DNA from: a virus | Length of the DNA: 46,788 nt | IMG/VR virus record: IMGVR_UViG_3300040801_003297 | Direction: 5' to 3' (one strand) | In this document: piece by piece, positions 1 to 46,788 of the stretch | Layout: each line of letters opens with the position of its first letter | Position numbering within the stretch: the stretch's first letter is position 1 | Translations under genes and position numbers: made by a program | The notes under the pieces: generated by a model | Seen by the model: the letters and a program-made list of their open reading frames with translations, nothing else | What the model was told of the DNA's origin: nothing | Database searches by the model: none

Positions 1-117
1 TCACGCGTAAACTTCATCTTACGAAACGCGTTGATGAAACGCTTCTGCTTCACCTCCATGAGCCGCTCGAGGTTGATGGGATACTTCATCTCAACGTTCT
101 CGATGTTCTCGTACTCA
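1..117. repeat. Terminal direct repeat (copy 1), identical to 46672..46788; marks circular closure or assembly overlap
   Basis: Base-by-base comparison: tcacgcgtaaacttcatcttacgaaacgcg...cgatgttctcgtactca is present at both window ends. Confidence 0.95.
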
Positions 118-755
118 TAGTCCTTCATGAACGACTCGGCGCAGATCCGGACGTAGTCAAGGCGGTCCTTGTCGACCCGCGCTCGATAGCCGAGGTACTT
201 GTAGACGTCGTTGATGCCGTCCATACCCTGGGACTCGGCAGCATACTGGAACATCAGGCCCATCGAGTGTTCGTATCCCTGCTGGCGCTCTATGAGCTCA
301 GGGACGTTGTCCTCGTTGATGCGGTAGAGGCTCATGACTTCTTCGTTGGTGCCGAAGCCGTCGATGACGAGTGTGTGCCATCGGGTATCGACCGCCATGA
401 ACTCCTCGGTGAATGCCAGTGCGCTCCACGCGTGCATGTCGTGATGGGTCAGGCCGTTGGCTTCGGCATAGACCGCGTTAGGGCACAGCTGGCGGAACAG
501 GCCGTAGTTCCAATACTTGCTCTCGTGATTCATGTCAAAGCCGTTGAACCACGAACTGACGAAGAAGGTCTTGACTTGGCTCAGATCGATGTGCTTACCA
601 ATCTCGATGATTGCCTTATGGGGGAATGACGAATCGCTCTTGATGCGAGTCAGTCGCTCCTCCTCATATCCGATGGGCTCACCCGATCTGGTCTCCACTG
701 CGATGGCGCTCGCGTTGTGGCCCAGGGTTAGCAGCATTGCGTATTCTTTTTTCAT
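1..755 (-). CDS. Carbamoyltransferase (NodU/CmcH/TobZ family), N-terminal part; same gene as 45798..46788, joined across the circular junction (about 542 aa in total)
   Basis: Own translation from ATG at 755 (RBS AGAGGA upstream): MKKEYAMLLTLGHNASAIAVETRSGEPIGYEEERLTRIKSDSSFPHKAIIEI... It is open to base 1 and in frame with ORF 45798..46760 (755-89=666 nt). LGHNxSA and EERxTRxKxDxxFP match the Kae1/ASKHA-like N-domain motifs of this family. Confidence 0.85.
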   Translation of the reverse strand, partial: MKKEYAMLLTLGHNASAIAVETRSGEPIGYEEERLTRIKSDSSFPHKAIIEIGKHIDLSQVKTFFVSSWFNGFDMNHESKYWNYGLFRQLCPNAVYAEANGLTHHDMHAWSALAFTEEFMAVDTRWHTLVIDGFGTNEEVMSLYRINEDNVPELIERQQGYEHSMGLMFQYAAESQGMDGINDVYKYLGYRARVDKDRLDYVRICAESFMKDYEYENIENVEMKYPINLERLMEVKQKRFINAFRKMKFTR

Positions 756-784
756 GGCGCGTCCTCTTAGTTGTCGCGTAGTCA

Positions 785-3154
785 TCATACACCGGTCACG
801 TAGTAAACGCGACTCTTGTGAATTCGTTCAATAAGTTTTTGCTCAACGGCTGCTCTGATCGCATTCTGGATTTGCCGTTCAGTGTAGTCTAGGAACTCGT
901 CGTGCAGTTCAGAGTAGGGAATCTCCCTCGGGAACTCGTTGTTGACGTACTCTTGGATCTGCTGCATTATTTCATCGGTGTTACCTCGCTTCGTGTCTGA
1001 CCGTATCGTCTCTCGCATCTCTTCATGGAACGCCTCGACCTCCATCGAGTCCGGGGCGATCAGCCCGTCGACGAACCAGATGTACCACTGGCCGCCCACG
1101 TTCTCCTGATGCAGTTGCCCGCTGTTGAGCATTGTCTGCATCGCCTCGTCAAAGGTGCGCTCGTGGTTATTGAACTGCTCGCGGAAGTACGTCTTGAAGT
1201 TGCGCGTTGTCCAGTAGGCCTTCTGCATTGAGTTGAGCGTGATGTGCTCGGTGATGCTAGAGGTGAGATGGTCGACGGCGCTCTGTCTGTTGCTGTCCTC
1301 GAGGTGGGTCTCGACGATGCGTTCCCATGCATCGGCATCTCGCCCCTCGTCGCATCGCTCATAGAGGTGAATGTCGCGTTGGCGCAAGGGCGTCGAAAAC
1401 CCGGGGACGTATTCGGGATCGATCTCAACGCCCTCGAAGACGTAGCTGGTTTTGTCGGTGAACATGTTCGACTTGGCTGTGGCTAGGATCGTATGATGCT
1501 CGACGTAGTGCGGCAAGAGGTAGGTGACATGTCGCGCGACGGTGGTGTGTGCGATTGAGCCGGTCACCTTGTCAAGGCCTCGCCCACCGCTCTTGTTGAA
1601 GTGAGTGATGCCCAGCACACATAGATCGTATTTTTCGGCTAGTCGGTTGAGCGGTGCGAGCGCTTGGTTCATGCTGGTCGTGTTGTGCGAGTCACTGTCT
1701 TGGTTGTGGAGGATGAACATCGTGATCGGGTCGAATATGACGAGCTTCGTATGCGGGTACTTGATGCAGACGTCCTCAAGCTGGCGAAGGCCGTCGGTCA
1801 CGCTAAATCCCTTGAGCTCTTGTTTGCCGCCTTTGCGTTCGCGGACCAAGCCCGCTCGGTAGACGTGGAATCTGCTCAGGTCGGCTTTAGCGAGTTTCAG
1901 CTTGGGGAGGATGGATTGCCTGATGCGCTCCTCGACTGAGAAGTAGATGACGTCACCCGGTTCGCGCTTGACGGGATTGTCGTGATCGCCCATGAACGTG
2001 TCGCCTCTGGTAATGGCGGCGGCGAACTGCATGATGAGCGTCGACTTACCTAAGCCCTGTCGGCCAGCCATGACTGCGTATGCGCCCTTGGGCAACACGT
2101 CTTTATAGAACCACTCGTCTGGCTCGATGTCGTCGTAGCTCAGAGGCTCCTCGACCAGATGCCAGTCGAACTTCGTCTTGTCAAAGTTCTTGTCCGGGGG
2201 CGGCAGGTCCTTGAAGTCATCCTCGGGTGAGACGTGGTTGAGTTTATCGAGCACGTTGGAGGTGAGCTGAGGATTGTGCTCTTTGGCCTGCAAAACCAGA
2301 CTGCCGAATCCCCGCATCTCCCCTTGATAGTTTCCGATCGATTCCCATTTCGCGTCGGTGTAGTCTACGTCATAGAGGGCATTCATCATCGACCAGTCGT
2401 GGAAGAGTTGCCGGCCTTCTTCGCTCCCGTGCGTTGAGCGGTGAATCGCGCACCCGATTGCGAACCACTCGTCGTAGTCGGTGTCATCAGTGTTGGGAAT
2501 GGCGGTGAGTAGATGAGCGACGAGGTCGGGATCAATAGTCTCTTCTTCGTCGTGGACGGTTGACTTGTTCGACTTATTGGACGAGTTGCGTGTCAAGAGT
2601 TGCTCGAGCTCAGGCGTCCAGAACGGTATGTCGTCCGGCATGTTAGTGAATTCGTAAGGCCGGCCGGTGGTGGGGTGTATAGAGGCAGGGATGACGACCT
2701 GCTGATTGACAATAATGTCAACGCCTTCGCCGTAGCGCTTCTGAAGCTGGGATCGCGTAACGAGTGCGTCGGCCGGCTTGCGGAAGTAGAGGTGAAATCC
2801 GCCTCGCGATGATGCGACCTTTGGGATGGTATCGAGGGGCGGTAGTAAGTCTTTGAATTTGTCGAACGTGGCGAGGCCGTCTTTCCCATGCATGTCAACA
2901 TCTATAATCAGATGCTCCCCTGTGGGCGCCCATCCTAAATTGTGTCCTTGACGAACTGCGCGATACGCCTGCCTGAATGTCAGCCCATCGCTTTCACGCC
3001 ATCCGGAGTCAGCAGGTGCCTTTGGGTCTCCCTGGGATCCATCTGCCTTGCGAAGTTTGACGAGCCTGTGGTTATGGCTTAAGTGCCAATCGATCGACCT
3101 CTTGAATTCGTGTGTTAGAAGATCAGCGTCTTCGCGCTTGCTCTTTGAGTTCAC
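785..3154 (-). CDS. Bifunctional primase-polymerase (Prim-Pol) fused to a RecA/DnaB-like (RepA/AAA_25-type) helicase domain
   Basis: 789 aa. N-terminus has HLIIDVDMHGKDG, RGGFHLYFRKP and VIPASIHPTTGRPYEF (prim-pol motifs). Mid-protein Walker A is MAGRQGLGKST, with later VIFDPIT and GITHFNKSG. GTG start overlaps the stop of the upstream small ORF. Confidence 0.85.
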   Translation of the reverse strand: MNSKSKREDADLLTHEFKRSIDWHLSHNHRLVKLRKADGSQGDPKAPADSGWRESDGLTFRQAYRAVRQGHNLGWAPTGEHLIIDVDMHGKDGLATFDKFKDLLPPLDTIPKVASSRGGFHLYFRKPADALVTRSQLQKRYGEGVDIIVNQQVVIPASIHPTTGRPYEFTNMPDDIPFWTPELEQLLTRNSSNKSNKSTVHDEEETIDPDLVAHLLTAIPNTDDTDYDEWFAIGCAIHRSTHGSEEGRQLFHDWSMMNALYDVDYTDAKWESIGNYQGEMRGFGSLVLQAKEHNPQLTSNVLDKLNHVSPEDDFKDLPPPDKNFDKTKFDWHLVEEPLSYDDIEPDEWFYKDVLPKGAYAVMAGRQGLGKSTLIMQFAAAITRGDTFMGDHDNPVKREPGDVIYFSVEERIRQSILPKLKLAKADLSRFHVYRAGLVRERKGGKQELKGFSVTDGLRQLEDVCIKYPHTKLVIFDPITMFILHNQDSDSHNTTSMNQALAPLNRLAEKYDLCVLGITHFNKSGGRGLDKVTGSIAHTTVARHVTYLLPHYVEHHTILATAKSNMFTDKTSYVFEGVEIDPEYVPGFSTPLRQRDIHLYERCDEGRDADAWERIVETHLEDSNRQSAVDHLTSSITEHITLNSMQKAYWTTRNFKTYFREQFNNHERTFDEAMQTMLNSGQLHQENVGGQWYIWFVDGLIAPDSMEVEAFHEEMRETIRSDTKRGNTDEIMQQIQEYVNNEFPREIPYSELHDEFLDYTERQIQNAIRAAVEQKLIERIHKSRVYYVTGV

Positions 3155-3336
3155 ATGTGCCCCTTGCCTCTGCGGTCCGTCCTATTGTGTCGTCGCCCGC
3201 TGCCGGGCCTCTTCCTGCGGCGTCTCTGTTTCTTGCGACGCTCGAACTTATGTTCAATGAGCCAATGCATGCAATAACAGACGGCGAGCGTAGTAATCGC
3301 TATCAACGCGAAGGCAATCAATTCATAGTAATTCAC
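3151..3336 (-). CDS. Small membrane peptide with an Arg-rich tail (hypothetical), translationally coupled to the primase gene
   Basis: GTG at 3336 preceded by AAGGACG. Product: VNYYELIAFALIAITTLAVCYCMHWLIEHKFERRKKQRRRRKRPG... Its stop TGA overlaps the primase GTG (GTGA). The longer ORF-track version starts with TTG at 3447, inside the predicted promoter. Confidence 0.3.
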   Translation of the reverse strand: MNYYELIAFALIAITTLAVCYCMHWLIEHKFERRKKQRRRRKRPGSGRRHNRTDRRGKGHM

Positions 3337-3418
3337 AGCAGCGATCGTCCTTGCTTGGTTGTGAAAATACCGCAGGGGGTCTGGACTATATACGTCCCCG
3401 TCGCACCTGTAAATCAGT

Positions 3419-3447
3419 CTTCTACAGCGCCTGCGCCTCAAGTGCAA
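3419..3447 (-). promoter_or_regulatory. Candidate sigma70-type promoter of the leftward replisome operon (TTGCAC-17 nt-TAGAAG)
   Basis: Minus strand reads TTGCAC (3447..3442), a 17-nt spacer, then TAGAAG (3424..3419). The -35 hexamer lies inside iteron copy 3442..3463. Confidence 0.4.
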
Positions 3448-3889
3448 AGTAGCTTACTTGCACCCTTTTTGAGCACTTCGTCATTCACGAGTTTCTAGCC
3501 AAAAATAGGCCTCAAAAGCGCTAAAAACTCATGAACGAACGGTGAATCTACCCCCTTAGGGATTGATATTGGACAGGTGGTGCAAGTAAGCTACTTTTCT
3601 AGAGTTTTGAAAGTGCGTTGAGAGAGGCGTTGAGATGATAAAAACTCATGAAAATAGGCCAACGCGTCCCAATAAAAAAAGTGAACAATATCAACAACAT
3701 AACATAATTAGATATAGGGTGCAAGTAAGCTACTTCTCTCTCTACAAGACATCGTTGCATTGGTTAGAAACTCTAGAAAAGTAGCTTACTTGCACCACCT
3801 GATCGATATCTCCCCCTAAGGGCTATTTGGGCCTGTTTGGGGTCGAAAGCGTCATTTGGGCGACGAAAGGCAAAGTAGCTTACTTGCAC
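3442..3889. repeat. Array of five 17-bp iteron-like repeats GTGCAAGTAAGCTACTT (both orientations)
   Basis: Forward copies at 3580..3596 and 3719..3735. Reverse copies (AAGTAGCTTACTTGCAC) at 3447..3463, 3779..3795 and 3873..3889. All lie in the 800-bp non-coding divergent region. Confidence 0.85.
3574..3801. repeat. 31-bp perfect inverted repeat (3574..3604 / 3771..3801) flanking a 166-bp AT-rich core
   Basis: caggtggtgcaagtaagctacttttctagag versus its exact reverse complement ctctagaaaagtagcttacttgcaccacctg. An imperfect extension (ccttaggg) lengthens each arm to about 50 bp. The core 3640..3716 is A/T-rich. Confidence 0.9.
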
Positions 3890-3953
3890 TTCAAAAGGGC
3901 GCGGGGGAGCTACTATGATAAGATGCACTTTTGAAGCATGACGGGCATGCGAA

Positions 3954-4451
3954 ATGGCCATAATCAAGGCACGACCAAAAGTGCGCACTGCAGCAGGCAA
4001 AGCGACTGCTGCACCTCGTAAGAAGGGACCGCGTAAGAAGGGAAAGCAGATGCAGTTCCCTGAGTTCCAAGTGCAGGTCGAGTTCGTCTCGCTCATGCGT
4101 ATGTATTATCCCGACCTCTTGATGTTCGCAGTGCCTAACGGTGGGAAGCGCAGCATCCAAGATGCGAGACGATTCAAAGCCATGGGCGTGCTCGCGGGTG
4201 TGTCAGACATCTGTGTGCTCGAGCCCAATGGCGTGTACGCAGGTCTGTGGATCGAGTTCAAAGCCCCGGGCAAGGTCAAGCAGTTGAGCGCAGACCAGAA
4301 GGAGTTCGGTCAGAAGGTACTCGATCGAGGGTTTGAGTTCATCACGTTCGACAACGCCGTGCTCGCACTGATCTATGTGGAGGGCTACATAGGGGTCGAG
4401 CAGAGCAAGCGAGTAGGCGGTAAGGTTACGACTCAGCCGACGTCAGCGTGA
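3954..4451 (+). CDS. VRR-NUC domain nuclease
   Basis: 165 aa with FAVPNGGKRS...GVLAGVSDICVLEPNG...GLWIEFKAPGK..LSADQKEF, the VRR-NUC PD-(D/E)XK pattern. The Lys-rich N-terminal 32 aa may or may not be translated (alternative ATG at MQFPEF). Confidence 0.8.
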   Translation: MAIIKARPKVRTAAGKATAAPRKKGPRKKGKQMQFPEFQVQVEFVSLMRMYYPDLLMFAVPNGGKRSIQDARRFKAMGVLAGVSDICVLEPNGVYAGLWIEFKAPGKVKQLSADQKEFGQKVLDRGFEFITFDNAVLALIYVEGYIGVEQSKRVGGKVTTQPTSA

Positions 4452-4538
4452 TGTATACACGGCTGCTAGAATGGTATAGTCCGCGCCTACGTATATCGGC
4501 TATCCCGCCCTCACTCAACCTGTAGAGGTCCCCGCCCT

Positions 4539-4940
4539 ATGACTGACGAGCATCCGTCTCAGCCAGAGTTTCCGCAATTTCCACATCCTGAGCGCAGATC
4601 ATTAGATCCACGCATCGACACTATCGCGGCTCAGGTCGGGCTGACTGATCATAGGGTCGCTAACATGGAGCACACGATGACGCTGATGCAGACGTCATTA
4701 GCTGATCTGTCTAAGGCGATGATCAATATCGCCAGAGTCGAAGAGCGGTTGGCTGCTAGCCACGACCAGCTCACTCGTATGGACCAACGCCTCGCAACGG
4801 TAGAGGCCGCATCCGTCGTATCTAGGGGCAGCGCTGAAGGCGTGGCCGAACGGAGCCGATGGCTAGAGCGTGCGTTCTGGGTCGTGATGGTGGCTGCTAC
4901 CTCGTATCTCATCGGCGAACTCGGAGCGCACGCTGCATGA
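4539..4940 (+). CDS. Hypothetical coiled-coil protein with a C-terminal transmembrane segment (possible holin or lysis accessory)
   Basis: 133 aa, RBS AGAGG. C-terminus is RAFWVVMVAATSYLIGELG. ATGA overlap with the downstream transglycosylase-like gene. Confidence 0.5.
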   Translation: MTDEHPSQPEFPQFPHPERRSLDPRIDTIAAQVGLTDHRVANMEHTMTLMQTSLADLSKAMINIARVEERLAASHDQLTRMDQRLATVEAASVVSRGSAEGVAERSRWLERAFWVVMVAATSYLIGELGAHAA

Positions 4941-5410
4941 GTCTAGCCGACATCAGCACCGTAGGCATCAGCCCTGCTCTTGCTCTACTGCCTGAGCGTA
5001 TGGACAGTGTGTCTGCTCGGCGTATGCTGTTGGCTATCGGACTACAGGAGTCTGAGTTCGTGCACCGCAGACAGATGAGCGGTCCTGCTCGGGGCTACTG
5101 GCAGTTCGAACTCTCAGGAGTTGAGGGCGTCTTATCCCATCACTCTAGCGCTGAGTATGCTATCGGCTTCTGTCGTGTACTCAACTACGAACCCGATGTG
5201 CACGAGATCTACGGTGCACTCGAAGACAACGACGTATTGGCTGCTGGCTTTGCACGTCTGTTGCTATGGAGATTACCCGATCCTCTGCCGACCAACGCGA
5301 CTGACGGATGGAACCAATACATCGAGACGTGGCGCCCAGGTAAACCTCGAAGAAGCAAGTGGCAAAACAACTGGGCCACTGCGATTCGCGAAATACAAAC
5401 ACGCGAATGA
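4937..5410 (+). CDS. SLT/lysozyme-like protein (probable endolysin or lytic transglycosylase)
   Basis: Start at ATG 4937 (ATGA overlap). AIGLQESEF...GPARGYWQFE resembles SLT motif I (catalytic E-S) plus the GAxGLMQ-like motif. Confidence 0.55.
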   Translation: MSLADISTVGISPALALLPERMDSVSARRMLLAIGLQESEFVHRRQMSGPARGYWQFELSGVEGVLSHHSSAEYAIGFCRVLNYEPDVHEIYGALEDNDVLAAGFARLLLWRLPDPLPTNATDGWNQYIETWRPGKPRRSKWQNNWATAIREIQTRE

Positions 5411-5579
5411 GGTTCGGGTCATGAGAAAGTCAAAACTTTTTTCTCGAAAACTCGGTTCCTTTCTGGGCATTCGAACATGCCACGGGGACGAGGAATCGTG
5501 GCCGTTAAGAGATTTTTCGCTGAATTCAGCGGTGTTGAACTACAATTTTCAGGATTCGAAATGACGTGAGAGGAAAATC

Positions 5580-6113
5580 ATGACCGCAGCAGCATCGACG
5601 AACGCACCTGCGATCCCATCGATACGCCGAATGAACAAGCAGCAGGTGTCTGCGTTCTTCGATATTTCGATGACGGGTCTCAATAATTGGATCAGACGAG
5701 GATGCCCGGCCGTGCACCGAGGCTCGGGGCGTGCAGATCCTTGGATATTCGACGCGCTTGAAGTCGCCGAATGGAGATTTGCTGGTCAGTCACGCGCTGC
5801 GAACAACGATTCTCCTGAAGATTACCCGCCCAATGAGCGCAAGGCGTGGTACGAGTCGGAACTGAAGCGCCAGCAACTCGACGCGTCGATGCGCAAACTC
5901 ATTCCCATTGAAGAAGTCGAGCAGGTTATCGCGACGAGCTTCTCCGCTATCGCCCAGGGATTGCAAAGTCTGCCCGACACCGTTGAGCGTCGGACCGGTT
6001 GCGATCCCGATCTGGTTTTAGAAATCCAAAAAATCGTCGAGAGCGAGATGGACGCGTTGGCGGATAAGCTTGCGATCATCGGCCCGACAGACGAGGGCGA
6101 CGCTGATGAGTGA
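5580..6113 (+). CDS. terS: Terminase small subunit, Nu1-like (N-terminal HTH)
   Basis: 177 aa, RBS GAGAGGA. MNKQQVSAFFDISMTGLNNWIRRGCP...WIFDALEVAEW matches the Nu1-type winged HTH. Lies directly upstream of, and overlaps, the large terminase gene. Confidence 0.75.
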   Translation: MTAAASTNAPAIPSIRRMNKQQVSAFFDISMTGLNNWIRRGCPAVHRGSGRADPWIFDALEVAEWRFAGQSRAANNDSPEDYPPNERKAWYESELKRQQLDASMRKLIPIEEVEQVIATSFSAIAQGLQSLPDTVERRTGCDPDLVLEIQKIVESEMDALADKLAIIGPTDEGDADE

Positions 6114-8175
6114 AGCTAACGCTCGAGGCTCGGCGTGGCCGGTAGTACGAGATGCCGCTCACGCATTCCGCCCACCGCGTCGAATCCCGGTGTCGAAGTC
6201 CGCATCGCAGAGTCTGAAGATCGTGCAGCCCGGTGGCTATACGGGATTCTGGTCTGCAACCGAGACGCCTTACATCGTCGAGCCTATGGATCTGCTGGCG
6301 TCTCGCAACCACGAAGCTGTCGTGTTCGCCGGACCCGCTCGATCGGGCAAGACGATGGGACTGGTCGACGGCTTTATGACGCACACGGTCGTCTGCGACC
6401 CGGGTGACTTCCTGATTGTGCAGATGACGCAGGACAAGGCGCGTGACTTCAGTAAGACGCGAGTCGATCGGGCGATACGCCATTCGCCCGCACTCAAAGA
6501 GCTGATGTCGTACGCGCACAATGACAACACGCATGACAAGTTGTTTCGTCACGGCATGTGGCTTAAGATCGGCTGGCCGACCGCTTCGCAGTTAGCGAGT
6601 TCGGATTACCGCTACGTCGTGCTGACGGACTACGACCGTATGCCGGACAACATCGAGGGCGAAGGCAGTCCGTTCCAGCTCGCGTTGAAGCGGACCACGA
6701 CGTTCTTGTCTCGCGGCATGTGCATGGCGGAGTCTTCCCCGGGACGCGAGGTACTCGATCCCGATTGGGAACGCGATCCCAAGACGCCTCACGCCGCGCC
6801 GCCGACTAAAGGCATTCTCGATCTTTACAATCAAGGTGACCGTCGACGCCTGTATTGGAAATGCCCGCAAGAGGCGTGCGGCGAGTGGTTCCAACCGATC
6901 CTTGAAAACTTCAGCATCGAGATGGCTGCGGTGTTTTGTCCGCATTGCGGCACGACGCTTGACCAGAGTGACAAGACGCCTTTGAACCTCAACGCGCGAT
7001 GGATACCTGAGGGCCTTCACCTCGATGCGAATGACGAGTATAGCGGTGAGGCACGCAAGTCGAAGATCGCAAGCTTCTGGATGGAAGGGCCCGCTGCCGC
7101 TTACCAGAATTGGGAGAGTCTGGCGACTCGCCTGAAGCGGGCCGAAGAAGTATTCCAGACAAGTCAGAACCAAGAGGCGCTCATCTCTGCGTTCAACATC
7201 GACTGGGGTCGGCCTTACATCAATCGCGTGTCGACGAATCGGCGGTCGAGTTCGGCGCTGATGAATCGAGCGGAGACGACGCCTCGCCGAGTGGTACCCA
7301 AAGGCGTGCGCTTTCTCATCGCGACTGTCGATGTGCAGGGCGGTCAAGACCGACGCTTCGTGGTGCAGGTCCATGGATTTGGCAAGGACAAAGAGACGTG
7401 GCTCATCGATCGCTTCAACATCGCCGAAGATAACGGCCGACAGATCGAGCCCGCCAGCCGGCCGGAGGATTGGGATCTGATTACGAAGGACGTGCTGCAT
7501 CGATCCTACAAGCTCGCGTACGATGAGAACCGACGCATGCAGATCTTATGCGTGGGCGTCGACACGGGTGGCGAGGCGAAAGAGGAGACGAGTGTGAGCT
7601 CGCAGGCGTATGACTGGTACCGGCGTCTGAGTCGAGACGGTCTGTCAAAGCGGGCCGTACTTCTCAAAGGCGGAAGCACGAACGTCCAATCGCGAGTGCG
7701 TAAGTCGTATCCGGACAACACGGGTAGGAAGAACAGAACGCAGACTGCTCGAGGCGATGTGCCGATCTACATTCTCGCTACTGACATGTTGAAGGACACC
7801 GTCGCTGCAATGCTCGATCGCGAGGAGCCGGGTGCCGGCTACCTCCACGTGCCTTCGTGGGTGCAGCGGTGGTGGTACGAAGAGCTCACATACGAGCAGA
7901 AGGATTCTGTCTCTGGGAAGTGGAAGAAGCCCGGGAAAAAGCCGAACGAGGCTTTCGACTTGATGGCGTACTCGCTCGCGGTGCACATCATCGTTGGAGC
8001 TGAGAAGATCAATTGGGAGAACCCGCCAGTCTACGCCAAGGATCCTGAGCTCGACGACAACGCGCTCGTCTGCACGCAAGATGAGCACGAGCGAGCCAAG
8101 GAATTACGAGAACAAGGCGCAAGCAGCAAAGCCGCTCCCCGGCGCAGAAAGCGAGTCGTCCAAAGCCGTCTCTGA
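6106..8175 (+). CDS. terL: Terminase large subunit, lambda GpA family
   Basis: Walker A VVFAGPARSGKT, a Cys4 zinc-ribbon-like CPQEACG...CPHCG, and a C-terminal nuclease region VDVQG...VGVDTGG. ATG at 6106 overlaps the terS stop by 8 nt (the ORF track's 6070 start is less likely). Confidence 0.9.
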   Translation: MSEANARGSAWPVVRDAAHAFRPPRRIPVSKSASQSLKIVQPGGYTGFWSATETPYIVEPMDLLASRNHEAVVFAGPARSGKTMGLVDGFMTHTVVCDPGDFLIVQMTQDKARDFSKTRVDRAIRHSPALKELMSYAHNDNTHDKLFRHGMWLKIGWPTASQLASSDYRYVVLTDYDRMPDNIEGEGSPFQLALKRTTTFLSRGMCMAESSPGREVLDPDWERDPKTPHAAPPTKGILDLYNQGDRRRLYWKCPQEACGEWFQPILENFSIEMAAVFCPHCGTTLDQSDKTPLNLNARWIPEGLHLDANDEYSGEARKSKIASFWMEGPAAAYQNWESLATRLKRAEEVFQTSQNQEALISAFNIDWGRPYINRVSTNRRSSSALMNRAETTPRRVVPKGVRFLIATVDVQGGQDRRFVVQVHGFGKDKETWLIDRFNIAEDNGRQIEPASRPEDWDLITKDVLHRSYKLAYDENRRMQILCVGVDTGGEAKEETSVSSQAYDWYRRLSRDGLSKRAVLLKGGSTNVQSRVRKSYPDNTGRKNRTQTARGDVPIYILATDMLKDTVAAMLDREEPGAGYLHVPSWVQRWWYEELTYEQKDSVSGKWKKPGKKPNEAFDLMAYSLAVHIIVGAEKINWENPPVYAKDPELDDNALVCTQDEHERAKELREQGASSKAAPRRRKRVVQSRL

Positions 8176-8277
8176 AGTAGGTGTATTTTTTAGTTGTTGT
8201 GCTATATGATCCAGTTGTGGTATGCGCACGTGCGTGGCCCAACAGCTTTTCTTATAACCGGTTGAGAGGATCGAACG

Positions 8278-8820
8278 ATGGCTGAAGATGTAGTAACACC
8301 GTATGAGATCAAACAAATGGAGAACAGCGACCTCGCTGGTCTTGTCGAGAAGATTGACGAGTCGATCTTTGAACTTCTGCTTGCGCAATCGAGCGGACTG
8401 ACCGCTTGGCGTGAGGCTGATCGTACTCGGGTGACTGCGTATCTCGATCGAGTCGAGCGGTACTTCAACTGGGTTATCTCTGAGCCTGAGACCGATTCAC
8501 CTCAGACGCATCCGATGATGTACCCGATCGAGTACCTGTCGAACGCTGAGACGACTCCTGATGGCAAGCCGCTCATTCAGACTCCTGAGAACAAGGGTCT
8601 GCGCGATTGCATTCGCCTGATGCGAGTGTGGATGGCTGAGATGTCCAAGTCAGCATCGCGTCGTGCGCCTAACGGGATCATCGGCCCGGATCAAGCTCGC
8701 TTCAAGGCTCATCTCACGAAGATCCGTAGCTTCTTGACCGGATACATCGATGAGACTCTGCCGGTAGATCTGCCGGAGTCGAACCCTTCGAGCCCAATGT
8801 CGGGCCAGGGCTTCAGCTAA
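8278..8820 (+). CDS. Hypothetical protein (accessory insert between terL and gpW)
   Basis: 180-aa ORF with RBS GAGAGGA and ATG; no recognisable motif. Confidence 0.6.
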   Translation: MAEDVVTPYEIKQMENSDLAGLVEKIDESIFELLLAQSSGLTAWREADRTRVTAYLDRVERYFNWVISEPETDSPQTHPMMYPIEYLSNAETTPDGKPLIQTPENKGLRDCIRLMRVWMAEMSKSASRRAPNGIIGPDQARFKAHLTKIRSFLTGYIDETLPVDLPESNPSSPMSGQGFS

Positions 8821-8826
8821 ACGACG

Positions 8827-9102
8827 ATGATGATTGTCGTCGCAACAGAACTGCTAAGGGTGACGCGCCACGGCGTGGCGCCCTTAGTTATTTTGCTCGT
8901 CGAGCGAGGTATCTTGCCCGAGTCCGTGCAAAAAGACGTCGTCGAGTTCTTCGCTATTATCGTAAGCTTTGGACTCGCGTATGGCTGGAGCTGGTACAAT
9001 GATAAGCGCCGTAAAGATAGCGCTAAACTGGATTCTGAACAATCAGGCGGTCCAGTGGGCGCTGGGAATTCTAGTTGCGATGGGAGCTCTGAAGGCTCGT
9101 GA
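8827..9102 (+). CDS. Hypothetical membrane protein (possible holin)
   Basis: 91 aa with the hydrophobic segment VVEFFAIIVSFGLAYGWSWY followed by KRRKD. The 3' 104 nt overlap the next candidate gene in another frame, so one of the two calls may be wrong. Confidence 0.4.
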   Translation: MMIVVATELLRVTRHGVAPLVILLVERGILPESVQKDVVEFFAIIVSFGLAYGWSWYNDKRRKDSAKLDSEQSGGPVGAGNSSCDGSSEGS

Positions 9103-9256
9103 CTGGACCCAACGTAGAGAAGGTCGGAAGCTTGAGCGTGAAGATGCTGAAGAAGACGACGCTGAGTTGGCAGATGATATTCGTCGTCGTGCTCGTGCTG
9201 CTCGCGGTGAGCGGGTGCAGCTGGACGAAGATGACGACACGGGGTACCGCGATTGA
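8999..9256 (+). CDS. Candidate i-spanin-like protein (N-terminal TM plus a charged helix)
   Basis: From the internal ATG: MISAVKIALNWILNNQAVQWALGILVAMGALKA, then a highly charged coil. A lipoprotein gene starts inside it in another frame (overlapped spanin architecture). Confidence 0.45.
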   Translation: MISAVKIALNWILNNQAVQWALGILVAMGALKARDWTQRREGRKLEREDAEEDDAELADDIRRRARAARGERVQLDEDDDTGYRD

Positions 9257-9386
9257 AGCGGTGTGCTTGGAATGGGGAGGCAGTCTTCCTACTCGCTCAC
9301 GCGAAGACACTGAGCAGACACAGATAGAGATCGGAACGGCGTATCGAGTTTATCGAGCCGTGTGCAAAGACATTGAGGACAACTGA
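9144..9386 (+). CDS. Small lipoprotein, candidate o-spanin
   Basis: MLKKTTLSWQMIFVVVLVLLAVSGC has a signal peptide and lipobox VSGC. The mature part is 55 aa with two further Cys. The gene starts within 8999..9256 and ends beyond it. Confidence 0.6.
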   Translation: MLKKTTLSWQMIFVVVLVLLAVSGCSWTKMTTRGTAIEAVCLEWGGSLPTRSREDTEQTQIEIGTAYRVYRAVCKDIEDN

Positions 9387-9754
9387 TGTACATCTCTATC
9401 ACGGCGATTCCCGAAGGCTCTTTCGAGCTGAGGATATTCGACGACGGTCACAACGAGAACAGCGATCCGATCGACACGGTCTGCGTGCTGAAAAAACTCA
9501 GCGAGACCGAGTGCGAAGTCAGTATGGCGAAGGGACATCTTTACAATCAAGTCAACGAAGAAATTGGACTAATCGCGTATCGCATGGGGTACAATGTGCT
9601 GAAGTTTAAGGCGCTACGCGGTGTGAAAGTTTCTCGGTACGCCGTAGAGGTCAGCGAAGACGACAGCTTCACGCACTACGAAGTTGATCTGCTGGCGGCG
9701 GCGTCTAAGCTGGGCGTACAGCGCAGCACAATAGTTGAGGATATAACGTCGTGA
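9386..9754 (+). CDS. Hypothetical protein
   Basis: 122-aa ORF; ATG overlaps the upstream stop (TGATG); no recognisable motif. Confidence 0.6.
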   Translation: MYISITAIPEGSFELRIFDDGHNENSDPIDTVCVLKKLSETECEVSMAKGHLYNQVNEEIGLIAYRMGYNVLKFKALRGVKVSRYAVEVSEDDSFTHYEVDLLAAASKLGVQRSTIVEDITS

Positions 9755-9957
9755 CATTAGAGGAATTGAAAGAAGCCCGGTCACGGCTGATTGCCGGACA
9801 GCACGTCGTGTCGTTCCGTTCAGCGAACGGCAAGTCAGTGACGTATAACGCGGGCGACCTCGATAAGCTGGAAGCTATGATTCGAGCTGAGACGATCAGA
9901 GCGAGCGGTAAGCCGAAATCTCGCAGTCGTCAAATGATCTCATCGAAGGGGCTATGA
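9751..9957 (+). CDS. Head-tail joining protein, lambda gpW-like
   Basis: 68 aa. LEELKEARSRLIAGQHVVSFRSANGKSVTYNAGDLDKLEAMI fits the gpW pattern, and the gene sits immediately upstream of portal. GTGA overlap at the start. Confidence 0.7.
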   Translation: MTLEELKEARSRLIAGQHVVSFRSANGKSVTYNAGDLDKLEAMIRAETIRASGKPKSRSRQMISSKGL

Positions 9958-9958
9958 C

Positions 9959-11470
9959 ATGACAGTTCAAATGGCAAAGCCTCGAGTAAGGATTCGCAAC
10001 GGTGAGCTGGTCCCCGGCGCGCCTTCGGTCATGGCTAAGTACGAAGGCGGCTCGACCGCTCCTCGTCTGCGCTACCGTGGATCCACTCTTACTGGTCCGA
10101 ATTCGCCGATAGCTAACTCGCTCTCGACGCTTCAGGCTCGAAGCCACAATCTAATTCGCAACAACGCTTACGCGTCCGGCGCTCAAGAGAGCTACGTGTC
10201 CAACCTCGTCGGATCTGGTATCCGGCCGAAGTGGAACGATCCAGACGTGCAGGCTTTGTGGGACAGCTGGGCACACGTAGCGGACGCCGATCAACTCGGC
10301 TCGTTCTATGCTCTTCAGTCTCTTGCGGCTTCCGGGCAGTTCGGGTCAGGGGAGGCGTTCGGTCGGTTCCGGTACCGTCGCATGGAGGACGGCCTCCCGG
10401 TTCCGATGCAGATCCAGCTTATCGAGTCTGCCCATCTTGATCACACGTACTCTCGTCTGTTCCAGAATCGGTTGATCAAGATGGGCATCGAGTTCGACGG
10501 CATTGGACGCAGGCGGGCTTATCACTTCTGGCAATACCATCCGCATGAGAAGTTGACAGCGCAGTTCAATCAGCGAAGCGCAGTGCCCGCATCGGAAGTC
10601 GTGCACATGTTTCGGCGTACGCGGCCGGGACAGCTTCGCGGAGTCCCGGAACTCACGTCTGTTATCCTGCGGCTCTACGAGATCGATGCGATGCAGGACG
10701 CGTTGCTGGCTCGACAGAAGTTCGCTCAGCTCTTCGGCGCATTCGTTAAGCGCACGGGGGATTCGGCCCTGGGAGACGAAGCAGGTGAGTTCTTCGGCAC
10801 GCAGGTCAGCATGGGCGAAGAGGAGCCGCTCACTGAGTTCGTGCCCGGCGCCATACACTACTTAGAGTCAGGCGAAGAGGTAACGTTCTCCGATCCGCCT
10901 GATATTGGCAGCTCGTATGAAAGCTGGTTGAGCACAGAGCTGCGAGCTGTAGCGAAGGGCGCGGGCATCACTTACGAGCAGCTCACAGGCGATCTGACAA
11001 AGGTCAACTACAGCTCCATACGAGCAGGCCTGTTGGAATTCCGTCGCAGGGTAGAGGCGTTACAGGCGCACCTGATGGTGTCCCAGTTCTGCCGGCCCAT
11101 TGCGGCTAAGTGGCTCGACCTTGCAGTCGCTACTCGGCGCGTCAACTTGCCGAATTACGCGACGCAGCGAGAACAGTATCTGGCGATCGATTGGATCGCT
11201 CCTCGCTGGCAATGGGTCGATCCGCTCAAAGAGACGACTGCGGACATCCTTGAGATTCGAGCAGGTCTATCACCGCGAAGCGAGAAAGCTGCGGAGCGTG
11301 GTTGGTCACTCGAAGACATTGATAAAGCGATCGAGGCGTCTAATGCAAGCGCCGACTCACACGGTTTGATTCTCGATTCGGATCCGAGACGAACTGCGAA
11401 GACGGGTGTGGCCGTAATACGAGACGACCCAACCGATCCTGAAAACGCGACTAGTCAAGACGAGGAGTAA
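9959..11470 (+). CDS. Portal protein, lambda gpB family
   Basis: 503 aa in the position between gpW and the protease. Lambda-family portal signature regions (NNAYASGA..., FRYRRMEDG.., AIDWIAPRWQWVDPLKE). Confidence 0.85.
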   Translation: MTVQMAKPRVRIRNGELVPGAPSVMAKYEGGSTAPRLRYRGSTLTGPNSPIANSLSTLQARSHNLIRNNAYASGAQESYVSNLVGSGIRPKWNDPDVQALWDSWAHVADADQLGSFYALQSLAASGQFGSGEAFGRFRYRRMEDGLPVPMQIQLIESAHLDHTYSRLFQNRLIKMGIEFDGIGRRRAYHFWQYHPHEKLTAQFNQRSAVPASEVVHMFRRTRPGQLRGVPELTSVILRLYEIDAMQDALLARQKFAQLFGAFVKRTGDSALGDEAGEFFGTQVSMGEEEPLTEFVPGAIHYLESGEEVTFSDPPDIGSSYESWLSTELRAVAKGAGITYEQLTGDLTKVNYSSIRAGLLEFRRRVEALQAHLMVSQFCRPIAAKWLDLAVATRRVNLPNYATQREQYLAIDWIAPRWQWVDPLKETTADILEIRAGLSPRSEKAAERGWSLEDIDKAIEASNASADSHGLILDSDPRRTAKTGVAVIRDDPTDPENATSQDEE

Positions 11471-11473
11471 GTC

Positions 11474-12604
11474 ATGAAGAACTGGTTTAGAGCAATGGTG
11501 CAGAACAACGTCGGCCAGATCGTCATTGACGGTCCGATCGGCTTCGATTGGTGGGACGGATCCGGGACAACTAGCTCCGGGTTCATGAACGCTATCAAAG
11601 AACTCGGTGAGGTCAATGAGATCGTCATCGACATGAATAGCCCGGGCGGTGCAGTGTCGGATGGCTTGACCATTGCGAACTACTTGCGCAACCACGACGC
11701 GAAGGTCGTCGTCAACGTATTGGGTCAGGCGTCCAGCATCGCGAGCGTGATTACTGCGGCGGCCGATGAAGTGCGTATGGGCCTTGGCGCCTACATGTTC
11801 ATTCACAACCCGTTCACGGTTGCTGTCGGCAACGCCGATCAACTGCGAGCCTTGGCGACAGATCTCGATACGATCGCCGCGGGTATCGTTGACACGTACG
11901 TTGCGAGAGTCGGTGAAGATCGACGCGCAGAGATCGAAGAGCTGATCGCTGGCACTGACGGCGACGGCACGCTTCTTTCTGCCGAGATGGCGATGGAGCT
12001 CGGACTGGCTGATTCGATGTTGGAGGTGAAAGCCGCTGCGTCGATGACAGGCTTGTCTGACGCGCTTAATCACGCGAAGACCGAAGCGCAGAATCTGATC
12101 TCGCATCAGAACGGTAGCGAGCTGTTGACTCCCATGGACGCTTTCACGATCGCATTCGACTGCGACGCGGAGTACGTCGAGGAGAATCTCAACGACCTCG
12201 CAACACAGATCATGGCTTGGCGAGAAGCAGAGTCGGCGGAAGTTACCGTCGAGAGTCTGACCGCCAGCTACCCTGACGTCGTTCAGGCTATTGGGGAAAG
12301 CGCAGTCAACGCGCTAGGCCCAAGGCCGAACGCAGAAGAAGTCGTCGCAACCGAGAGAAGTCGAGTGCTCGCGATTGTTGACACCTGCAACGCCACTAAT
12401 CAGCAGAAGCTTATCCATAAGCTTGTTGAGAACGGTACGCAGGAGACGCAAGCGATTGAGTACATCACGGACATCGCTGCGGCGGCAGACCCGGGAATTC
12501 ATAATTCTCATTCGCCCGAAGGCGGGCAGCCGCCGGCGCTCGACACCTCGTCGATCTACGCCCGGCGTAAATCAAAAGCTCTTAAAAGGGAGATACCCTC
12601 ATGA
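11474..12604 (+). CDS. Prohead protease (ClpP/S49-like) fused to a scaffold-like C-terminal domain
   Basis: IVIDMNSPGGAVSDGLTIANYLRNH...GQASSIASVI...MFIHNP are ClpP-fold serine protease motifs. The C-terminal ~180 aa are helical and acidic, as in lambda C/Nu3. Confidence 0.85.
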   Translation: MKNWFRAMVQNNVGQIVIDGPIGFDWWDGSGTTSSGFMNAIKELGEVNEIVIDMNSPGGAVSDGLTIANYLRNHDAKVVVNVLGQASSIASVITAAADEVRMGLGAYMFIHNPFTVAVGNADQLRALATDLDTIAAGIVDTYVARVGEDRRAEIEELIAGTDGDGTLLSAEMAMELGLADSMLEVKAAASMTGLSDALNHAKTEAQNLISHQNGSELLTPMDAFTIAFDCDAEYVEENLNDLATQIMAWREAESAEVTVESLTASYPDVVQAIGESAVNALGPRPNAEEVVATERSRVLAIVDTCNATNQQKLIHKLVENGTQETQAIEYITDIAAAADPGIHNSHSPEGGQPPALDTSSIYARRKSKALKREIPS

Positions 12605-12957
12605 TGACTACAGAATCCCGCCATCCGGGAGAACACATTGTGTCCGAAGCGAATGGTGCTCGTTCACGTGAGCAAGGCGTCCTGACTTCAGGTGAAAACC
12701 TCGAAGCCGGTGCTGTCGTTGCGACCGTAGGCGGCAAGTACGTGGAACTCGACCCTGCTGCCGCTACTGGCGCCGAAGTAGCGGTTGGAGTTCTGTTCGC
12801 TGCAGTCGATGCTAGCGCGGCCGATGCAGATTGCCTCGTCCACGTTCGCGATTGTGAAGTGGACGGAAACGCCCTGGGATGGCCTGCTGGCATCACCAGT
12901 GGAGAAATTGATACCGCGACTGCCGAACTGGCCGCTCTCGGTATCATCGTTCGCTAA
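12601..12957 (+). CDS. Head decoration protein, gpD-like
   Basis: 118 aa between protease and capsid. GENLEAGAVVATVGGKYVELDP...VGVLFAAVDAS is typical of decoration proteins. ATGA overlap. Confidence 0.75.
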   Translation: MMTTESRHPGEHIVSEANGARSREQGVLTSGENLEAGAVVATVGGKYVELDPAAATGAEVAVGVLFAAVDASAADADCLVHVRDCEVDGNALGWPAGITSGEIDTATAELAALGIIVR

Positions 12958-12995
12958 TTGCAGCGATTAACTCGTAACACAAAGGAGAAAACGTA

Positions 12996-13988
12996 ATGGG
13001 TCCTTTCGATTCCGACATCTTTACGCTGCAGTCATTGACGGCGGCGATCAACGAGGTTGAATATGCCCCTCGCCGACTCGGCGAGATGGGCCTGTTCAGC
13101 GAAGAAGGTATCATGACCACTTCAGTGGTTGTGGAAAAGTCTGGCCGTCAACTGGGTCTGGTTCCCTCGCGTGAGCGTGGTGCCCCGGGTCAAGTCATCG
13201 GCGCTGACAAGCGGACGGGTGTGACGTTCACGGCGGTCCACCTGCCGACCGTGGCGACGATCCTTGCTGACGAGGTGCAGAACGTTCGCGCCTTCGGAAG
13301 TGAAGATCAGACACAAGCCATGCAGAACGTGGTCAACACGCGTCTTGCGAAGATGGCGCAGCGACTTGAAGTCACCACCGAGTTCCATCGGGTGGGCGCG
13401 GTACGCGGTCAGATTCTGGACGCGGACGCCACGACTGTGCTGGTCGATCTGTACAGCGCTTTCGGCATTACTCAGACTTCGGTCAACATGGTGCTCGACA
13501 CCGCGACGACCAAAGTTCAAGAGAAGTGTCTGGACGTACTCGAGGCGATCGAGGTCGGCCTGGGCGACATGCCTTTCACGGGTGTGACGGTAATGTGCGG
13601 CTCCAGCTTCTGGCGCAAGCTCATTGGTCACGCCAAGGTCGAAGAGGCGTACAAGTACCAGCAGTCAGAGCGCCTGCGCGCCGATGGCCGCGAGTCATTC
13701 AGCTTCGGCGGTCTGAACTTCGAGCGCTACCGCGGTGGCGTTGGTGGTACTCCGTTCATCCCGGCAACTGTGGCATACGCAGTTCCCATGGGCGCTCCGG
13801 ACATGTTTATCAGCCGCTTCGCTCCTGCGAACTACGCGGATACGGTGAACACGATCGGTCTGCCGATGTACGCCAGCACGGATGAGCTGGGCCACAACAA
13901 GGGCGTCGAGCTGGAAGGGCAGTCTAACCCCATCCACTTGAACACGCGTCCTCAAGCGGTCATCAAGCTTAACGAGCACAACGGTTAA
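12996..13988 (+). CDS. Major capsid protein, lambda gpE family
   Basis: 330 aa with strong RBS AAAGGAG. N-terminus FTLQSLTAAINEVEYAPRRLGEMGLF matches the capsid-E family pattern. Confidence 0.9.
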   Translation: MGPFDSDIFTLQSLTAAINEVEYAPRRLGEMGLFSEEGIMTTSVVVEKSGRQLGLVPSRERGAPGQVIGADKRTGVTFTAVHLPTVATILADEVQNVRAFGSEDQTQAMQNVVNTRLAKMAQRLEVTTEFHRVGAVRGQILDADATTVLVDLYSAFGITQTSVNMVLDTATTKVQEKCLDVLEAIEVGLGDMPFTGVTVMCGSSFWRKLIGHAKVEEAYKYQQSERLRADGRESFSFGGLNFERYRGGVGGTPFIPATVAYAVPMGAPDMFISRFAPANYADTVNTIGLPMYASTDELGHNKGVELEGQSNPIHLNTRPQAVIKLNEHNG

Positions 13989-13993
13989 GTCGG

Positions 13994-14305
13994 GTGACTA
14001 TTGACGAAATCGAGGCGGCGGCGAACAGAGCACATTTCGCCGCTCGCTTCATTCCGGCTACGTATCAGGCTCCGGGCGAGTCTGTCACCTCCGTCAATAT
14101 CGATATCGATAGAAGCGCGAAGGTGATGGACGACCGCGGAGTCGTCTACGAAGATCGGTGTGAAATCTCGATTATCGTTGAAGAAGTAGGAGAAGGAGAG
14201 CGCGGCGCCAGGGTGGACACAGGACGTCCTGACGACGCGTGGATCCTTATGGATCCCATAGGCAATGACGGGTACGAAGCCCGATGGATAGCGGTTAGAG
14301 ACTGA
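13994..14305 (+). CDS. Hypothetical head-tail connector protein (gpFII position)
   Basis: 103 aa, GTG start. Called on position after the capsid gene and the 1-nt overlap with the next gene. Confidence 0.5.
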   Translation: MTIDEIEAAANRAHFAARFIPATYQAPGESVTSVNIDIDRSAKVMDDRGVVYEDRCEISIIVEEVGEGERGARVDTGRPDDAWILMDPIGNDGYEARWIAVRD

Positions 14306-14925
14306 TGGCGAACACGTCCTTCGAAGATCTACCGCGATTCTCGGAAGCGCTATCGCGCATTCCCCTTGTCACATTGGATCTTGCCTCGAAAGCTCTTAAC
14401 AGGGCGGCCGAGTACGCTCGCGAAGAGGGCGTGAATACACTCGCGAAGCGCTACAATTTAGAGCGCTCGTATATCGAAAGCAACCTCAACGTCAGAGGAC
14501 AAGCTTCGAGAACAGATTTGACGGCTCGAATAGTAGGGAACAATCGAGCTGTTCTCGCTCCTCGTTATGGGGCGAGGCCGAAGACAGTAGGGGCGCCGGG
14601 CGCGAAAGGCAACGCCAAGGCAGGAATCCCCGCCGGACAAAAAGGCGCAGGCTCGACTGCGTGGTCCGTACTGAGAGGCGGCGGTGGTAAATCATGGGAG
14701 CGGGCTTTCTTTATCCGTCTCCCTGGGAGTGGAGCATGGGCCCTAGTGGCTCGTTACGGTTCGGGCTATTCGTTAAGCTCGAAGCAAGATTGGAAGAAGA
14801 ATCTGGATGTGGTCAACTCATTGAGTGTGGGCCAGATGTGGAGATACGAGAGAGACCAAGTCGCGCCGCAGGCTATGGCGCTGGCGTCTGAGTTTTTCCT
14901 CGAAGGGATACTGAAAGAGCTATGA
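14305..14925 (+). CDS. Tail completion protein, lambda gpZ-like
   Basis: 206 aa. The layout LSRIPLVTLDLASKALNRAA...ARIVGNNRAVLAPRYGARP...GGGGKSWERAFFIRLPGSGAW parallels lambda Z as I remember it. Confidence 0.55.
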   Translation: MANTSFEDLPRFSEALSRIPLVTLDLASKALNRAAEYAREEGVNTLAKRYNLERSYIESNLNVRGQASRTDLTARIVGNNRAVLAPRYGARPKTVGAPGAKGNAKAGIPAGQKGAGSTAWSVLRGGGGKSWERAFFIRLPGSGAWALVARYGSGYSLSSKQDWKKNLDVVNSLSVGQMWRYERDQVAPQAMALASEFFLEGILKEL

Positions 14926-15386
14926 CTGCTTCATCTACATTGTTCTCTCGAGAGCTAGTCACTACGCTGGAGACTATTCTTACGAGTGCGGGATACTTGA
15001 CGGATCTCGGCCAGAGTGTCCATCGCGGATTCTTCGCTCACGTGCTAAATTCGAAAGACGCGGCTTTCCCCGCTATCGTGATTCACCCTGGAGTCGAGGA
15101 AGTCTCCAGCGTGCACGGTACTGGCGAGAAGGCTATCGTCGTATTCACAGTTCCGATGGTCATGGCCGTCGAGCTAAGTACAGATGCGAGTGGCTACGAG
15201 CAACTGCAGGCGTGCGCGTACGATGTGCGCAAAGCCTTGATGGTGAATCGTGAAGCCCTTGCTCAACTAGGTCAGCGAGACTCTCTCGAAGTGGGAGCAG
15301 TTGAGCCTGATATATCGCGCGATTCACGTTTCGCTCTGGCCGCGATGACTGTAAGCATCTCCTTCGTGGAGACGTATAAACTTTGA
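14922..15386 (+). CDS. Tail terminator / head-tail joining protein (gpU position)
   Basis: 154 aa, ATGA overlap, positioned directly before the putative tube gene. Confidence 0.5.
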   Translation: MTASSTLFSRELVTTLETILTSAGYLTDLGQSVHRGFFAHVLNSKDAAFPAIVIHPGVEEVSSVHGTGEKAIVVFTVPMVMAVELSTDASGYEQLQACAYDVRKALMVNREALAQLGQRDSLEVGAVEPDISRDSRFALAAMTVSISFVETYKL

Positions 15387-15407
15387 AAACTCTGAGGAGT
15401 AAGTAAC

Positions 15408-16175
15408 ATGACAACTGCAAGCACTACTCGAGGCTACAAAGGTCGGGGCCGATTCACATTGCGCCCTCTGGCTGGTGGCCGCCCTTTCGAACTGGGCAAC
15501 GTCGTAACCCTTGACGAGTCCGTAGAGGTCGATCGTTCAGGCCGTCAGAACTATCAGGATCCGGCGGGTGGTGAGCTCGACGTTGAAGAGACCATCACGT
15601 CGTTCACCTTTGAGGCGACGGCCGATGACATCTCTCCTGCGAACATCGCTCTGGCGTTCCGCGGTACTTCCGAGGAGTTGCCTTCCCTGGCAATCACAGG
15701 CGAGACTCAAAACGCGTGGGCGGGTCACCGTATCGCGTTTAACTCTCTCCCTGATCCGAGCGAAGCGATCACGGTCGAGTGGGACGACGGCGGCACGCCG
15801 ACTGCTCTGGTCGCGGGTACTGATTACGAGCGCACTCCGCACGGCATCATCATGCTGCCGACCACGACTCTGACGTTCACGAATGACGATCCGATCGAGC
15901 TGACAGTAGGCTACACCCGCAACCCGCAGTACTTGATCCAAGCCCTGGTCTCCAGTGGTCAAGAGTACGAGGTAATCTGGCACGGCCTGAACGCAGTAGA
16001 CGGTGGCAACCCGATCACGTCTCGCTACTTCCGGGTGAAGTTCTCGCCGACTTCTGGATTCAGCCGCCATGGTGGTGACGACTTCGGTCAGCTGACTCTT
16101 TCGGGTTCGGTGCTGGCGGATAACTCTCGCGTAGGCGCGGGCCTGTCCAAGTACCTCGAAACGGCGATGATCTAA
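15408..16175 (+). CDS. Major tail (tube) protein, gpV position
   Basis: 255 aa, strong RBS GAGGAG, followed by a strong terminator as expected for a highly expressed structural gene. Lies immediately upstream of the tape measure. Confidence 0.6.
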   Translation: MTTASTTRGYKGRGRFTLRPLAGGRPFELGNVVTLDESVEVDRSGRQNYQDPAGGELDVEETITSFTFEATADDISPANIALAFRGTSEELPSLAITGETQNAWAGHRIAFNSLPDPSEAITVEWDDGGTPTALVAGTDYERTPHGIIMLPTTTLTFTNDDPIELTVGYTRNPQYLIQALVSSGQEYEVIWHGLNAVDGGNPITSRYFRVKFSPTSGFSRHGGDDFGQLTLSGSVLADNSRVGAGLSKYLETAMI

Positions 16176-16204
16176 TCGGGATCGTCAGTATGCACCACAC
16201 ATAG

Positions 16205-16231
16205 CAGCCCGGCGTATGTCGGGCTGTTTTT
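16205..16231 (+). terminator. Rho-independent terminator after the tube gene
   Basis: Stem cagcccg (16205..16211) pairs with cgggctg (16220..16226), with an 8-nt loop and then ttttt. Confidence 0.8.
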
Positions 16232-16259
16232 ATCGCCGATGAAGAAAGGGTCCTAGCCG

Positions 16260-19200
16260 ATGGCCTTCAAAGAACAGATAGTTGAGCTAGTACTCAGAGC
16301 CCGTGATTCGATGTCGAAGGGCACGAACGCGGCGGCCAAGTCTGTTGAAGAACTCGCCGGAAACGCTGAAGGACTACAAGACAAGCTCAAGGTGCTCGAA
16401 GATCAGGGCACCCTAATACGACAATTCACGAATGCTTCGAAGGCAGTAGACAAAGCTGCCTCCTCGTACGAAAAAGCTCAAGCGCAAACTACCCGCCTCG
16501 GGGAAAAGATAGAAGCTACGGCCGGCGTCGCACGACGTCAAGCGGTCGAGTTTGAACTCGCTCAGAAAGCTGTCGGCAGCGCCGAGACCGACTACCGTAG
16601 AGCGGAAGCTACACTGGCGAGTCTGGCCGATGAGATCGCTCGGACTGGTGTCGCTACCGAGGATCAAGCTAAAGAGTTTGAGCGGGCCTCGAAGCTAGTC
16701 GATCGAACAGGGACGGCGTACCAAAAAGCCGAACTGCGTCTCGACGCTCTGTCCGACAAGATGGATCGGACGGCTAACCTCACCGACCGACAAGCGAAAG
16801 AGTTCGAAGACGCACAAAAGGCGGTAGCCGCTGCGGAGCGAGAGTATAAGCGCGCAGAAGGCACCCTGGGAACTCTAGCCAATGAGGCGCAAGCCGCCGG
16901 CATCGACATTGGGAACCTAGGCGAAGCGCAAAAAGAAAATTCGAGAGAGACTGCTAAAGCAGCACGAGCTCTTGAAGACTACAACACAGAACTTGACGAC
17001 GGCAACACGAAGCTCGGATCATTCCGAGAACGCCTCAGCAGCGGTGTCGGCGTCTTCGCGGCGTGGGGCGCGGCCGCTGCTGCGGCGGGTGCGGCTCTCG
17101 CAGTTGGAACGCTGGCACGATTCACCGCCAGTCAAGCCGATCTAGCACGACAAACTCTCGCCAGCGCCAATGCGTTCGGCATTTCCGTTGAGGCGCTACA
17201 GACGTGGCAGGCGGCGAGCAGACAGGTCGGCATAGAAGGCGATAAGGTCGCCGACATCATGAAAGACGTTGCCGAGAAAATCGGTGACGCATACCTGACA
17301 GGCGGAGGCGAAGCACGCGACGTCATTCAGGGTCTCGGCCTTGACATCGAAAAGCTGATCAACCTCTCGCCTGACGAGCAGATCCTAGCGATTGCGAGAG
17401 AGCTGGACGGCATGCCTAAGGCGGGTCAGATCCAGATCCTCGAGGCCTTGGCGAGTGACGCCTCTCTACTCCTGCCGCTGCTGGACAACAATGCCGCTAA
17501 ACTTCGAGAATTCGGTGAGATAGCCGCGGCACGAAATCAGATCTTCACTAAAGAAGAGCTCGAACAGCTCGCCGAGGTCAACAAAACTTTCGGCCGTATC
17601 ACCGCGCAGGTCTCCACGTTCGCTAAGCGGGTCGCCATATCTCTAGCGCCTGCCTTTAACGAAGCGGGCGAGGCGATCGACAAAGCGCTGGCCGACACGC
17701 CGGAACTGCTCGACAAGATCACCGGCTTCTTGACCACACTGGTGACTAAGTTCACAGACTTCGCCACTAACGTTGTCGACGAAGGCAGTGCTGTCCGCAA
17801 CACGATCACGTCGATCATCGAGACTGCTAAGGGAATCGCCAACGTATTCGAGGCGGGCTTCCGAGGCGTGCAGGCTTTTGCGGCCGGCTCTCTCGAGGTC
17901 ATTGCCCGCACAGCGTTTTCGATTCAGTCTCTGATCACTAAGACAACTCGCGGTCTGAATCAAATCGGGATCGCGTCTGACGAATCGGTGCAGGCGGCGG
18001 AAGCGCGTCTTGCCAACCTCGGCTTAGTCGTTCAGGATCTCGAGGCGCAGGCTAACTCGTACAAGCAGCAAATGAAGGATGCCGGCAGTTCCGCTGTCAC
18101 GGCGTTCGGTGCGGCTTCTGACGCCGCCGAAAACGCGGCAGCCTCGACTGCGCAAGCTGCGGCGAGCGCGCTGAAGCTAGACACCGCAAGTAAGAAAGTC
18201 GACGAGACTATAAAGAAGCAGGCGGTTAACCAGCAAGAGCTGTCTCGACAAATCATCGCGACTGCCGAAGCTGCAGAAGCCGCATTCGCCGTCTGGCAGC
18301 AAGATCCTACTGAAGAGAACCTGCAAAAGTATCAGGCACTGAAAGCTGCGCTCGCGGAACTTCAAGAGTCTCTCAGGAACACTGATCTTAATCTGCCCGA
18401 CCCGCCTGACACGTCTGACGTCAAGGACTACGTCGACAACCTTAAGAACGCCGGCGATGAGACGCAGAAGGTTGGTCAGGAGTCGGAGCGCACTTACAAG
18501 CAAGTCGTCATACTTGGAGAGAAGTCCAAGGAGACCGGCGAGCAAATGGAAGAGGCCGGGTCGAAAGGCAGCGCGGCGTTTGCCGTATTATCTGGGGCGA
18601 TTTCCGGATACCTCCAGCAGATGGCACAGCTTAGTGTTCAGGCTCGAGACCAGTTCATCTCGTTCGCCTCTGGGACTAAGGTCGCGACCGCTTCAACTGA
18701 CGAGCTGACAAGCCGGATCGGAGAGCTGGACACTAGGCTGCAAGAGCTGCGGTTCAATAACCTGCGAACTGTGGACGCGACCGGCCTTCAAGGTGTGCTC
18801 AACAAACTCGGCACGAGTGCAGCGCTTGTCGAGAAGCAGTTCCTACAGCAAAAGCTGGCGCTACGGGATTTGGGTACGGCGTACGACGAAGGTCGAATCA
18901 AGACAGTCAACTTCATCAGCTCGACAGAAAACGCGCTCAGATCGGCGACGCTACTCGATGAGCAGACGCTTTCGCAATTCCGAGGAGCGATCGATCAAGC
19001 TCGTGCAGCCATGGAGTCGTTGCGTGATGAGACGCAAGGTACGGTCAGCACATTGCAAGACGAGTTGGATCGGCTACAGGGAAACACCGCTGCGATCGAA
19101 GAGCGCCGATTCCAAGAGCAGATTCGCGATCTACAAGATCGGCTTGAGCTCGCACAGAGAACAGGCGACGCTGAATCTATAGCGAATGCGAAAGAAGCGC

Positions 19201-19466
19201 TCGCTCTGGCGCAACAGATCAAGAGCGTGAAAGACGAAGAGATCAGAGCGGCTCAAGCAGAACGGGCGGCTCAGCAACGCGATCGCCAAGTGCAGAGTCA
19301 GTCAAGAACAACGACGACGAGCTCTCCGACACGCGATGGCGGTACGGTCACCCTCAACCTCCAGTCTGGCGGGCAGCCTGTCGGCACGCTTTCAGGGGTC
19401 GACGCAGGTGAAGCCCAACAGTTGCTCGATGCGCTTCAGCGTGCCGGGCTCAGCGTAGCAGGATAA
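16260..19466 (+). CDS. Tail tape measure protein
   Basis: 1068 aa, coiled-coil rich. The central segment FGISVEALQTWQAASRQVGIEGDKVADIMKDVAEKIGDAY...LGLDIEKL...LEALASDASLLLPLL is a typical tape-measure core. Confidence 0.85.
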   Translation: MAFKEQIVELVLRARDSMSKGTNAAAKSVEELAGNAEGLQDKLKVLEDQGTLIRQFTNASKAVDKAASSYEKAQAQTTRLGEKIEATAGVARRQAVEFELAQKAVGSAETDYRRAEATLASLADEIARTGVATEDQAKEFERASKLVDRTGTAYQKAELRLDALSDKMDRTANLTDRQAKEFEDAQKAVAAAEREYKRAEGTLGTLANEAQAAGIDIGNLGEAQKENSRETAKAARALEDYNTELDDGNTKLGSFRERLSSGVGVFAAWGAAAAAAGAALAVGTLARFTASQADLARQTLASANAFGISVEALQTWQAASRQVGIEGDKVADIMKDVAEKIGDAYLTGGGEARDVIQGLGLDIEKLINLSPDEQILAIARELDGMPKAGQIQILEALASDASLLLPLLDNNAAKLREFGEIAAARNQIFTKEELEQLAEVNKTFGRITAQVSTFAKRVAISLAPAFNEAGEAIDKALADTPELLDKITGFLTTLVTKFTDFATNVVDEGSAVRNTITSIIETAKGIANVFEAGFRGVQAFAAGSLEVIARTAFSIQSLITKTTRGLNQIGIASDESVQAAEARLANLGLVVQDLEAQANSYKQQMKDAGSSAVTAFGAASDAAENAAASTAQAAASALKLDTASKKVDETIKKQAVNQQELSRQIIATAEAAEAAFAVWQQDPTEENLQKYQALKAALAELQESLRNTDLNLPDPPDTSDVKDYVDNLKNAGDETQKVGQESERTYKQVVILGEKSKETGEQMEEAGSKGSAAFAVLSGAISGYLQQMAQLSVQARDQFISFASGTKVATASTDELTSRIGELDTRLQELRFNNLRTVDATGLQGVLNKLGTSAALVEKQFLQQKLALRDLGTAYDEGRIKTVNFISSTENALRSATLLDEQTLSQFRGAIDQARAAMESLRDETQGTVSTLQDELDRLQGNTAAIEERRFQEQIRDLQDRLELAQRTGDAESIANAKEALALAQQIKSVKDEEIRAAQAERAAQQRDRQVQSQSRTTTTSSPTRDGGTVTLNLQSGGQPVGTLSGVDAGEAQQLLDALQRAGLSVAG

Positions 19467-19470
19467 GAAA

Positions 19471-19869
19471 ATGACAGTATCGATCGACGGCATCTTACTC
19501 CCCGAAGATATTCAGTGGATAGACGAGTTCACCGGCTTTGGCGTTGGGCAGGTCATTACGCCTACCCTGACAGGCGCCCTGTTGGTCGAGGAGACGACTC
19601 AGCCGGCAGGACGACAGATCACCCTAGCCACCGGACCGGATGTGTGGGTGCGCAAGTCTGTGGTCCTCCAGCTGGAGACTCTTGTCGCTGCGCCTCTGGC
19701 TTCTGACACGTCGCTGCCCTTAGTCTGGGGCGATGGGCGAACTTTCGATGTCGTGTTCGATCGCAGTCGAGGTCCGGGTATGCGAGCCGTTGAGATGAAG
19801 CGGCTGGCCGCCGGGGTACAGACCAATGACCACTGGTATACAATTGAGCTCAATCTTTTAACCGTATAA
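19471..19869 (+). CDS. Minor/distal tail protein (gpM position)
   Basis: 132-aa ORF with an RBS, immediately after the tape measure. Confidence 0.5.
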   Translation: MTVSIDGILLPEDIQWIDEFTGFGVGQVITPTLTGALLVEETTQPAGRQITLATGPDVWVRKSVVLQLETLVAAPLASDTSLPLVWGDGRTFDVVFDRSRGPGMRAVEMKRLAAGVQTNDHWYTIELNLLTV

Positions 19870-19885
19870 AACGGGGCACTTATTC

Positions 19886-22800
19886 ATGGCAATCAATCCC
19901 GAAGATGTAAAGCTGTACGAGAGCCAAGTGCTCAGCGATGAAGACGATGGCGGTGGGCGCGCGACCGGTGTCGAGATCATCGACGGCCAGATCAATAACC
20001 TCTTCCCTGACATATCGCGACTTGACAGAACGCTAGGCGACGTCGCGCTGCGTAAAGCGTTTCTCGGTATCGCGACCAACAACCAAGACGTCTACCTCGG
20101 CGCGCACGCCATCATCGTCGAGCCGCCGGCAGACCCCAACGTCAGCGTCGTCATGTTCGACGCCGGCAGCGAGAGCGACGAGCGCATTGACGCGCAGAAC
20201 CGAGTTGAGAGTTACGTGGTGCGAGGTTCACTTGCGCAATGGGATCTTTTAGGCAACCAGTTCGAAGGACAGCGGACTCTTGTCGGCTTCCAGCGAGAAG
20301 AGCAGCCGATCCCTGAAGTCGGTGACGTGTTCTTGCTCGATGACGTTGACGCGGGCAACATTCAGTACGTTCGCATCACCGAAGTAGAGACTAATGTCCA
20401 AGAGTTCAGCGTAATTCTAGGCAACTCTTCGGTCGTCAACTTCATTCGACGTCGCCTTGATCTTGGGATTAGCGCGCCGCTGCGGTTCACATTCCCTGGG
20501 GGCGAAGTTTATCCTGACGGCCCGCTAGGTTATCACGCCGACGTGAACGGGACTGAGGTCGCAGACGCGGCCCGATACTGGGGCGTCACTAAATCAGATG
20601 CTGAGATTGCTCCCGGGGACTTGACGATACGGGCGAAAAGCATATACGCTAACCTCGTGCCGAGCGCGCAAGCGGAAGCGCCAATCGTCGATGCTAGCTT
20701 TTTTCAGGAGCCTACGGATGTGAGAGCGGCTGCTGCAGCGAACTTGACCGCAGCCGTGTCGTTTTCTTACGTGACTTCGACGTCTGTCTTGGGGTACCTC
20801 ATTCGACCTGCTGTGAGAGGGAGCGTGTCGATCTCACTTTCGGGTAGTAACTATTCGGACCGAGGCGATGGCGTTTTGGAAAGAATAAGCGGCGCCGCCC
20901 CGTTTGCCGAACTCACGATAGACTACACTACAGGAAACATCGAGGGCGTTCGCACAAGCGGAACTGCGACTGTCGCGTCTGTCATAACAGGCACCGCGAC
21001 GTACCGCCCCGGCGTCCCATTTTCTGGACTGCGTCTGTCTTCCGCCACGCCTATCGACATCAACAATCGAGGCTTCAACTACATCGAGACTTTCCCTGCC
21101 AGTAAGCCTCGCCCTGGATCTTTGCTGATCAGCTATCGCGCACTCGGCAAGTGGTACACTGTACGAGATCGCGGAAACGGTGTGCTCGAAGGATTCGGTA
21201 GTGGCGCTATCAATTTTACGACGGGCACGTACAACGTAACTCTGGACGCACTTCCCGACGTCGGCAGCACGATCATCGTGGAGTATGTCGCGGACTACGC
21301 CGATCAAGTCAGCGAGCGAAGCGGGTCTGTTTCGAAGAACGGATCGATTACAATTCAGGCGACTGCGGCCGAAGGGATGGACCCCGGCAGCGTTGTGGTC
21401 ACGTACACCGCAGGCGGTATCGCCAAAACTCTGAACGACGTCGCTAACGTAGGCGAACTTGCCGGCGATGGCACCGGCACAGTGGACTACGCTGCGGGCA
21501 CAGTTACGTTCGAGCCGAGCATAACGCCTGACGACGCGACTAACGTTACGCTTGATTACGATAAGCTAGGGTCGAACACCTACATTGACGCGGCCCCTAC
21601 AATTTCGGCGGGAGTCGCTAACGGCACGATTCCGGGCGGGCCTTTTGTGCCCGGCACGATTGTTGCGCGATTTCTGTACAGACTCACCCGGGCGGGCTCA
21701 GTAGGAAACTCAACGTTTCTTGAGCGTGAAATCCAAGACGACGGGGCGGGCGGTTGGAAAGGTGGTTGGACTGGCACCATCGATTACACTACCGGCGCAT
21801 ACTCGCTAGGCATCAACACATTGTACACGAGAAACGGAATCAGAGTGAGCTCGTATTGGGACGCCACGAACAGGGTCAACGTTCGGACAGAAACTCCGTA
21901 CTCATTCTCTTCAGAGACTGAGCTTTCAGGGCCGATCAATTTTGACTTTACGCCTGCTTCGGCGAGCGCTGTGTCGGGAAGCGATTCGCAACCCGTCACA
22001 AGCATCGCCTTTGACTTGTTCGATGATTTTGAATCGCTTATCCCGGGGGGTCTGCTTTTCGACTTTAATGGCAGCCGATACTTCGATCGCGACGGAATAC
22101 TTTACACAAACTTCGTAAGTCAGACGGGAGCGGCCAGCGCTGTAGGCACTGTCAATTATAGTGACGGCACGATCAGTCTAGATACTTGGCCGGATAACGC
22201 TGTCCCTGGATTGACTATCGTCGCAGCGGCGACAACGACAGCTGAGATTATCGCATCGAACGTCGCGTTTAGAACTGGAGGCGCGCCGCTCAGGCCTCAA
22301 AGCTTGTTGATCACCGTCACCGATGAAGAAGGCAACATCATTAACGAGACCGCTGCTCTCGATGGAACCATTACGGGCGCTGCAGTTACCGGGACGGTGA
22401 ACGTAGAGACGGGCGTCGTAGATCTTCAGTTCACGGATGGCGTTGACGAGATATACGTGTATCCGGAGACGGGCCGCTACAGCGCAGTCGTTGTCAGCTT
22501 CTTGCCGCTAGACGCTGAGATTATCGGTCTAGATCCCGTGCGACTGCCAAGCGACGGTCGGGTTCCCGTATTTCGTGAAGGCGACGTCATCGTGTTGAGC
22601 CACACTATCGAGACTAACATCGGTACCCCGGTGGCTGACGACGTCGAAACTCTTTCGCGTACTAATCAAGCGGCGATTGAAGTAGTCGACTCAGCGGGAG
22701 TTCTGCTGGATCCGGCGATGTACACGGTAGACAAGGACGCGGGTACAGTTACATTCGCTAACCCGCTCACCCTTCAGGCCGAGAACCTCGCCGTGCTCAC

Positions 22801-23398
22801 GCCGCCTATGATCATCAAAGATCGTATCGAACACATGAGCGTAGTCAATGACGTACAGATTAGCGGCGAGCTTTCATTTATCGCGCCCGTCGCGCATACG
22901 TTTCCCGCCGACGACACTATAATCAGTAGCGCTAAAGTTTGGGGCGACATCAACTCTCGCGCCTTCGACTTCTTCACGCAGCGCACTTGGAACAGCGGCG
23001 CGCCTAACTGGACAGGCGATCGAATCGGTGACGACACCACGGCGAACTATAACATCGTCGACAACCCTCTGGAGATTGCCAACGACGGAGCCATCACAGA
23101 GAAGTGGGCTATCGTGTTCACAAGCGCGACGACCTTCAACGTAGTTGGAGAGACTCTGGGTATTATCGCCACAGGCAGCACAGGGGTCGACCTCGCTCCT
23201 ACCAACCCGAACACGGGCACGCCGTACTTCGTAATGCGTAATGCAGGTTGGGGATCTGGATGGGCTTCGGGCAACGCCGTGCGATTCAATACAGAAGGCT
23301 GTCTCGCCCCTGTGTGGTTGTGCAGAACTGTGTTGTCGGGAGGCGCGACTGAGGACGATGATCAGTTCGTGCTCCAAGTGAGAGGAGATGCTGACTGA
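19886..23398 (+). CDS. Large distal tail / tail-tip hub protein
   Basis: 1170-aa uninterrupted ORF following the gpM-position gene; function assigned from size and position only. Confidence 0.6.
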   Translation: MAINPEDVKLYESQVLSDEDDGGGRATGVEIIDGQINNLFPDISRLDRTLGDVALRKAFLGIATNNQDVYLGAHAIIVEPPADPNVSVVMFDAGSESDERIDAQNRVESYVVRGSLAQWDLLGNQFEGQRTLVGFQREEQPIPEVGDVFLLDDVDAGNIQYVRITEVETNVQEFSVILGNSSVVNFIRRRLDLGISAPLRFTFPGGEVYPDGPLGYHADVNGTEVADAARYWGVTKSDAEIAPGDLTIRAKSIYANLVPSAQAEAPIVDASFFQEPTDVRAAAAANLTAAVSFSYVTSTSVLGYLIRPAVRGSVSISLSGSNYSDRGDGVLERISGAAPFAELTIDYTTGNIEGVRTSGTATVASVITGTATYRPGVPFSGLRLSSATPIDINNRGFNYIETFPASKPRPGSLLISYRALGKWYTVRDRGNGVLEGFGSGAINFTTGTYNVTLDALPDVGSTIIVEYVADYADQVSERSGSVSKNGSITIQATAAEGMDPGSVVVTYTAGGIAKTLNDVANVGELAGDGTGTVDYAAGTVTFEPSITPDDATNVTLDYDKLGSNTYIDAAPTISAGVANGTIPGGPFVPGTIVARFLYRLTRAGSVGNSTFLEREIQDDGAGGWKGGWTGTIDYTTGAYSLGINTLYTRNGIRVSSYWDATNRVNVRTETPYSFSSETELSGPINFDFTPASASAVSGSDSQPVTSIAFDLFDDFESLIPGGLLFDFNGSRYFDRDGILYTNFVSQTGAASAVGTVNYSDGTISLDTWPDNAVPGLTIVAAATTTAEIIASNVAFRTGGAPLRPQSLLITVTDEEGNIINETAALDGTITGAAVTGTVNVETGVVDLQFTDGVDEIYVYPETGRYSAVVVSFLPLDAEIIGLDPVRLPSDGRVPVFREGDVIVLSHTIETNIGTPVADDVETLSRTNQAAIEVVDSAGVLLDPAMYTVDKDAGTVTFANPLTLQAENLAVLTPPMIIKDRIEHMSVVNDVQISGELSFIAPVAHTFPADDTIISSAKVWGDINSRAFDFFTQRTWNSGAPNWTGDRIGDDTTANYNIVDNPLEIANDGAITEKWAIVFTSATTFNVVGETLGIIATGSTGVDLAPTNPNTGTPYFVMRNAGWGSGWASGNAVRFNTEGCLAPVWLCRTVLSGGATEDDDQFVLQVRGDAD

Positions 23399-26163
23399 TG
23401 TATGATCTCGACTACGATCCTCACTGGGACAACGTAGACTTTTACCTGCCTGTAAAATCGGAGTCGCCTGCTCTGGAGGTTTTTCGAGGCATCGCCGATA
23501 GTGATTGGGTCCCTACCACAGCGACGCTCACGGTTAGCACCTCCTTCCCTGGCGGCGCGGATCGAAGCCTTGCTGGCGCGGGCGACACGGCTGCGAGGGT
23601 TAATACGTACGTTCGCAATGACGAGCTAGAGCTCAGCGGCGAATGGACTGTCGAGTGGCACGCCCGCTCGCCCACCACCCGGACAAACTGGCTGGAATTT
23701 TTTAGTGCTGCTAACGCCAGAGTCGGCACCAGCTTTATGCGAGAGTTCGGCCCAGGAGCAACGCTGATCGCTTTCGGCGGTTCAGTAAATGGCGCCGGCG
23801 CATGGCTTGCAGGGCAAGGAGCGCCTCAGCATATTCTTTGTCAGCTTCGGGTCGACGGAGCGACGACTTACCTTGAAGCCTTTGTGGACGGCGTCCGACG
23901 ATTTCAGGTTATAGACCCGGACCCGGCGAGCCAAGGGTTCACGGGCTTCATAAAGACCATGCATATCGGGCAGGCGTTCCCTGGTGCAACGCGCTGGCTT
24001 GCCGGCGTCATGGACAACATCCGGATCACGAAGGACGTTGCTCGCGCTGTTGGCGGCGCGGATTTCACGCCGCCAATTATCGGCAGCACCTACCCTACTG
24101 TCGGGCCTCCGGATTTTACCAGCGGTCTAGTCAGCGGAGTCGTTAACGTCAATGGGTCGCCCGCCATCCGCGAGTTGATAGCGATTACTTGGGCGAAACA
24201 GACATACGTCGAAGACGGGAACACGGTCGTACAGCGTAGAATAGTCGGTTCGACAATCAGCGACGAGTTCGGCGCGTACGAAATAAACACCGGAACTTTT
24301 ATCGAAGAAGTCATCATTCTTGCTCTGGAAAATTACGGGCAGGTATGGCAACCTAATCGCGCGCTAGAAGTCGGTGACCGAATTAGACCGACCCAGCCGA
24401 ACCAGAACGGCTACGTCTACGAGGTTACGCTCGCCGGCTCGAGCGGTACAGAAGAGCCTACGTGGATCGTGCCTACTGAATCTGTCAACACGCAGACGAT
24501 CGGAGCGTGCACGGCGCTTGCGCTACCGCTCTACTGGTCAGTTGCGCACGCTCCTGTCGTCCCGGAACCGCAGGGCGCTCTACCGTGGGCGCCGACTGAC
24601 GCGCCGCTCATACAGCTGATCGATCCGAGCGATGAAGAAGCAGGGCACACGTTGGTCGGCGTGAACTACAGCGTCATGGTAGACACCAGCGGCAACGGCA
24701 GGAACTTTATCCAGAACACCGACACGCTTCGCCCTCAGAGGTTGCCCGACTGGATCGGCGCCAACGTCGGAATGACATTTACGACTCGCCGCTGGATGGA
24801 CGCGCCATTTCCGGACAACACCGCGGACTTTGCGATTGTCCTGCTCTTAAAGCGTGACGCTGTGACGATAAACGGAGCGGGCAATCTAAGCATCTACAAC
24901 GCTATCGCGTCAGCGAGTTCGGTTGAAGCGTCACGCTACACGCAGGCGGCCTACAACGGCACGGCGTTTTTCAGCTCGCCTAACATTGGGGGCGCGAGTC
25001 TTACCGGGCCCGCAGTCGATAGTGATCCGCATATTGTGGTTCACCGAGTCAGGATGGGAGGAACGAGCGAATACCGGCACGACGGTGCCTTGGTAGACAG
25101 CGCCGATACTTCTGCGCAGGTTCCTGTCAATGGAGTGACAAATCGGATCGGGCAGCACCGTTGGGGCAATGACGCCTTTTTCATGATCGGCACGATCGGA
25201 TTTTACGCGATCATGCAAGCGCCGTCGGAGTTAGACGTACAAAGAATGGAAGGCTACCTCGCTCACCGATTTGATCTGACCGCTGTGCTTCCTGTCGATC
25301 ATCCGTTCAAGATCAACCCGCCGACCAATGCGGCTCCGGCCTTGTGGACGCCAGAGCAGCTTACCGATCTCGCAGTCTGGCTTGACGCAAGCGACGAAAC
25401 TACGGTCACTCAGGCAGCAGGCGTGGTCAGTCAGTGGAACGACAAATCGGCAAATCTGTTTACATTCCAGAATCCGACCGCGCCTAGCGCGCCGAGCGTC
25501 GGGGCTTTGCTCAATGGTAACCCCGTCATCGACTTTGACGGCACTGACGATGTTCTAGTGTCTCAGCAGGCGGCGGCGCAATTCGCGTTCTTAAACGAGT
25601 TAACTCCCGTACATCTCTTTTGTGTGTTCAAGCCCGGCAACGGCGCCGATGTGAATGCGCTTATGGGCATAGTCAACACGGGTCGGAACTCTTCGGCTAC
25701 CAGAGGGTATAGCTTCAACTTCGATGATCGAGCCGCGCAGTCGCGAAACAACGCGATCCTTTCGTTTATCTCGGGCGGTCCTGGACCGACAGCACCGATT
25801 GACGCGACATTCCTCGACACGGCGCCTGCTAATACTTACACTCTAGCGGCCGTGCGGACCGACGTTGACGCAGTCGCGGCGCAGAGAAGTAGTCTATGGG
25901 TGAACGGTGAGGCGACAGCTCGGCAGACTAACGCCAAGACCGAGACGATGACCCTAGGCAATCCTGTGCATCCGCTTACGCTGGGGGCAATGGGCGATCT
26001 TTCTTTCTTCTTCGAAGGACAGATAGCCGAAATCATCATTGTCGATGGAGACCTTACCGACGCCGAGCGGAATCGCGTCGAAGGATACCTCGCTTGGAAG
26101 TGGGGGCAACAAGCGAACCTCCCCGTGTCGCACCCGCACGCCGACGCTGCGCCGACAGTCTAG
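23398..26163 (+). CDS. Tail fibre / host-recognition protein with two LamG-like (concanavalin-type) modules
   Basis: 921 aa. Two modules each end with the motif EGYLAHRFDLTAVLPVDHPFK or EGYLAWKWGQQANLPVSHPH, a C-terminal signature I associate with LamG-jellyroll phage proteins. Confidence 0.6.
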   Translation: MYDLDYDPHWDNVDFYLPVKSESPALEVFRGIADSDWVPTTATLTVSTSFPGGADRSLAGAGDTAARVNTYVRNDELELSGEWTVEWHARSPTTRTNWLEFFSAANARVGTSFMREFGPGATLIAFGGSVNGAGAWLAGQGAPQHILCQLRVDGATTYLEAFVDGVRRFQVIDPDPASQGFTGFIKTMHIGQAFPGATRWLAGVMDNIRITKDVARAVGGADFTPPIIGSTYPTVGPPDFTSGLVSGVVNVNGSPAIRELIAITWAKQTYVEDGNTVVQRRIVGSTISDEFGAYEINTGTFIEEVIILALENYGQVWQPNRALEVGDRIRPTQPNQNGYVYEVTLAGSSGTEEPTWIVPTESVNTQTIGACTALALPLYWSVAHAPVVPEPQGALPWAPTDAPLIQLIDPSDEEAGHTLVGVNYSVMVDTSGNGRNFIQNTDTLRPQRLPDWIGANVGMTFTTRRWMDAPFPDNTADFAIVLLLKRDAVTINGAGNLSIYNAIASASSVEASRYTQAAYNGTAFFSSPNIGGASLTGPAVDSDPHIVVHRVRMGGTSEYRHDGALVDSADTSAQVPVNGVTNRIGQHRWGNDAFFMIGTIGFYAIMQAPSELDVQRMEGYLAHRFDLTAVLPVDHPFKINPPTNAAPALWTPEQLTDLAVWLDASDETTVTQAAGVVSQWNDKSANLFTFQNPTAPSAPSVGALLNGNPVIDFDGTDDVLVSQQAAAQFAFLNELTPVHLFCVFKPGNGADVNALMGIVNTGRNSSATRGYSFNFDDRAAQSRNNAILSFISGGPGPTAPIDATFLDTAPANTYTLAAVRTDVDAVAAQRSSLWVNGEATARQTNAKTETMTLGNPVHPLTLGAMGDLSFFFEGQIAEIIIVDGDLTDAERNRVEGYLAWKWGQQANLPVSHPHADAAPTV

Positions 26164-26172
26164 GCCTAAACC

Positions 26173-28074
26173 GTGACTTACATCATCCCGGATCCGAGAG
26201 CGGCGAGCTTCAATCTTACCCGGGGCGGCTACATCATCCCGGATCCGAGAGCAGTAAACTTCGATCTCAACGCAGGAGACGAAGCGCCGCAGCCCTCTCG
26301 CGTTCCCGGTGTTATCGCTTCATTCGGTACACCTTGGAGAAAGAAGCCGCCCGTTAAACAGGCGATCGCCTCGATCGGTTATAACGAAGCCCCTGAGCGC
26401 CGTATATCTCGAGCGCTTAACGCGAGTAGCGCTAGTAAGCAACTCGAGCCTCGGACTCGCGCGCCTTTCAACAAGGCGACTTCTCTACCTCGTAGAGCTA
26501 CTACGCCTTGGGGTCGGCCGCAAAAACGCGAAGAGCTCATCACAGCTAAATTCGCTAACGGCAGACCGAGAGATGAAGCTAGTCGTCAGTCGGCTTGGGC
26601 GAAGGCGGGCACGATTCTCGATCCGTATGTCCGCGGTCTACATGAGAATGGTCATCCCAGAGACATCCAACCCAAGGGGCGATGGTACGAGACAGACCTT
26701 TACGGCCGAGGCGTGCCAGCCGTCGAGGCCGATTGGAGACGAGGTAGTTCGTACGTCTCGCCGATCGCCGCGTTGCTGGACATCAATACTGTGGTTCCCC
26801 GCACAGAGAACCCGGCGGACTTCATCATCGATACCACGCAGGCTGAGCCGGAAGCACGCATCGCGCCGACAGATCTGAAGTTCGCTTCTCCCGCCGGCGT
26901 CGCGGTACATCGAGACAGTAGCCCGAGACTACCTTGGGGGCCGGGCGGATTCAGGGACACTACGCTTCGGTTCGAGTACCCGGTCGACACCAGCCCTATC
27001 ATTATTCCGGGAGTCACCTTCCCGATCCCAGTTCGGAGGTTATACGTTGTGAGCAATAGTGCACAGATCGTAAGAGTGAGCGATGGACGCGATGTGCCCG
27101 CTCAGTCAGTAAGCATATCAACTTCGGTCGATGACTTCGCATGGACGATGTCAGCGTCTCTCAGCGGTGCTGCCGCGCTTGCTCTGGTGGAAGGGACCGA
27201 CGCGGCGCCCGTTGAGGTCGACGTCACGATCAACGGGACGACTTGGCGGATGCTGGTCGACGGCTGGTCTCTCACTGAAGCGGCGTTGACCCAGTCTGGC
27301 ACGATACGCGGTCGGTCCAAGTCGGCTTACCTCGCCGCGCCGTATTCAGACGTGAGGGATTACCGCGAATCGTCTACGCTTACCTCGCAACAGCTCGCTG
27401 AGCAAGAGCTGCCTTCGGGCTGGAGCCTAACGTGGGCTGCTCCTTCTTGGATCATCCCGGCTGACGCGTTCCAGTACACGGGCCTGACGCCGATTGCGGC
27501 AATCGCTAAAATTGCAGAGGCAGGCGGCGGGTACATCCAAAGCGATCTTACGTTGAACCGACTGCACATCAAGCAGCGTTACCCATTTGCGCCGTGGACG
27601 TGGGATCTAGAGACGCCCGACTTCGCAGTGCCTAAGGACATCATCCTCCAGCGGTCGAGCACCAAGAAGCCGGGACTCGGTAAGAACGGTGTCTACGTCC
27701 ACGGCGAAGTCGGAGGCGTGTTGGCACTGGTGAGGAGAAACGGCACTGCGGGCGATAAGCTACTCGGTACAATCGTTGATCCGCTCATCTCCGATACGCT
27801 TCCGGCTCGTCATCGAGGAATCAACGCGTTGGCCGGTGCGATGCGCCAGTCTACCGAGACGCACGAACTTCCGCTTGACGGAGCACTTGGTGGGCTTATC
27901 CTCCCAGGGAGCCTGCTCGGCGTAGGCGCCCAAGTTAGTGGGTCGTTTGTCAAAGAATGGACGGGGATGGTGAACGGCGTGACTGTTACGGCGAATGCAG
28001 CTCGCGCCGGGGATCGTGGAGTCAATCTCCGGGTTCGCCAGCAACTCAACGTAGAGCGTTTCTTCGAGGACTAA
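26173..28074 (+). CDS. Tail / host-recognition protein (hypothetical)
   Basis: 633 aa, GTG start. The N-terminus has a 17-aa duplication YIIPDPRAASFNLTRGG / YIIPDPRAVNFDLNAGD. Confidence 0.55.
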   Translation: MTYIIPDPRAASFNLTRGGYIIPDPRAVNFDLNAGDEAPQPSRVPGVIASFGTPWRKKPPVKQAIASIGYNEAPERRISRALNASSASKQLEPRTRAPFNKATSLPRRATTPWGRPQKREELITAKFANGRPRDEASRQSAWAKAGTILDPYVRGLHENGHPRDIQPKGRWYETDLYGRGVPAVEADWRRGSSYVSPIAALLDINTVVPRTENPADFIIDTTQAEPEARIAPTDLKFASPAGVAVHRDSSPRLPWGPGGFRDTTLRFEYPVDTSPIIIPGVTFPIPVRRLYVVSNSAQIVRVSDGRDVPAQSVSISTSVDDFAWTMSASLSGAAALALVEGTDAAPVEVDVTINGTTWRMLVDGWSLTEAALTQSGTIRGRSKSAYLAAPYSDVRDYRESSTLTSQQLAEQELPSGWSLTWAAPSWIIPADAFQYTGLTPIAAIAKIAEAGGGYIQSDLTLNRLHIKQRYPFAPWTWDLETPDFAVPKDIILQRSSTKKPGLGKNGVYVHGEVGGVLALVRRNGTAGDKLLGTIVDPLISDTLPARHRGINALAGAMRQSTETHELPLDGALGGLILPGSLLGVGAQVSGSFVKEWTGMVNGVTVTANAARAGDRGVNLRVRQQLNVERFFED

Positions 28075-28077
28075 TTC

Positions 28078-28305
28078 ATGGCCAACGTATTCAAGCAGCT
28101 TCGCAGTCTCATACCGCAAGACGTCACGCAAGTCGGCTCAGTCGTCTCATCTAGTCTGGATGGCACGAGCCTCATCAATCTGGTAGGTGGCGGGGAAGTA
28201 CGAGTTGCCGGCACAGGATTCTCCAACGGCACGCCCGTCTTCATCAGGGGTGGGCGCATAGTCAGTCAAGCGCCTAGTCTCACGGAGATCCCGATCGACG
28301 TGTAG
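28078..28305 (+). CDS. Small tail-associated protein (hypothetical)
   Basis: 75 aa with an RBS 5 nt upstream; last gene of the plus-strand block. Confidence 0.5.
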   Translation: MANVFKQLRSLIPQDVTQVGSVVSSSLDGTSLINLVGGGEVRVAGTGFSNGTPVFIRGGRIVSQAPSLTEIPIDV

Positions 28306-28672
28306 TGCCCGGTGGACGATAATTTGCGACTCTCTAATTACGCCCTCGTCGCTTGGCCTCATGATCCTCCGCTGAAAAGCACATAGGGGACGGCTGATCT
28401 TCGACATCATCGCTGTGCAGCTACGCGGACCGAGCATCGTAGCTCTTAGGATAAGGGCAACCCAACGCACTCAGCAATAGTACCTCACACCCTCCGGCCT
28501 AGATATAGGCCTTTCGCTGAGCAAAATGGTCAAATCTGGACTACTTGGAGATGATTCTAGGGGGGTGGCCCGTAGGGTAATATAGGTTTGATCCGGCTAT
28601 CGTCTGAGGGCATCTGAGAGCCTCGGACGGATCCGCGCCCTTACTATCTACCGAAACTAATGCGTCAGGCAT

Positions 28673-28700
28673 AAAAAAGGCGGCCTCCGAAGAGACCGCC
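28673..28700 (-). terminator. Rho-independent terminator (UUCG loop) ending the minus-strand early block
   Basis: Minus strand reads ggcggtctc-ttcg-gaggccgcc followed by tttttt (plus-strand A-run 28673..28678). Confidence 0.8.
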
Positions 28701-28814
28701 TTACCCGTCTGCGACGCGAGTGGGCGGCTCGCTAACCGGGGAAGGACGAACAACCCCTGTCTGTGTCCATTATACCCACCTGACGATAGGGATAATACAA
28801 GCGCGGGCGCCTGC

Positions 28815-29390
28815 TTACATCAAAACCTCAAGTTGCTCGAATACGCTTTTCCACGCGCCATTCTTCGTGCCTCGCTTGTACGTACACTTCGCGATCTCAT
28901 CATCGCCGTCGGTGCATGTGACCGCGCCGCCTGTTTCGGTGAGCTCGTAGCCCATCGACTCAGCTAACTTTCTGACTTCACGTCGGGCGGCATCGCCCTC
29001 CTTGGCGGTGACGTTCTCCTCGCCTGCGGGTACTTTACTCATGGGAGCTCCTTCTTTCTTCGCTGGTTTTGCTGGTGGTTTAGACGACGTTGTCGCCGGT
29101 GGATCTTCGCCGGTCCCGACGCGAATCACATCAGGATCGGCAAGAAGTGTCTCAAGGTAATCTTCCCAGTCGTAGCCAGGGAGCATCATCGTGGCGATGC
29201 CGCGAAGACCGTGAAGCTCGTTGAGCAGCGCGCATTCGATGTAGCGCGTGCGCTGCGTGATGTGAAGCCCGTTAGCCTCGGCTTTCTTGACGTCCTTGAG
29301 GATGTGCGGCCGTTCCTCTTTGAGGTTGGTGACCATACGTGTGAACTCTTTCGTCCACTTGTGCGTGTGCGGGTCTCGATGCTCAGCCAT
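28815..29390 (-). CDS. Hypothetical two-domain protein with a Pro/Lys/Ala-rich linker
   Basis: 191-aa ORF; its ATG overlaps the end of the upstream 53-aa ORF. Confidence 0.6.
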   Translation of the reverse strand: MAEHRDPHTHKWTKEFTRMVTNLKEERPHILKDVKKAEANGLHITQRTRYIECALLNELHGLRGIATMMLPGYDWEDYLETLLADPDVIRVGTGEDPPATTSSKPPAKPAKKEGAPMSKVPAGEENVTAKEGDAARREVRKLAESMGYELTETGGAVTCTDGDDEIAKCTYKRGTKNGAWKSVFEQLEVLM

Positions 29391-29544
29391 TGCGGGCTAC
29401 TCGCTCTGTGTCAATACGATCGACGACCGCCTCGAAGCAGAAGTCCGTGGCTTCCTTGCGTGAGGCGCCGTAGCCGAGATAGATCCTGCCGTTGAGCCGA
29501 AGAGTGACGTGCCACGTCCCGTCTGAAGAGAGTTGTGCTTTCAT
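29383..29544 (-). CDS. Hypothetical 53-aa protein (not in the ORF track)
   Basis: Own translation: MKAQLSSDGTWHVTLRLNGRIYLGYGASRKEATDFCFEAVVDRIDTERVARNG. RBS is AGGA, and the stop overlaps the start region of the next gene. GYGxSxKEAxxxxxxxA faintly recalls the end of a dsRBD. Confidence 0.45.
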   Translation of the reverse strand: MKAQLSSDGTWHVTLRLNGRIYLGYGASRKEATDFCFEAVVDRIDTERVARNG

Positions 29545-29601
29545 AGTGCCGTCCTGTATGTTGGTTTGAAAAGCGCGGCGACCACCGCCACGCGTTTGTC
29601 T

Positions 29602-29632
29602 ATTCTACCGTGAAAACTCACGAAGTGATACA
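29602..29632 (-). promoter_or_regulatory. Degenerate copy of the early promoter cassette
   Basis: Minus strand reads TGTATC-19 nt-TAGAAT with one TTCGTGA half-site; the spacing is 2-3 nt longer than in the good copies. Confidence 0.3.
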
Positions 29633-29638
29633 GCCGCC

Positions 29639-30085
29639 CTAGTCAAGGCGGCCTGCGCACGTCGGGCCAAGGCCCATTTGGATGCTGCTGGGAACCGTGA
29701 GCGCCCGACCACAACGACCGCAAGTTCCTTCGTGCCAGAACTGCGCCTGCGCGATGCGCTCATCGTCGTCAGCTTTCCAGCGGCCGATGTACCACTCCAA
29801 CGCCTTGAACGCAGGATGCTCGGCGTTGCCTTTGCGGCCGGCGGTGAGGTTCAAGTTGCTGCGCGGCATGAAGCCGATGTACTCGTACGAGTTCTCGTTG
29901 TCGGAGCCGACCAGCACCTTGACGAAGATGAGGCTGTCGTCATCGCTGCGCGAGAGCTTGAACGTGTAGCGCGCTGAGCGGCCGACGAGAGTCAACTTGC
30001 CCTTGCCGCCGTAGAGGTAGGCGATTGAGGCGGTGGGACCGAGCAGGCCGCGACGTTCTTCTTGGATTTCGACTTGAGCATTCAT
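29639..30085 (-). CDS. Hypothetical protein with a C-terminal CxxC...GxGPxC motif (DUF6011-like)
   Basis: Start at ATG 30085 behind the conserved RBS AAAGGACGAAACC. C-terminus is CGRCGRALTVPSSIQMGLGPTCAGRL. Confidence 0.6.
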   Translation of the reverse strand: MNAQVEIQEERRGLLGPTASIAYLYGGKGKLTLVGRSARYTFKLSRSDDDSLIFVKVLVGSDNENSYEYIGFMPRSNLNLTAGRKGNAEHPAFKALEWYIGRWKADDDERIAQAQFWHEGTCGRCGRALTVPSSIQMGLGPTCAGRLD

Positions 30086-30133
30086 GGTTTCGTCCTTTGT
30101 GGTAGTGGGGACCATTCCCCGATTCACATGAAC

Positions 30134-30176
30134 ATTCTACGGCCAATTCGTGAAGTTGTACACTGTTTTTCGCGAA
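30134..30176 (-). promoter_or_regulatory. Early promoter-operator cassette, copy A
   Basis: Minus strand: TTCGCGAAAAACAGTGTACAACTTCACGAATTGGCCGTAGAAT. It starts 1 nt after the polymerase stop codon. Confidence 0.65.
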
Positions 30177-32225
30177 TTATTTTCTGTACCTGTAAGCGAG
30201 GTAGCCTTCGGCCTTGAGAGGGAGACGCCGCGGGAGCGCGTTCGTCCAGTCAGGTTGTATCACCATGAGCTCGACGAACTTGTCCAGCGGCATGAAGTCC
30301 GGGCGTTGACTGCTGAGCACTTCGTCATGCACGTTGAGGAGAACGCGGAACATCGCTTCGTACAATGTCTCTTGGCTGAACATGAGCAAGTCACGAGCCG
30401 TTGCCTGTACGATGTTTTCGATGATCTTGCTAGGCGTCATGTTCTGACGAACCCACTGGCTCCTCGCGTTCTCAGCCATTATCGTAGTCGTGTAGATGTC
30501 TTCGCCCCACGGCGCTTTGACCCACTCGTTCTTCGGGGCGTAGTAGGCGAGGAATCTCCCTGAGTGCAGGCGGATCCACAAGTAGCCATGAGCGACCTGG
30601 AAACGCAGGCCCTTGTACTCCATCGTCTTGCCGGGCTTATCGACCGCCTTGATGATCGTGTCTTTGAGGTCGTACCACGATTGGGCTGTGACTTTATACT
30701 GCTGGCGGAATTCCTTGACATTTTGCTTCGCCTGAGCGACCGTCATCGGGATGCCTTTCTGCTGGTTCGTGGCGTGGATCGTTTTCCATCCTGCGCCGAA
30801 CATCGCGCCAAGGATCGTTGCCTTGGATTCTGTCCGAATCACGTCGGTCACCTCATCGATGCCGATGTTGAATTGCTTGGCGGCGAACGCCCGGTATTGG
30901 TCAACGCCGTTTTCGAATACGTCGAGCCCGACCGGATCCTGACAGAGCCAGACCGTCACGATGTTCTCAACACTGGAGAAGTCAGCGCAGTAGAACACCT
31001 CGCCGTCGGGCGGCACGATCATCGCCCGCAAGAGTTGCTTCGCGATGTCGAATGGCGTGCCCCCGTATATCGTCAAGGCCGCTTCGTAGTTCCCGGTCTT
31101 GATGTACTCGATGCAGTCGTCAAGGATGTTGAGACTTTTGCTGAGCGAGTCCCGCGGGAAGTTGTGCAGCTGAAGTCCTGCACCACCATTGCGCCCCGTC
31201 GTTGCTCGGTGGTAGACCATATTGTTGTGCGACTTGCCGTTCCACGCTACGTGGTTCATCGCGTCGAACTTCTTGGTCGAGACTTGGCTGAGCTCTTGCC
31301 GGATGATCAAGAACTCACGAGCATCAGGATCTATGTCCTCGTTGGTCAGGGCCGCGGCGATGTCGTCCTTGGTGTATCCCTCCAGTTGCACGCCTCGGGT
31401 CTCAAGCCATTCCATCGCCTTGTCACGCTGACCGTCGGTCTGCAAGGCTCCGCCTGTCAGTTCCCGGAGTTGTTCGGTCCGCTTTTCTCTCCACCATGAG
31501 AGCATGCTGCGAATCGCCTGAAACGCGTCGACGTCGAGGTTGATCCCTTCTTCATTCATCTTGCACGTCATGCGCCACGTGCGATCTTCGCCTGACCGGA
31601 ATTCAGGTCGGGGAAGCGCGGCAAAGATCTGGCACTCGACGATGACGTCGTCGGCGCAGTACGACGCGAACTTGCGAGCCTCATCAGGAAAGTCCGCCAT
31701 GCGGTTGCGGGTGGACTTGTCCTTCTTGGTGGGCTTGCGCGGCTTGGAGAACTTGTTGATGAGGCGCGTGCCGCTGGTGTCCTTCTGCTTCGCCAGCTTG
31801 AGCGCCTTGGCGCATTTATCCAGCGCGCCGGGGAGAGCGTGGATCCGACAAAGCGCGCCGGTGTCGCACCATGATTCGAACGGGACCTCATCCCAACCCA
31901 GGGAAGGGACGGCGACGTGATTCCAGATCGCCCTGTCGAACTCGCTGTTGAAAGCCCGAATGACCCAGCCTCTGGCAATGTAGGTGAAAAGTTCGACCGG
32001 TGGCGGATCGCCTTCAACCCACTTGTGCACCGTCTTGCCTTCGTCGGCGGTCCAGCATAGAATCAAGATCTCGGTCGATGGGTCCATGGCGTATCGCCAC
32101 GAGCCCGCTTTCTTGACGTCGATTTCCGAGTACGTCTCGAAGTCGATCGACAGCATCTTCCCCGGGATCAACCGAAGCTTAGAGTCAGGGACCTCAAAGA
32201 GGCCCCTCCTAGTTGCTGATGTCAT
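30177..32225 (-). CDS. DNA polymerase, family A, with an N-terminal 3'-5' exonuclease domain
   Basis: 682 aa. Exo motif MLSIDFETYS. Pol motif A YCADFSSVENIV, motif B ESKATILGAMFGAG, motif C LNVHDEV. Confidence 0.9.
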   Translation of the reverse strand: MTSATRRGLFEVPDSKLRLIPGKMLSIDFETYSEIDVKKAGSWRYAMDPSTEILILCWTADEGKTVHKWVEGDPPPVELFTYIARGWVIRAFNSEFDRAIWNHVAVPSLGWDEVPFESWCDTGALCRIHALPGALDKCAKALKLAKQKDTSGTRLINKFSKPRKPTKKDKSTRNRMADFPDEARKFASYCADDVIVECQIFAALPRPEFRSGEDRTWRMTCKMNEEGINLDVDAFQAIRSMLSWWREKRTEQLRELTGGALQTDGQRDKAMEWLETRGVQLEGYTKDDIAAALTNEDIDPDAREFLIIRQELSQVSTKKFDAMNHVAWNGKSHNNMVYHRATTGRNGGAGLQLHNFPRDSLSKSLNILDDCIEYIKTGNYEAALTIYGGTPFDIAKQLLRAMIVPPDGEVFYCADFSSVENIVTVWLCQDPVGLDVFENGVDQYRAFAAKQFNIGIDEVTDVIRTESKATILGAMFGAGWKTIHATNQQKGIPMTVAQAKQNVKEFRQQYKVTAQSWYDLKDTIIKAVDKPGKTMEYKGLRFQVAHGYLWIRLHSGRFLAYYAPKNEWVKAPWGEDIYTTTIMAENARSQWVRQNMTPSKIIENIVQATARDLLMFSQETLYEAMFRVLLNVHDEVLSSQRPDFMPLDKFVELMVIQPDWTNALPRRLPLKAEGYLAYRYRK

Positions 32226-32237
32226 AGCGATCCTTGT

Positions 32238-32453
32238 TTAGGCTTCGATGATTTCGACGCTTCCCATTTGGCAGGCGTCGGCGAATTCTCGGAGCTGGCG
32301 GTTTTGGCCGTAGAACCTGACGTAGGGGTTGCCGCCTGCAGGTCCGACCGGTTGAAGAGTGAGCATGCGAACCGAGTGCTTGTCGAGCGTTTCGAGCAAC
32401 TGGCAAAAGTCGGTGTTGTACGCGATGTCGATATCGAAGTAGAAGTCAAACAT
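32238..32453 (-). CDS. Hypothetical 71-aa protein
   Basis: ATG 32453 behind the conserved RBS AAAGGACGAAACT (MFDFYFDIDIAYN...); the gene ends 13 nt before the polymerase start. Confidence 0.6.
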   Translation of the reverse strand: MFDFYFDIDIAYNTDFCQLLETLDKHSVRMLTLQPVGPAGGNPYVRFYGQNRQLREFADACQMGSVEIIEA

Positions 32454-32505
32454 AGTTTCGTCCTTTGAGGTTAGAGGCGAAGGCGACGGGCCTTCACCTA
32501 ACTTC

Positions 32506-32548
32506 ATTCTATCGAGAATTCACGAGCCTGTACACTGTTTTTCGCGAA
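32506..32548 (-). promoter_or_regulatory. Early promoter-operator cassette, copy B
   Basis: Minus strand: TTCGCGAAAAACAGTGTACAGGCTCGTGAATTCTCGATAGAAT. It overlaps the 3' end of ORF 32520..32777. Confidence 0.6.
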
Positions 32549-32777
32549 CTTGCTCGTTGCCCCAGACGGCGACATAGATGAGAAGTCCGCCGTCCTCCTG
32601 CTCGTAGACGAGGAACTCGCCGGTGTTTTCGATGAGTGCGAAGTCACACCCGTTGCCCAAATTCTCTTGGCAGACGAGCGCACGTGGAGGATTGCTCGGG
32701 TCAATGCCCAGGGAGAGGATGTCTGACGTGTAGCGATAGGGCAAGTCATACGTGATCTGATCTTTGCTTATGAGCAT
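32520..32777 (-). CDS. Hypothetical 85-aa protein
   Basis: ATG with RBS CAGGAGG. The last 10 codons are encoded by the promoter cassette sequence. Confidence 0.55.
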   Translation of the reverse strand: MLISKDQITYDLPYRYTSDILSLGIDPSNPPRALVCQENLGNGCDFALIENTGEFLVYEQEDGGLLIYVAVWGNEQVREKQCTGS

Positions 32778-32796
32778 GGCGCCTCCTGCTGGCGTG

Positions 32797-32816
32797 AAAA
32801 AAGGGGCCGAAGCCCC
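32797..32816 (-). terminator. Rho-independent terminator with a UUCG tetraloop
   Basis: Minus strand: ggggc-ttcg-gcccc followed by tttttt. Confidence 0.75.
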
Positions 32817-32822
32817 GATCCC

Positions 32823-33110
32823 TTAGTGTGTGTAGAACCCATCGAGTCCGAACATTACGTACCCGCCGTTTCCAGCCGAGTTGACGATGTGGTTGATGTC
32901 AAATGATACCACAAACTTGTCGACTGAGGGGATGTTGACGACGAGATAGCGAGCGTCGCGAGCGTTGATGTTCCAGTATTCGACCAGCTTCGCTGCCGCT
33001 TTTTCCGCTGCCTTCTCGGCGGCCTTTTCGCTCTTGTACATTTTGCAAGGCGTCTTGGTTTCGGTCAGTCGGGCTTCAACTCGTGCGATGAGGTTTTTAA
33101 CTGTGTTCAT
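32823..33110 (-). CDS. Hypothetical 95-aa protein
   Basis: ATG 33110 behind the conserved RBS AAAGGACGAAATC (MNTVKNLIARVEARL...), with an internal EKAAEKAAEKAAAK repeat. Confidence 0.6.
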   Translation of the reverse strand: MNTVKNLIARVEARLTETKTPCKMYKSEKAAEKAAEKAAAKLVEYWNINARDARYLVVNIPSVDKFVVSFDINHIVNSAGNGGYVMFGLDGFYTH

Positions 33111-33165
33111 GATTTCGTCCTTTCTGGTTTCTGCTTTTGGGGACCATCCCCGTTTGCATGAGACC

Positions 33166-33208
33166 ATTCTACTGCTACTTCGTGAAGTCGTACACTGTTT
33201 TTCACGAA
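33166..33208 (-). promoter_or_regulatory. Early promoter-operator cassette, copy C
   Basis: Minus strand: TTCGTGAAAAACAGTGTACGACTTCACGAAGTAGCAGTAGAAT. The upstream half-site contains the stop codon of ORF 33202..33423. Confidence 0.65.
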
Positions 33209-33423
33209 AAAGGGTAATTATTTTCGCGGTGCCAGCGATTCGCGTATCGGAATAAGCCCTTGCGGGTGATCGGGCACTTGCCTCGGCGGAAATTGCGGCA
33301 CATGGTGGAGAACTGGTGCGTGTCGAAGTAGAGCACTATCCACTCAGGTCGGTCGGGCGGAGACCCGTCGTCTTCGATGACGCATACCCAGTAGGGCTGG
33401 TAGCGGCGAAAGCGGTATTTCAT
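33202..33423 (-). CDS. Hypothetical 73-aa basic, Cys-containing protein
   Basis: ATG 33423 with RBS AAAGGACGAAGTC (MKYRFRRYQPYWVCVIEDD...). Confidence 0.55.
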   Translation of the reverse strand: MKYRFRRYQPYWVCVIEDDGSPPDRPEWIVLYFDTHQFSTMCRNFRRGKCPITRKGLFRYANRWHRENNYPFS

Positions 33424-33446
33424 GACTTCGTCCTTTCGGTTGAGGA

Positions 33447-33462
33447 GGGGCCCGAAGGCCCC
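33447..33462 (-). other. Intercistronic GC hairpin (UUCG-type loop) without a U-run
   Basis: Minus strand: ggggcc-ttcg-ggcccc, placed between the stop of 33469.. and the RBS of 33423. Same context as the hairpin at 42238..42251. Confidence 0.6.
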
Positions 33463-33468
33463 GGTTGA

Positions 33469-33738
33469 TTATGCCACTCGCTTGCCGTTGAAGAACATGC
33501 CGATGGGAGAGTGGACCAGAAGGCCGCAGTCTTCCATGATTTCGAGCGGCGCCTTGCGGTCATTTTCCAGCTTGGCGAAGTATTCCTCGGGGGTGAAGTA
33601 CTTGGTCAGGGCCCGCTTGAACATCCCCATCTTGATGGGCGCGCCGCGATATTTGAACCGAGCGACGAATCGACCTTTGTAAGTGAGGTAGCCGCCTGAG
33701 AAGTTGAAATCGTCTTTAGTCCATGTGCTCATTTTCAT
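33469..33738 (-). CDS. Hypothetical ~88-aa protein
   Basis: Two candidate ATGs (33738 and 33732); RBS spacing favours 33732 (MSTWTKDDFNFSGGYLTYKGRF...). Confidence 0.6.
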   Translation of the reverse strand: MKMSTWTKDDFNFSGGYLTYKGRFVARFKYRGAPIKMGMFKRALTKYFTPEEYFAKLENDRKAPLEIMEDCGLLVHSPIGMFFNGKRVA

Positions 33739-33786
33739 CGTCCTTTCTGGTTTTGCCTTGGGGCCGTTCCCCGTTGGCATGAGACC

Positions 33787-33828
33787 ATTCTACCGCTTCT
33801 CGCGAAGTAGTACACTGTTTTTCGTGAA
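33787..33828 (-). promoter_or_regulatory. Early promoter-operator cassette, copy D
   Basis: Minus strand: TTCACGAAAAACAGTGTACTACTTCGCGAGAAGCGGTAGAAT. Confidence 0.65.
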
Positions 33829-33846
33829 AAAGTTGAAAAAGAATTA

Positions 33847-33860
33847 GGGGCCGAAGCCCC
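33847..33860 (-). terminator. UUCG-tetraloop hairpin followed by a U-rich tract (terminator)
   Basis: Minus strand: gggggcttcggcccc, then taattctttttcaacttttt. Confidence 0.6.
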
Positions 33861-33868
33861 CGAGCGCC

Positions 33869-34285
33869 TCAGGCCTGAGCCATCCAGCGCTTTGCGGCCC
33901 GACGGTTCGGCGCGCCCATCGCCATCGCCTGCTGGATCCAACGCTCCTGCTCTTCGGCCTCGCGTTGCTTGGCTCGCTCTTCGTACTCGAGCTCCTCGAC
34001 GATGCGGGCGCACCACTTGTCGTATTCCTCGATCAGCTCGTTGGTGGTCATCAGGCTGATGTCCAACCGGTAGCGCACGCCCATCACCTCTTTGGAGGCG
34101 TCGCTGATGCCGCCGTAGATCCCGTTGCGGAACTCGCTCATCTCCCAGTACATGGGCTCGTTCAGGAGGAGCGCCTTCTCGGCTTCGGCTTCCTCAACGG
34201 TGGCGTAAGCGCCTTGGCCTACGAGGCGATCCGTCTCGTCGCACTTCATCCATACGTTGTGTTCGGTCTGAGTGATTGTGATCAT
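33869..34285 (-). CDS. Hypothetical acidic 138-aa protein
   Basis: ATG 34285 with the conserved RBS block; Glu-rich helical C-terminus. Confidence 0.6.
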   Translation of the reverse strand: MITITQTEHNVWMKCDETDRLVGQGAYATVEEAEAEKALLLNEPMYWEMSEFRNGIYGGISDASKEVMGVRYRLDISLMTTNELIEEYDKWCARIVEELEYEERAKQREAEEQERWIQQAMAMGAPNRRAAKRWMAQA

Positions 34286-34314
34286 GATTTCGTCCTTTCT
34301 GGTTGGGTTAGGGA

Positions 34315-34503
34315 TTAAGCGATTTCAGTGCAGAGGGTAGATACTTGTCGCTGGCTGACTTGGCCCAAGGTGATCAGACGCTCGACGCCAGTGTTCCAGT
34401 TGTGAAGAGCGACGATGCGCTTTTCGTTGCTGACCAGAATCGTCTGGATGAAGGTGTATTGGTCAGCGATTTTTTCGACTTGCTTGATAGTGGTGATTTT
34501 CAT
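34315..34503 (-). CDS. Hypothetical 62-aa protein
   Basis: ATG 34503 behind the conserved leader and RBS. Confidence 0.55.
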   Translation of the reverse strand: MKITTIKQVEKIADQYTFIQTILVSNEKRIVALHNWNTGVERLITLGQVSQRQVSTLCTEIA

Positions 34504-34550
34504 GATTTCGTCCTTTCCGGTTGGGGGTCATTCCCCGTTTGCATGTGATC

Positions 34551-34592
34551 ATTCTACTGCTTCTCGCGAAGTAGTACACTGTTTTTCACGAA
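34551..34592 (-). promoter_or_regulatory. Early promoter-operator cassette, copy E
   Basis: Minus strand: TTCGTGAAAAACAGTGTACTACTTCGCGAGAAGCAGTAGAAT. Confidence 0.65.
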
Positions 34593-34599
34593 AAAGATG

Positions 34600-34623
34600 A
34601 AAAAAAAGGAGCCCGAAGGCTCC
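34600..34623 (-). terminator. Rho-independent terminator (UUCG loop)
   Basis: Minus strand: ggagcc-ttcg-ggctcc followed by tttttttt. Confidence 0.8.
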
Positions 34624-34647
34624 AAGGGGCTGGCAGGCCCTGGGTTG

Positions 34648-35535
34648 TCAGGCGGCGAGTGCCAGTGTCTTCTTAAAGGTCGGTGAGACCAGCGTCTCCC
34701 GGACTCGCTCCTCGCGGCGGAACTTTGCAGCCGCTGCGTTCTCGTGCGACTTCTTATCCACGTCCCAGTGAGTGGAGAAGTGCGTCAGGGTATTGTACAA
34801 CGCCCAACCGGTCGTGCCCATCGTTGTTTTGTGAGTGACCCATGACTCGAAGAGAGCCTTCATCGCCCGAGGCATGTCGTCCTTGTTGCTGGGCAGACCG
34901 AGCCGCTTCGCTTCCGTGTTACGGCTGGCGTGAGCCAACGCGTCGTACGCCTGTGAGTCGGTTACCTTGGCGACGCGCAGCTTTTCGAACCACTCACGTG
35001 ATTGCTCGAATGAGTCCAGCACTCGGGAGATGTGCTTGCCCGCCAGCTTCACATCGAGGCTAGGAACGTGCTTCGACTTGAAGTAGCTGATGTTGTCCCC
35101 CATGACTTGCCCGTTAGAGCAGACGAAGCGGTAACCGCCGGCCTGAACGCTGAACGCCGTTGACCCGTCATACGAGTTCTTAGCGATGATGCGCAGCGCG
35201 GTGGGGTCGTTCTCACCGATTTGGATCTGGTGAGCGGGGAGGATCAGCTGGGCGAATGTGCGTGCGCCTTCGTGGCTGAACTCGGTTTCGACCTTGGCGC
35301 CGTCGAGGTTCAAATCAGAGCGACCGAGGATGTCGACGAATGAAGTGAACACCTCCTCGTTGGTCACGGTCTTGTACTTCTCACCAACCACTGCGATGGG
35401 CTGGCCCGTCTCGGCGGCGACGATTACCTTCTTGCCGGGGACCTGAATGCCGCCCATGGTCGTGAGGCGTTCTTCGCGTACCTTGAAGAAAGAAGACGAG
35501 AGGGATTCGGTGATTGCGTTGAGTGCAGCTGTCAT
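34648..35535 (-). CDS. DUF932-like protein (phage/plasmid family, function unknown)
   Basis: Start at ATG 35535 (MTAALNAITES...). AKNSYDGSTAFSVQAGGYRFVCSNGQVMGD matches the DUF932 core as I remember it. Confidence 0.7.
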   Translation of the reverse strand: MTAALNAITESLSSSFFKVREERLTTMGGIQVPGKKVIVAAETGQPIAVVGEKYKTVTNEEVFTSFVDILGRSDLNLDGAKVETEFSHEGARTFAQLILPAHQIQIGENDPTALRIIAKNSYDGSTAFSVQAGGYRFVCSNGQVMGDNISYFKSKHVPSLDVKLAGKHISRVLDSFEQSREWFEKLRVAKVTDSQAYDALAHASRNTEAKRLGLPSNKDDMPRAMKALFESWVTHKTTMGTTGWALYNTLTHFSTHWDVDKKSHENAAAAKFRREERVRETLVSPTFKKTLALAA

Positions 35536-35592
35536 GTCATAGTCCTTTTGGTTTGGTTCGGATCCGGAGACCATTCCCCGATTCACGAGCCC

Positions 35593-35633
35593 ATACTACT
35601 ATGACTTCGTGAGTTAGTACACTACTTTGCGAA
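35593..35633 (-). promoter_or_regulatory. Early promoter-operator cassette, copy F (divergent; -10 is TAGTAT)
   Basis: Minus strand: TTCGCAAAGTAGTGTACTAACTCACGAAGTCATAGTAGTAT. It overlaps the 3' end of the deaminase gene. Confidence 0.5.
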
Positions 35634-36060
35634 CCCACTCGCGAGCATTTTCGCCACTTGCCAACCATAGCTCTCGCGCGTGGATGTGAGTGTACTCGTC
35701 AGCGTAGACGATCCTCTTGGCTGAGGTGTTCATCAGCAGCTTAACGCAGCCGACGCAAGGCGAGGTCGTGCAGTAGACGGACCAGATCTGGTGGACGTCG
35801 CTACACTGGAGAAGCGCGTTGGCCTCGGCATGTATTGCCTCGCATAATTCTAGGCCGGTGCCTGAGGGCAAATGGGCGCCCGGACAGGCCCTGTCTATAC
35901 AGTGCGTCTGGCCTGCCGCGACGCCGTTGTACCCGGTAGCGAGCACGTGGAGCCGCTCGTTAATCAGGATGCACCCTACTTCCCGCCTCCGGCACGTAGC
36001 CCGCGTAGCAACCTCTCTAGCCAGCCTGAGGAAGTACGTATCGACATCTGGCCTGCTCAT
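35614..36060 (-). CDS. dCMP deaminase (cytidine/deoxycytidylate deaminase zinc-binding fold)
   Basis: VGCILINE...LATGYNG, HAEANAL and PCVGCVKLL (H-A-E and PCxxC zinc motifs). ATG at 36060 is preferred over GTG at 36069. Confidence 0.85.
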   Translation of the reverse strand: MSRPDVDTYFLRLAREVATRATCRRREVGCILINERLHVLATGYNGVAAGQTHCIDRACPGAHLPSGTGLELCEAIHAEANALLQCSDVHQIWSVYCTTSPCVGCVKLLMNTSAKRIVYADEYTHIHARELWLASGENAREWVRKVVY

Positions 36061-36125
36061 GCCAGCCACCGGAAAAAGACGACCAGAGCCGCCGTGAGGG
36101 CTATCGTGGCGAGTAGTCCTAGCAT
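36057..36125 (-). CDS. Possible 22-aa transmembrane micro-ORF
   Basis: Own translation: MLGLLATIALTAALVVFFRWLA. Its stop TGA overlaps the deaminase ATG (ATGA). No clear RBS. Confidence 0.2.
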   Translation of the reverse strand: MLGLLATIALTAALVVFFRWLA

Positions 36126-36138
36126 CGGCTCGCTGTGC

Positions 36139-36429
36139 TCATTGAGATCCATCGTCCGTCCTCCCTTCGGGGTGATCCTCAGGTCGGTACCTGTTGGCGA
36201 GATAGTAGGCGTGCTGCCCGCACTCCGAGATCACTTCGGCTGAATCGTTGTAGTGCCCGGCGCGGACAGTCTCTTTCGCCAGTTGCATGCACTGGACGAA
36301 AAGGCGCTCCCGGTATGCGCCGTAGCCTCTTTGGCGTGTCGGGTTGGTGTTCTCGCCGCAAGCAGTCAGTAACACGATCAGCAGCACTACGAGAATCGAG
36401 ATCAATGTGGATCGTCTAAACATAGTCAT
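36139..36429 (-). CDS. Small lipoprotein (hypothetical)
   Basis: MTMFRRSTLISILVVLLIVLLTACGENT has a signal peptide with lipobox LTAC. The ATG shares one base with the upstream stop. Confidence 0.6.
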   Translation of the reverse strand: MTMFRRSTLISILVVLLIVLLTACGENTNPTRQRGYGAYRERLFVQCMQLAKETVRAGHYNDSAEVISECGQHAYYLANRYRPEDHPEGRTDDGSQ

Positions 36430-36632
36430 CACCTGTCGAACATCTGCGAAAGCACGTGCTTCGCTCCTCTGTCAAACGGCGTGGGATCCATCGGGTCGTT
36501 AACGTGGTCCCAGGCCTCATGAGCGAGTCCTTCTGCCATTTGCTCCTGCGCCCACTCTACGCCTGCCAGCCACTCTTTTTTGTAGTTGCGGTTGCGGTAC
36601 CAGTGGACAAATCCTCGTATGAAATTGATCAT
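36429..36632 (-). CDS. Hypothetical 67-aa protein
   Basis: ATGA overlap with the upstream gene; no motif. Confidence 0.5.
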   Translation of the reverse strand: MINFIRGFVHWYRNRNYKKEWLAGVEWAQEQMAEGLAHEAWDHVNDPMDPTPFDRGAKHVLSQMFDR

Positions 36633-36823
36633 AGCGAAATGTCCATGATCGCGTCACGAAGTTCTTCGGTGCGCTCGCCTTTGTTGAACCTGTCGCGACA
36701 CGGCGTGATTGCGAAAGCCATAGCGAACAGTCCTGCCGACCCGGTTTCGGCGTAAGCTTTTTCGCAAGCTTCTAAGCGCTCTTCGACTGCTACCCAGTCT
36801 ATGTTGTGGATGTCGTTTTTCAT
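36629..36823 (-). CDS. Hypothetical 64-aa protein
   Basis: ATG 36823 (MKNDIHNIDW...) forms an ATGA overlap with the SEC-C protein stop. Confidence 0.5.
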   Translation of the reverse strand: MKNDIHNIDWVAVEERLEACEKAYAETGSAGLFAMAFAITPCRDRFNKGERTEELRDAIMDISL

Positions 36824-37044
36824 CAGGCATACCCGCTCCAGCAGCATCGTTTGAACTTTTTACCGGACCCACAGACGCAGGGCTTGTTGCGCATGCTGTT
36901 CTTGCGTCGCTTCGCCCCCATCGGCTGCAGTTCTTCGAACTCGCGTTCGCTTAAGGGGAGCAGTCTCCGGCCCTCGCTTTCGGCGCGGCGCGCAGCTGCG
37001 GCTAATCCTACGCCTTGATGAATCGTTCCTCGTTTTACGTCCAT
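36823..37044 (-). CDS. Small SEC-C motif protein
   Basis: C-terminus KPCVCGSGKKFKRCCW is the SEC-C metal-binding motif; RBS is AGGAG. Confidence 0.6.
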   Translation of the reverse strand: MDVKRGTIHQGVGLAAAARRAESEGRRLLPLSEREFEELQPMGAKRRKNSMRNKPCVCGSGKKFKRCCWSGYA

Positions 37045-37053
37045 AGCGATCTC

Positions 37054-37305
37054 CTAGTTAATTTCATGCGCCGGCACGTCCGGCATCCCTTGACTCCAAT
37101 GCTCAAGCAAAGCCTTCAGAGCGTCAGCGACCGCCTTGCGCTCGCAGTTCGATATATAGCTGCATCGGCTGTCGTCAGTCGTCTGGAAAACGACTAGCGC
37201 GAACCCAATGTCGTCGCGGCCTGATACTTTTTGCAGATCGCGGCTTATCCGCTTCGCGAGTGTTTGAAGCTGCTTCGACACAGCTCGGTCTGTCTGGTTA
37301 GTCAT
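37054..37305 (-). CDS. Hypothetical 83-aa protein
   Basis: ATG-initiated ORF in an operon context; no motif. Confidence 0.5.
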   Translation of the reverse strand: MTNQTDRAVSKQLQTLAKRISRDLQKVSGRDDIGFALVVFQTTDDSRCSYISNCERKAVADALKALLEHWSQGMPDVPAHEIN

Positions 37306-37306
37306 G

Positions 37307-37480
37307 CTATTTCGCCCTCGGCCAGTAGTCTACCAGAATGTGACCGCACTCTTCGCATTGTTCGGTGCTGACGGTCTCGATGATTCCCATGTGACCGCAC
37401 TCCGGGCATTGCTGGTCCTTATGCGTGACGAGGATTCTGCCCGTGTCGATCGTGCCTGTGTCGTTCTGTCGGTACGTCAT
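37307..37480 (-). CDS. 57-aa zinc-ribbon protein
   Basis: MTYRQNDTGTIDTGRILVTHKDQQCPECGHMGIIETVSTEQCEECGHILVDYWPRAK has CPxC...CxxC. ATGA overlap with the hydroxymethylase stop. The rest of ORF-track entry 37307..38044 is an out-of-frame artefact. Confidence 0.55.
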   Translation of the reverse strand: MTYRQNDTGTIDTGRILVTHKDQQCPECGHMGIIETVSTEQCEECGHILVDYWPRAK

Positions 37481-38274
37481 CCTCTGCGCTCCTGCATCCA
37501 CGCCGCGAAAGGGTACTCTTCGTGACAGTAGTTCGTATCGCCTGTAGTAAGAAACGCGAACTCGACCGGATCGCGTGCTCGCGGCATCGGGATTTCGGTG
37601 TAGCCGTCGACGCCGTCTTGGACCAGCATGCTCAACATCTCGAAGTGCCGCTCGTAGACGTGGAACGAATCGACCTTGTGGGTGTAGGTGCCCATCGTCA
37701 AATCGGGATACGCCCTCTTGCGTAGCGCAGCCAGCACCGCCTCTTGGAGAAGTGAGAAACAGAAGACGTCGTTGGTCATGCCGAAGATCGCATCGTTGCT
37801 TCGCATCGAGACAGACATTTTCAGCGTGCCATTTCGGATCCTGAAGTTGAGACCGTAGGTGCACACCACGTCGGGATTGTCCTCGCGCAAGTGACCGCGG
37901 TTGAGCAGAACCATGCACGCCCGCCGGGAATCGGCATCGCGCATCAGCTCTTCGACGACCCATGCGAACTGACGCTGGCCGAAGATGTATTGCCCGTAGT
38001 TGGAGTTGAATCCCAGGTCCCTGGGATCTTTGATCTTCGCCCACATGGTGGCGTGCTTTTCGATGCTGGTGTCGTAGCGATCACCTCGCAGATACCAGAG
38101 GAACTCTTCGATGCAGTACGCAAGGTTGAGACCGCGAGCACGAAACGAAGTAAGACGCTCGTAGGGTGCCAGCGTGAATTGATAGTCCTCGAGCTCGAGT
38201 ATCGACTGACCTCTGGGTGAGCACGGTCGACCATGTTCAAGCAGATCTTCGTAAACTCTTAAAAAGTTCGACAT
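37477..38274 (-). CDS. ThyA-fold deoxynucleotide hydroxymethylase, T4 gp42-like (predicted dCMP hydroxymethylase)
   Basis: 265 aa. FNSNYGQYIF, ADSRRACMVLLN, VVCTYGLNFRIRNGTLKMSVSMRSNDAIFGMTNDVFCFSLL and FHVYERHF align without gaps to E. coli ThyA [9 protein letters not shown]...[20 protein letters not shown]. Catalytic Cys is kept, His147 becomes Thr, and Asn177 becomes Asp, as in T4 gp42 (MCT... RSNDVVFGFRND). Confidence 0.8.
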   Translation of the reverse strand: MSNFLRVYEDLLEHGRPCSPRGQSILELEDYQFTLAPYERLTSFRARGLNLAYCIEEFLWYLRGDRYDTSIEKHATMWAKIKDPRDLGFNSNYGQYIFGQRQFAWVVEELMRDADSRRACMVLLNRGHLREDNPDVVCTYGLNFRIRNGTLKMSVSMRSNDAIFGMTNDVFCFSLLQEAVLAALRKRAYPDLTMGTYTHKVDSFHVYERHFEMLSMLVQDGVDGYTEIPMPRARDPVEFAFLTTGDTNYCHEEYPFAAWMQERRG

Positions 38275-38767
38275 TGAGCAAGTCCTCTTCGGAATCCTGG
38301 GTGTAATCGTACCGCACGACGTTCGCGTTTCGGTACAGCGTAGAATCGAATGTCGCGTCGTAAAGAATGCGTAGTCTCTCCAAGCTGGCTTCGATGTCAG
38401 CGACGTATTCCGGTGTGTCGTACACCTCGGGCTCGTGCTTGACTTTGTCTAGATCGCCGACGCGACAATAGATGATAAGCGGCGCCACTTCGTCGAGGAG
38501 CTTGCGCTGCGCCTCGTAGTATTCCACATCCGATACGAGTTGCCGGCCGAACACTAGACCGTAGATCGGCTCGCTGATTTGCGTGACGCGATCCTGAATG
38601 CAAGGGAGCTGCGCGCGTTTGAAGCACTCGTCCATGTCGGCACGAACGCCTCCGGGCGTGCCGGCGGATCGACCTATCGCGAAGATCGCCAGCTTAGGGA
38701 ATATGGTTGCAAGCCGAATCGACAATGAGCTCTTGCCCATGCCGTCTGGTCCTTCAAGTATGATCAT
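38237..38767 (-). CDS. P-loop dNMP kinase, thymidylate-kinase-like
   Basis: Start at the internal ATG 38767 (MIILEGPDGMGKSS Walker A, then a DRV..ISEPIYG Tmk-like DR motif). 14-nt overlap with the upstream gene and 38-nt overlap with the hydroxymethylase start. Confidence 0.7.
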   Translation of the reverse strand: MIILEGPDGMGKSSLSIRLATIFPKLAIFAIGRSAGTPGGVRADMDECFKRAQLPCIQDRVTQISEPIYGLVFGRQLVSDVEYYEAQRKLLDEVAPLIIYCRVGDLDKVKHEPEVYDTPEYVADIEASLERLRILYDATFDSTLYRNANVVRYDYTQDSEEDLLNVELFKSLRRSA

Positions 38768-39131
38768 TGGGTTGCGTCCAGGGAGAGAGGTCCGGGGATT
38801 CCCAGCCCTCAGGTTTACGGAGATCGAGCTCGAACCCACCGCGCTTGCCATTGGGCCCGAGCTCTTTCTTCATGTTGGCAAGGACGACTTCCCGGAACCC
38901 ATCCATCGGCAGGCCTTGGCGTTCAAGCGTACCGATGACAAACACCAGCAGATCCAACAGAGCGTCGTACTCGTCTTCGAGGTCGTCGGCGAGTAGATAC
39001 TCAGTCGCCTCTTCGATGAAGCACGCAAAGCGGAATCGCTTCTCGTCGAGTTCGAGATTGCGCGGCCCGCCTTCGTACTGGATACCGAAGAGACGATGCT
39101 GGTCCTTGACGAGGTTCAGTAAGTCGTCCAT
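38754..39131 (-). CDS. All-alpha NTP pyrophosphohydrolase (MazG/dimeric-dUTPase/dCTPase-like)
   Basis: 125 aa. FIEEATEYLLADDLEDEYDALLDLLVFVIGT (EExxE...D..D metal-binding helices) and VVLANMKKELGPNGKRGG...KPEGWESPDL are typical of phage MazG-like enzymes. Confidence 0.7.
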   Translation of the reverse strand: MDDLLNLVKDQHRLFGIQYEGGPRNLELDEKRFRFACFIEEATEYLLADDLEDEYDALLDLLVFVIGTLERQGLPMDGFREVVLANMKKELGPNGKRGGFELDLRKPEGWESPDLSPWTQPNDHT

Positions 39132-39135
39132 GGGG

Positions 39136-39447
39136 TTACGCCGCTTTCTTCTTGGGCGCGACGTAGGCGTTGAGCAGTCCGGCGTCGTACGCGTCGGCGA
39201 TCATGTTCTGAGCCGTCGCAGCCGAGTCGGCCACTTTCACGATCGTGGTCAGGAACAGACTGATCTGCCCTTTACGCACGAACCCCTCGCCTGATGCCAG
39301 GGCGATTACCTTGGCGGCATGCACGACGTGCTCGTCAGGAGTCGACGGCGCTTTGCCACCGCCCTTGACAGTGAGCTTCGCCGGGATCTTGCCTTCATCT
39401 GCAGTCGCTGCGTCGGCTGCCTTGGGTGCTGCTTTCTTCTTAGCCAT
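39136..39447 (-). CDS. Hypothetical 103-aa protein with Lys/Ala-rich termini (possible DNA-binding or histone-like)
   Basis: Starts MAKKKAAPKAADAATADEGK and ends YVAPKKKAA; RBS AAGGAG. Confidence 0.55.
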   Translation of the reverse strand: MAKKKAAPKAADAATADEGKIPAKLTVKGGGKAPSTPDEHVVHAAKVIALASGEGFVRKGQISLFLTTIVKVADSAATAQNMIADAYDAGLLNAYVAPKKKAA

Positions 39448-39495
39448 GAGAATCTCCTTGAGTCAGTGGCTTCTTACAATTACCCGGGATGGGTA

Positions 39496-40074
39496 CTACT
39501 TACGACGGCCCGACGGGCGCGCCTTCTTTCGACCTGCCGACTTGACGTCAGCGAAGTCATCTTCCGCGGCAGGCGCAGTGGCACCTAGAGGCTCGTCGTC
39601 TCTTACCTTCATGACGTTGTCGAGCGAGAAGGTCACACCTTTGCCGCCTGTCTTGTGCTCCCACGCGTAGGGCCGAATCGAACACCGGTACCACGCGCCG
39701 CTGTACAGTTCCTCTTGCTGGTCCATCTCATCGATGGCGTCGAGGTCGGCGTCGACGATACCCGGCTTGCGCTTGTTGCCGAGGTTGACGCAGACCATAC
39801 CGTCGAACTCGCCTGCCTCGCTAATGTCCTCGCCATCGCGCAGCGGACTGCGAAGCTTGCGAGGCACTTCACCGAATTTCTCCTCGGCGACCTCGTCTAC
39901 CCAGTCTTCGAGCAGTTCGATGTACTCGCCTTGCTCAGGGTCTTCGGGGTCGAGGACCATCAACAGCGAGTACTTAAGGTCGGCATCTTCGGAGATGCGG
40001 TCGGGTTTAGCCAAGTGCACGAAGCTGGCTCGGAACTCCGGCGTGTGCCGGCGTGGATCTTTGGGGTCTGACAT
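39496..40074 (-). CDS. ssDNA-binding protein, DUF2815 / T7 gp2.5-like
   Basis: 192 aa. FRASFVHLAKP...LKYSLLMVL...SPLRDGEDI...NKRKPGIVD...LYSGAWYRCSIRPYAWEHKTGGKGVTFSLDNVMKV matches the DUF2815 pattern. Confidence 0.75.
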   Translation of the reverse strand: MSDPKDPRRHTPEFRASFVHLAKPDRISEDADLKYSLLMVLDPEDPEQGEYIELLEDWVDEVAEEKFGEVPRKLRSPLRDGEDISEAGEFDGMVCVNLGNKRKPGIVDADLDAIDEMDQQEELYSGAWYRCSIRPYAWEHKTGGKGVTFSLDNVMKVRDDEPLGATAPAAEDDFADVKSAGRKKARPSGRRK

Positions 40075-40134
40075 TTGCAGTCTCCTGAACGTAAAGAAGG
40101 ACCCGTCGTGATGACCGGGCCCGGGGTTGTGGCC

Positions 40135-40572
40135 TTATGCGCGGCCGGCTTTTTGCACGCTGTAGAGGCGGGTGGCGCCGTCTCGCGTTTGCTTGAGTAC
40201 CTCGTCACTGGCAAGGCCGAACTTCTCACCGCGGTTGCGGATCAAGTAGAGGTCGCCCGTGATGTTCTTGTAGCTGGTGCCGAAGTGCTCGACCAAGAAG
40301 TTGACTGACGCCGGCCGTGATCGGATGATCTCGACAACCTGGGCGGTGCGGCCCGGCGTTTTCTTGGACTTAGGCTTCGCAGCAGGAGCCTCTTCTTCAG
40401 CCTGTACTTCCTCGGCTTCGGGGGCTTCGTCCGGCAGCTCGGCGATGAGCTTTTCCAGTCGGGCGATGCCTTTGGCTTTGCTGTCAAACTTCTTAATCGA
40501 CTTGCCGGTCAGCTCTTGGTAGAGGTCAACGAGGCCAGCCATGGTGAGAAGATTCAGGTCAATTGTTTTCAT
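40135..40572 (-). CDS. Hypothetical 145-aa protein (acidic linker; C-terminus possibly winged-helix); first gene of the long nucleotide-metabolism operon
   Basis: ATG 40572 behind the conserved RBS, driven by two tandem promoter cassettes. Confidence 0.55.
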   Translation of the reverse strand: MKTIDLNLLTMAGLVDLYQELTGKSIKKFDSKAKGIARLEKLIAELPDEAPEAEEVQAEEEAPAAKPKSKKTPGRTAQVVEIIRSRPASVNFLVEHFGTSYKNITGDLYLIRNRGEKFGLASDEVLKQTRDGATRLYSVQKAGRA

Positions 40573-40623
40573 GATTTCGTCCTTTCTTTTTCGGTTAGTG
40601 GAGGCCTTCGCCTCACCTGTTTA

Positions 40624-40663
40624 ATTGTACTGCTCATCGTGAGCTTGTACACTTTTTTGTGAT
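40624..40663 (-). promoter_or_regulatory. Early promoter-operator cassette, copy G1 (-10 is TACAAT)
   Basis: Minus strand: ATCACAAAAAAGTGTACAAGCTCACGATGAGCAGTACAAT. Confidence 0.5.
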
Positions 40664-40689
40664 TGGGTGGTTGCCCCGATCACATAAAC

Positions 40690-40732
40690 ATTCTACTGCT
40701 ACTTCGTGAAAGTGTACACTGTTTTTCGTGAA
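40690..40732 (-). promoter_or_regulatory. Early promoter-operator cassette, copy G2
   Basis: Minus strand: TTCACGAAAAACAGTGTACACTTTCACGAAGTAGCAGTAGAAT, about 65 bp upstream of G1. Confidence 0.65.
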
Positions 40733-40750
40733 ATAGTTGAAAAAAGTTGA

Positions 40751-40766
40751 GGGGCCCGGAGGCCCC
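40751..40766 (-). terminator. GC hairpin followed by a U-rich tract (terminator after the DUF2786 gene)
   Basis: Minus strand: ggggcc-tccg-ggcccc, then tcaacttttttcaac. Confidence 0.6.
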
Positions 40767-40772
40767 GTGGGA

Positions 40773-41495
40773 TCATGCCAGCCGGCGAGTATTCGCTGAG
40801 CTGTTGCCTACGCCTTGGCGGATGCGAACGTTGCTGCCGTCCTGTGTTCCGCGCTGGCGGTGGTGGTTGGCTCGAGCTCGGCGAGTGCTGTTCTGGTACT
40901 TGACGTTGAACTTCTTCGCCACGATGTCACGCTTGACGATCATGAGCTCAGTGCCGGTGGACACCTCGCGCTCGGCCTCTGCCTTCTCGCGGATCATTTC
41001 GCGGATCACTTGGAGGATGCCGGCCGCCAGCCCGTTGCGGTAGTCGTTGGTGTCGGCCCGCGTCAAGTGAGGGTTGTCGCGCTTGTACTTCGCTGAGAGC
41101 AACTCGACCTGAGAGCAGATGTAGTCGAAGACGTAGCCGCACACCTCAGGATCGCTGTCGACGCCCAGGAACTCGGCGACCTTCTCGATCGCGTTGGGAC
41201 CCGTGCCGTAGCGGCTCGTGTAGCGAACGTGGCAGTCGTGGAGTTCAGCGACCGGGACCAGCAGCATCGTGTACCAAGCCGGGATCCGACCGTAGCCGCG
41301 CTCGGCCTGTTGGGTGGTGGTGTCGTCCTGCGTGACGCCCTCTTTAAGACGTACCGCCGAGCTATCCAAGTTGTACTTCTGCATCAGCTTGCTGGCACGC
41401 GTCGCTGCGATGGCGGCTTCATGCGGGCTCGAGGAGTCTTCGCTCATCGCCAGCAGCTTGCGGATGCGGTCAAGAATCTTTGCTTTGTTTTCCAT
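40773..41495 (-). CDS. DUF2786-like protein
   Basis: Start at ATG 41495. MENKAKILDRIRKLLAMSEDSSSPHEAAIAATRASKLMQKYNLD is the DUF2786 N-terminal signature. Confidence 0.7.
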   Translation of the reverse strand: MENKAKILDRIRKLLAMSEDSSSPHEAAIAATRASKLMQKYNLDSSAVRLKEGVTQDDTTTQQAERGYGRIPAWYTMLLVPVAELHDCHVRYTSRYGTGPNAIEKVAEFLGVDSDPEVCGYVFDYICSQVELLSAKYKRDNPHLTRADTNDYRNGLAAGILQVIREMIREKAEAEREVSTGTELMIVKRDIVAKKFNVKYQNSTRRARANHHRQRGTQDGSNVRIRQGVGNSSANTRRLA

Positions 41496-41549
41496 GATTT
41501 CGTCCTTTCTGGTTCCTGCACCGAGGCCCTTCCTCGATTGCATGAACTT

Positions 41550-41591
41550 ATTCTACTGCGATCTCACGAGTTGTACACTGTTTTTCGTGAT
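41550..41591 (-). promoter_or_regulatory. Early promoter-operator cassette, copy H
   Basis: Minus strand: TCACGAAAAACAGTGTACAACTCGTGAGATCGCAGTAGAAT. Confidence 0.65.
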
Positions 41592-41592
41592 T

Positions 41593-42078
41593 TTATTTTC
41601 CGACCGCGACGGCGGGCCACTCCATCTCGCCGAGGCCCAACGCGTCCAGCAGCATCTCGGGGTCTCGATGGTAATTGGTGAGAATGTCCCATGTGCCGAA
41701 GTGACTGGTCAGCGCCACGTGCTTGCTCGGGGAGAAGACGAAGCCCATGTACTGCGCCTCTTCACTCGCGCCCCACGTCGGGTCGTGGATCTTATTACAG
41801 CGGACGTCTAGGACCCATGCGTGCTCGACGACGATGGGTACGTCTCTGCCCGCGTAGGCCAGTCCTTCGACGTAGTGGAAGTCGGGAGACCGCATCGCCA
41901 GCTCGCCTGCGTTGACGTAGCACTCTTTCATAGGGCCTCGTTCGACGTCACACTTGACGCCTTTCCACACTCTTCCCTGAGCCGCCAGAATCGCTCTCAT
42001 TGAGCGCGAGTAGTCTATGCCTAGCTTTGCCCATTGGTCCAGCTCGTGTTGGACGTGAGCCCTTATGCCTTCTTGCAT
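41593..42078 (-). CDS. Hypothetical 161-aa protein
   Basis: ATG 42078 (MQEGIRAHVQHELDQW...) is preferred over GTG 42108; it overlaps the upstream 49-aa ORF by 16 nt. Confidence 0.55.
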   Translation of the reverse strand: MQEGIRAHVQHELDQWAKLGIDYSRSMRAILAAQGRVWKGVKCDVERGPMKECYVNAGELAMRSPDFHYVEGLAYAGRDVPIVVEHAWVLDVRCNKIHDPTWGASEEAQYMGFVFSPSKHVALTSHFGTWDILTNYHRDPEMLLDALGLGEMEWPAVAVGK

Positions 42079-42212
42079 GACGTCATCCTCACATACTCTT
42101 CGACGCACCGGTTGACTCGCTCGTTCTGCTCTCGGGCGTAGATCGCCTGAATGGCGCGTCGCTGCTCTTCTCTGCGCTTCTCAAGAAGTCGCTCTCGTTC
42201 TAAGTCTTTCAT
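42063..42212 (-). CDS. Hypothetical 49-aa charged helical protein
   Basis: ATG 42212 behind RBS AAAGGACGAGCACG (MKDLERERLLEKRREEQRRAIQ...). Confidence 0.45.
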   Translation of the reverse strand: MKDLERERLLEKRREEQRRAIQAIYAREQNERVNRCVEEYVRMTSCKKA

Positions 42213-42237
42213 CGTGCTCGTCCTTTCGGTTGGTGGT

Positions 42238-42251
42238 GGGGCCGAAGCCCC
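42238..42251 (-). other. Intercistronic UUCG-tetraloop hairpin without a U-run
   Basis: Minus strand: ggggc-ttcg-gcccc, placed between the stop at 42259 and the RBS of 42212. Confidence 0.6.
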
Positions 42252-42258
42252 GGGAGGA

Positions 42259-42489
42259 TTAGTACTCGATGTCGCCGTCGATGATGGTCGCCAGCCAGAG
42301 GTCATTCTCGGTCAGCTCTTTGGCGTGGGCCCGGGCCAGTTCTTCTGTTTCCCAGGAGCTCACCAGTCCCCAGTCAGCGCCCGCCATGATGTGGGCTTGG
42401 CTGTTGACACAGCTGTAAACTCGAAAGCGCATGACGCGTGAGTGAGGGTTGCTGCGAATGTTCTTCTCAGTAGTGCGAATGCTTTCCAT
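42259..42489 (-). CDS. Hypothetical 76-aa protein
   Basis: ATG 42489 (MESIRTTEKNIRSN...) has the best spacing to the conserved RBS. Confidence 0.55.
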   Translation of the reverse strand: MESIRTTEKNIRSNPHSRVMRFRVYSCVNSQAHIMAGADWGLVSSWETEELARAHAKELTENDLWLATIIDGDIEY

Positions 42490-42541
42490 GATCATCGTCC
42501 TTTCTGGTTTTGCTTGGGGCCTTTCCCCGTTGCATGTGATC

Positions 42542-42582
42542 ATTCTACTGCTTTTCACGAAGTTGTACACTAATTTCGCGAA
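42542..42582 (-). promoter_or_regulatory. Early promoter-operator cassette, copy I
   Basis: Minus strand: TTCGCGAAATTAGTGTACAACTTCGTGAAAAGCAGTAGAAT. It begins right after the stop of ORF 42583..42759. Confidence 0.65.
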
Positions 42583-42759
42583 TTATTTTTCGTCTTCTTT
42601 TCTCCTGTGTCGGTCAAATCTTTCTAGGCACCTCTCCGCCACATCCTTCGCTTCGTTAAGTCTATCAGACAATTCTGAGCGGAGCTGCCGATTCTCCTGC
42701 TCTTGCTGTCGTTTTTGCTTGAAGCATTTTGCGTGTTCGTCTTCGGCGTAGGTTGTCAT
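42583..42759 (-). CDS. Hypothetical 58-aa charged protein
   Basis: ATG 42759 with RBS GAGG (MTTYAEDEHAKCFKQKRQQEQENRQL...). Confidence 0.45.
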   Translation of the reverse strand: MTTYAEDEHAKCFKQKRQQEQENRQLRSELSDRLNEAKDVAERCLERFDRHRRKEDEK

Positions 42760-42769
42760 GTCGTCTACC

Positions 42770-43918
42770 TCACTTCTTCGCGGACTCGAAATCTTTCTTT
42801 GCGTTGTCTGCCGTGTCGTAGTCTTGGCGGGTGCTGTTCTCGTCAACGACGATCGGGCCTCCCTCCTGCTTCTTAATCAACTTCTCGAGCTCGACAGGGT
42901 CGCGGCCTTTTTCCTTGAACAGCTTCTCCATCTCGCTCACGCTGCGGGGCTTCTCAACGACCTGCCACGTCTTGGGCACTTTCAGGTCAGCGAACTTCTT
43001 GACCATCGTCTCCTCGCTAAATTTCCAGAGGCGACGCGTGTTCCCTTTGGCGAGACGTTTGCCTTTCACCTTCTTGCCTTCCAGCAAGCGTCTCTCGACC
43101 TCGCCTTCGACAGCGCTGATGAACGCCTTGAGCTGTGGAACCATTGCTGCTTTTTCGGCCAGTGTTTTCGACGCCATTCGTTTGATCCCCTTGAAGTCGT
43201 CAGCCGCCGCGTTAGTGGCGACCTCTTCTATCTTAGGACATAAGCTTGCGGCTGGGCACCAGCGGCAATTGTCCTCGCTCGGCACGAATCGCACGACACC
43301 TTTCTCGATGTCTTCGATCGTCTTGATGACTTCGCCCTCGAACGCTTTGATCTTTTTCAGCGGCACCTGTTGGAGGGCGAATACATTGTGCGGTGGCTGG
43401 CAGATACCGACCTCGATCGACCGGATGTCATGGATCACCTCAACGTCGCGGATCACGCCTGCCGCGTATATTGCCAGCTGCGAGTTGTTCACTGGCGAGA
43501 CTTTCTGGCCGGCGCCCGTCTTCAGGTCGATGATCTTGATGTCAGCAACCCTGGGATCGCTCAGGTCCGGCGTGATGATGACGACGTCTGCCGTGCCCCA
43601 GCAATCATCGAGCACTCGAGCCTTGTGCTCCACGAGCAGTTCTGAGTGCGGCTCGACATGCTTGTGCACGAAGTCAATGTAGGGTTTGACGATCTCGTCG
43701 ATCTGCTGGCGAGTGATCTTCACGCCGTTAAACGTCTTGCCTGCGGCCGACGCCAGTTTAAGCTTGCCGAGCAACACCTTCTCTCCGACTTCATGGAGAG
43801 CGGTACCGAGTTCTGATGCAGCCGAAGAGCTGCGGGTGAGACCCGAGACATCGATCTTCATCGACGCCGTGCACGAGAGCCATCGGCTCGAGGCACTTGG
43901 AGAATAAAATGCATGCAT
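42770..43918 (-). CDS. PD-(D/E)XK (Cas4-like) nuclease, DUF2800 family
   Basis: Start at ATG 43918 (RBS AGAGGA). N-terminus is MHAFYSPSASSRWLSCTAS, with GTADVVII...IIDLKTGAG and a C-terminal CRWCPAASLCP Cys cluster. Confidence 0.75.
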   Translation of the reverse strand: MHAFYSPSASSRWLSCTASMKIDVSGLTRSSSAASELGTALHEVGEKVLLGKLKLASAAGKTFNGVKITRQQIDEIVKPYIDFVHKHVEPHSELLVEHKARVLDDCWGTADVVIITPDLSDPRVADIKIIDLKTGAGQKVSPVNNSQLAIYAAGVIRDVEVIHDIRSIEVGICQPPHNVFALQQVPLKKIKAFEGEVIKTIEDIEKGVVRFVPSEDNCRWCPAASLCPKIEEVATNAAADDFKGIKRMASKTLAEKAAMVPQLKAFISAVEGEVERRLLEGKKVKGKRLAKGNTRRLWKFSEETMVKKFADLKVPKTWQVVEKPRSVSEMEKLFKEKGRDPVELEKLIKKQEGGPIVVDENSTRQDYDTADNAKKDFESAKK

Positions 43919-43968
43919 GGGAGAGTCCTCTAAAAGTGTGCGCCCCGGAATCCCAGGGCGCGACAGGG

Positions 43969-45801
43969 TTATGCGGCTTCGGCGATTGCCTCGTCGCACA
44001 TTTCCATGAACTCTTCGTACATGTCCTCCTCGAGTTCAGACACCTTGGCGACGTCAAACTCGCCCAGGATTTCGTTGAGCTCTTCGCGGCTGGTCGCCTT
44101 CAGAGTTTCACTGGCTTTCGCTCGTACTTTATCGAACGGCTTCTCTTCGTCGTCGGCTGAGACTTTGCGACGTGTGCGGCGAGTCGGCTTGGCCTCTTCT
44201 TCCTCTTCATCGTCTTCGGCTTTCTTGGCGGCTCGTCGACGTCGGGTTGGTTTCGGCTCATCCTCTTCCTCCTCGTCTTTCTTGGCACTACGGCGAGTGC
44301 GACGCTTGGGCTTTTCTTCCTCCTCGTCTTCGTCTTTCTTCGCGCTGCGGCGAGTACGGCGCTTCGGCGTTTCCTCTTCTTCCTCTTCGCCTTCGCCGTC
44401 GAACGGAATCTCCGCGTCTACCTCGGGCTCTTTCTTGGCTCGACGTGAGCGACGGGGTTTAGGCTTTTCTTCGGCCTCCTCTGTGGCGTCGTCCAGAAGT
44501 GTATCAATCTCATCGGCCGCGTTACGCAGCATGAGGCTCAGTCGTGTGACAAGTTCGTTTATTTCCATAGTAGGCAACTCGCTCTCTTGTAAAAGTTGGG
44601 ATGTAACACTTTGCTTCTCTAACGCCCGCTTCACCTGATACTCGTCAATCGATCCTCGGATCGTTACGATGTCAGCCTCCACGGTTCCTGTCTGCCCAAT
44701 CCGATGAGCGCGATCGGTTGCTTGGTCAATATCACCCGGCACCCAACTGCTCTCGGCGAGCAAAACTCTTTGTGCTGCGGTCAGTGTCAACCCGACACCT
44801 CCCGCGCTAATTCCTATGACGATAAGTCGGCACTCGTCCTGATTCTGAAATATCCTCTCAGCCTCCTTCTTCTTGGCGTTGGAGACGCCTCCCATAATAC
44901 CGACTACACCTAGGGATGAATACTTTTCGAGAAGCGGCTCGAGCATTTCTGCTCGGTGGTGGCCGAACACGATCAGCTTGTCGTCTCTCGTTGCGAAGTG
45001 GTGATCGATGATCTCGCATACGGCGGGGAACTTCACCATGGCGTGCAGTCGCATCACAGTGGACAACGCCTCGAACGCCACATCAGGCGCGACGTTCTTG
45101 AACTCCTCGAGGTCGTACTCTTTCTCTTCCGGCGGCAACTCCAGATCCAGTGAGAGGACGCGGTAGTGCTTGGGCGGCAATTGCTTGAGCACCTTCTTCT
45201 TGGTGAAGCGGATCATATGCGGCGCGATGATGTCTCGCAACTGATCGAGGTTTGAGGCGCCGTTGACATCGAGCCCGTAGCTGGTTTTTCTGGCGGCACA
45301 GAACCTGTGAACGAAACTGTAGTAGCCGCGGTCGTACGCGCCAATGGCATCGAGAATCGGATAGATCTCAACCGGGCGTGACGGGATCGGCGTGCCTGAC
45401 AGCAGCATCACTTTCTGGATGCACTCGATTTCAGCGATGACCGCCTTCGTGCGCTTGGCGTCGAGGTTCTTCGCGTAGTGGAACTCGTCGACAATGAACG
45501 TCTGCGCCTGAGCGACGTCGAGATCCAGATTGATCAAGAAGTGATAGCTCATAATGAAGACGTCAGCCGCTAAGAACAAATCGGCTTGATCTTTAACGAT
45601 GACCGGCTTGAGCCCACACTCGACAGCTTCGTCGAACCAGTTGTACTGCAAGAAAGCCGGGCAGACAATCGTGGCTGGTGGATCCAGTGCACGCATCGCG
45701 ACCATTGTCTTACCCAACCCCTGCTCAAGGCAGAGGAGGGTAACGTCACGCTTCCGAGCTTGGTCTATCGCGTACTGCTGGAAGCGGTACGGCTTTTTCA
45801 T
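43969..45801 (-). CDS. SNF2-family helicase with a ~200-aa repetitive charged C-terminal extension
   Basis: LEQGLGKT (motif I), IVDEFHYAKN (DExH), LLSGTPIPSRP and QATDRAHRIGQ (motif VI). The tail carries 5 repeats of an acidic run followed by KPKRRTRRSAKK. Confidence 0.85.
   Translation of the reverse strand: MKKPYRFQQYAIDQARKRDVTLLCLEQGLGKTMVAMRALDPPATIVCPAFLQYNWFDEAVECGLKPVIVKDQADLFLAADVFIMSYHFLINLDLDVAQAQTFIVDEFHYAKNLDAKRTKAVIAEIECIQKVMLLSGTPIPSRPVEIYPILDAIGAYDRGYYSFVHRFCAARKTSYGLDVNGASNLDQLRDIIAPHMIRFTKKKVLKQLPPKHYRVLSLDLELPPEEKEYDLEEFKNVAPDVAFEALSTVMRLHAMVKFPAVCEIIDHHFATRDDKLIVFGHHRAEMLEPLLEKYSSLGVVGIMGGVSNAKKKEAERIFQNQDECRLIVIGISAGGVGLTLTAAQRVLLAESSWVPGDIDQATDRAHRIGQTGTVEADIVTIRGSIDEYQVKRALEKQSVTSQLLQESELPTMEINELVTRLSLMLRNAADEIDTLLDDATEEAEEKPKPRRSRRAKKEPEVDAEIPFDGEGEEEEEETPKRRTRRSAKKDEDEEEEKPKRRTRRSAKKDEEEEDEPKPTRRRRAAKKAEDDEEEEEAKPTRRTRRKVSADDEEKPFDKVRAKASETLKATSREELNEILGEFDVAKVSELEEDMYEEFMEMCDEAIAEAA
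44143..44481 (-). repeat. Imperfect tandem coding repeats (~57-60 bp unit) in the SNF2 helicase tail
   Basis: Protein units: EEKPKPRRSRRAKKE / EETPKRRTRRSAKKDEDEEE / EKPKRRTRRSAKKDEEEEDE / PKPTRRRRAAKKAEDDEEEEE / AKPTRRTRRKVSADDEE. Confidence 0.8.
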
Positions 45802-46788
45802 ACAAAGCAGTAAGTCGAGAAGGCCGGCTGCTTAAGCGTATGACGCGTCAGCCATGTCGCGTGCACTCGTCGTAGTCCCGCAATGTCGAAGATGATCGGA
45901 TCACCGTGAAGGTTCAAGCTGGTGTTGATCAAGCACTCGTAGTTGACCATCTCCAGAAGAGCCACCATCGTCGCGTCTGTCATGACGTCGACAATCTGCG
46001 GTCGCCCGGTATAAGCCTCGCCATCCTTGAGCGCAGCGCCTGAGACTTCCTCGCCTTTCCCATGCTGAAACTCATGAGCGCAGACCATGAATCTGTCGGT
46101 GCCGATGACGCTTGTCAGTATCTTCTTGTCGAAGAGCCTGCGCGATGCGCCGTGTGTCATCACAGGAGCCATCGGCATGACCGTGTTGCGGTCGTTAAGG
46201 TCATTGATCGCCTCGACGTGCTTCATCGTGGGAGGCGCGAGAGTAGTCGTCTTGCATAACGCCCTGGGACCGAACTCCATCTCGCCTCGCATGATGTTGA
46301 CGATCTCGCCGTTGTTCAGCTTGTCGGCGATTTCCTTGATGACGTAAGGGAACTCTTTCTGCTTGAAGACTTGGAAGTTCGTCATGCCTAGCTGGTCCAT
46401 CGGTGTGATCGTGTCAGGCCTTGTGCCCCAGCACAGATCGCCGAAGCGGAAACGGCCTTTGCCGGCGTACTCACGATACGCTCCGATCGCTGCGCCTTGG
46501 TCACCAGCCAGAGGCATGACGCTGAAGCGGTCCATGTACTTGGCGATGCGGCCGTTTAGGCGGACATTGTAGAAGCAGCCACCGGCGACCATGAGGTTCG
46601 TGATCTTGTGCTTGGAAATGATGTCGAACACGTACTTCTCGAGGACAAACTGGAGGAACCAGCCCATCTCCTCACGCGTAAACTTCATCTTACGAAACGC
46701 GTTGATGAAACGCTTCTGCTTCACCTCCATGAGCCGCTCGAGGTTGATGGGATACTTCATCTCAACGTTCTCGATGTTCTCGTACTCA
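45798..46788 (-). CDS. Carbamoyltransferase (NodU/CmcH/TobZ family), C-terminal part; continues from 1..755
   Basis: MVAGGCFYNVRLNG, MPLAGDQGAAIGA, GEMEFGPRALCKTTTLAPP...MPMAPVM and SLNLHGDPI are carbamoyltransferase middle and C-domain motifs. The stop overlaps the SNF2 helicase ATG (ATGA). Confidence 0.85.
   Translation of the reverse strand, partial: EYENIENVEMKYPINLERLMEVKQKRFINAFRKMKFTREEMGWFLQFVLEKYVFDIISKHKITNLMVAGGCFYNVRLNGRIAKYMDRFSVMPLAGDQGAAIGAYREYAGKGRFRFGDLCWGTRPDTITPMDQLGMTNFQVFKQKEFPYVIKEIADKLNNGEIVNIMRGEMEFGPRALCKTTTLAPPTMKHVEAINDLNDRNTVMPMAPVMTHGASRRLFDKKILTSVIGTDRFMVCAHEFQHGKGEEVSGAALKDGEAYTGRPQIVDVMTDATMVALLEMVNYECLINTSLNLHGDPIIFDIAGLRRVHATWLTRHTLKQPAFSTYCFV
46672..46788. 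repeat. Terminal direct repeat (copy 2), identical to 1..117
   Basis: Exact 117-bp identity with the window start. Confidence 0.95.

Follow-up and report, generated by a model that had tools for sequence, protein, structure and literature searches.

In the multi-copy operator systems of temperate actinophages, a single phage repressor binds a short site, palindromic or asymmetric, that recurs at many early promoters or junctions; examples are the conserved inverted repeats that adjoin early promoters in phiC31 and the stoperators of L5. Promoter-early stem-loop cassettes (PeSLs), defined in T4-type myoviruses (Arbiol et al., 2010, PMC2839356; Comeau et al., 2014, PMC4122927), are short repeated composites in which the stop codon of the upstream gene lies in an AT-rich tract, together with an early promoter of sigma-70-like type and stem-loops rich in G/C. 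The early "uber" promoters of T4 combine UP, −35, TGn, and −10 elements with extra consensus (PMC2988021), and other conserved sets of sigma-70-like phage promoters include those of LUZ24, PAK_P3, and 14-1 (PMC10914365). [quoted passage not shown]

We analyzed a stretch of 46,788 nt (IMG/VR record IMGVR_UViG_3300040801_003297; hereafter the window) from a ~46.7-kb siphovirus whose PolA is ~33% identical to that of its nearest cultured phages. The early/replication arm of this uncultivated tailed phage carries eleven gene-junction cassettes of ~120 bp on the minus strand, in which a promoter of host type is combined with an RNA hairpin at the 5' end and a standard ribosome-binding site (RBS; Table 1). 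An earlier note on this DNA had listed a ~43-bp repeat in ten good copies, plus a degenerate one; all eleven were checked and lie where it placed them, with the minus-strand sequence as given, and AGTGTAC is unchanged in 10/10 good copies. The repeat is longer than in that version, running on through the hairpin and RBS to the ATG. The copies far exceed what chance would give: AAAACAGTGTAC with ≤1 mismatch gave 8 matches vs. 0.08 expected, all eight on the minus strand and inside cassettes, a result that 0/100 shuffles reach. GTGTAC-N4-TCRYGA gave 10 matches (9 in cassettes; 0.79 expected), TTCRCGAA gave 19 strand-hits (6.2 expected), and a generic sigma-70 scan recovered 7/10 copies as TGTACA-16/17-TAGAAT/TACAAT.

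In the 5'-to-3' direction of the minus strand, about half of the copies begin with an intrinsic terminator for the upstream unit. Next comes an AT-rich tract, either GAAAATAA or a T-run, in which the stop codon of the upstream gene is often found. One TCRYGA box and an A-tract then precede the −35 AGTGTACA, and another TCRYGA box lies between the −35 and the −10 TAGAAT; the 5'-terminal RNA hairpin and AACCAGAAAGGACGAAATC-ATG follow. The earlier description omitted both the conserved 5' hairpin of every leader and the terminators directly 5' of several cassettes. Its overlaps with upstream stop codons are present for genes 32520–32777, 33202–33423, and 35614–36069, and the stops of 30177–32225 (PolA) and 41593–42078 adjoin a cassette. 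The RBS that it proposed, AAAGGACGA, follows 8/10 copies; behind the copy at 40690 stands a second promoter (40624) instead of an RBS, and the one at 35593 has AAAAGGACTATGAC in place of the usual RBS. The standardized RBS is common to accessory genes only. Likewise, the mono- to tricistronic units that had been described hold in part, the exception being the ~5-kb operon of ~13 genes behind 40624.

Table 1. Cassettes and associated features of the early arm, in window coordinates.
Feature	Coordinates	Strand	Promoter	5' hairpin	Remarks
Cassette 1	42490..42582	-	42542-42582 (with boxes)	42511-42534	RBS, ATG at 42489; drives ORFs of 76, 49, and 161 aa
Cassette 2	41496..41591	-	41550-41591	41517-41542	Drives DUF2786/DUF7168 gene 40773-41495
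Cassette 3	40664..40732	-	40690-40732	40658-40684	Terminator 40751-40766 before, cassette 4 directly after (tandem promoters)
Cassette 4	40573..40663	-	40624-40663, -10 TACAAT	40598-40617	Drives ~5-kb conserved operon, winged-helix gene first
Cassette 5	35536..35633	-	35593-35633, -10 TAGTAT	35559-35587	Overlaps stop codon of dCMP deaminase gene; drives DUF932 gene
Cassette 6	34504..34592	-	34551-34592	34523-34536	Terminator 34608-34623 before; drives ORFs of 62 and 138 aa
Cassette 7	33733..33828	-	33787-33828	33754-33779	Terminator 33846-33861 before; drives ORFs of 87 and 73 aa
Cassette 8	33111..33208	-	33166-33208	33132-33158	Upstream box contains stop codon of gene 33202-33423; drives 95-aa ORF, then terminator 32803-32816
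Cassette 9	32454..32548	-	32506-32548	32475-32499, atypical CCGUC loop	Spacer box contains stop codon of gene 32520-32777; drives 71-aa ORF and DNA polymerase A
Cassette 10	30086..30176	-	30134-30176	30098-30128	Adjoins PolA stop codon; drives DUF6011 gene 29639-30085
Cassette 11 (degenerate)	29545..29632	-	TGTATC, CTTCGTGAG spacer box, TAGAAT	29573-29593, GUGGU loop, then UUUU	No upstream box, no A-tract; covariance model E 0.13
Intrinsic-terminator-like hairpin	40751..40766	-			GGGGCC-TCCG-GGCCCC and T-rich tail, directly 5' of cassette 3
Equivalent terminator hairpins	34608-34623, 33846-33861, 32803-32816				UUCG loops
Terminus of arm	28677-28702	-			
Intercistronic hairpin + AACCGAAAGGACGA module	33424..33468	-			Promoterless; UUCG loop
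Second copy of hairpin + AACCGAAAGGACGA module	42213-42258				
Winged-helix protein, 145 aa	40135..40572	-			N-terminal helix pair, disordered linker, C-terminal winged helix-turn-helix (predicted)

Sigma-70-type promoters had been proposed at these gene boundaries, and the spacing agrees: a TGTACA-like −35 lies 16–17 bp 5' of the −10 TAGAAT, with a pyrimidine-purine (YR) step exactly 7 nt past the −10 in 9/10 copies. Promoter activity and start sites are predictions from consensus. By our own comparison, the AT-rich tract and the AAAAAC A-tract resemble the UP-element consensus of E. coli. The window promoters have no TGn element and their −35 matches TTGACA at only 4/6 positions (3/6 in three copies), and no phage-own RNA polymerase was found among the large ORFs. 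We consider it moderately probable that the repeats are PeSL-like composite promoter/leader junction cassettes read by the host sigma-70-type RNA polymerase, which would start ~7 nt past the −10 at the YR step; as such they would be strong constitutive early promoters.

A −35 region that is more invariant than typical hexamers and matches TTGACA poorly would also suit factor-dependent (middle-class) promoters, at which a phage activator, and not sigma region 4, recognizes the invariant AACAGTGTAC and/or the spacer box and re-targets host RNA polymerase, like the MotA box and AsiA of T4. In that case a first operon of ~7.5 kb that has no cassettes (primase, carbamoyltransferase, helicase, and exonuclease genes), which begins near 3385–3412 in a different promoter context and precedes the first cassette, would be the truly early unit. 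This reading is very improbable in view of the related contigs L120 and L138, which have a good, canonically spaced TTTACA at the position homologous to the window −35 (L120 also has TGn), and of the more distant L140, where GTGTACA-N-TAGAAT occurs with no cassette system; moreover, no MotA/AsiA-like or sigma-like protein was detected.

The hairpin starts 6–8 nt past the −10 in 9/11 window copies, and in most of them the transcribed stem-loop begins 0–2 nt from the predicted transcription start (~9 nt in the copy at 34551). The hairpin folds, with compensatory stem changes and sense-strand G-U pairs (28/304). All 34 leaders examined by folding do so (mean z −3.2), the sense strand being more stable than the antisense (−13.2 vs. 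−10.8 kcal/mol). Leader covariation scored 0.261 vs. 0.150 in shuffles (0/500), and all matches of a covariance model built from the leaders lie in genomes that bear cassettes, within the early arm and on its sense strand. With a single fixed register, only 62% of cells in the hairpin alignment are paired, and a slide by −1 is equally good; RNAalifold on the MAFFT alignment predicted no structure. The 37 tabulated leaders comprise 33 unique hairpins, and an A/U-G-G motif is found in 31/37 loops, in contrast to the mostly UUCG loops of terminator-type hairpins. The leader hairpin has no U-tract, and its loop is conserved as A-N-G-G. Such a 5'-terminal hairpin would shield the triphosphate end from 5'-end-dependent decay of the RppH, RNase E, or RNase J type, and the conserved loop is probably contacted by a protein.

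The persistence of the loop motif across genomes while stems change, and its difference from UUCG terminator loops, could instead mean that the hairpin is mainly a regulatory protein-binding site rather than a stabilizer, which we judge improbable. It might be a dual CsrA/RsmA-type site, with the A-N-G-G(A) loop and an AAGGA in the Shine-Dalgarno sequence 12–24 nt downstream, a spacing that fits bridging by a CsrA dimer; L120 has AUGGA (= ANGGA) loops and Shine-Dalgarno AAGGA. However, in the window and L135 most loops read GGU or GGC instead of GGA, and this option supposes CsrA in the host. Another possibility is a boxB-like antitermination hairpin, but neither a boxA-like element nor an N-like protein was identified. 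Rfam gave no match.

At least six related uncultivated contigs (PolA 64–78% identical where known) carry homologous cassettes, with 11 in L135, 6–8 in L136, and 9–10 in L120, and others in L138, L139, L202, and L203; none were found in the more distant L137 (PolA 44%). As the earlier note's reading would predict, the repeats are conserved at gene boundaries in relatives. Across these genomes the cassettes share their −35, −10, and A-N-G-G loop and place the hairpin alike, and their hairpin stems differ with pairing kept. Identity is 0.68–0.80 within genomes vs. 0.60–0.73 for positional orthologues between genomes, and for 29/34 cassettes the best match is another copy in the same genome. The cassettes evolve in concert within genomes, for which co-evolution with a trans factor could be an alternative source.

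Core replication genes are syntenic among relatives, and the cassette-flanked ORFs are mostly genome-specific (ORFans). The cassettes are associated with variable ORFans, and one cassette-bounded unit has relocated: window 34164–33735 is homologous to L135 13020–13418, on the opposite side of PolA. This relocation concerns a single unit with 67% nucleotide identity, among compared relatives of at most 80% PolA identity. The flanking of variable ORFans, the concerted evolution, and the relocated unit bear out the suggested likeness to T4-type cassettes. The ~120 bp common to every junction would be a substrate for homologous recombination, which, by analogy with T4-type PeSLs, would bring in, remove, and relocate accessory genes, each arriving pre-equipped for expression. 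Probably the cassette both drives and shuffles small accessory genes.

A fairly unlikely alternative is that these are plain extended "uber-promoters" with no dedicated regulator or recombination role, whose extra bases only tune how well host RNA polymerase binds (through UP element, spacer, and discriminator), as in the early promoters of T4, T5, and LUZ24, and whose copies are similar through selection for strength and recent duplication. Sets of 10–58 conserved sigma-70-like phage promoters are commonplace (PMC10914365), and T4 early promoters carry consensus beyond the canonical elements (PMC2988021). The L120 cassettes are near-consensus (TTTACA-16-TGGTAGAAT). By our own comparison, GAAAATAATTTCACGAAAAACAG fits the UP-element consensus. 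Left unaccounted for are the transcribed hairpin with its conserved loop and covarying stems, the standardized RBS of accessory genes alone, the limitation to variable-ORFan junctions, the relocated unit, and the different lineage-specific spacer motif that each genome has.

The −35 had also been described as bracketed by palindromic octamers with starts 22 bp apart. The core TCRYGA, with GC, AC, or GT at its center, occupies 18/20 slots, but the exact TTCRCGAA/TTCGTGAA only 11/20, and the starts are 21–22 bp apart, not uniformly 22. In a promoter-operator cassette, these TTCRYGAA boxes, centered near −45.5 and −23.5, would bind a dimeric regulator that shuts off or gates all cassette promoters together. 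This idea is possible but on the whole unlikely. The same palindromic core twice per cassette is suggestive: by our own estimate, chance recurrence of an 8-mer within ~30 positions is roughly 0.002–0.03. Only the two central bases differ, by transitions in both orientations (TCACGA, TCGTGA), as expected of a symmetric site, and outside the cassettes the genome shows no enrichment of the boxes. The regulator that the earlier note put forward, 40135–40572, the first gene after the tandem promoters, does model as a winged-helix DNA binder (ArsR/SmtB/MarR-like; domain pLDDT 84–91), and dimeric repressors account for all of its top Foldseek matches (best E 1.5e-3, probability 1.0). No other candidate for a regulator that binds the cassettes was found, and its link to the boxes is putative. 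The boxes co-occur with the recognition helix of the window/L135 type (GDLYLIRNRGE), a co-occurrence that is confounded by phylogeny.

Against the operator idea, both boxes together are restricted to the window and L135, its closest relative; most cassettes of L136, L120, and L203 have no spacer box, although their promoters are otherwise alike and their genomes retain the winged-helix gene. The upstream box sits inside the tract that, by our own comparison, fits an UP element, and its spacing to the −35 varies (5–8 nt in L135, 5–7 nt in the window), which alters the helical phasing of the two boxes. Pfam detected no HTH among early ORFs, and homogenization of whole cassettes can keep non-functional bases. 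Within the composite promoter/leader reading, the boxes would be a lineage-specific addition, dispensable for promoter function in the clade, and might serve a phage repressor as its operator in early shut-off.

Compared with the operators of phiC31 and L5, one short site is again repeated at many early promoters or junctions, with binding putative here; however, no repressor or integrase module was found in this phage, and the boxes are absent from sister genomes that retain the promoters. The hairpin lies ~0–4 nt from the predicted mRNA 5' end, as in the ompA/papA-type stabilizer stem-loops listed among the references of PMC3997798, but it is repeated at ~10 transcripts of one genome and has a conserved loop motif, and its stabilizing effect is putative. 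The promoter sets of T4, LUZ24, PAK_P3, and 14-1 likewise comprise many host-type promoters that are nearly identical, with A/T-rich sequence upstream and conservation beyond the canonical hexamers; unlike them, the window copies have no TGn and a weaker −35, conservation runs ~60 nt into the transcript, and promoters stand at nearly every accessory gene junction. The composite make-up is that of PeSLs, as are the clustering at small non-conserved ORFs, the coincidence of cassettes with differences in gene content and position among relatives, and the terminator hairpins that often adjoin. For the present cassettes, recombination and mini-circles are putative. They differ from PeSLs in belonging to an unrelated ~46.7-kb siphovirus, in having a constant stem-loop downstream of the start (a transcribed leader with no U-tract and an A-N-G-G loop), in reaching through a standardized RBS to the ATG, and in the palindromic TCRYGA boxes around the −35. 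The arrangement is a variant of what T4-type phages already show and not a new kind of system.

All eleven copies of the repeat (ten good, one weak) lie where the earlier note had placed them, on the minus strand of the window, and they are a real and well-conserved feature. With at most one mismatch, AAAACAGTGTAC gives 8 matches vs. 0.08 expected, GTGTAC-N4-TCRYGA gives 10 vs. 0.79, and TTCRCGAA gives 19 strand-hits vs. 6.2; counts so far above expectation exclude a chance origin. AGTGTAC is, as claimed, invariant in the ten good copies. The palindromic octamers described on either side of the -35 element are reduced to a conserved core, TCRYGA, which fills 18 of 20 slots and has GC, AC or GT at its center, and their starts are 21–22 bp apart rather than uniformly 22 bp. 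We refer to the palindrome upstream of the -35 element as box 1, and to that in the spacer between -35 and -10 as box 2.

Read on the sense strand, each junction carries a repeat that extends beyond the earlier description. The order is a terminator-like hairpin (in some copies), an AT-rich tract (GAAAATAA or a T-run) that frequently contains the upstream stop codon, box 1, the A-tract AAAAAC, the -35 element (AGTGTACA), a 16–17-bp spacer holding box 2, the -10 element TAGAAT, a stem-loop, and AAAACCAGAAAGGACGAAATC-ATG. Nine of ten copies have six bases after the -10, the last a pyrimidine, and then a purine at position 7. The hairpin at the 5′ end resembles an intrinsic terminator (GGGGCC-UUCG-GGCCCC plus a T-run) and belongs to about half of the copies; terminator-like hairpins are found upstream of four window cassettes and of many cassettes in the related contig L135. 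The overlap with upstream stop codons that had been proposed was found at three genes, and the stops of two others, including DNA polymerase A (PolA), abut their cassettes. The units so delimited had been described as mono- to tricistronic, but one is instead a 13-gene operon. Coordinates of features are collected in the table.

Features of the window and of related contigs. Positions refer to the window unless a contig is named.
Feature	Position	Strand	Remark
Tandem promoter pair (cassettes 3 and 4)	40690 and 40624	minus	
Genes with stop codon inside a cassette	32520-32777, 33202-33423, 35614-36069		
Genes with stop codon abutting a cassette	PolA; 41593-42078		
Terminator and intercistronic hairpins	28677-28702, 32803-32816, 33846-33861, 34608-34623, 40751-40766, 33424-33468, 42213-42258		mostly UUCG loops; 40751-40766 terminator loop is UCCG
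"Hairpin + AACCGAAAGGACGA" module	42213-42258 and 33424-33468		intercistronic; UUCG loop, no promoter
Sub-threshold Rfam matches	28671-28751		two, terminator-like
ACC triplet before Shine-Dalgarno (AACCAGAAAGGA)	e.g. 33113-33131		
Winged-helix protein gene	40135-40572	minus	145 aa
DUF2786/DUF7168 gene	40773-41495		
138-aa gene plus next cassette	34164-33735		between DUF932 and PolA
Homologue of the preceding segment	L135 13020-13418		downstream of PolA and DUF6011
AcrVA2-like gene	L136 9363-10004, L138 6333-7166		between DUF932 and PolA
Cassettes added by covariance model	L120 5130, L136 4297, L136 14001		
Identical ends	1-117 and 46672-46788		
Siphovirus genes	5580-28074	plus	terminase, portal, major capsid, major tail, tape-measure
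GTGCAAGTAAGCTACTTT, five copies	3440-3890	both	18 bp, arms AAGTA/TACTT
Inverted repeat within the GTGCAAGTAAGCTACTTT set	3556-3606 vs. 3770-3825		~50 bp
Cassette-like promoter	~3385-3412	minus	no box, no hairpin
Pyrimidine-enzyme genes	35614-36069, 37477-38274, 38237-38740, 38754-39131, 45798-46760 (wrapping to ~755)		
SNF2 helicase tandem repeats	44166-44482	minus	~57-nt units

The sigma-70-like reading of the promoter holds by sequence consensus (TGTACA-16/17-TAGAAT with an AT-rich upstream region), and no RNA polymerase or sigma factor was found among the window ORFs scanned. Host RNA polymerase would fire at each cassette early in infection, which would be ordinary given the T4 "uber-promoter" precedent for host-polymerase early promoters (PMC2988021) and the conserved sigma-70-like promoter sets of many phages (PMC10914365).

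Relatives were found through PolA and winged-helix homologues, and all are uncultivated contigs. By PolA identity they include L135 (78%), L138 (69%), L136 and L139 (both 68%), and L120 (66%), while L202 and L203 were reached through the winged-helix protein. Homologous cassettes stand at gene boundaries, on the sense strand, in every one of these contigs, which is the conservation that the earlier note had looked to as a check. L140 (PolA 49%) has a GTGTACA...TAGAAT promoter after PolA without the hairpin, and L137 (44%) contains no repeats. Common to the cassette-bearing genomes are the A-tract, G-T-(G/T)-T-A-C-A at -35, TAG(A/T)AT at -10, the position of the hairpin, and an ACC a few bases 5′ of the Shine-Dalgarno. 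Searches elsewhere returned little: a 14-mer scan of IMG/VR gave only single chance matches, the longer cassette pattern had no match there, the leader pattern retrieved the L120 contig only, and scanning metagenomes with TCRYGAAAAACAGTGTAC produced 58 single chance matches, none with a -10. A primase scan of IMG/VR found nothing. The PolA profile search of genome contigs yielded only 24–30% relatives, in MAGs, and thus gives no clue to the host.

Several signals mark the leader hairpin as an RNA feature. Each of the 34 leaders that were folded forms a hairpin (mean z of -3.2 vs. shuffles), stability is greater on the sense strand than on the antisense (-13.2 vs. -10.8 kcal/mol), and 28 of 304 stem pairs are G-U. 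The 37 tabulated leaders comprise 33 different hairpin sequences, with many base-pair types per stem level. A covariance model built from leaders recovers every cassette, has matches confined to the sense strand of the early arm, and added three cassettes in L120 and L136. The covariation score from its alignment was 0.261 vs. 0.150 in shuffles (0/500), although only 62% of cells in that alignment pair and a -1 slide is equally good, because loops of 3–6 nt shift the register. RNAalifold predicted no structure on the MAFFT leader alignment for the same reason, so we used per-sequence folding and the covariance-model alignment instead, and gave more weight to the former. Rfam 15 had no match in the cassettes; its only matches were two sub-threshold ones at 28671-28751 (see table).

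Loops of the type A/U-G-G (AAGG, UGG, AUGG, AUGGA and similar) are present in 31 of 37 leaders, and this conservation suggests an additional protein contact. The window contains two hairpin classes, leader hairpins with A-N-G-G loops vs. terminator and intercistronic hairpins. An ACC triplet lies 5–8 nt upstream of the Shine-Dalgarno (AACCAGAAAGGA) in the cassettes of all the genomes, among them the window, L135, L136, and L120; either the loop GG or the Shine-Dalgarno GG could be its pairing partner, over 2–3 bp only.

In 9 of 11 window copies the stem-loop starts 6–8 nt past the -10, i.e., at -1 to +2 relative to the start predicted here, which would put it at the very 5′ end of the transcript, as expected of an mRNA-stabilizing hairpin. 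A transcript starting inside or beside a stable hairpin would be protected; such protection is expected by analogy with ompA-type 5′ stem-loops and from the fact that RppH requires 5′ nucleotides to be unpaired (PMC3997798), and by this analogy the hairpin should lengthen mRNA life. The uniform leader and RBS would in addition give every accessory gene the same translation context. Other roles for the leader were considered and rejected. An intrinsic terminator does not fit, as there is no U-tract and the sequence after the hairpin is A-rich. A leaderless ORF from the conserved CATG would have inconsistent frames, and it stops early (ATG-TGA or ATG-AGG-TGA) in two window copies and in L120 copies; the loop AUG as start codon is missing from AAGG/AACGG loops and also gives inconsistent frames. 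N4-type hairpin promoters depend on a virion RNA polymerase and have their hairpin upstream of the start site, whereas no RNA polymerase was found among the ORFs scanned in this phage and its hairpin is downstream of the -10.

The two boxes had been read as operators of a dimeric regulator. Several observations favor that reading: the same palindromic core is present twice per cassette, only its two central bases vary, with both orientations represented, the boxes are not enriched elsewhere in the genome, and the phage encodes a plausible dimeric DNA binder, judging from its predicted fold. An operator would be expected at a fixed position and to be kept wherever promoter and regulator are conserved, and here the evidence is mixed. 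The spacing between box 1 and the -35 varies by 5–8 nt, which is awkward for two phased sites, and L136, L120, and L203 keep the promoter and the winged-helix gene while box 2 is missing from most of their cassettes. Box 2 is characteristic of the window and L135 alone, apart from scattered cases in L136 and L138, and box 1 occurs in the window, L135, and L136; L120 has GTGAAA and GGTAA motifs at the box positions, plus a TGn, and L203 has neither box. Box 1 also falls within a tract that fits the E. coli UP-element consensus, and whole-cassette homogenization can carry neutral bases along. Overall, we consider an operator function doubtful. A MerR-type operator was rejected on the spacer length (16–17 bp, vs. 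19–20 bp in the MerR type).

The candidate binder of the boxes is gp40135-40572, which has no Pfam or PHROG match. In its structural model, a pair of helices at the N terminus is joined by a disordered linker to an ArsR/MarR-like winged helix at the C terminus (mean pLDDT 75; C-terminal domain 84–91). In Foldseek, the 50 best matches all have winged-helix folds, being repressors of the ArsR/SmtB/MarR type or other DNA-binding domains; the best has E = 1.5e-3 and probability 1.0. In every relative that carries cassettes, this gene opens the core replication operon. The DUF2786/DUF7168 gene is confined to the window, L135, and L202, a distribution that correlates with the boxes, but its product gives no hint of DNA binding.

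A bolder proposal would make the cassette a portable two-level timing switch, with the TCRYGA palindromes as operators of gp40135-40572 and the A-N-G-G loop plus the Shine-Dalgarno AAGGA as a dual site for an RNA-binding regulator, either a CsrA/RsmA-like protein of the host or one encoded by the phage. CsrA/RsmA sites display GGA (ANGGA) in the loop of a hairpin and have another GGA at the Shine-Dalgarno. AAGGA is present behind the leader hairpins; the loop is AUGGA in L120, and mostly (A)UGGU or AAGGC in the window and L135. If this were true, an accessory gene dropped between two cassettes by recombination would automatically acquire shut-off of its transcription, protection of its mRNA, and control of its translation, but we think it improbable.

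Evidence on how the promoter/leader cassettes spread comes from comparing copies within and between genomes. Within a genome their mean identity is 0.68–0.80 over 90 nt, vs. 0.60–0.73 for positional orthologues between genomes, and for 29 of 34 cassettes the best match is another copy in the same genome; this pattern points to concerted evolution or duplicative spread. The syntenic core consists of the winged-helix gene, SSB, MazG-like gene, TS-like gene, dCMP deaminase, DUF932, and PolA, while most small cassette-flanked ORFs lack a homologue in the other genomes compared. The suggestion that cassettes occupy regions whose gene content and position differ between relatives fits these data, in a set of genomes that includes no close relatives. 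One segment, the 138-aa gene with its next cassette, is on the opposite side of PolA in L135, at 66.7% nucleotide and 46% amino acid identity. With ~120 bp of homology per junction, genes could enter, leave, or change place as units already equipped for expression. An AcrVA2-like gene (anti-CRISPR family) in L136 and L138 occupies the slot that in the window holds a string of cassette-flanked small ORFs.

Since its ends are identical, the window holds a complete genome of 46,671 bp that is circularly closed (or terminally redundant), with a carbamoyltransferase gene spanning the junction. Siphovirus genes are on the plus strand and the replication and accessory arm is on the minus strand; no tRNA genes were found. 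There is no close cultured phage: the best PolA identity is ~33%, to Chi-like siphoviruses, and megablast and blastn found no nucleotide match to cultured phages. The GTGCAAGTAAGCTACTTT copies sit in a ~500-bp non-coding region separating two divergent gene arms, which could be a control region or replication origin and is possibly a further target of the winged-helix protein. Nearby, a cassette-like promoter (gaTTTACA-N15/16-TATATAg, then cAAGGACGA) precedes the first minus-strand operon (small ORF, primase-helicase, carbamoyltransferase, SNF2 helicase, exonuclease), which has no cassettes inside. The SNF2 helicase repeats encode an alternating acidic/basic low-complexity tail, and similar ones occur in L136 and L120. 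Genes for dCMP deaminase, a thymidylate-synthase-like protein, a MazG-like pyrophosphohydrolase, and a Nol-like carbamoyltransferase occur together in all relatives and look like a pyrimidine (thymidine) DNA hypermodification module.

We infer, with good support, a compact natural expression unit made of an UP-like tract, promoter, predicted 5′ protective hairpin, and standard RBS. It opens no long-standing question. Its conserved loop and palindromic boxes offer obvious, inexpensive starting points in the search for new regulators from phage or host, and experiments would be best spent on the transcribed hairpin, whose loop is conserved, and on the lineage-specific palindromes.

The closest known system is the promoter-early stem-loop cassette (PeSL) of T4-type myoviruses, in which an AT-rich tract with the stop codon is combined with a sigma-70-like early promoter and stem-loops; it lies in hyperplastic regions, and its copies recombine (PMC2839356, PMC4122927). 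The window cassettes share the sigma-70-like promoter, the AT-rich upstream region, the stop codon within or abutting, and the location in variable regions. In PeSLs, however, the stem-loop is a terminator/attenuator between, overlapping, upstream, or just downstream of the promoter boxes and before the start site (PMC2839356). Terminator-like hairpins do precede four of the window cassettes, whereas the invariant hairpin here is in the transcribed leader, has no U-tract, and has a position outside the five PeSL subclasses of that study. Recombination between copies, as seen in mini-circles, and a T4-type myovirus as carrier belong to the PeSL proper; the present phage is a siphovirus, so its cassette is at most an analogue of PeSLs in a different taxon. 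A PeSL-like promoter/leader junction cassette, carried by a new siphovirus clade, is the description that fits it best. If this is correct, plug-and-play junction cassettes are not peculiar to T4-type myoviruses but recur in an unrelated siphovirus lineage, which would suggest a general route for lytic phages to acquire and reshuffle small, ready-to-express accessory genes.

Follow-up and report, generated by a model that had tools for sequence, protein, structure and literature searches.

A predicted deoxycytidylate hydroxymethylase gene in the carbamoyltransferase cassette of a metagenomic phage

Described ThyA-fold enzymes and the carbamoyltransferase cassette

The dCMP hydroxymethylase (dCH) of bacteriophage T4, gp42 (PDB 1b49, 1b5e, 6a9a), has the ThyA fold, C148, D145, S94-x-Y96, D171 and D179. 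It also has an Arg/Ser deoxyribose site and lacks the C-terminal tail of thymidylate synthase (TS). All these features have counterparts in the phage protein described here. The two proteins are about 26% identical. Unlike our protein, gp42 has Ser instead of Pro at the position of E. coli ThyA (Ec) residue 142, and it has no equivalent of the C-terminal extension of about 45 residues. As described, the dCH signature comprises an Asp three residues before the catalytic Cys together with a Ser-x-Tyr motif, and the C-terminal tail of TS is missing (PMC6400193). The Asp activates water, and its substitution in T4 D145N abolishes the formation of 5hm-dCMP (PMC6400193). T4 decorates its DNA by glucosylation, whereas carbamoylation is predicted for the phage described here, which is of siphovirus type and not T-even.

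5-Carbamoyloxymethylcytosine (5cmC) has been known as a modified DNA base since 2021. The cassette reported by Yang et al. 2021 (eLife, PMC8670742), with Xanthomonas phage Xp15 and its ThyA homologue gp36 as a cultured example, has the same gene set as our phage. Its ThyA homologues resemble our protein in having Asp177 and a residue other than His at 147; Xp15 gp36 is 33% identical to it. The characterized carbamoyltransferase acts on 5hmdC and 5hmdCTP, whereas 5mdCTP and 5hmdUTP are not carbamoylated; Yang et al. highlighted the carbamoyltransferase residues W408, G421 and R423 (PMC8670742). In the papers searched, we found no test of native 5cmdC in virions. The literature searched also contained no enzyme assay or nucleoside analysis of any ThyA homologue from a carbamoyltransferase cassette.

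Two additional groups of homologues are relevant. MilA, a CMP 5-hydroxymethylase of Streptomyces rimofaciens (PDB 5b6d, 5jp9), is about 41% identical to our protein over the aligned core and shares with it the Asp residues Ec143 and Ec177 and the Thr at Ec147. It differs in Lys133/Ala176 and in an Ile at Ec80; at these sites our protein agrees with the deoxy-specific enzymes in having Arg/Ser and Trp. Its role is in antibiotic biosynthesis, not in DNA precursor synthesis. The ThyA proteins of Pseudomonas phage PaMx74 and Xanthomonas phage Xp12 share the ThyA fold and the Asp at Ec177. Like our gene, their genes adjoin a dCMP-type deaminase gene and have a MazG-like gene nearby. They differ from our protein in having Asn at Ec143 and in lacking a Ser-x-Tyr motif; their folate motif and C-terminal tail are TS-like, and a DHFR gene lies next to theirs.

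The ThyA-like gene and its cassette

The DNA analyzed (IMG/VR record IMGVR_UViG_3300040801_003297; the window) is a metagenomic contig of 46,788 nucleotides, a siphovirus-type genome of 46.7 kb. Comparison of its start with its end revealed an exact 117-base match. The window therefore represents one whole phage genome, 46,671 bp long, which is terminally redundant or was assembled as a circle. A megablast search with a 6-kb region found no match among 50,697 phage records; at the DNA level, then, no cultured phage is closely related. The ThyA-like gene is located within the DNA-replication module of the phage, and a family-A polymerase is among the phage's genes. The features discussed here are listed in the table.

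Table. Features of the ThyA-like gene and its cassette in the window
Feature	Position	Strand	Basis or remark
ThyA-fold enzyme, predicted dCMP hydroxymethylase (5hm-dCMP synthase), 265 aa	37477..38274	-	PF00303, signature residues, AF2, Foldseek
P-loop (GPDGMGKSS) nucleotide kinase-like protein, 176 aa	38237..38767	-	PHROG 761 'thymidylate kinase' E 2e-11
MazG-like (PRA-PH) all-alpha NTP pyrophosphohydrolase, 125 aa	38754..39131	-	PF01503 E 5e-6; PHROG 671 'nucleotide pyrophosphohydrolase'
dCMP/cytidine deaminase-family zinc enzyme, 151 aa	35614..36069	-	PF00383 E 5e-19, PF14437; PHROG 174 'dCMP deaminase' 3e-36
Carbamoyltransferase, C-terminal part (YrdC-like Carbam_trans_C and end of Kae1-like N domain)	45798..46788	-	PF16861 E 5e-24, PF02543
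Carbamoyltransferase, N-terminal part	1..755	-	ATG at 755 preceded by AAGAGGA; continues into 46671..45798
Terminal direct repeat	1..117 (copy 46672-46788)	.	exact 117-base identity

The carbamoyltransferase C-terminal frame is open to the window end. It joins over the 117-bp repeat (circular junction) into one ORF of 542 aa, and we rejected a truncated protein of 320 aa on this ground. The joined protein is 37% identical to the characterized 5hmC carbamoyltransferase (sequence in PMC8670742) over the full length, with an E of 2e-93. In the window its gene is about 7.5 kb from the ThyA gene and not adjacent to it.

The other cassette genes are smaller. The open frame of the kinase-like gene reaches 38851, and the start listed in the table is the likely one. 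The protein has no sequence match in Pfam, NCBIfam or PDB, and its support consists of PHROG 761 and the P-loop; it may be a dNMP kinase for 5hm-dCMP. Its gene overlaps the MazG-like gene by 14 nt, and the overlap is identical in one related contig (L002). A gene for a protein of 161-184 aa is found at the same position in contigs L002-L004 and L013-L015 and in Xp15. The best PDB match of the MazG-like protein is DR2231, a MazG-like NTP pyrophosphohydrolase (weak, E 2e-5), and the protein may deplete the pool of a canonical dNTP, namely dCTP and/or dUTP. The deaminase matches the dCMP deaminases 2hvv (3e-16) and 4p9c and that of T4 (1vq2).

Together, the carbamoyltransferase, MazG-like hydrolase, P-loop kinase, ThyA homologue and dCMP-type deaminase form the gene set here. 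A full-length carbamoyltransferase homologue, a ThyA homologue with Asp177, and PRA-PH and dCMP-deaminase domains occur in one genome. By its sequences, this set is the 5cmC cassette described by Yang et al. 2021, a context that the earlier sequence-only reading of this DNA had missed. Seven further loci, which come from five distinct lineages of phage, carry the same cassette. The genes are contiguous in the order carbamoyltransferase, MazG-like, kinase, ThyA homologue and deaminase in Xp15 and three metagenomic contigs. The order is the same in the three closely related contigs L002-L004, where replication genes split off the carbamoyltransferase. In these contigs and in our genome, genes for an SNF2 helicase, a nuclease and SSB lie between the carbamoyltransferase and the other four genes. 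In Acinetobacter and Bacteroides phages, too, a carbamoyltransferase is at most about 3 kb from a ThyA homologue.

Searches of the complete genome by tblastn found no significant DHFR, ThyX or second ThyA, and nothing significant for T4 beta-glucosyltransferase, although very divergent forms could escape such searches.

Active-site signature and alternative activities

The product of ORF 37477-38274 is very probably a deoxycytidylate 5-hydroxymethyltransferase that depends on folate and corresponds in function to T4 gp42. The assignment is supported because every testable sequence feature of such an enzyme is present and the genome context agrees with it. The sequence-only reading had likewise predicted dCMP as the substrate and 5-hm-dCMP as the product, rather than a TS, and its prediction gains support from both lines of evidence.

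The protein belongs to the TS fold. It matches Pfam PF00303 (Thymidylat_synt) with an E of 5e-18 over profile positions 2-224/266. Its best PDB sequence matches by phmmer are MilA (E 1e-21) and T4 dCH (E 3e-13), a sequence resemblance far above chance. The AF2 model has a mean pLDDT of 97.4. Every top Foldseek match is a TS-fold protein. The best matches in the PDB are MilA chains (TMq up to 0.81, E about 1e-20), and the best TS scores 2e-16. Among viral proteins, Xp15 gp36 gives the best full-length structural match (TM 0.88, rmsd 2.4 Å). Two helices are predicted in the C-terminal extension, which might partly seal the folate site.

We aligned 130 sequences with MAFFT L-INS-i, including an E. 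coli ThyA reference sequence verified to be identical to PDB 1aob. The key residues are E57, W78, S91-N-Y93, R117/R118, D135, C138, T139, M157, R158, S159, N160, D161, G165, D169, H205 and Y207. C138, T139, R158, S159, D161 and D169 are equivalent to E. coli C146, H147, R166, S167, D169 and N177, respectively; for C138, T139 and D169 the same equivalences are obtained with HMMER. The 41-residue segment on which the sequence-only reading was based lies in this ORF and aligns without gaps to E. coli ThyA 144-184, with 10 of the 41 positions identical by our count. The conservation of Cys146 and Arg166/Ser167/Asp169 and the replacements of His147 by Thr and Asn177 by Asp that it had described are all seen in our alignments. 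A different residue at Ec177 had been named as grounds for giving up the prediction, and the alignments place Asp169 there. The 'C-T and RSND..FG..ND' pattern that the sequence-only reading had given for T4 gp42 is also correct: T4 gp42, translated from NC_000866, reads MCTNTV...MRSNDVVFGFRND, and our protein reads VCTYGL...MRSNDAIFGMTND.

The signature residues are located at the expected positions. The catalytic Cys (T4 C148) is C138 and the cytosine-selecting Asp (T4 D179) is D169, both by MAFFT and by phmmer against T4 dCMP hydroxymethylase (PDB 1b49); D169 is invariant in the homologues. The Asp that activates water, three residues ahead of the Cys, is D135, invariant in 120/120 homologues. 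The Ser/Thr-x-Tyr motif (T4 S94, Y96) is S91-N92-Y93, with S91 and Y93 invariant among 89 aligned sequences. The TS C-terminal tail is missing: the Pfam match stops at 224/266, the C-terminus does not align to APVAI, and the protein's own two-helix extension is found instead. The deoxyribose-type Arg'/Ser pair (T4 R123', S169) is R117 and S159, as in T4 dCH and TS, and a deoxy substrate is therefore expected.

Twelve residues lie within 6 Å of the substrate C5 (in Ec numbering W80, Y94, A142, L143, C146, H147, Q165, S167, C168, D169, G173 and N177; PMC13326640). The equivalents are W, Y, P, D, C, T, M, S, N, D, G and D in our protein and W, Y, S, D, C, T, M, S, N, D, G and D in T4 gp42, identical at 11 of the 12. 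D143, T147, M165, D169 and D177 (Ec numbering) are kept in all 120 closest homologues. The rule for Ec L143 has been described merely as a correlation (PMC13326640).

Pairwise tblastn scores were 65 bits for T4 gp42, 60 for PaMx74 ThyA and 53 for E. coli ThyA. The first two are barely separated, and we relied on a family profile and the signature positions because the pairwise comparison did not discriminate the reference enzymes. The top PDB match of the family profile is T4 gp42 (2e-35). T4 dCH scores 125 bits, MilA 107 and the SPO1 dUMP hydroxymethylase 95; E. coli ThyA scores 63, the RB69 5-hydroxy-dCMP synthase 62 and PaMx74 ThyA 57. In this comparison, which had been suggested as a check on the original prediction, the hydroxymethylases outscore the methyl-transferring enzymes (57-63 bits).

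The likeliest alternative, though still quite improbable, is that the protein resembles the Xp12/PaMx74 enzymes and acts as a 5-methyl-dCMP synthase, a dCMP methyltransferase whose methyl group is formed by hydride transfer from the folate. At the sequence level, Asn177-to-Asp alone does not distinguish such an enzyme from a hydroxymethylase: a genuine TS becomes a dCMP methylase through the same change, as cited in PMC8670742, and five of seven phage ThyA homologues of the Asp177 type that adjoin deaminases make 5mdCMP. The deaminase present here and the closeness of PaMx74 ThyA to T4 gp42 in the pairwise comparison also fit a methylase. The sequence-only reading had taken Asn177-to-Asp as evidence of a hydroxymethylase. 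Its view of cytosine selection is supported, but it did not address the methylase. Other residues settle the question. Three residues before the Cys, PaMx74 ThyA has Asn, the change that abolishes hydroxymethylation in T4 D145N, whereas our protein has Asp. PaMx74 ThyA has Ala-Ala-Tyr for Ser-x-Tyr, Pro147 and Leu165, none of which is found in our protein. Its TS-like GLPYD folate motif, its TS-like tail aligned to APVAI and the adjacent DHFR gene are likewise absent from our protein and genome. Asp177 is thus the only feature shared with a 5-methyl-dCMP synthase; Ec143, the folate motif and the tail differ, and no DHFR was found. PaMx74 ThyA also scores lowest on the family profile, and the characterized carbamoyltransferase needs a hydroxyl group and is inactive on 5mdCTP. 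The carbamoyltransferase homologue supports the hydroxymethylase assignment because the characterized enzyme requires a hydroxymethyl acceptor.

It is very improbable that the protein is a deaminase-fed dUMP hydroxymethylase of the SPO1 gp29 type that makes 5-hydroxymethyl-dUMP. SPO1 likewise pairs a dCMP deaminase with a ThyA-fold hydroxymethylase, and gp29 also has Asp at the third position ahead of the Cys and a good family-profile score. However, uracil-using enzymes have Asn at Ec177 (PMC5175136), where our protein and 120/120 homologues have Asp. For gp29 the published alignment (PMC5175136) was used at this column, since MAFFT places Ala, not Asn, there through a one-residue indel. T4 D179N was crystallized with dTMP bound (PDB 6l18). 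At position 147 our protein has Thr like T4 and MilA, whereas SPO1 has Asn, and 5hmdUTP is not a substrate of the characterized carbamoyltransferase.

A flavin-dependent 5-hydroxy-dCMP synthase of the RB69 gp48 / DLP3 gp80 type, which would give a C5-OH acceptor, is just as hard to sustain. Like our protein, these enzymes have Asp at Ec177, an acidic residue at Ec143 and MilA as the closest PDB match, and a hydroxyl acceptor would in principle suit a carbamoyltransferase as well. Against this, the diagnostic D169N is absent: our protein has D161 and all 120 homologues have Asp, whereas RB69 gp48 has Asn in the same alignment. The Asp kept at Ec169 therefore argues against a 5-hydroxy-dCMP synthase. 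RB69 gp48 further differs by W80A, G173V and Y209F, and its family-profile score is among the low ones.

Finally, an ordinary TS or a MilA-like ribonucleotide CMP hydroxymethylase is scarcely credible: homologues are labeled 'thymidylate synthase' in public sources and the PDB protein closest in both single-sequence and structural comparison is MilA, but the protein scores 21-50 bits against NCBIfam TS equivalogs with cut-offs of 108-427 bits, it has D, D, T and M for Asn177, Leu143, His147 and Gln165 and no TS tail, its Arg117/Ser159 contrast with MilA Lys133/Ala176, the basis of the ribo preference, which the MilA A176S/K133R mutant switches to dCMP (PMC5175136), and its gene lies among phage DNA-replication genes.

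Proposed pathway and implications

The predicted dCMP hydroxymethylase suggests a route to a modified base, in which the activities and the final base are deduced from fold, residue signature, gene linkage and homology. By homology to T4 dCH, Cys138 would attack C6 of dCMP. Asp169 would hydrogen-bond cytosine N3/N4 and thereby select C over U. Glu57 may aid activation of 5,10-methylene-THF, and the C5 proton would be removed through a water network at Ser91/Tyr93. Water activated by Asp135 would then add to the exocyclic methylene intermediate. The products would be 5-hydroxymethyl-dCMP and THF, not DHF. The absence of DHFR fits a hydroxymethylase because this chemistry releases THF.

The adjacent P-loop kinase and a host NDP kinase would convert 5hm-dCMP to the triphosphate, the MazG-like hydrolase would remove the competing canonical dNTP, and the phage family-A polymerase would incorporate 5hmC. 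With carbamoyl phosphate and ATP, the carbamoyltransferase may convert 5hmC to 5cmC, either as the dNTP or in DNA. 5cmC is thus the predicted DNA base of the phage and would shield the genome from host nucleases.

The role of the deaminase is less clear. The sequence-only reading had proposed that the phage retains it because dUMP must still reach the host TS, which is plausible as one option among others. Deaminases beside Asp177-type ThyA homologues in other phages prefer 5mC/5hmC triphosphates (bioRxiv 10.1101/2024.12.05.627091). The deaminase, which is always linked, may act on 5-hydroxymethyl or carbamoyloxymethyl dC nucleotides, which would give two non-canonical pyrimidines, 5cmC for C and some 5hmU or a derivative for T. 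We consider this unlikely. Such a diversion of the modified-C pool to 5-hydroxymethyl-dU is argued from the relatives in 5mC phages and from the lack of a TS of the phage's own. In a milder version, these could be the first natural phages shown to have C fully replaced by 5cmC.

Our finding extends the system described in 2021 and reveals no new one. Cultured phages with the same cassette include Xanthomonas Xp15, Acinetobacter HHU4, Effie and MD-2021a, and the Bacteroides fragilis phages BF486/BF503, and native 5cmC can be searched for directly in them. The enzymes are of practical interest, as the carbamoyltransferase family is already in use for 5hmC detection. The dCMP hydroxymethylase assignment predicts that the phage DNA would resist many restriction enzymes and probably some other host nucleases, and that it would behave poorly in standard sequencing or cloning. 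The 'thymidylate synthase' label on this protein and hundreds of its homologues hides a likely replacement of cytosine by a hypermodified base.

Identity of the ThyA-fold protein

Because the 265-residue protein matches Pfam PF00303 (Thymidylat_synt; E 5e-18) over profile positions 2-224 of 266 only, and scores 21-50 bits against NCBIfam thymidylate synthase (TS) equivalogs with cut-offs of 108-427 bits, it belongs to the ThyA fold without being an ordinary TS. Residue equivalences were taken from a MAFFT L-INS-i alignment with 120 homologues and references. The reference set was drawn from annotated phage records (T4 gp42, RB69 gp48, SPO1 gp29, PaMx74 ThyA, Xp15 gp36 and others), and the E. 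coli ThyA sequence is identical to PDB 1aob. The sequence-only reading had aligned a 41-residue segment to E. coli ThyA without gaps, and the segment indeed covers residues 144-184 with zero relative gap. The residues it called conserved, Cys146, Arg166, Ser167 and Asp169, correspond to C138, R158, S159 and D161, and its replacements of His147 by Thr and Asn177 by Asp correspond to T139 and D169. Independently, phmmer places C138 on C148 and D169 on D179 of T4 dCMP hydroxymethylase. The T4 pattern it gave is also right, gp42 reading C-T...MRSND..FG..ND; all factual elements of that observation were correct.

Single-sequence phmmer searches of the PDB returned MilA (1e-21), T4 dCMP hydroxymethylase (3e-13) and the top TS (4e-11). 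A profile of 89 family members gave 2e-35 (125 bits) for the T4 enzyme, 2e-30 for MilA and 4e-21 for the top TS. Alignment and profile comparison had been proposed as a check. Against the reference set, the profile ranks the hydroxymethylases (T4, 125 bits; MilA, 107; SPO1 dUMP hydroxymethylase, 95) above E. coli ThyA (63), the RB69 5-hydroxylase (62) and PaMx74 (57). The AlphaFold model has a mean pLDDT of 97.4 and a pTM of 0.94. Its top Foldseek matches in the PDB are MilA chains (E about 1e-20, TMq 0.75-0.81; top TS 2e-16), and a search of BFVD viral models gave a full-length match to Xp15 gp36 (TM 0.88, rmsd 2.4 Å).

Residues that discriminate between products

The Asn177-to-Asp replacement alone is a pointer to a cytosine substrate only. 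Phage ThyA homologues with Asp177 are known to make three products: 5-methyl-dCMP (Xp12 and PaMx74 type), 5-hydroxymethyl-dCMP (T4 type) and 5-hydroxy-dCMP (RB69 and DLP3 type, flavin dependent) (bioRxiv 10.1101/2024.12.05.627091; PMC13326640). The dCMP hydroxymethylase signature comprises Asp at Cys-3, a Ser-x-Tyr motif and the lack of the TS C-terminal tail; the Asp activates the substrate water, and T4 D145N makes no 5hm-dCMP (Park et al. 2019, PMC6400193). Among 12 residues within 6 Å of substrate C5, L143D/E correlates with hydroxymethyl products; 5-hydroxy-dCMP synthases are marked by D169N (Lee et al. 2026, PMC13326640). The ribo preference of MilA comes from Lys133/Ala176, where deoxy-specific enzymes have Arg/Ser (Zhao et al. 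2016, PMC5175136).

The protein carries D135, S91-N-Y93, D161, D169, R117 and S159. It agrees with T4 gp42 at 11 of the 12 near-C5 positions, the exception being the equivalent of E. coli residue 142 (Pro versus Ser in T4). D143, T147, M165, D169 and D177 (E. coli numbering) are kept in all 120 nearest homologues. In contrast, ThyA of the 5mC phage PaMx74 has Asn at 143, Ala-Ala-Tyr replacing Ser-x-Tyr, Pro147, Leu165, a TS-like GLPYD motif and a C-terminal tail that lines up with APVAI of E. coli ThyA; a DHFR gene adjoins its gene. The 5-methyl-dCMP and 5-hydroxy-dCMP synthase readings are ruled out through residues beyond Asn177.

Signature residues, profile scores and the match to T4 gp42 support the original claim of an enzyme converting dCMP to 5-hm-dCMP rather than a TS, and the protein is very probably a dCMP hydroxymethylase. 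A tblastn search of the complete genome for DHFR, ThyX, a second ThyA and a T4-type glucosyltransferase found none. Hydroxymethylases regenerate THF, not DHF (PMC6400193), and the absence of a DHFR gene is in keeping with this.

Genome layout and the carbamoyltransferase

An exact 117-bp direct repeat (1-117 and 46672-46788) lies at both ends of the window and marks it as complete: the genome spans 46,671 bp and is terminally redundant or was assembled as a circle. It is of siphovirus type. Its plus strand carries terminase, portal, protease, major capsid, tape measure and tail genes, and its minus strand a module of replication and nucleotide-metabolism genes.

Features of the window
Feature	Coordinates	Strand	Remarks
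165-aa protein	3954-4451	+	PHROG 824 (function unknown); between primase and terminase genes
DUF932 protein, 312 aa	34648-35586	-	PF06067, PHROG 1221 (function unknown)
dCMP-type deaminase	35614-36069	-	near ThyA-fold gene
Small ORF, 73 aa	36823-37044	-	C-terminal end CVCGSGKKFKRCC
ThyA-fold gene	37477-38274	-	265 aa; includes the 41-residue segment
P-loop kinase-like gene	38237-38767	-	near ThyA-fold gene
MazG/PRA-PH pyrophosphohydrolase	38754-39131	-	near ThyA-fold gene
Carbamoyltransferase gene	45798-46788 continuing into 755-1	-	carbamoyltransferase domains; frame open to window end

Two Arg/Pro/Gly-rich alternative-frame ORFs overlap the ThyA-fold gene (37307-38044, minus strand, 245 aa; 37891-38220, plus strand, 109 aa) and seem to be a consequence of the 57% G+C content, not genes. 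The end of the 73-aa product presumably resembles a SEC-C-type metal-binding motif. The DUF932 gene directly adjoins the deaminase gene here and in four related phage contigs (L001, L002-L004), and its product may or may not be part of the modification module.

The point at which the genome was arbitrarily linearised falls inside the carbamoyltransferase gene. Joined over the junction, the gene encodes a 542-aa protein, 37% identical over the full length (E 2e-93) to an enzyme that makes 5-carbamoyloxymethyl-dC from 5hmdC in DNA and from 5hmdCTP and is inactive on 5mdCTP and 5hmdUTP (Yang et al. 2021, PMC8670742). Given this gene, the end product beyond 5hmC is probably 5-carbamoyloxymethylcytosine; the sequence-only reading lacked the carbamoyltransferase and therefore this end product. 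In contig L002 (1825-2583) and related contigs, a gene for an N6/N4 DNA methyltransferase (PF01555) lies between primase and carbamoyltransferase. At this position the window has no counterpart, and the stop codon of the primase gene overlaps with an ATG shortly before the start of the carbamoyltransferase.

The cassette and its proposed pathway

Cytosine-modified metagenomic contigs are associated with carbamoyltransferase, a TS homologue (Asp177, non-His147), PRA-PH, dCMP deaminase and MafB19-deaminase (Yang et al. 2021), exactly the domain set of the window. The protein is very probably a 5hm-dCMP synthase of T4 type, encoded within the 5cmdC cassette already described in 2021. The mechanism can be proposed by homology. 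Cys138 would add to C6 of dCMP, held by Asp169, while Glu57 would help activate methylene-THF. The C5 proton would be removed by a Ser91/Tyr93 water network, and water activated by Asp135 would attack the exocyclic methylene, so that 5hm-dCMP is formed and THF released. Phosphorylation by the kinase and by host enzymes could then give 5hm-dCTP, the MazG-like enzyme could remove a competing canonical dNTP, and the family-A polymerase could incorporate 5hmC; carbamoylation to 5-carbamoyloxymethylcytosine may take place on the dNTP or in DNA.

The deaminase was proposed to be kept to supply dUMP for host TS. This is plausible, as T4 Cd plays such a part and the proposal is consistent with the lack of a TS gene in this genome. 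Some 'dCMP deaminases' of related cassettes act on 5mdCTP and 5hmdCTP, not dCMP (bioRxiv 10.1101/2024.12.05.627091), and the related enzymes of 5mC phages favour 5mC/5hmC triphosphates. Against the NCBIfam 'anti-phage dCTP deaminase' model the protein scores 62 bits, far under the cut-off of 400. ThyX (PF02511), a flavin-dependent thymidylate synthase, is encoded in the cassette-bearing contigs L001 (4093-4797) and L013 (1552-2223). It is absent from the window, so this phage seems to rely on dTMP made by the host.

The cassette recurs widely among phages and contigs. Its genes stand side by side in Xanthomonas phage Xp15 (gp39 to gp35), and likewise in three metagenomic contigs that encode ThyA homologues with 48-54% identity to the protein. 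Three closely related contigs, L002-L004, have ThyA homologues with 58% identity; there, as in the window, the carbamoyltransferase gene is set apart from the other cassette genes by replication genes. Acinetobacter phages HHU4, Effie and MD-2021a and Bacteroides fragilis phages encode a carbamoyltransferase no more than about 3 kb away from a ThyA homologue. Bacteroides phage BF503P1 has two ThyA-fold genes (5869-6675 and 8748-9428), each carrying a dCMP hydroxymethyltransferase annotation and coding for Asp at 143 and 177; BF503P1_40, with Glu58 to Leu and Gly173 to Leu, may be inactive or divergent. In the searchable literature we found no test of the cassette's ThyA homologue or of native 5cmdC in the virion; this gap, together with the cultured phages that carry the cassette, gives the finding moderate practical value.

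Follow-up and report, generated by a model that had tools for sequence, protein, structure and literature searches.

A probable phage 5-hydroxymethylcytosine O-carbamoyltransferase encoded between primase-helicase and SNF2 helicase genes

The viral DNA considered here (IMG/VR record IMGVR_UViG_3300040801_003297; "the window" denotes the whole stretch of 46,788 nt) carries an open reading frame whose sequence suggests, with a probability that we put at about 0.8, that it encodes a phage 5-hydroxymethylcytosine (5hmC) O-carbamoyltransferase of the DNA-modifying clade of the NodU/CmcH/TobZ family (Yang et al. 2021). The 5hmC carbamoyltransferase and its product, 5-carbamoyloxymethylcytosine, were first reported, with biochemical proof, in 2021 (Yang et al., eLife 10:e70021, PMC8670742). 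This characterised enzyme carbamoylates 5hmdC in DNA or 5hmdCTP in vitro with carbamoyl phosphate and ATP, prefers ssDNA over dsDNA and has no activity on 5hmdUTP (PMC8670742). The original prediction had put the carbamoylated base forward as a candidate new modification, a claim of novelty that fails because both base and enzyme are published: the window protein is a further member of a published system and the modification itself is not new.

Comparison of the window ends showed that the first 117 nt are exactly identical to the last 117 nt, positions 46672..46788 being a copy of 1..117, as expected if the genome is circular or has terminal redundancy. The window is thus the complete genome of a phage, about 46.7 kb long (46,671 nt as a circle without the copy), and the 117 nt repeated at its ends are an assembly overlap. 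A megablast search of positions 1-20000 against 50,697 phage records gave zero matches, and the window phage therefore has no close cultured relative among them. Once the end copy is removed, the carbamoyltransferase ORF can be read on the minus strand across the junction, from 755 to 1 and then from 46671 to 45798, giving 1,629 nt, or 542 aa plus stop (MKKEYAMLLTLGHNAS...STYCFV), and this reconstruction bears out the protein of about 542 aa that had been proposed to span the circular junction. The 5' part (1..755, minus strand) begins with the ATG at 755-753, holds codons 1-251 in full and codon 252 up to its second base, and is supported by the Pfam Carbam_trans_N match; the 3' part (45798..46671, minus strand) encodes the YrdC-like Carbam_trans_C domain and includes the stop codon at 45798-45800. 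We set the start at 755 because an AGAGGA Shine-Dalgarno sequence lies 6 nt upstream of this ATG and the homologues start at the same place, and a longer ORF from 788 (MMTTRQ...) was rejected on these grounds. The sequence database has the protein in a truncated form of 320 aa, for which an exact-sequence look-up gave no contig.

The 542-aa protein has the two-domain architecture of the family, with a Kae1/ASKHA-like Carbam_trans_N domain (PF02543, 3e-15) followed by a YrdC-like Carbam_trans_C domain (PF16861, 1.3e-23), and it matches PHROG 1601, "Nol-like carbamoyltransferase" (3e-59). It aligns over its full length with the enzyme of Yang et al. (284 bits, 37% identity, E 2e-93), whereas TobZ, NovN and GdmN reach only 48-63 bits (E 1e-12 to 1e-16) and the Nol-like enzymes of cyanophages and pelagiphages 22-24% identity; it therefore stands nearer to the Yang et al. 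enzyme than to family members with another specificity, although at 37% identity its choice of acceptor may have shifted. Residues H104, H108, D132 and D309, conserved in all aligned sequences, correspond to TobZ H114, H118, D137 and D338, the catalytic metal ligands of that enzyme (Parthier et al. 2012), with numbering that matches the alignment. The positions of TobZ W408, G421 and R423 are those reported to discriminate modified-DNA contigs (Yang et al. 2021, PMC8670742), and here the window protein has I378, C391 and T393, identical to the characterised enzyme; the C and T at the last two positions are invariant in 20 clade members, whereas G and R stand there in TobZ, P-SSM2, HTVC008M and RsoM2USA. 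A comparison of structures had been suggested for this protein, and its AlphaFold model (pLDDT 88.9, pTM 0.90) has a predicted TobZ-type fold, with TM scores of 0.70-0.77 against TobZ, GdmN, NovN and VtdB (0.76 for TobZ).

All six Pfam domains that are published as co-occurring in this system, PF02543, PF16861, PF00303, PF01503, PF00383 and PF14437, are present in the window, and a minus-strand block at 35614..39131 encodes a PRA-PH/MazG-like protein, a P-loop kinase-like protein, a thymidylate-synthase homologue and a dCMP deaminase. The MazG/PRA-PH-like nucleoside triphosphate pyrophosphohydrolase (38754..39131) matches PF01503 with 27.3 bits (cut-off 21.3), PHROG 671 and, in the PDB, the MazG-like protein DR2231 (2e-5); PF01503 is a published partner domain of the 5hmC carbamoyltransferase (Yang et al. 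2021, PMC8670742). The kinase-like protein (38237..38767, MIILEGPDGMGKSS...) has no Pfam match and no PDB sequence match, but its match to PHROG 761, "thymidylate kinase" (4.9e-11), and the presence of homologues in the same slot, between the MazG and synthase-homologue genes, in relatives suggest a 5hm-dCMP kinase. The thymidylate-synthase homologue (37477..38274; PF00303, 5e-18) carries Cys138 and Asp169, which align with T4 gp42 and MilA, Asp169 standing at the position of E. coli ThyA N177. Its best PDB matches are the CMP hydroxymethylase MilA (1e-21) and T4 gp42 (2.8e-13), and we consider it to be a probable dCMP 5-hydroxymethylase with Cys138 as the likely catalytic residue. The block ends with a zinc-dependent dCMP deaminase (35614..36060), identified by PF00383 and PF14437, by PHROG 174 and by matches to dCMP deaminases in the PDB (3.6e-16). 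The ORFs scanned gave no match to a glycosyltransferase, to a DHFR or to another thymidylate synthase, and the proposed T4-like hydroxymethylpyrimidine gene set lacking a glycosyltransferase is recovered at the level of gene homologues.

The survey covered 80 related IMG/VR viral loci with a carbamoyltransferase. The original prediction had called for such a survey of carbamoyltransferases and gp42-like hydroxymethylases. A synthase homologue lies at most 10 kb from the carbamoyltransferase gene in 73 of the 80 loci, on the same strand in every one of these and separated from it by a median of 1,090 nt, and 70 of the 73 linked synthase homologues have Asp at the N177 position. The usual order in the 73 loci is carbamoyltransferase-MazG-kinase-synthase-deaminase. 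Among the related loci surveyed, only in the window's own lineage has the gene moved between Prim-Pol and SNF2; the carbamoyltransferase thus need not adjoin the hydroxymethylase module.

In the window the carbamoyltransferase gene follows a Prim-Pol/PriCT_2/AAA_25 primase-helicase gene (785..3154, minus strand, assigned by Pfam), immediately upstream, whose end at 785 is separated from the carbamoyltransferase start codon by 29 nt, and its stop codon TGA (45798-45800) overlaps the ATG (45801-45799) of an SNF2-family helicase gene (43969..45801, minus strand; Pfam SNF2-rel_dom and Helicase_C) as ATGA, an arrangement suggestive of translational coupling. The position proposed for the gene between Prim-Pol and the SNF2 helicase, with an ATGA overlap, is thus correct. 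Downstream of SNF2 lies a DUF2800/PD-(D/E)XK nuclease gene (42770..43918, minus strand; Pfam 1.1e-55). A consensus scan gave a sigma-70-like promoter match upstream of Prim-Pol (TTTACA-17-TATAGT, 10/12, at 3385..3413, minus strand), a candidate start for a transcription unit running through Prim-Pol, carbamoyltransferase, SNF2 helicase and nuclease; between Prim-Pol and the carbamoyltransferase start the sequence scan revealed no minus-strand terminator-like or promoter-like site, and a single weak minus-strand promoter match (9/12, 45240-45212) falls inside the SNF2 gene. The gene order is the same in close relatives, and the Prim-Pol neighbour is also found in relatives L001-L004. The replisome-operon setting is accordingly real as a position, but it is a rearrangement specific to the window's lineage and not a defining feature of the gene, which other relatives place near the synthase homologue. 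A replisome-associated, co-replicative role, in which the enzyme would carbamoylate 5hmC on nascent ssDNA at the fork and not in the dNTP pool, fits the preference of the characterised homologue for ssDNA over dsDNA; we nevertheless hold it to be unlikely.

Other functions were considered for the carbamoyltransferase and rejected on the evidence that bears on each. The module could be an Xp12-like 5-methylcytosine (5mC) system, with the synthase homologue producing 5m-dCMP, the deaminase converting 5m-dCTP to dTTP and the carbamoyltransferase acting on some other acceptor. A dCMP hydroxymethylase and an Xp12-type dCMP methylase both have Asp177 and are hard to tell apart with confidence by sequence; Asp177 synthase homologues with deaminases made 5mdCMP in 5 of 7 published tests, and the synthase-deaminase adjacency, which Xp12 has as well, is typical of 5mC phages. 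However, the window synthase homologue reaches 97 bits with MilA and 90 bits with Aeromonas gp42, against 68 bits with the Xp12 enzyme and 44 bits with ThyA, it shares the Cys-Thr motif common to gp42 and MilA where the Xp12 enzyme has Cys-Pro, and no counterpart of the DHFR gene that adjoins the Xp12 synthase was detected among the window's ORFs. An O-carbamoyltransferase, moreover, would find no hydroxyl on a methyl group, yet the clade is almost always synthase-linked, and we regard the 5mC system as very unlikely.

Still less probable, in our estimation, are two readings that keep O-carbamoylation and change the acceptor. The original prediction had allowed for the 5-CH2OH group of either dC or dU, and 5-carbamoyloxymethyl-dU could be formed from 5-hydroxymethyl-dU, e.g. 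after deamination of 5hm-dC nucleotides, since some phage dCMP-deaminase homologues are published as deaminating 5hmdC species in vivo and the ORFs scanned in the window include no thymidylate synthase of its own. The dC option is the one that stands, on the full-length homology to the proven enzyme; against dU are the Asp, cytosine-directed type of the synthase homologue, the inactivity of the characterised homologue on 5hmdUTP (PMC8670742) and the discriminating residues that the window enzyme has in common with that homologue. An equally improbable reading is an auxiliary metabolic gene with no role in DNA, for a small-molecule or polysaccharide O-carbamoyltransferase like NodU, TobZ or cyanophage Nol: the Pfam architecture and fold are those of TobZ, GdmN and NovN, and the PHROG label of the family is "moron/auxiliary metabolic gene", but identity to such enzymes is 19-24%, the discriminating positions differ, and throughout the clade the gene stays linked to a dCMP-modifying module. 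Nor is there a sugar, lipid or antibiotic context: no sugar, antibiotic or polysaccharide biosynthesis genes were detected in the genome, as had been anticipated from the carbamoyltransferase neighbours, which are Prim-Pol, SNF2 helicase and nuclease.

For the 5hmC O-carbamoyltransferase reading, the following pathway can be proposed. The MazG-like pyrophosphohydrolase would act as a dCTPase, removing dCTP and supplying dCMP, which the Asp-bearing synthase homologue, by homology to T4 gp42 and MilA, would convert with methylene-tetrahydrofolate to 5-hydroxymethyl-dCMP. The P-loop kinase-like protein, together with the host NDP kinase, would then yield 5hm-dCTP, and the phage family A DNA polymerase (30177..32225, minus strand; Pfam DNA_pol_A), provided that it accepts the modified dCTP, would incorporate it. 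Carbamoyl transfer in TobZ proceeds through a carbamoyl-adenylate, and by the same mechanism the YrdC-like C-terminal domain may form carbamoyl-adenylate from carbamoyl phosphate and ATP, and the Kae1-like, metal-containing N-terminal domain may pass the carbamoyl group to the 5-CH2OH of 5hm-dCTP or of ssDNA at the fork. The product would be DNA with C replaced by 5-carbamoyloxymethyl-C, presumably protected against restriction. The dCMP deaminase would most simply supply dUMP to the host thymidylate synthase, as in T4.

The clade-specific enzyme and the module also occur together in cultured phages, namely Xanthomonas phage Xp15, Acinetobacter phages HHU4, Effie and MD-2021a, and Bacteroides phages BF486P2 and BF503P1, so 5-carbamoyloxymethylcytosine could be sought directly in virion DNA. 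In the literature searched, we found no report of its detection in virions and nothing relevant on DNA modification of Xp15, Effie, HHU4 or BF486P2; even for the phage of the published enzyme, 5-carbamoyloxymethyl-dC in virion DNA is only predicted. The window adds one divergent, complete-genome example to this published phage hypermodification system.

With the Yang et al. 2021 enzyme (554 aa, from a sewage phage contig) the window protein shares architecture, metal ligands and the I/C/T residues, and the two systems also have in common the Asp177 synthase homologue, PRA-PH and dCMP deaminase partners. The window protein is divergent in sequence, and some 7.5 kb separate its gene, between Prim-Pol and SNF2 helicase, from the other genes of the module. 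TobZ, NovN, GdmN and VtdB of the NodU/CmcH family resemble it in fold, in the Kae1-like and YrdC-like pair, in the metal site and presumably in carbamoyl-adenylate chemistry, but with only about 20% identity; their acceptors are small-molecule natural products, they differ from the DNA clade in having G and R in place of C and T, and they are encoded in biosynthetic clusters and not in nucleotide-metabolism modules. In Xanthomonas phage Xp12, as in the window, an Asp177 synthase homologue adjoins a dCMP-deaminase homologue, but Xp12 carries a DHFR and lacks a carbamoyltransferase, and the hydroxymethylases are closer to the synthase homologue of the window than the Xp12 one is. The T4 5hmC pathway comprises the gp56 dCTPase, gp42 dCMP hydroxymethylase, gp1 dNMP kinase, cd dCMP deaminase and the alpha- and beta-glucosyltransferases. 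The likeness to T4 is one of logic, namely dCTP removal, hydroxymethylation by an Asp synthase homologue, phosphorylation, incorporation and then decoration of the 5-CH2OH group: the window virus is a phage of about 47 kb with a lambda-like terminase and a tape-measure protein (sipho-type), its pyrophosphohydrolase is MazG/PRA-PH-like and not of the gp56 type, its kinase-like protein is not detectably related to gp1 in the searches run here, and the decoration would be carbamoyl where T4 uses glucose.

The carbamoyltransferase of the window is encoded by a single minus-strand ORF that runs from 755 to 1 and then from 46671 to 45798 (542 aa, with the duplicate end removed). Its ATG at 755 agrees with the N-termini of homologues and is preceded by AGAGGA with a 6-nt spacing. 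End comparison showed that window positions 1..117 are an exact copy of 46672..46788 (a 117-nt direct overlap); the genome is therefore circular or terminally redundant, 46,671 nt long and written with an overlap. Upstream, 29 nt apart, lies a Prim-Pol/PriCT_2/AAA_25 primase-helicase gene (785..3154) and downstream a SNF2-family helicase gene (43969..45801), the ATG of which overlaps the carbamoyltransferase TGA, forming ATGA. Rebuilding the ORF across the junction confirmed the coordinates, length and neighbours of the original prediction. Gene callers split this ORF, which is represented in the public record by no more than a 320-aa fragment. In the region coding for the C-terminal tail of the SNF2 protein (window 44160-44480, minus strand), a unit of 54-57 nt is repeated in tandem about four times; the encoded repeats are alternately basic and acidic (KPKRRTRRSAKKDEEEEE). 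The remaining genome carries an ordinary tailed-phage gene set (portal, protease, major head protein, tape measure, tail proteins), with lambda/Gifsy-like small and large terminase subunits (about 50% identity) and small accessory proteins: a 73-aa protein with a SEC-C zinc motif at its end (36823..37044, minus strand), a DUF6011 protein (29639..30127, minus strand) and a VRR-NUC nuclease (3954..4451, plus strand).

The protein has the Pfam domains Carbam_trans_N and Carbam_trans_C and matches PHROG 1601 (3e-59); its closest solved structures by sequence are NovN, TobZ and GdmN (E 1e-16 to 1e-12). The AlphaFold model (pLDDT 88.9, pTM 0.90, 20 homologues as input) resembles TobZ, GdmN, NovN and VtdB with TM scores of 0.70-0.77 at about 20% identity. 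The metal ligands of TobZ are reportedly H114, H118, D137 and D338. With the numbering offset checked in the alignment, the corresponding positions are kept as H104, H108, D132 and D309, which, from this TobZ assignment, we take to be the metal ligands of the window enzyme.

Yang et al. (eLife 2021, PMC8670742) screened metagenomes for phage DNA with modified cytosine by a genotype-phenotype approach. Modified contigs were strongly enriched in carbamoyltransferase domains, and LC-MS showed that one expressed 554-aa enzyme, given carbamoyl phosphate and ATP, turns 5hmdC into 5-carbamoyloxymethyl-dC. This enzyme prefers single-stranded to double-stranded DNA, also acts on 5hmdCTP, is weaker on RNA and 5hmCTP, and does not use 5mdCTP or 5hmdUTP (PMC8670742). 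The window protein aligns with it end to end (37% identity, 284 bits, E 2e-93), a similarity far exceeding that to any carbamoyltransferase of other specificity. At the three positions that tell apart the enzymes of modified contigs (TobZ W408, G421 and R423; PMC8670742), it has I378, C391 and T393, the same residues as the published enzyme, and the last two are invariant in the clade alignment (n=20 sequences). By contrast, G and R occupy these two positions in TobZ and in the P-SSM2, HTVC008M and RsoM2USA enzymes labelled "Nol-like". Carbamoyl-adenylate chemistry has been shown for TobZ-type enzymes (PDB structures). The window enzyme is a divergent new member of the published 5hmdC carbamoyltransferase system. 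The gene is real, and carbamoylation of a 5-CH2OH group to 5-carbamoyloxymethyl-dC, as had been proposed, is probably the right chemistry, judging from the identity to an enzyme that performs it; the claimed novelty of base and enzyme is not upheld, as both were published in 2021 (PMC8670742), and this is a rediscovery, not a new modification. Full replacement of C by 5-carbamoyloxymethylcytosine in phage is a prediction of these authors (PMC8670742); the present phage may likewise have its C wholly replaced, and the modified base would be protective.

Every published partner domain (PF00303, PF01503, PF00383, PF14437) is found in the window by Pfam. The MazG-like/PRA-PH protein (38754..39131; PF01503, 27.3 bits, cut-off 21.3) would act as a dCTPase, and the P-loop protein encoded between it and the synthase homologue, which matches PHROG 761 "thymidylate kinase", may fill the kinase role. 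The synthase homologue (37477..38274; PF00303) has as top solved relatives the CMP hydroxymethylase MilA (1e-21) and the T4 dCMP hydroxymethylase gp42 (2.8e-13), above true thymidylate synthases, and possesses a catalytic Cys138 and, at the E. coli N177 position, Asp169, the cytosine-specifying change. According to a 2024 preprint, 5mdCMP is the product of several such Asp177 homologues that are paired with deaminases, and a dCMP deaminase is encoded here too (35614..36060, minus strand; PF00383 and PF14437). However, pairwise scores are higher with MilA (97 bits) and a gp42-type enzyme of an Aeromonas phage (90 bits) than with SPO1 gp29 (73 bits), the Xp12 5mC synthase (68 bits) or canonical ThyA (44 bits), and the window protein has the Cys-Thr motif of gp42 and MilA, the corresponding residues being Cys-Pro in Xp12 and Cys-His in ThyA. 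Scores and motif point to hydroxymethylation without proving it; a hydroxymethyl product is better argued from the co-encoded O-carbamoyltransferase, because this enzyme needs a hydroxyl acceptor. The deaminase is present, yet a thymidylate synthase of the phage's own was not found in the window; its candidate substrates are dCMP or 5hm-dC nucleotides, and some phage dCMP deaminases act on 5-substituted dC nucleotides (2024 preprint). Homology, conserved ligands, signature residues, gene content and linkage are what this analysis establishes.

Using the clade alignment to scan IMG/VR, we collected 80 loci. In 73 of them a synthase homologue lies no more than 10 kb from the carbamoyltransferase, always on the same strand and downstream in 63 (median gap 1,090 nt); four of the other seven end within 1 kb of the carbamoyltransferase. 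The specificity position is Asp in 70 of the 73, and the "GAD" read in the remaining three looks like an alignment shift. The commonest layout is a contiguous carbamoyltransferase-MazG-kinase-synthase-deaminase block, which two cultured phages, Xp15 and Acinetobacter HHU4, have as well, with a variant containing two Asp-type synthase homologues in Bacteroides phage BF486P2. Bacteroides-phage-like loci (L007, L011, L018, L024, L026, L030, L031, L033, L037-L039, L066) have two different synthase homologues close to the carbamoyltransferase gene. Each has Asp at the N177 position, and the motif MRSSNFxTLLPYDAFMFS occurs in the second type. The cultured phages found to carry the system are a better place to study the base in virions, the nucleotide-versus-DNA step and the deaminase substrate.

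Three close relatives (enzyme 45-49% identical) share the window order: Prim-Pol, an optional N6/N4 methyltransferase, carbamoyltransferase, SNF2, DUF2800 nuclease, SSB, PRA-PH, kinase-like, synthase homologue, deaminase, DUF932 and Pol A. The closest relative (L001, enzyme 59% identical) has the same order up to the kinase-like gene, its locus ending before the synthase slot; it also has a gene for ThyX, the flavin-dependent thymidylate synthase (PF02511, 10480-11184), of which there is none in the window. The N6/N4 DNA methyltransferase gene of relatives (L002 3804-4568, L003 2514-3278, L004 9231-9989) sits between Prim-Pol and the carbamoyltransferase, where the window has just a 29-nt gap. 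At 7.5 kb, the carbamoyltransferase-synthase separation exceeds all others seen and is restricted to the window's own lineage; the proposed replisome placement, real as regards the Prim-Pol and SNF2 flanks and the ATGA overlap, is therefore a rearrangement and not a hallmark. We infer co-transcription of the Prim-Pol, carbamoyltransferase, SNF2 and nuclease genes: apart from a weak match inside the SNF2 gene, the sole sigma-70-like match near this unit lies upstream of Prim-Pol (3385-3413), and the repeated early-promoter-type element of the window (seven to nine sites, 30.1 to 42.6 kb) was not found within the unit. This intergenic element of about 80 nt precedes early and replication genes (30096-30176, 32505-32548, 33128-33208, 33760-33843, 34524-34607, 35555-35635, 40652-40732, 41523-41606 and 42515-42598) and reads, on the minus strand, TTCGCGAAAAACAGTGTACA-N16/17-TAGAAT; a GGGGA..TCCCC hairpin and a AAAGGACGAAATCATG ribosome-binding region come next. 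Its 19-nt core occurs seven times, compared with a chance expectation of 0.01. The element has the look of a promoter/leader family specific to the phage.

Among cultured phages, the closest match to the window synthase homologue (49% identity) is that of the Ralstonia jumbo phage RsoM2USA. The carbamoyltransferase of this phage, by contrast, belongs to the distant type with the G/R signature, and over 100 kb separate it from the synthase homologue (L094 5959-6795 and L090 5668-7239). RsoM2USA may use a different modification chemistry.
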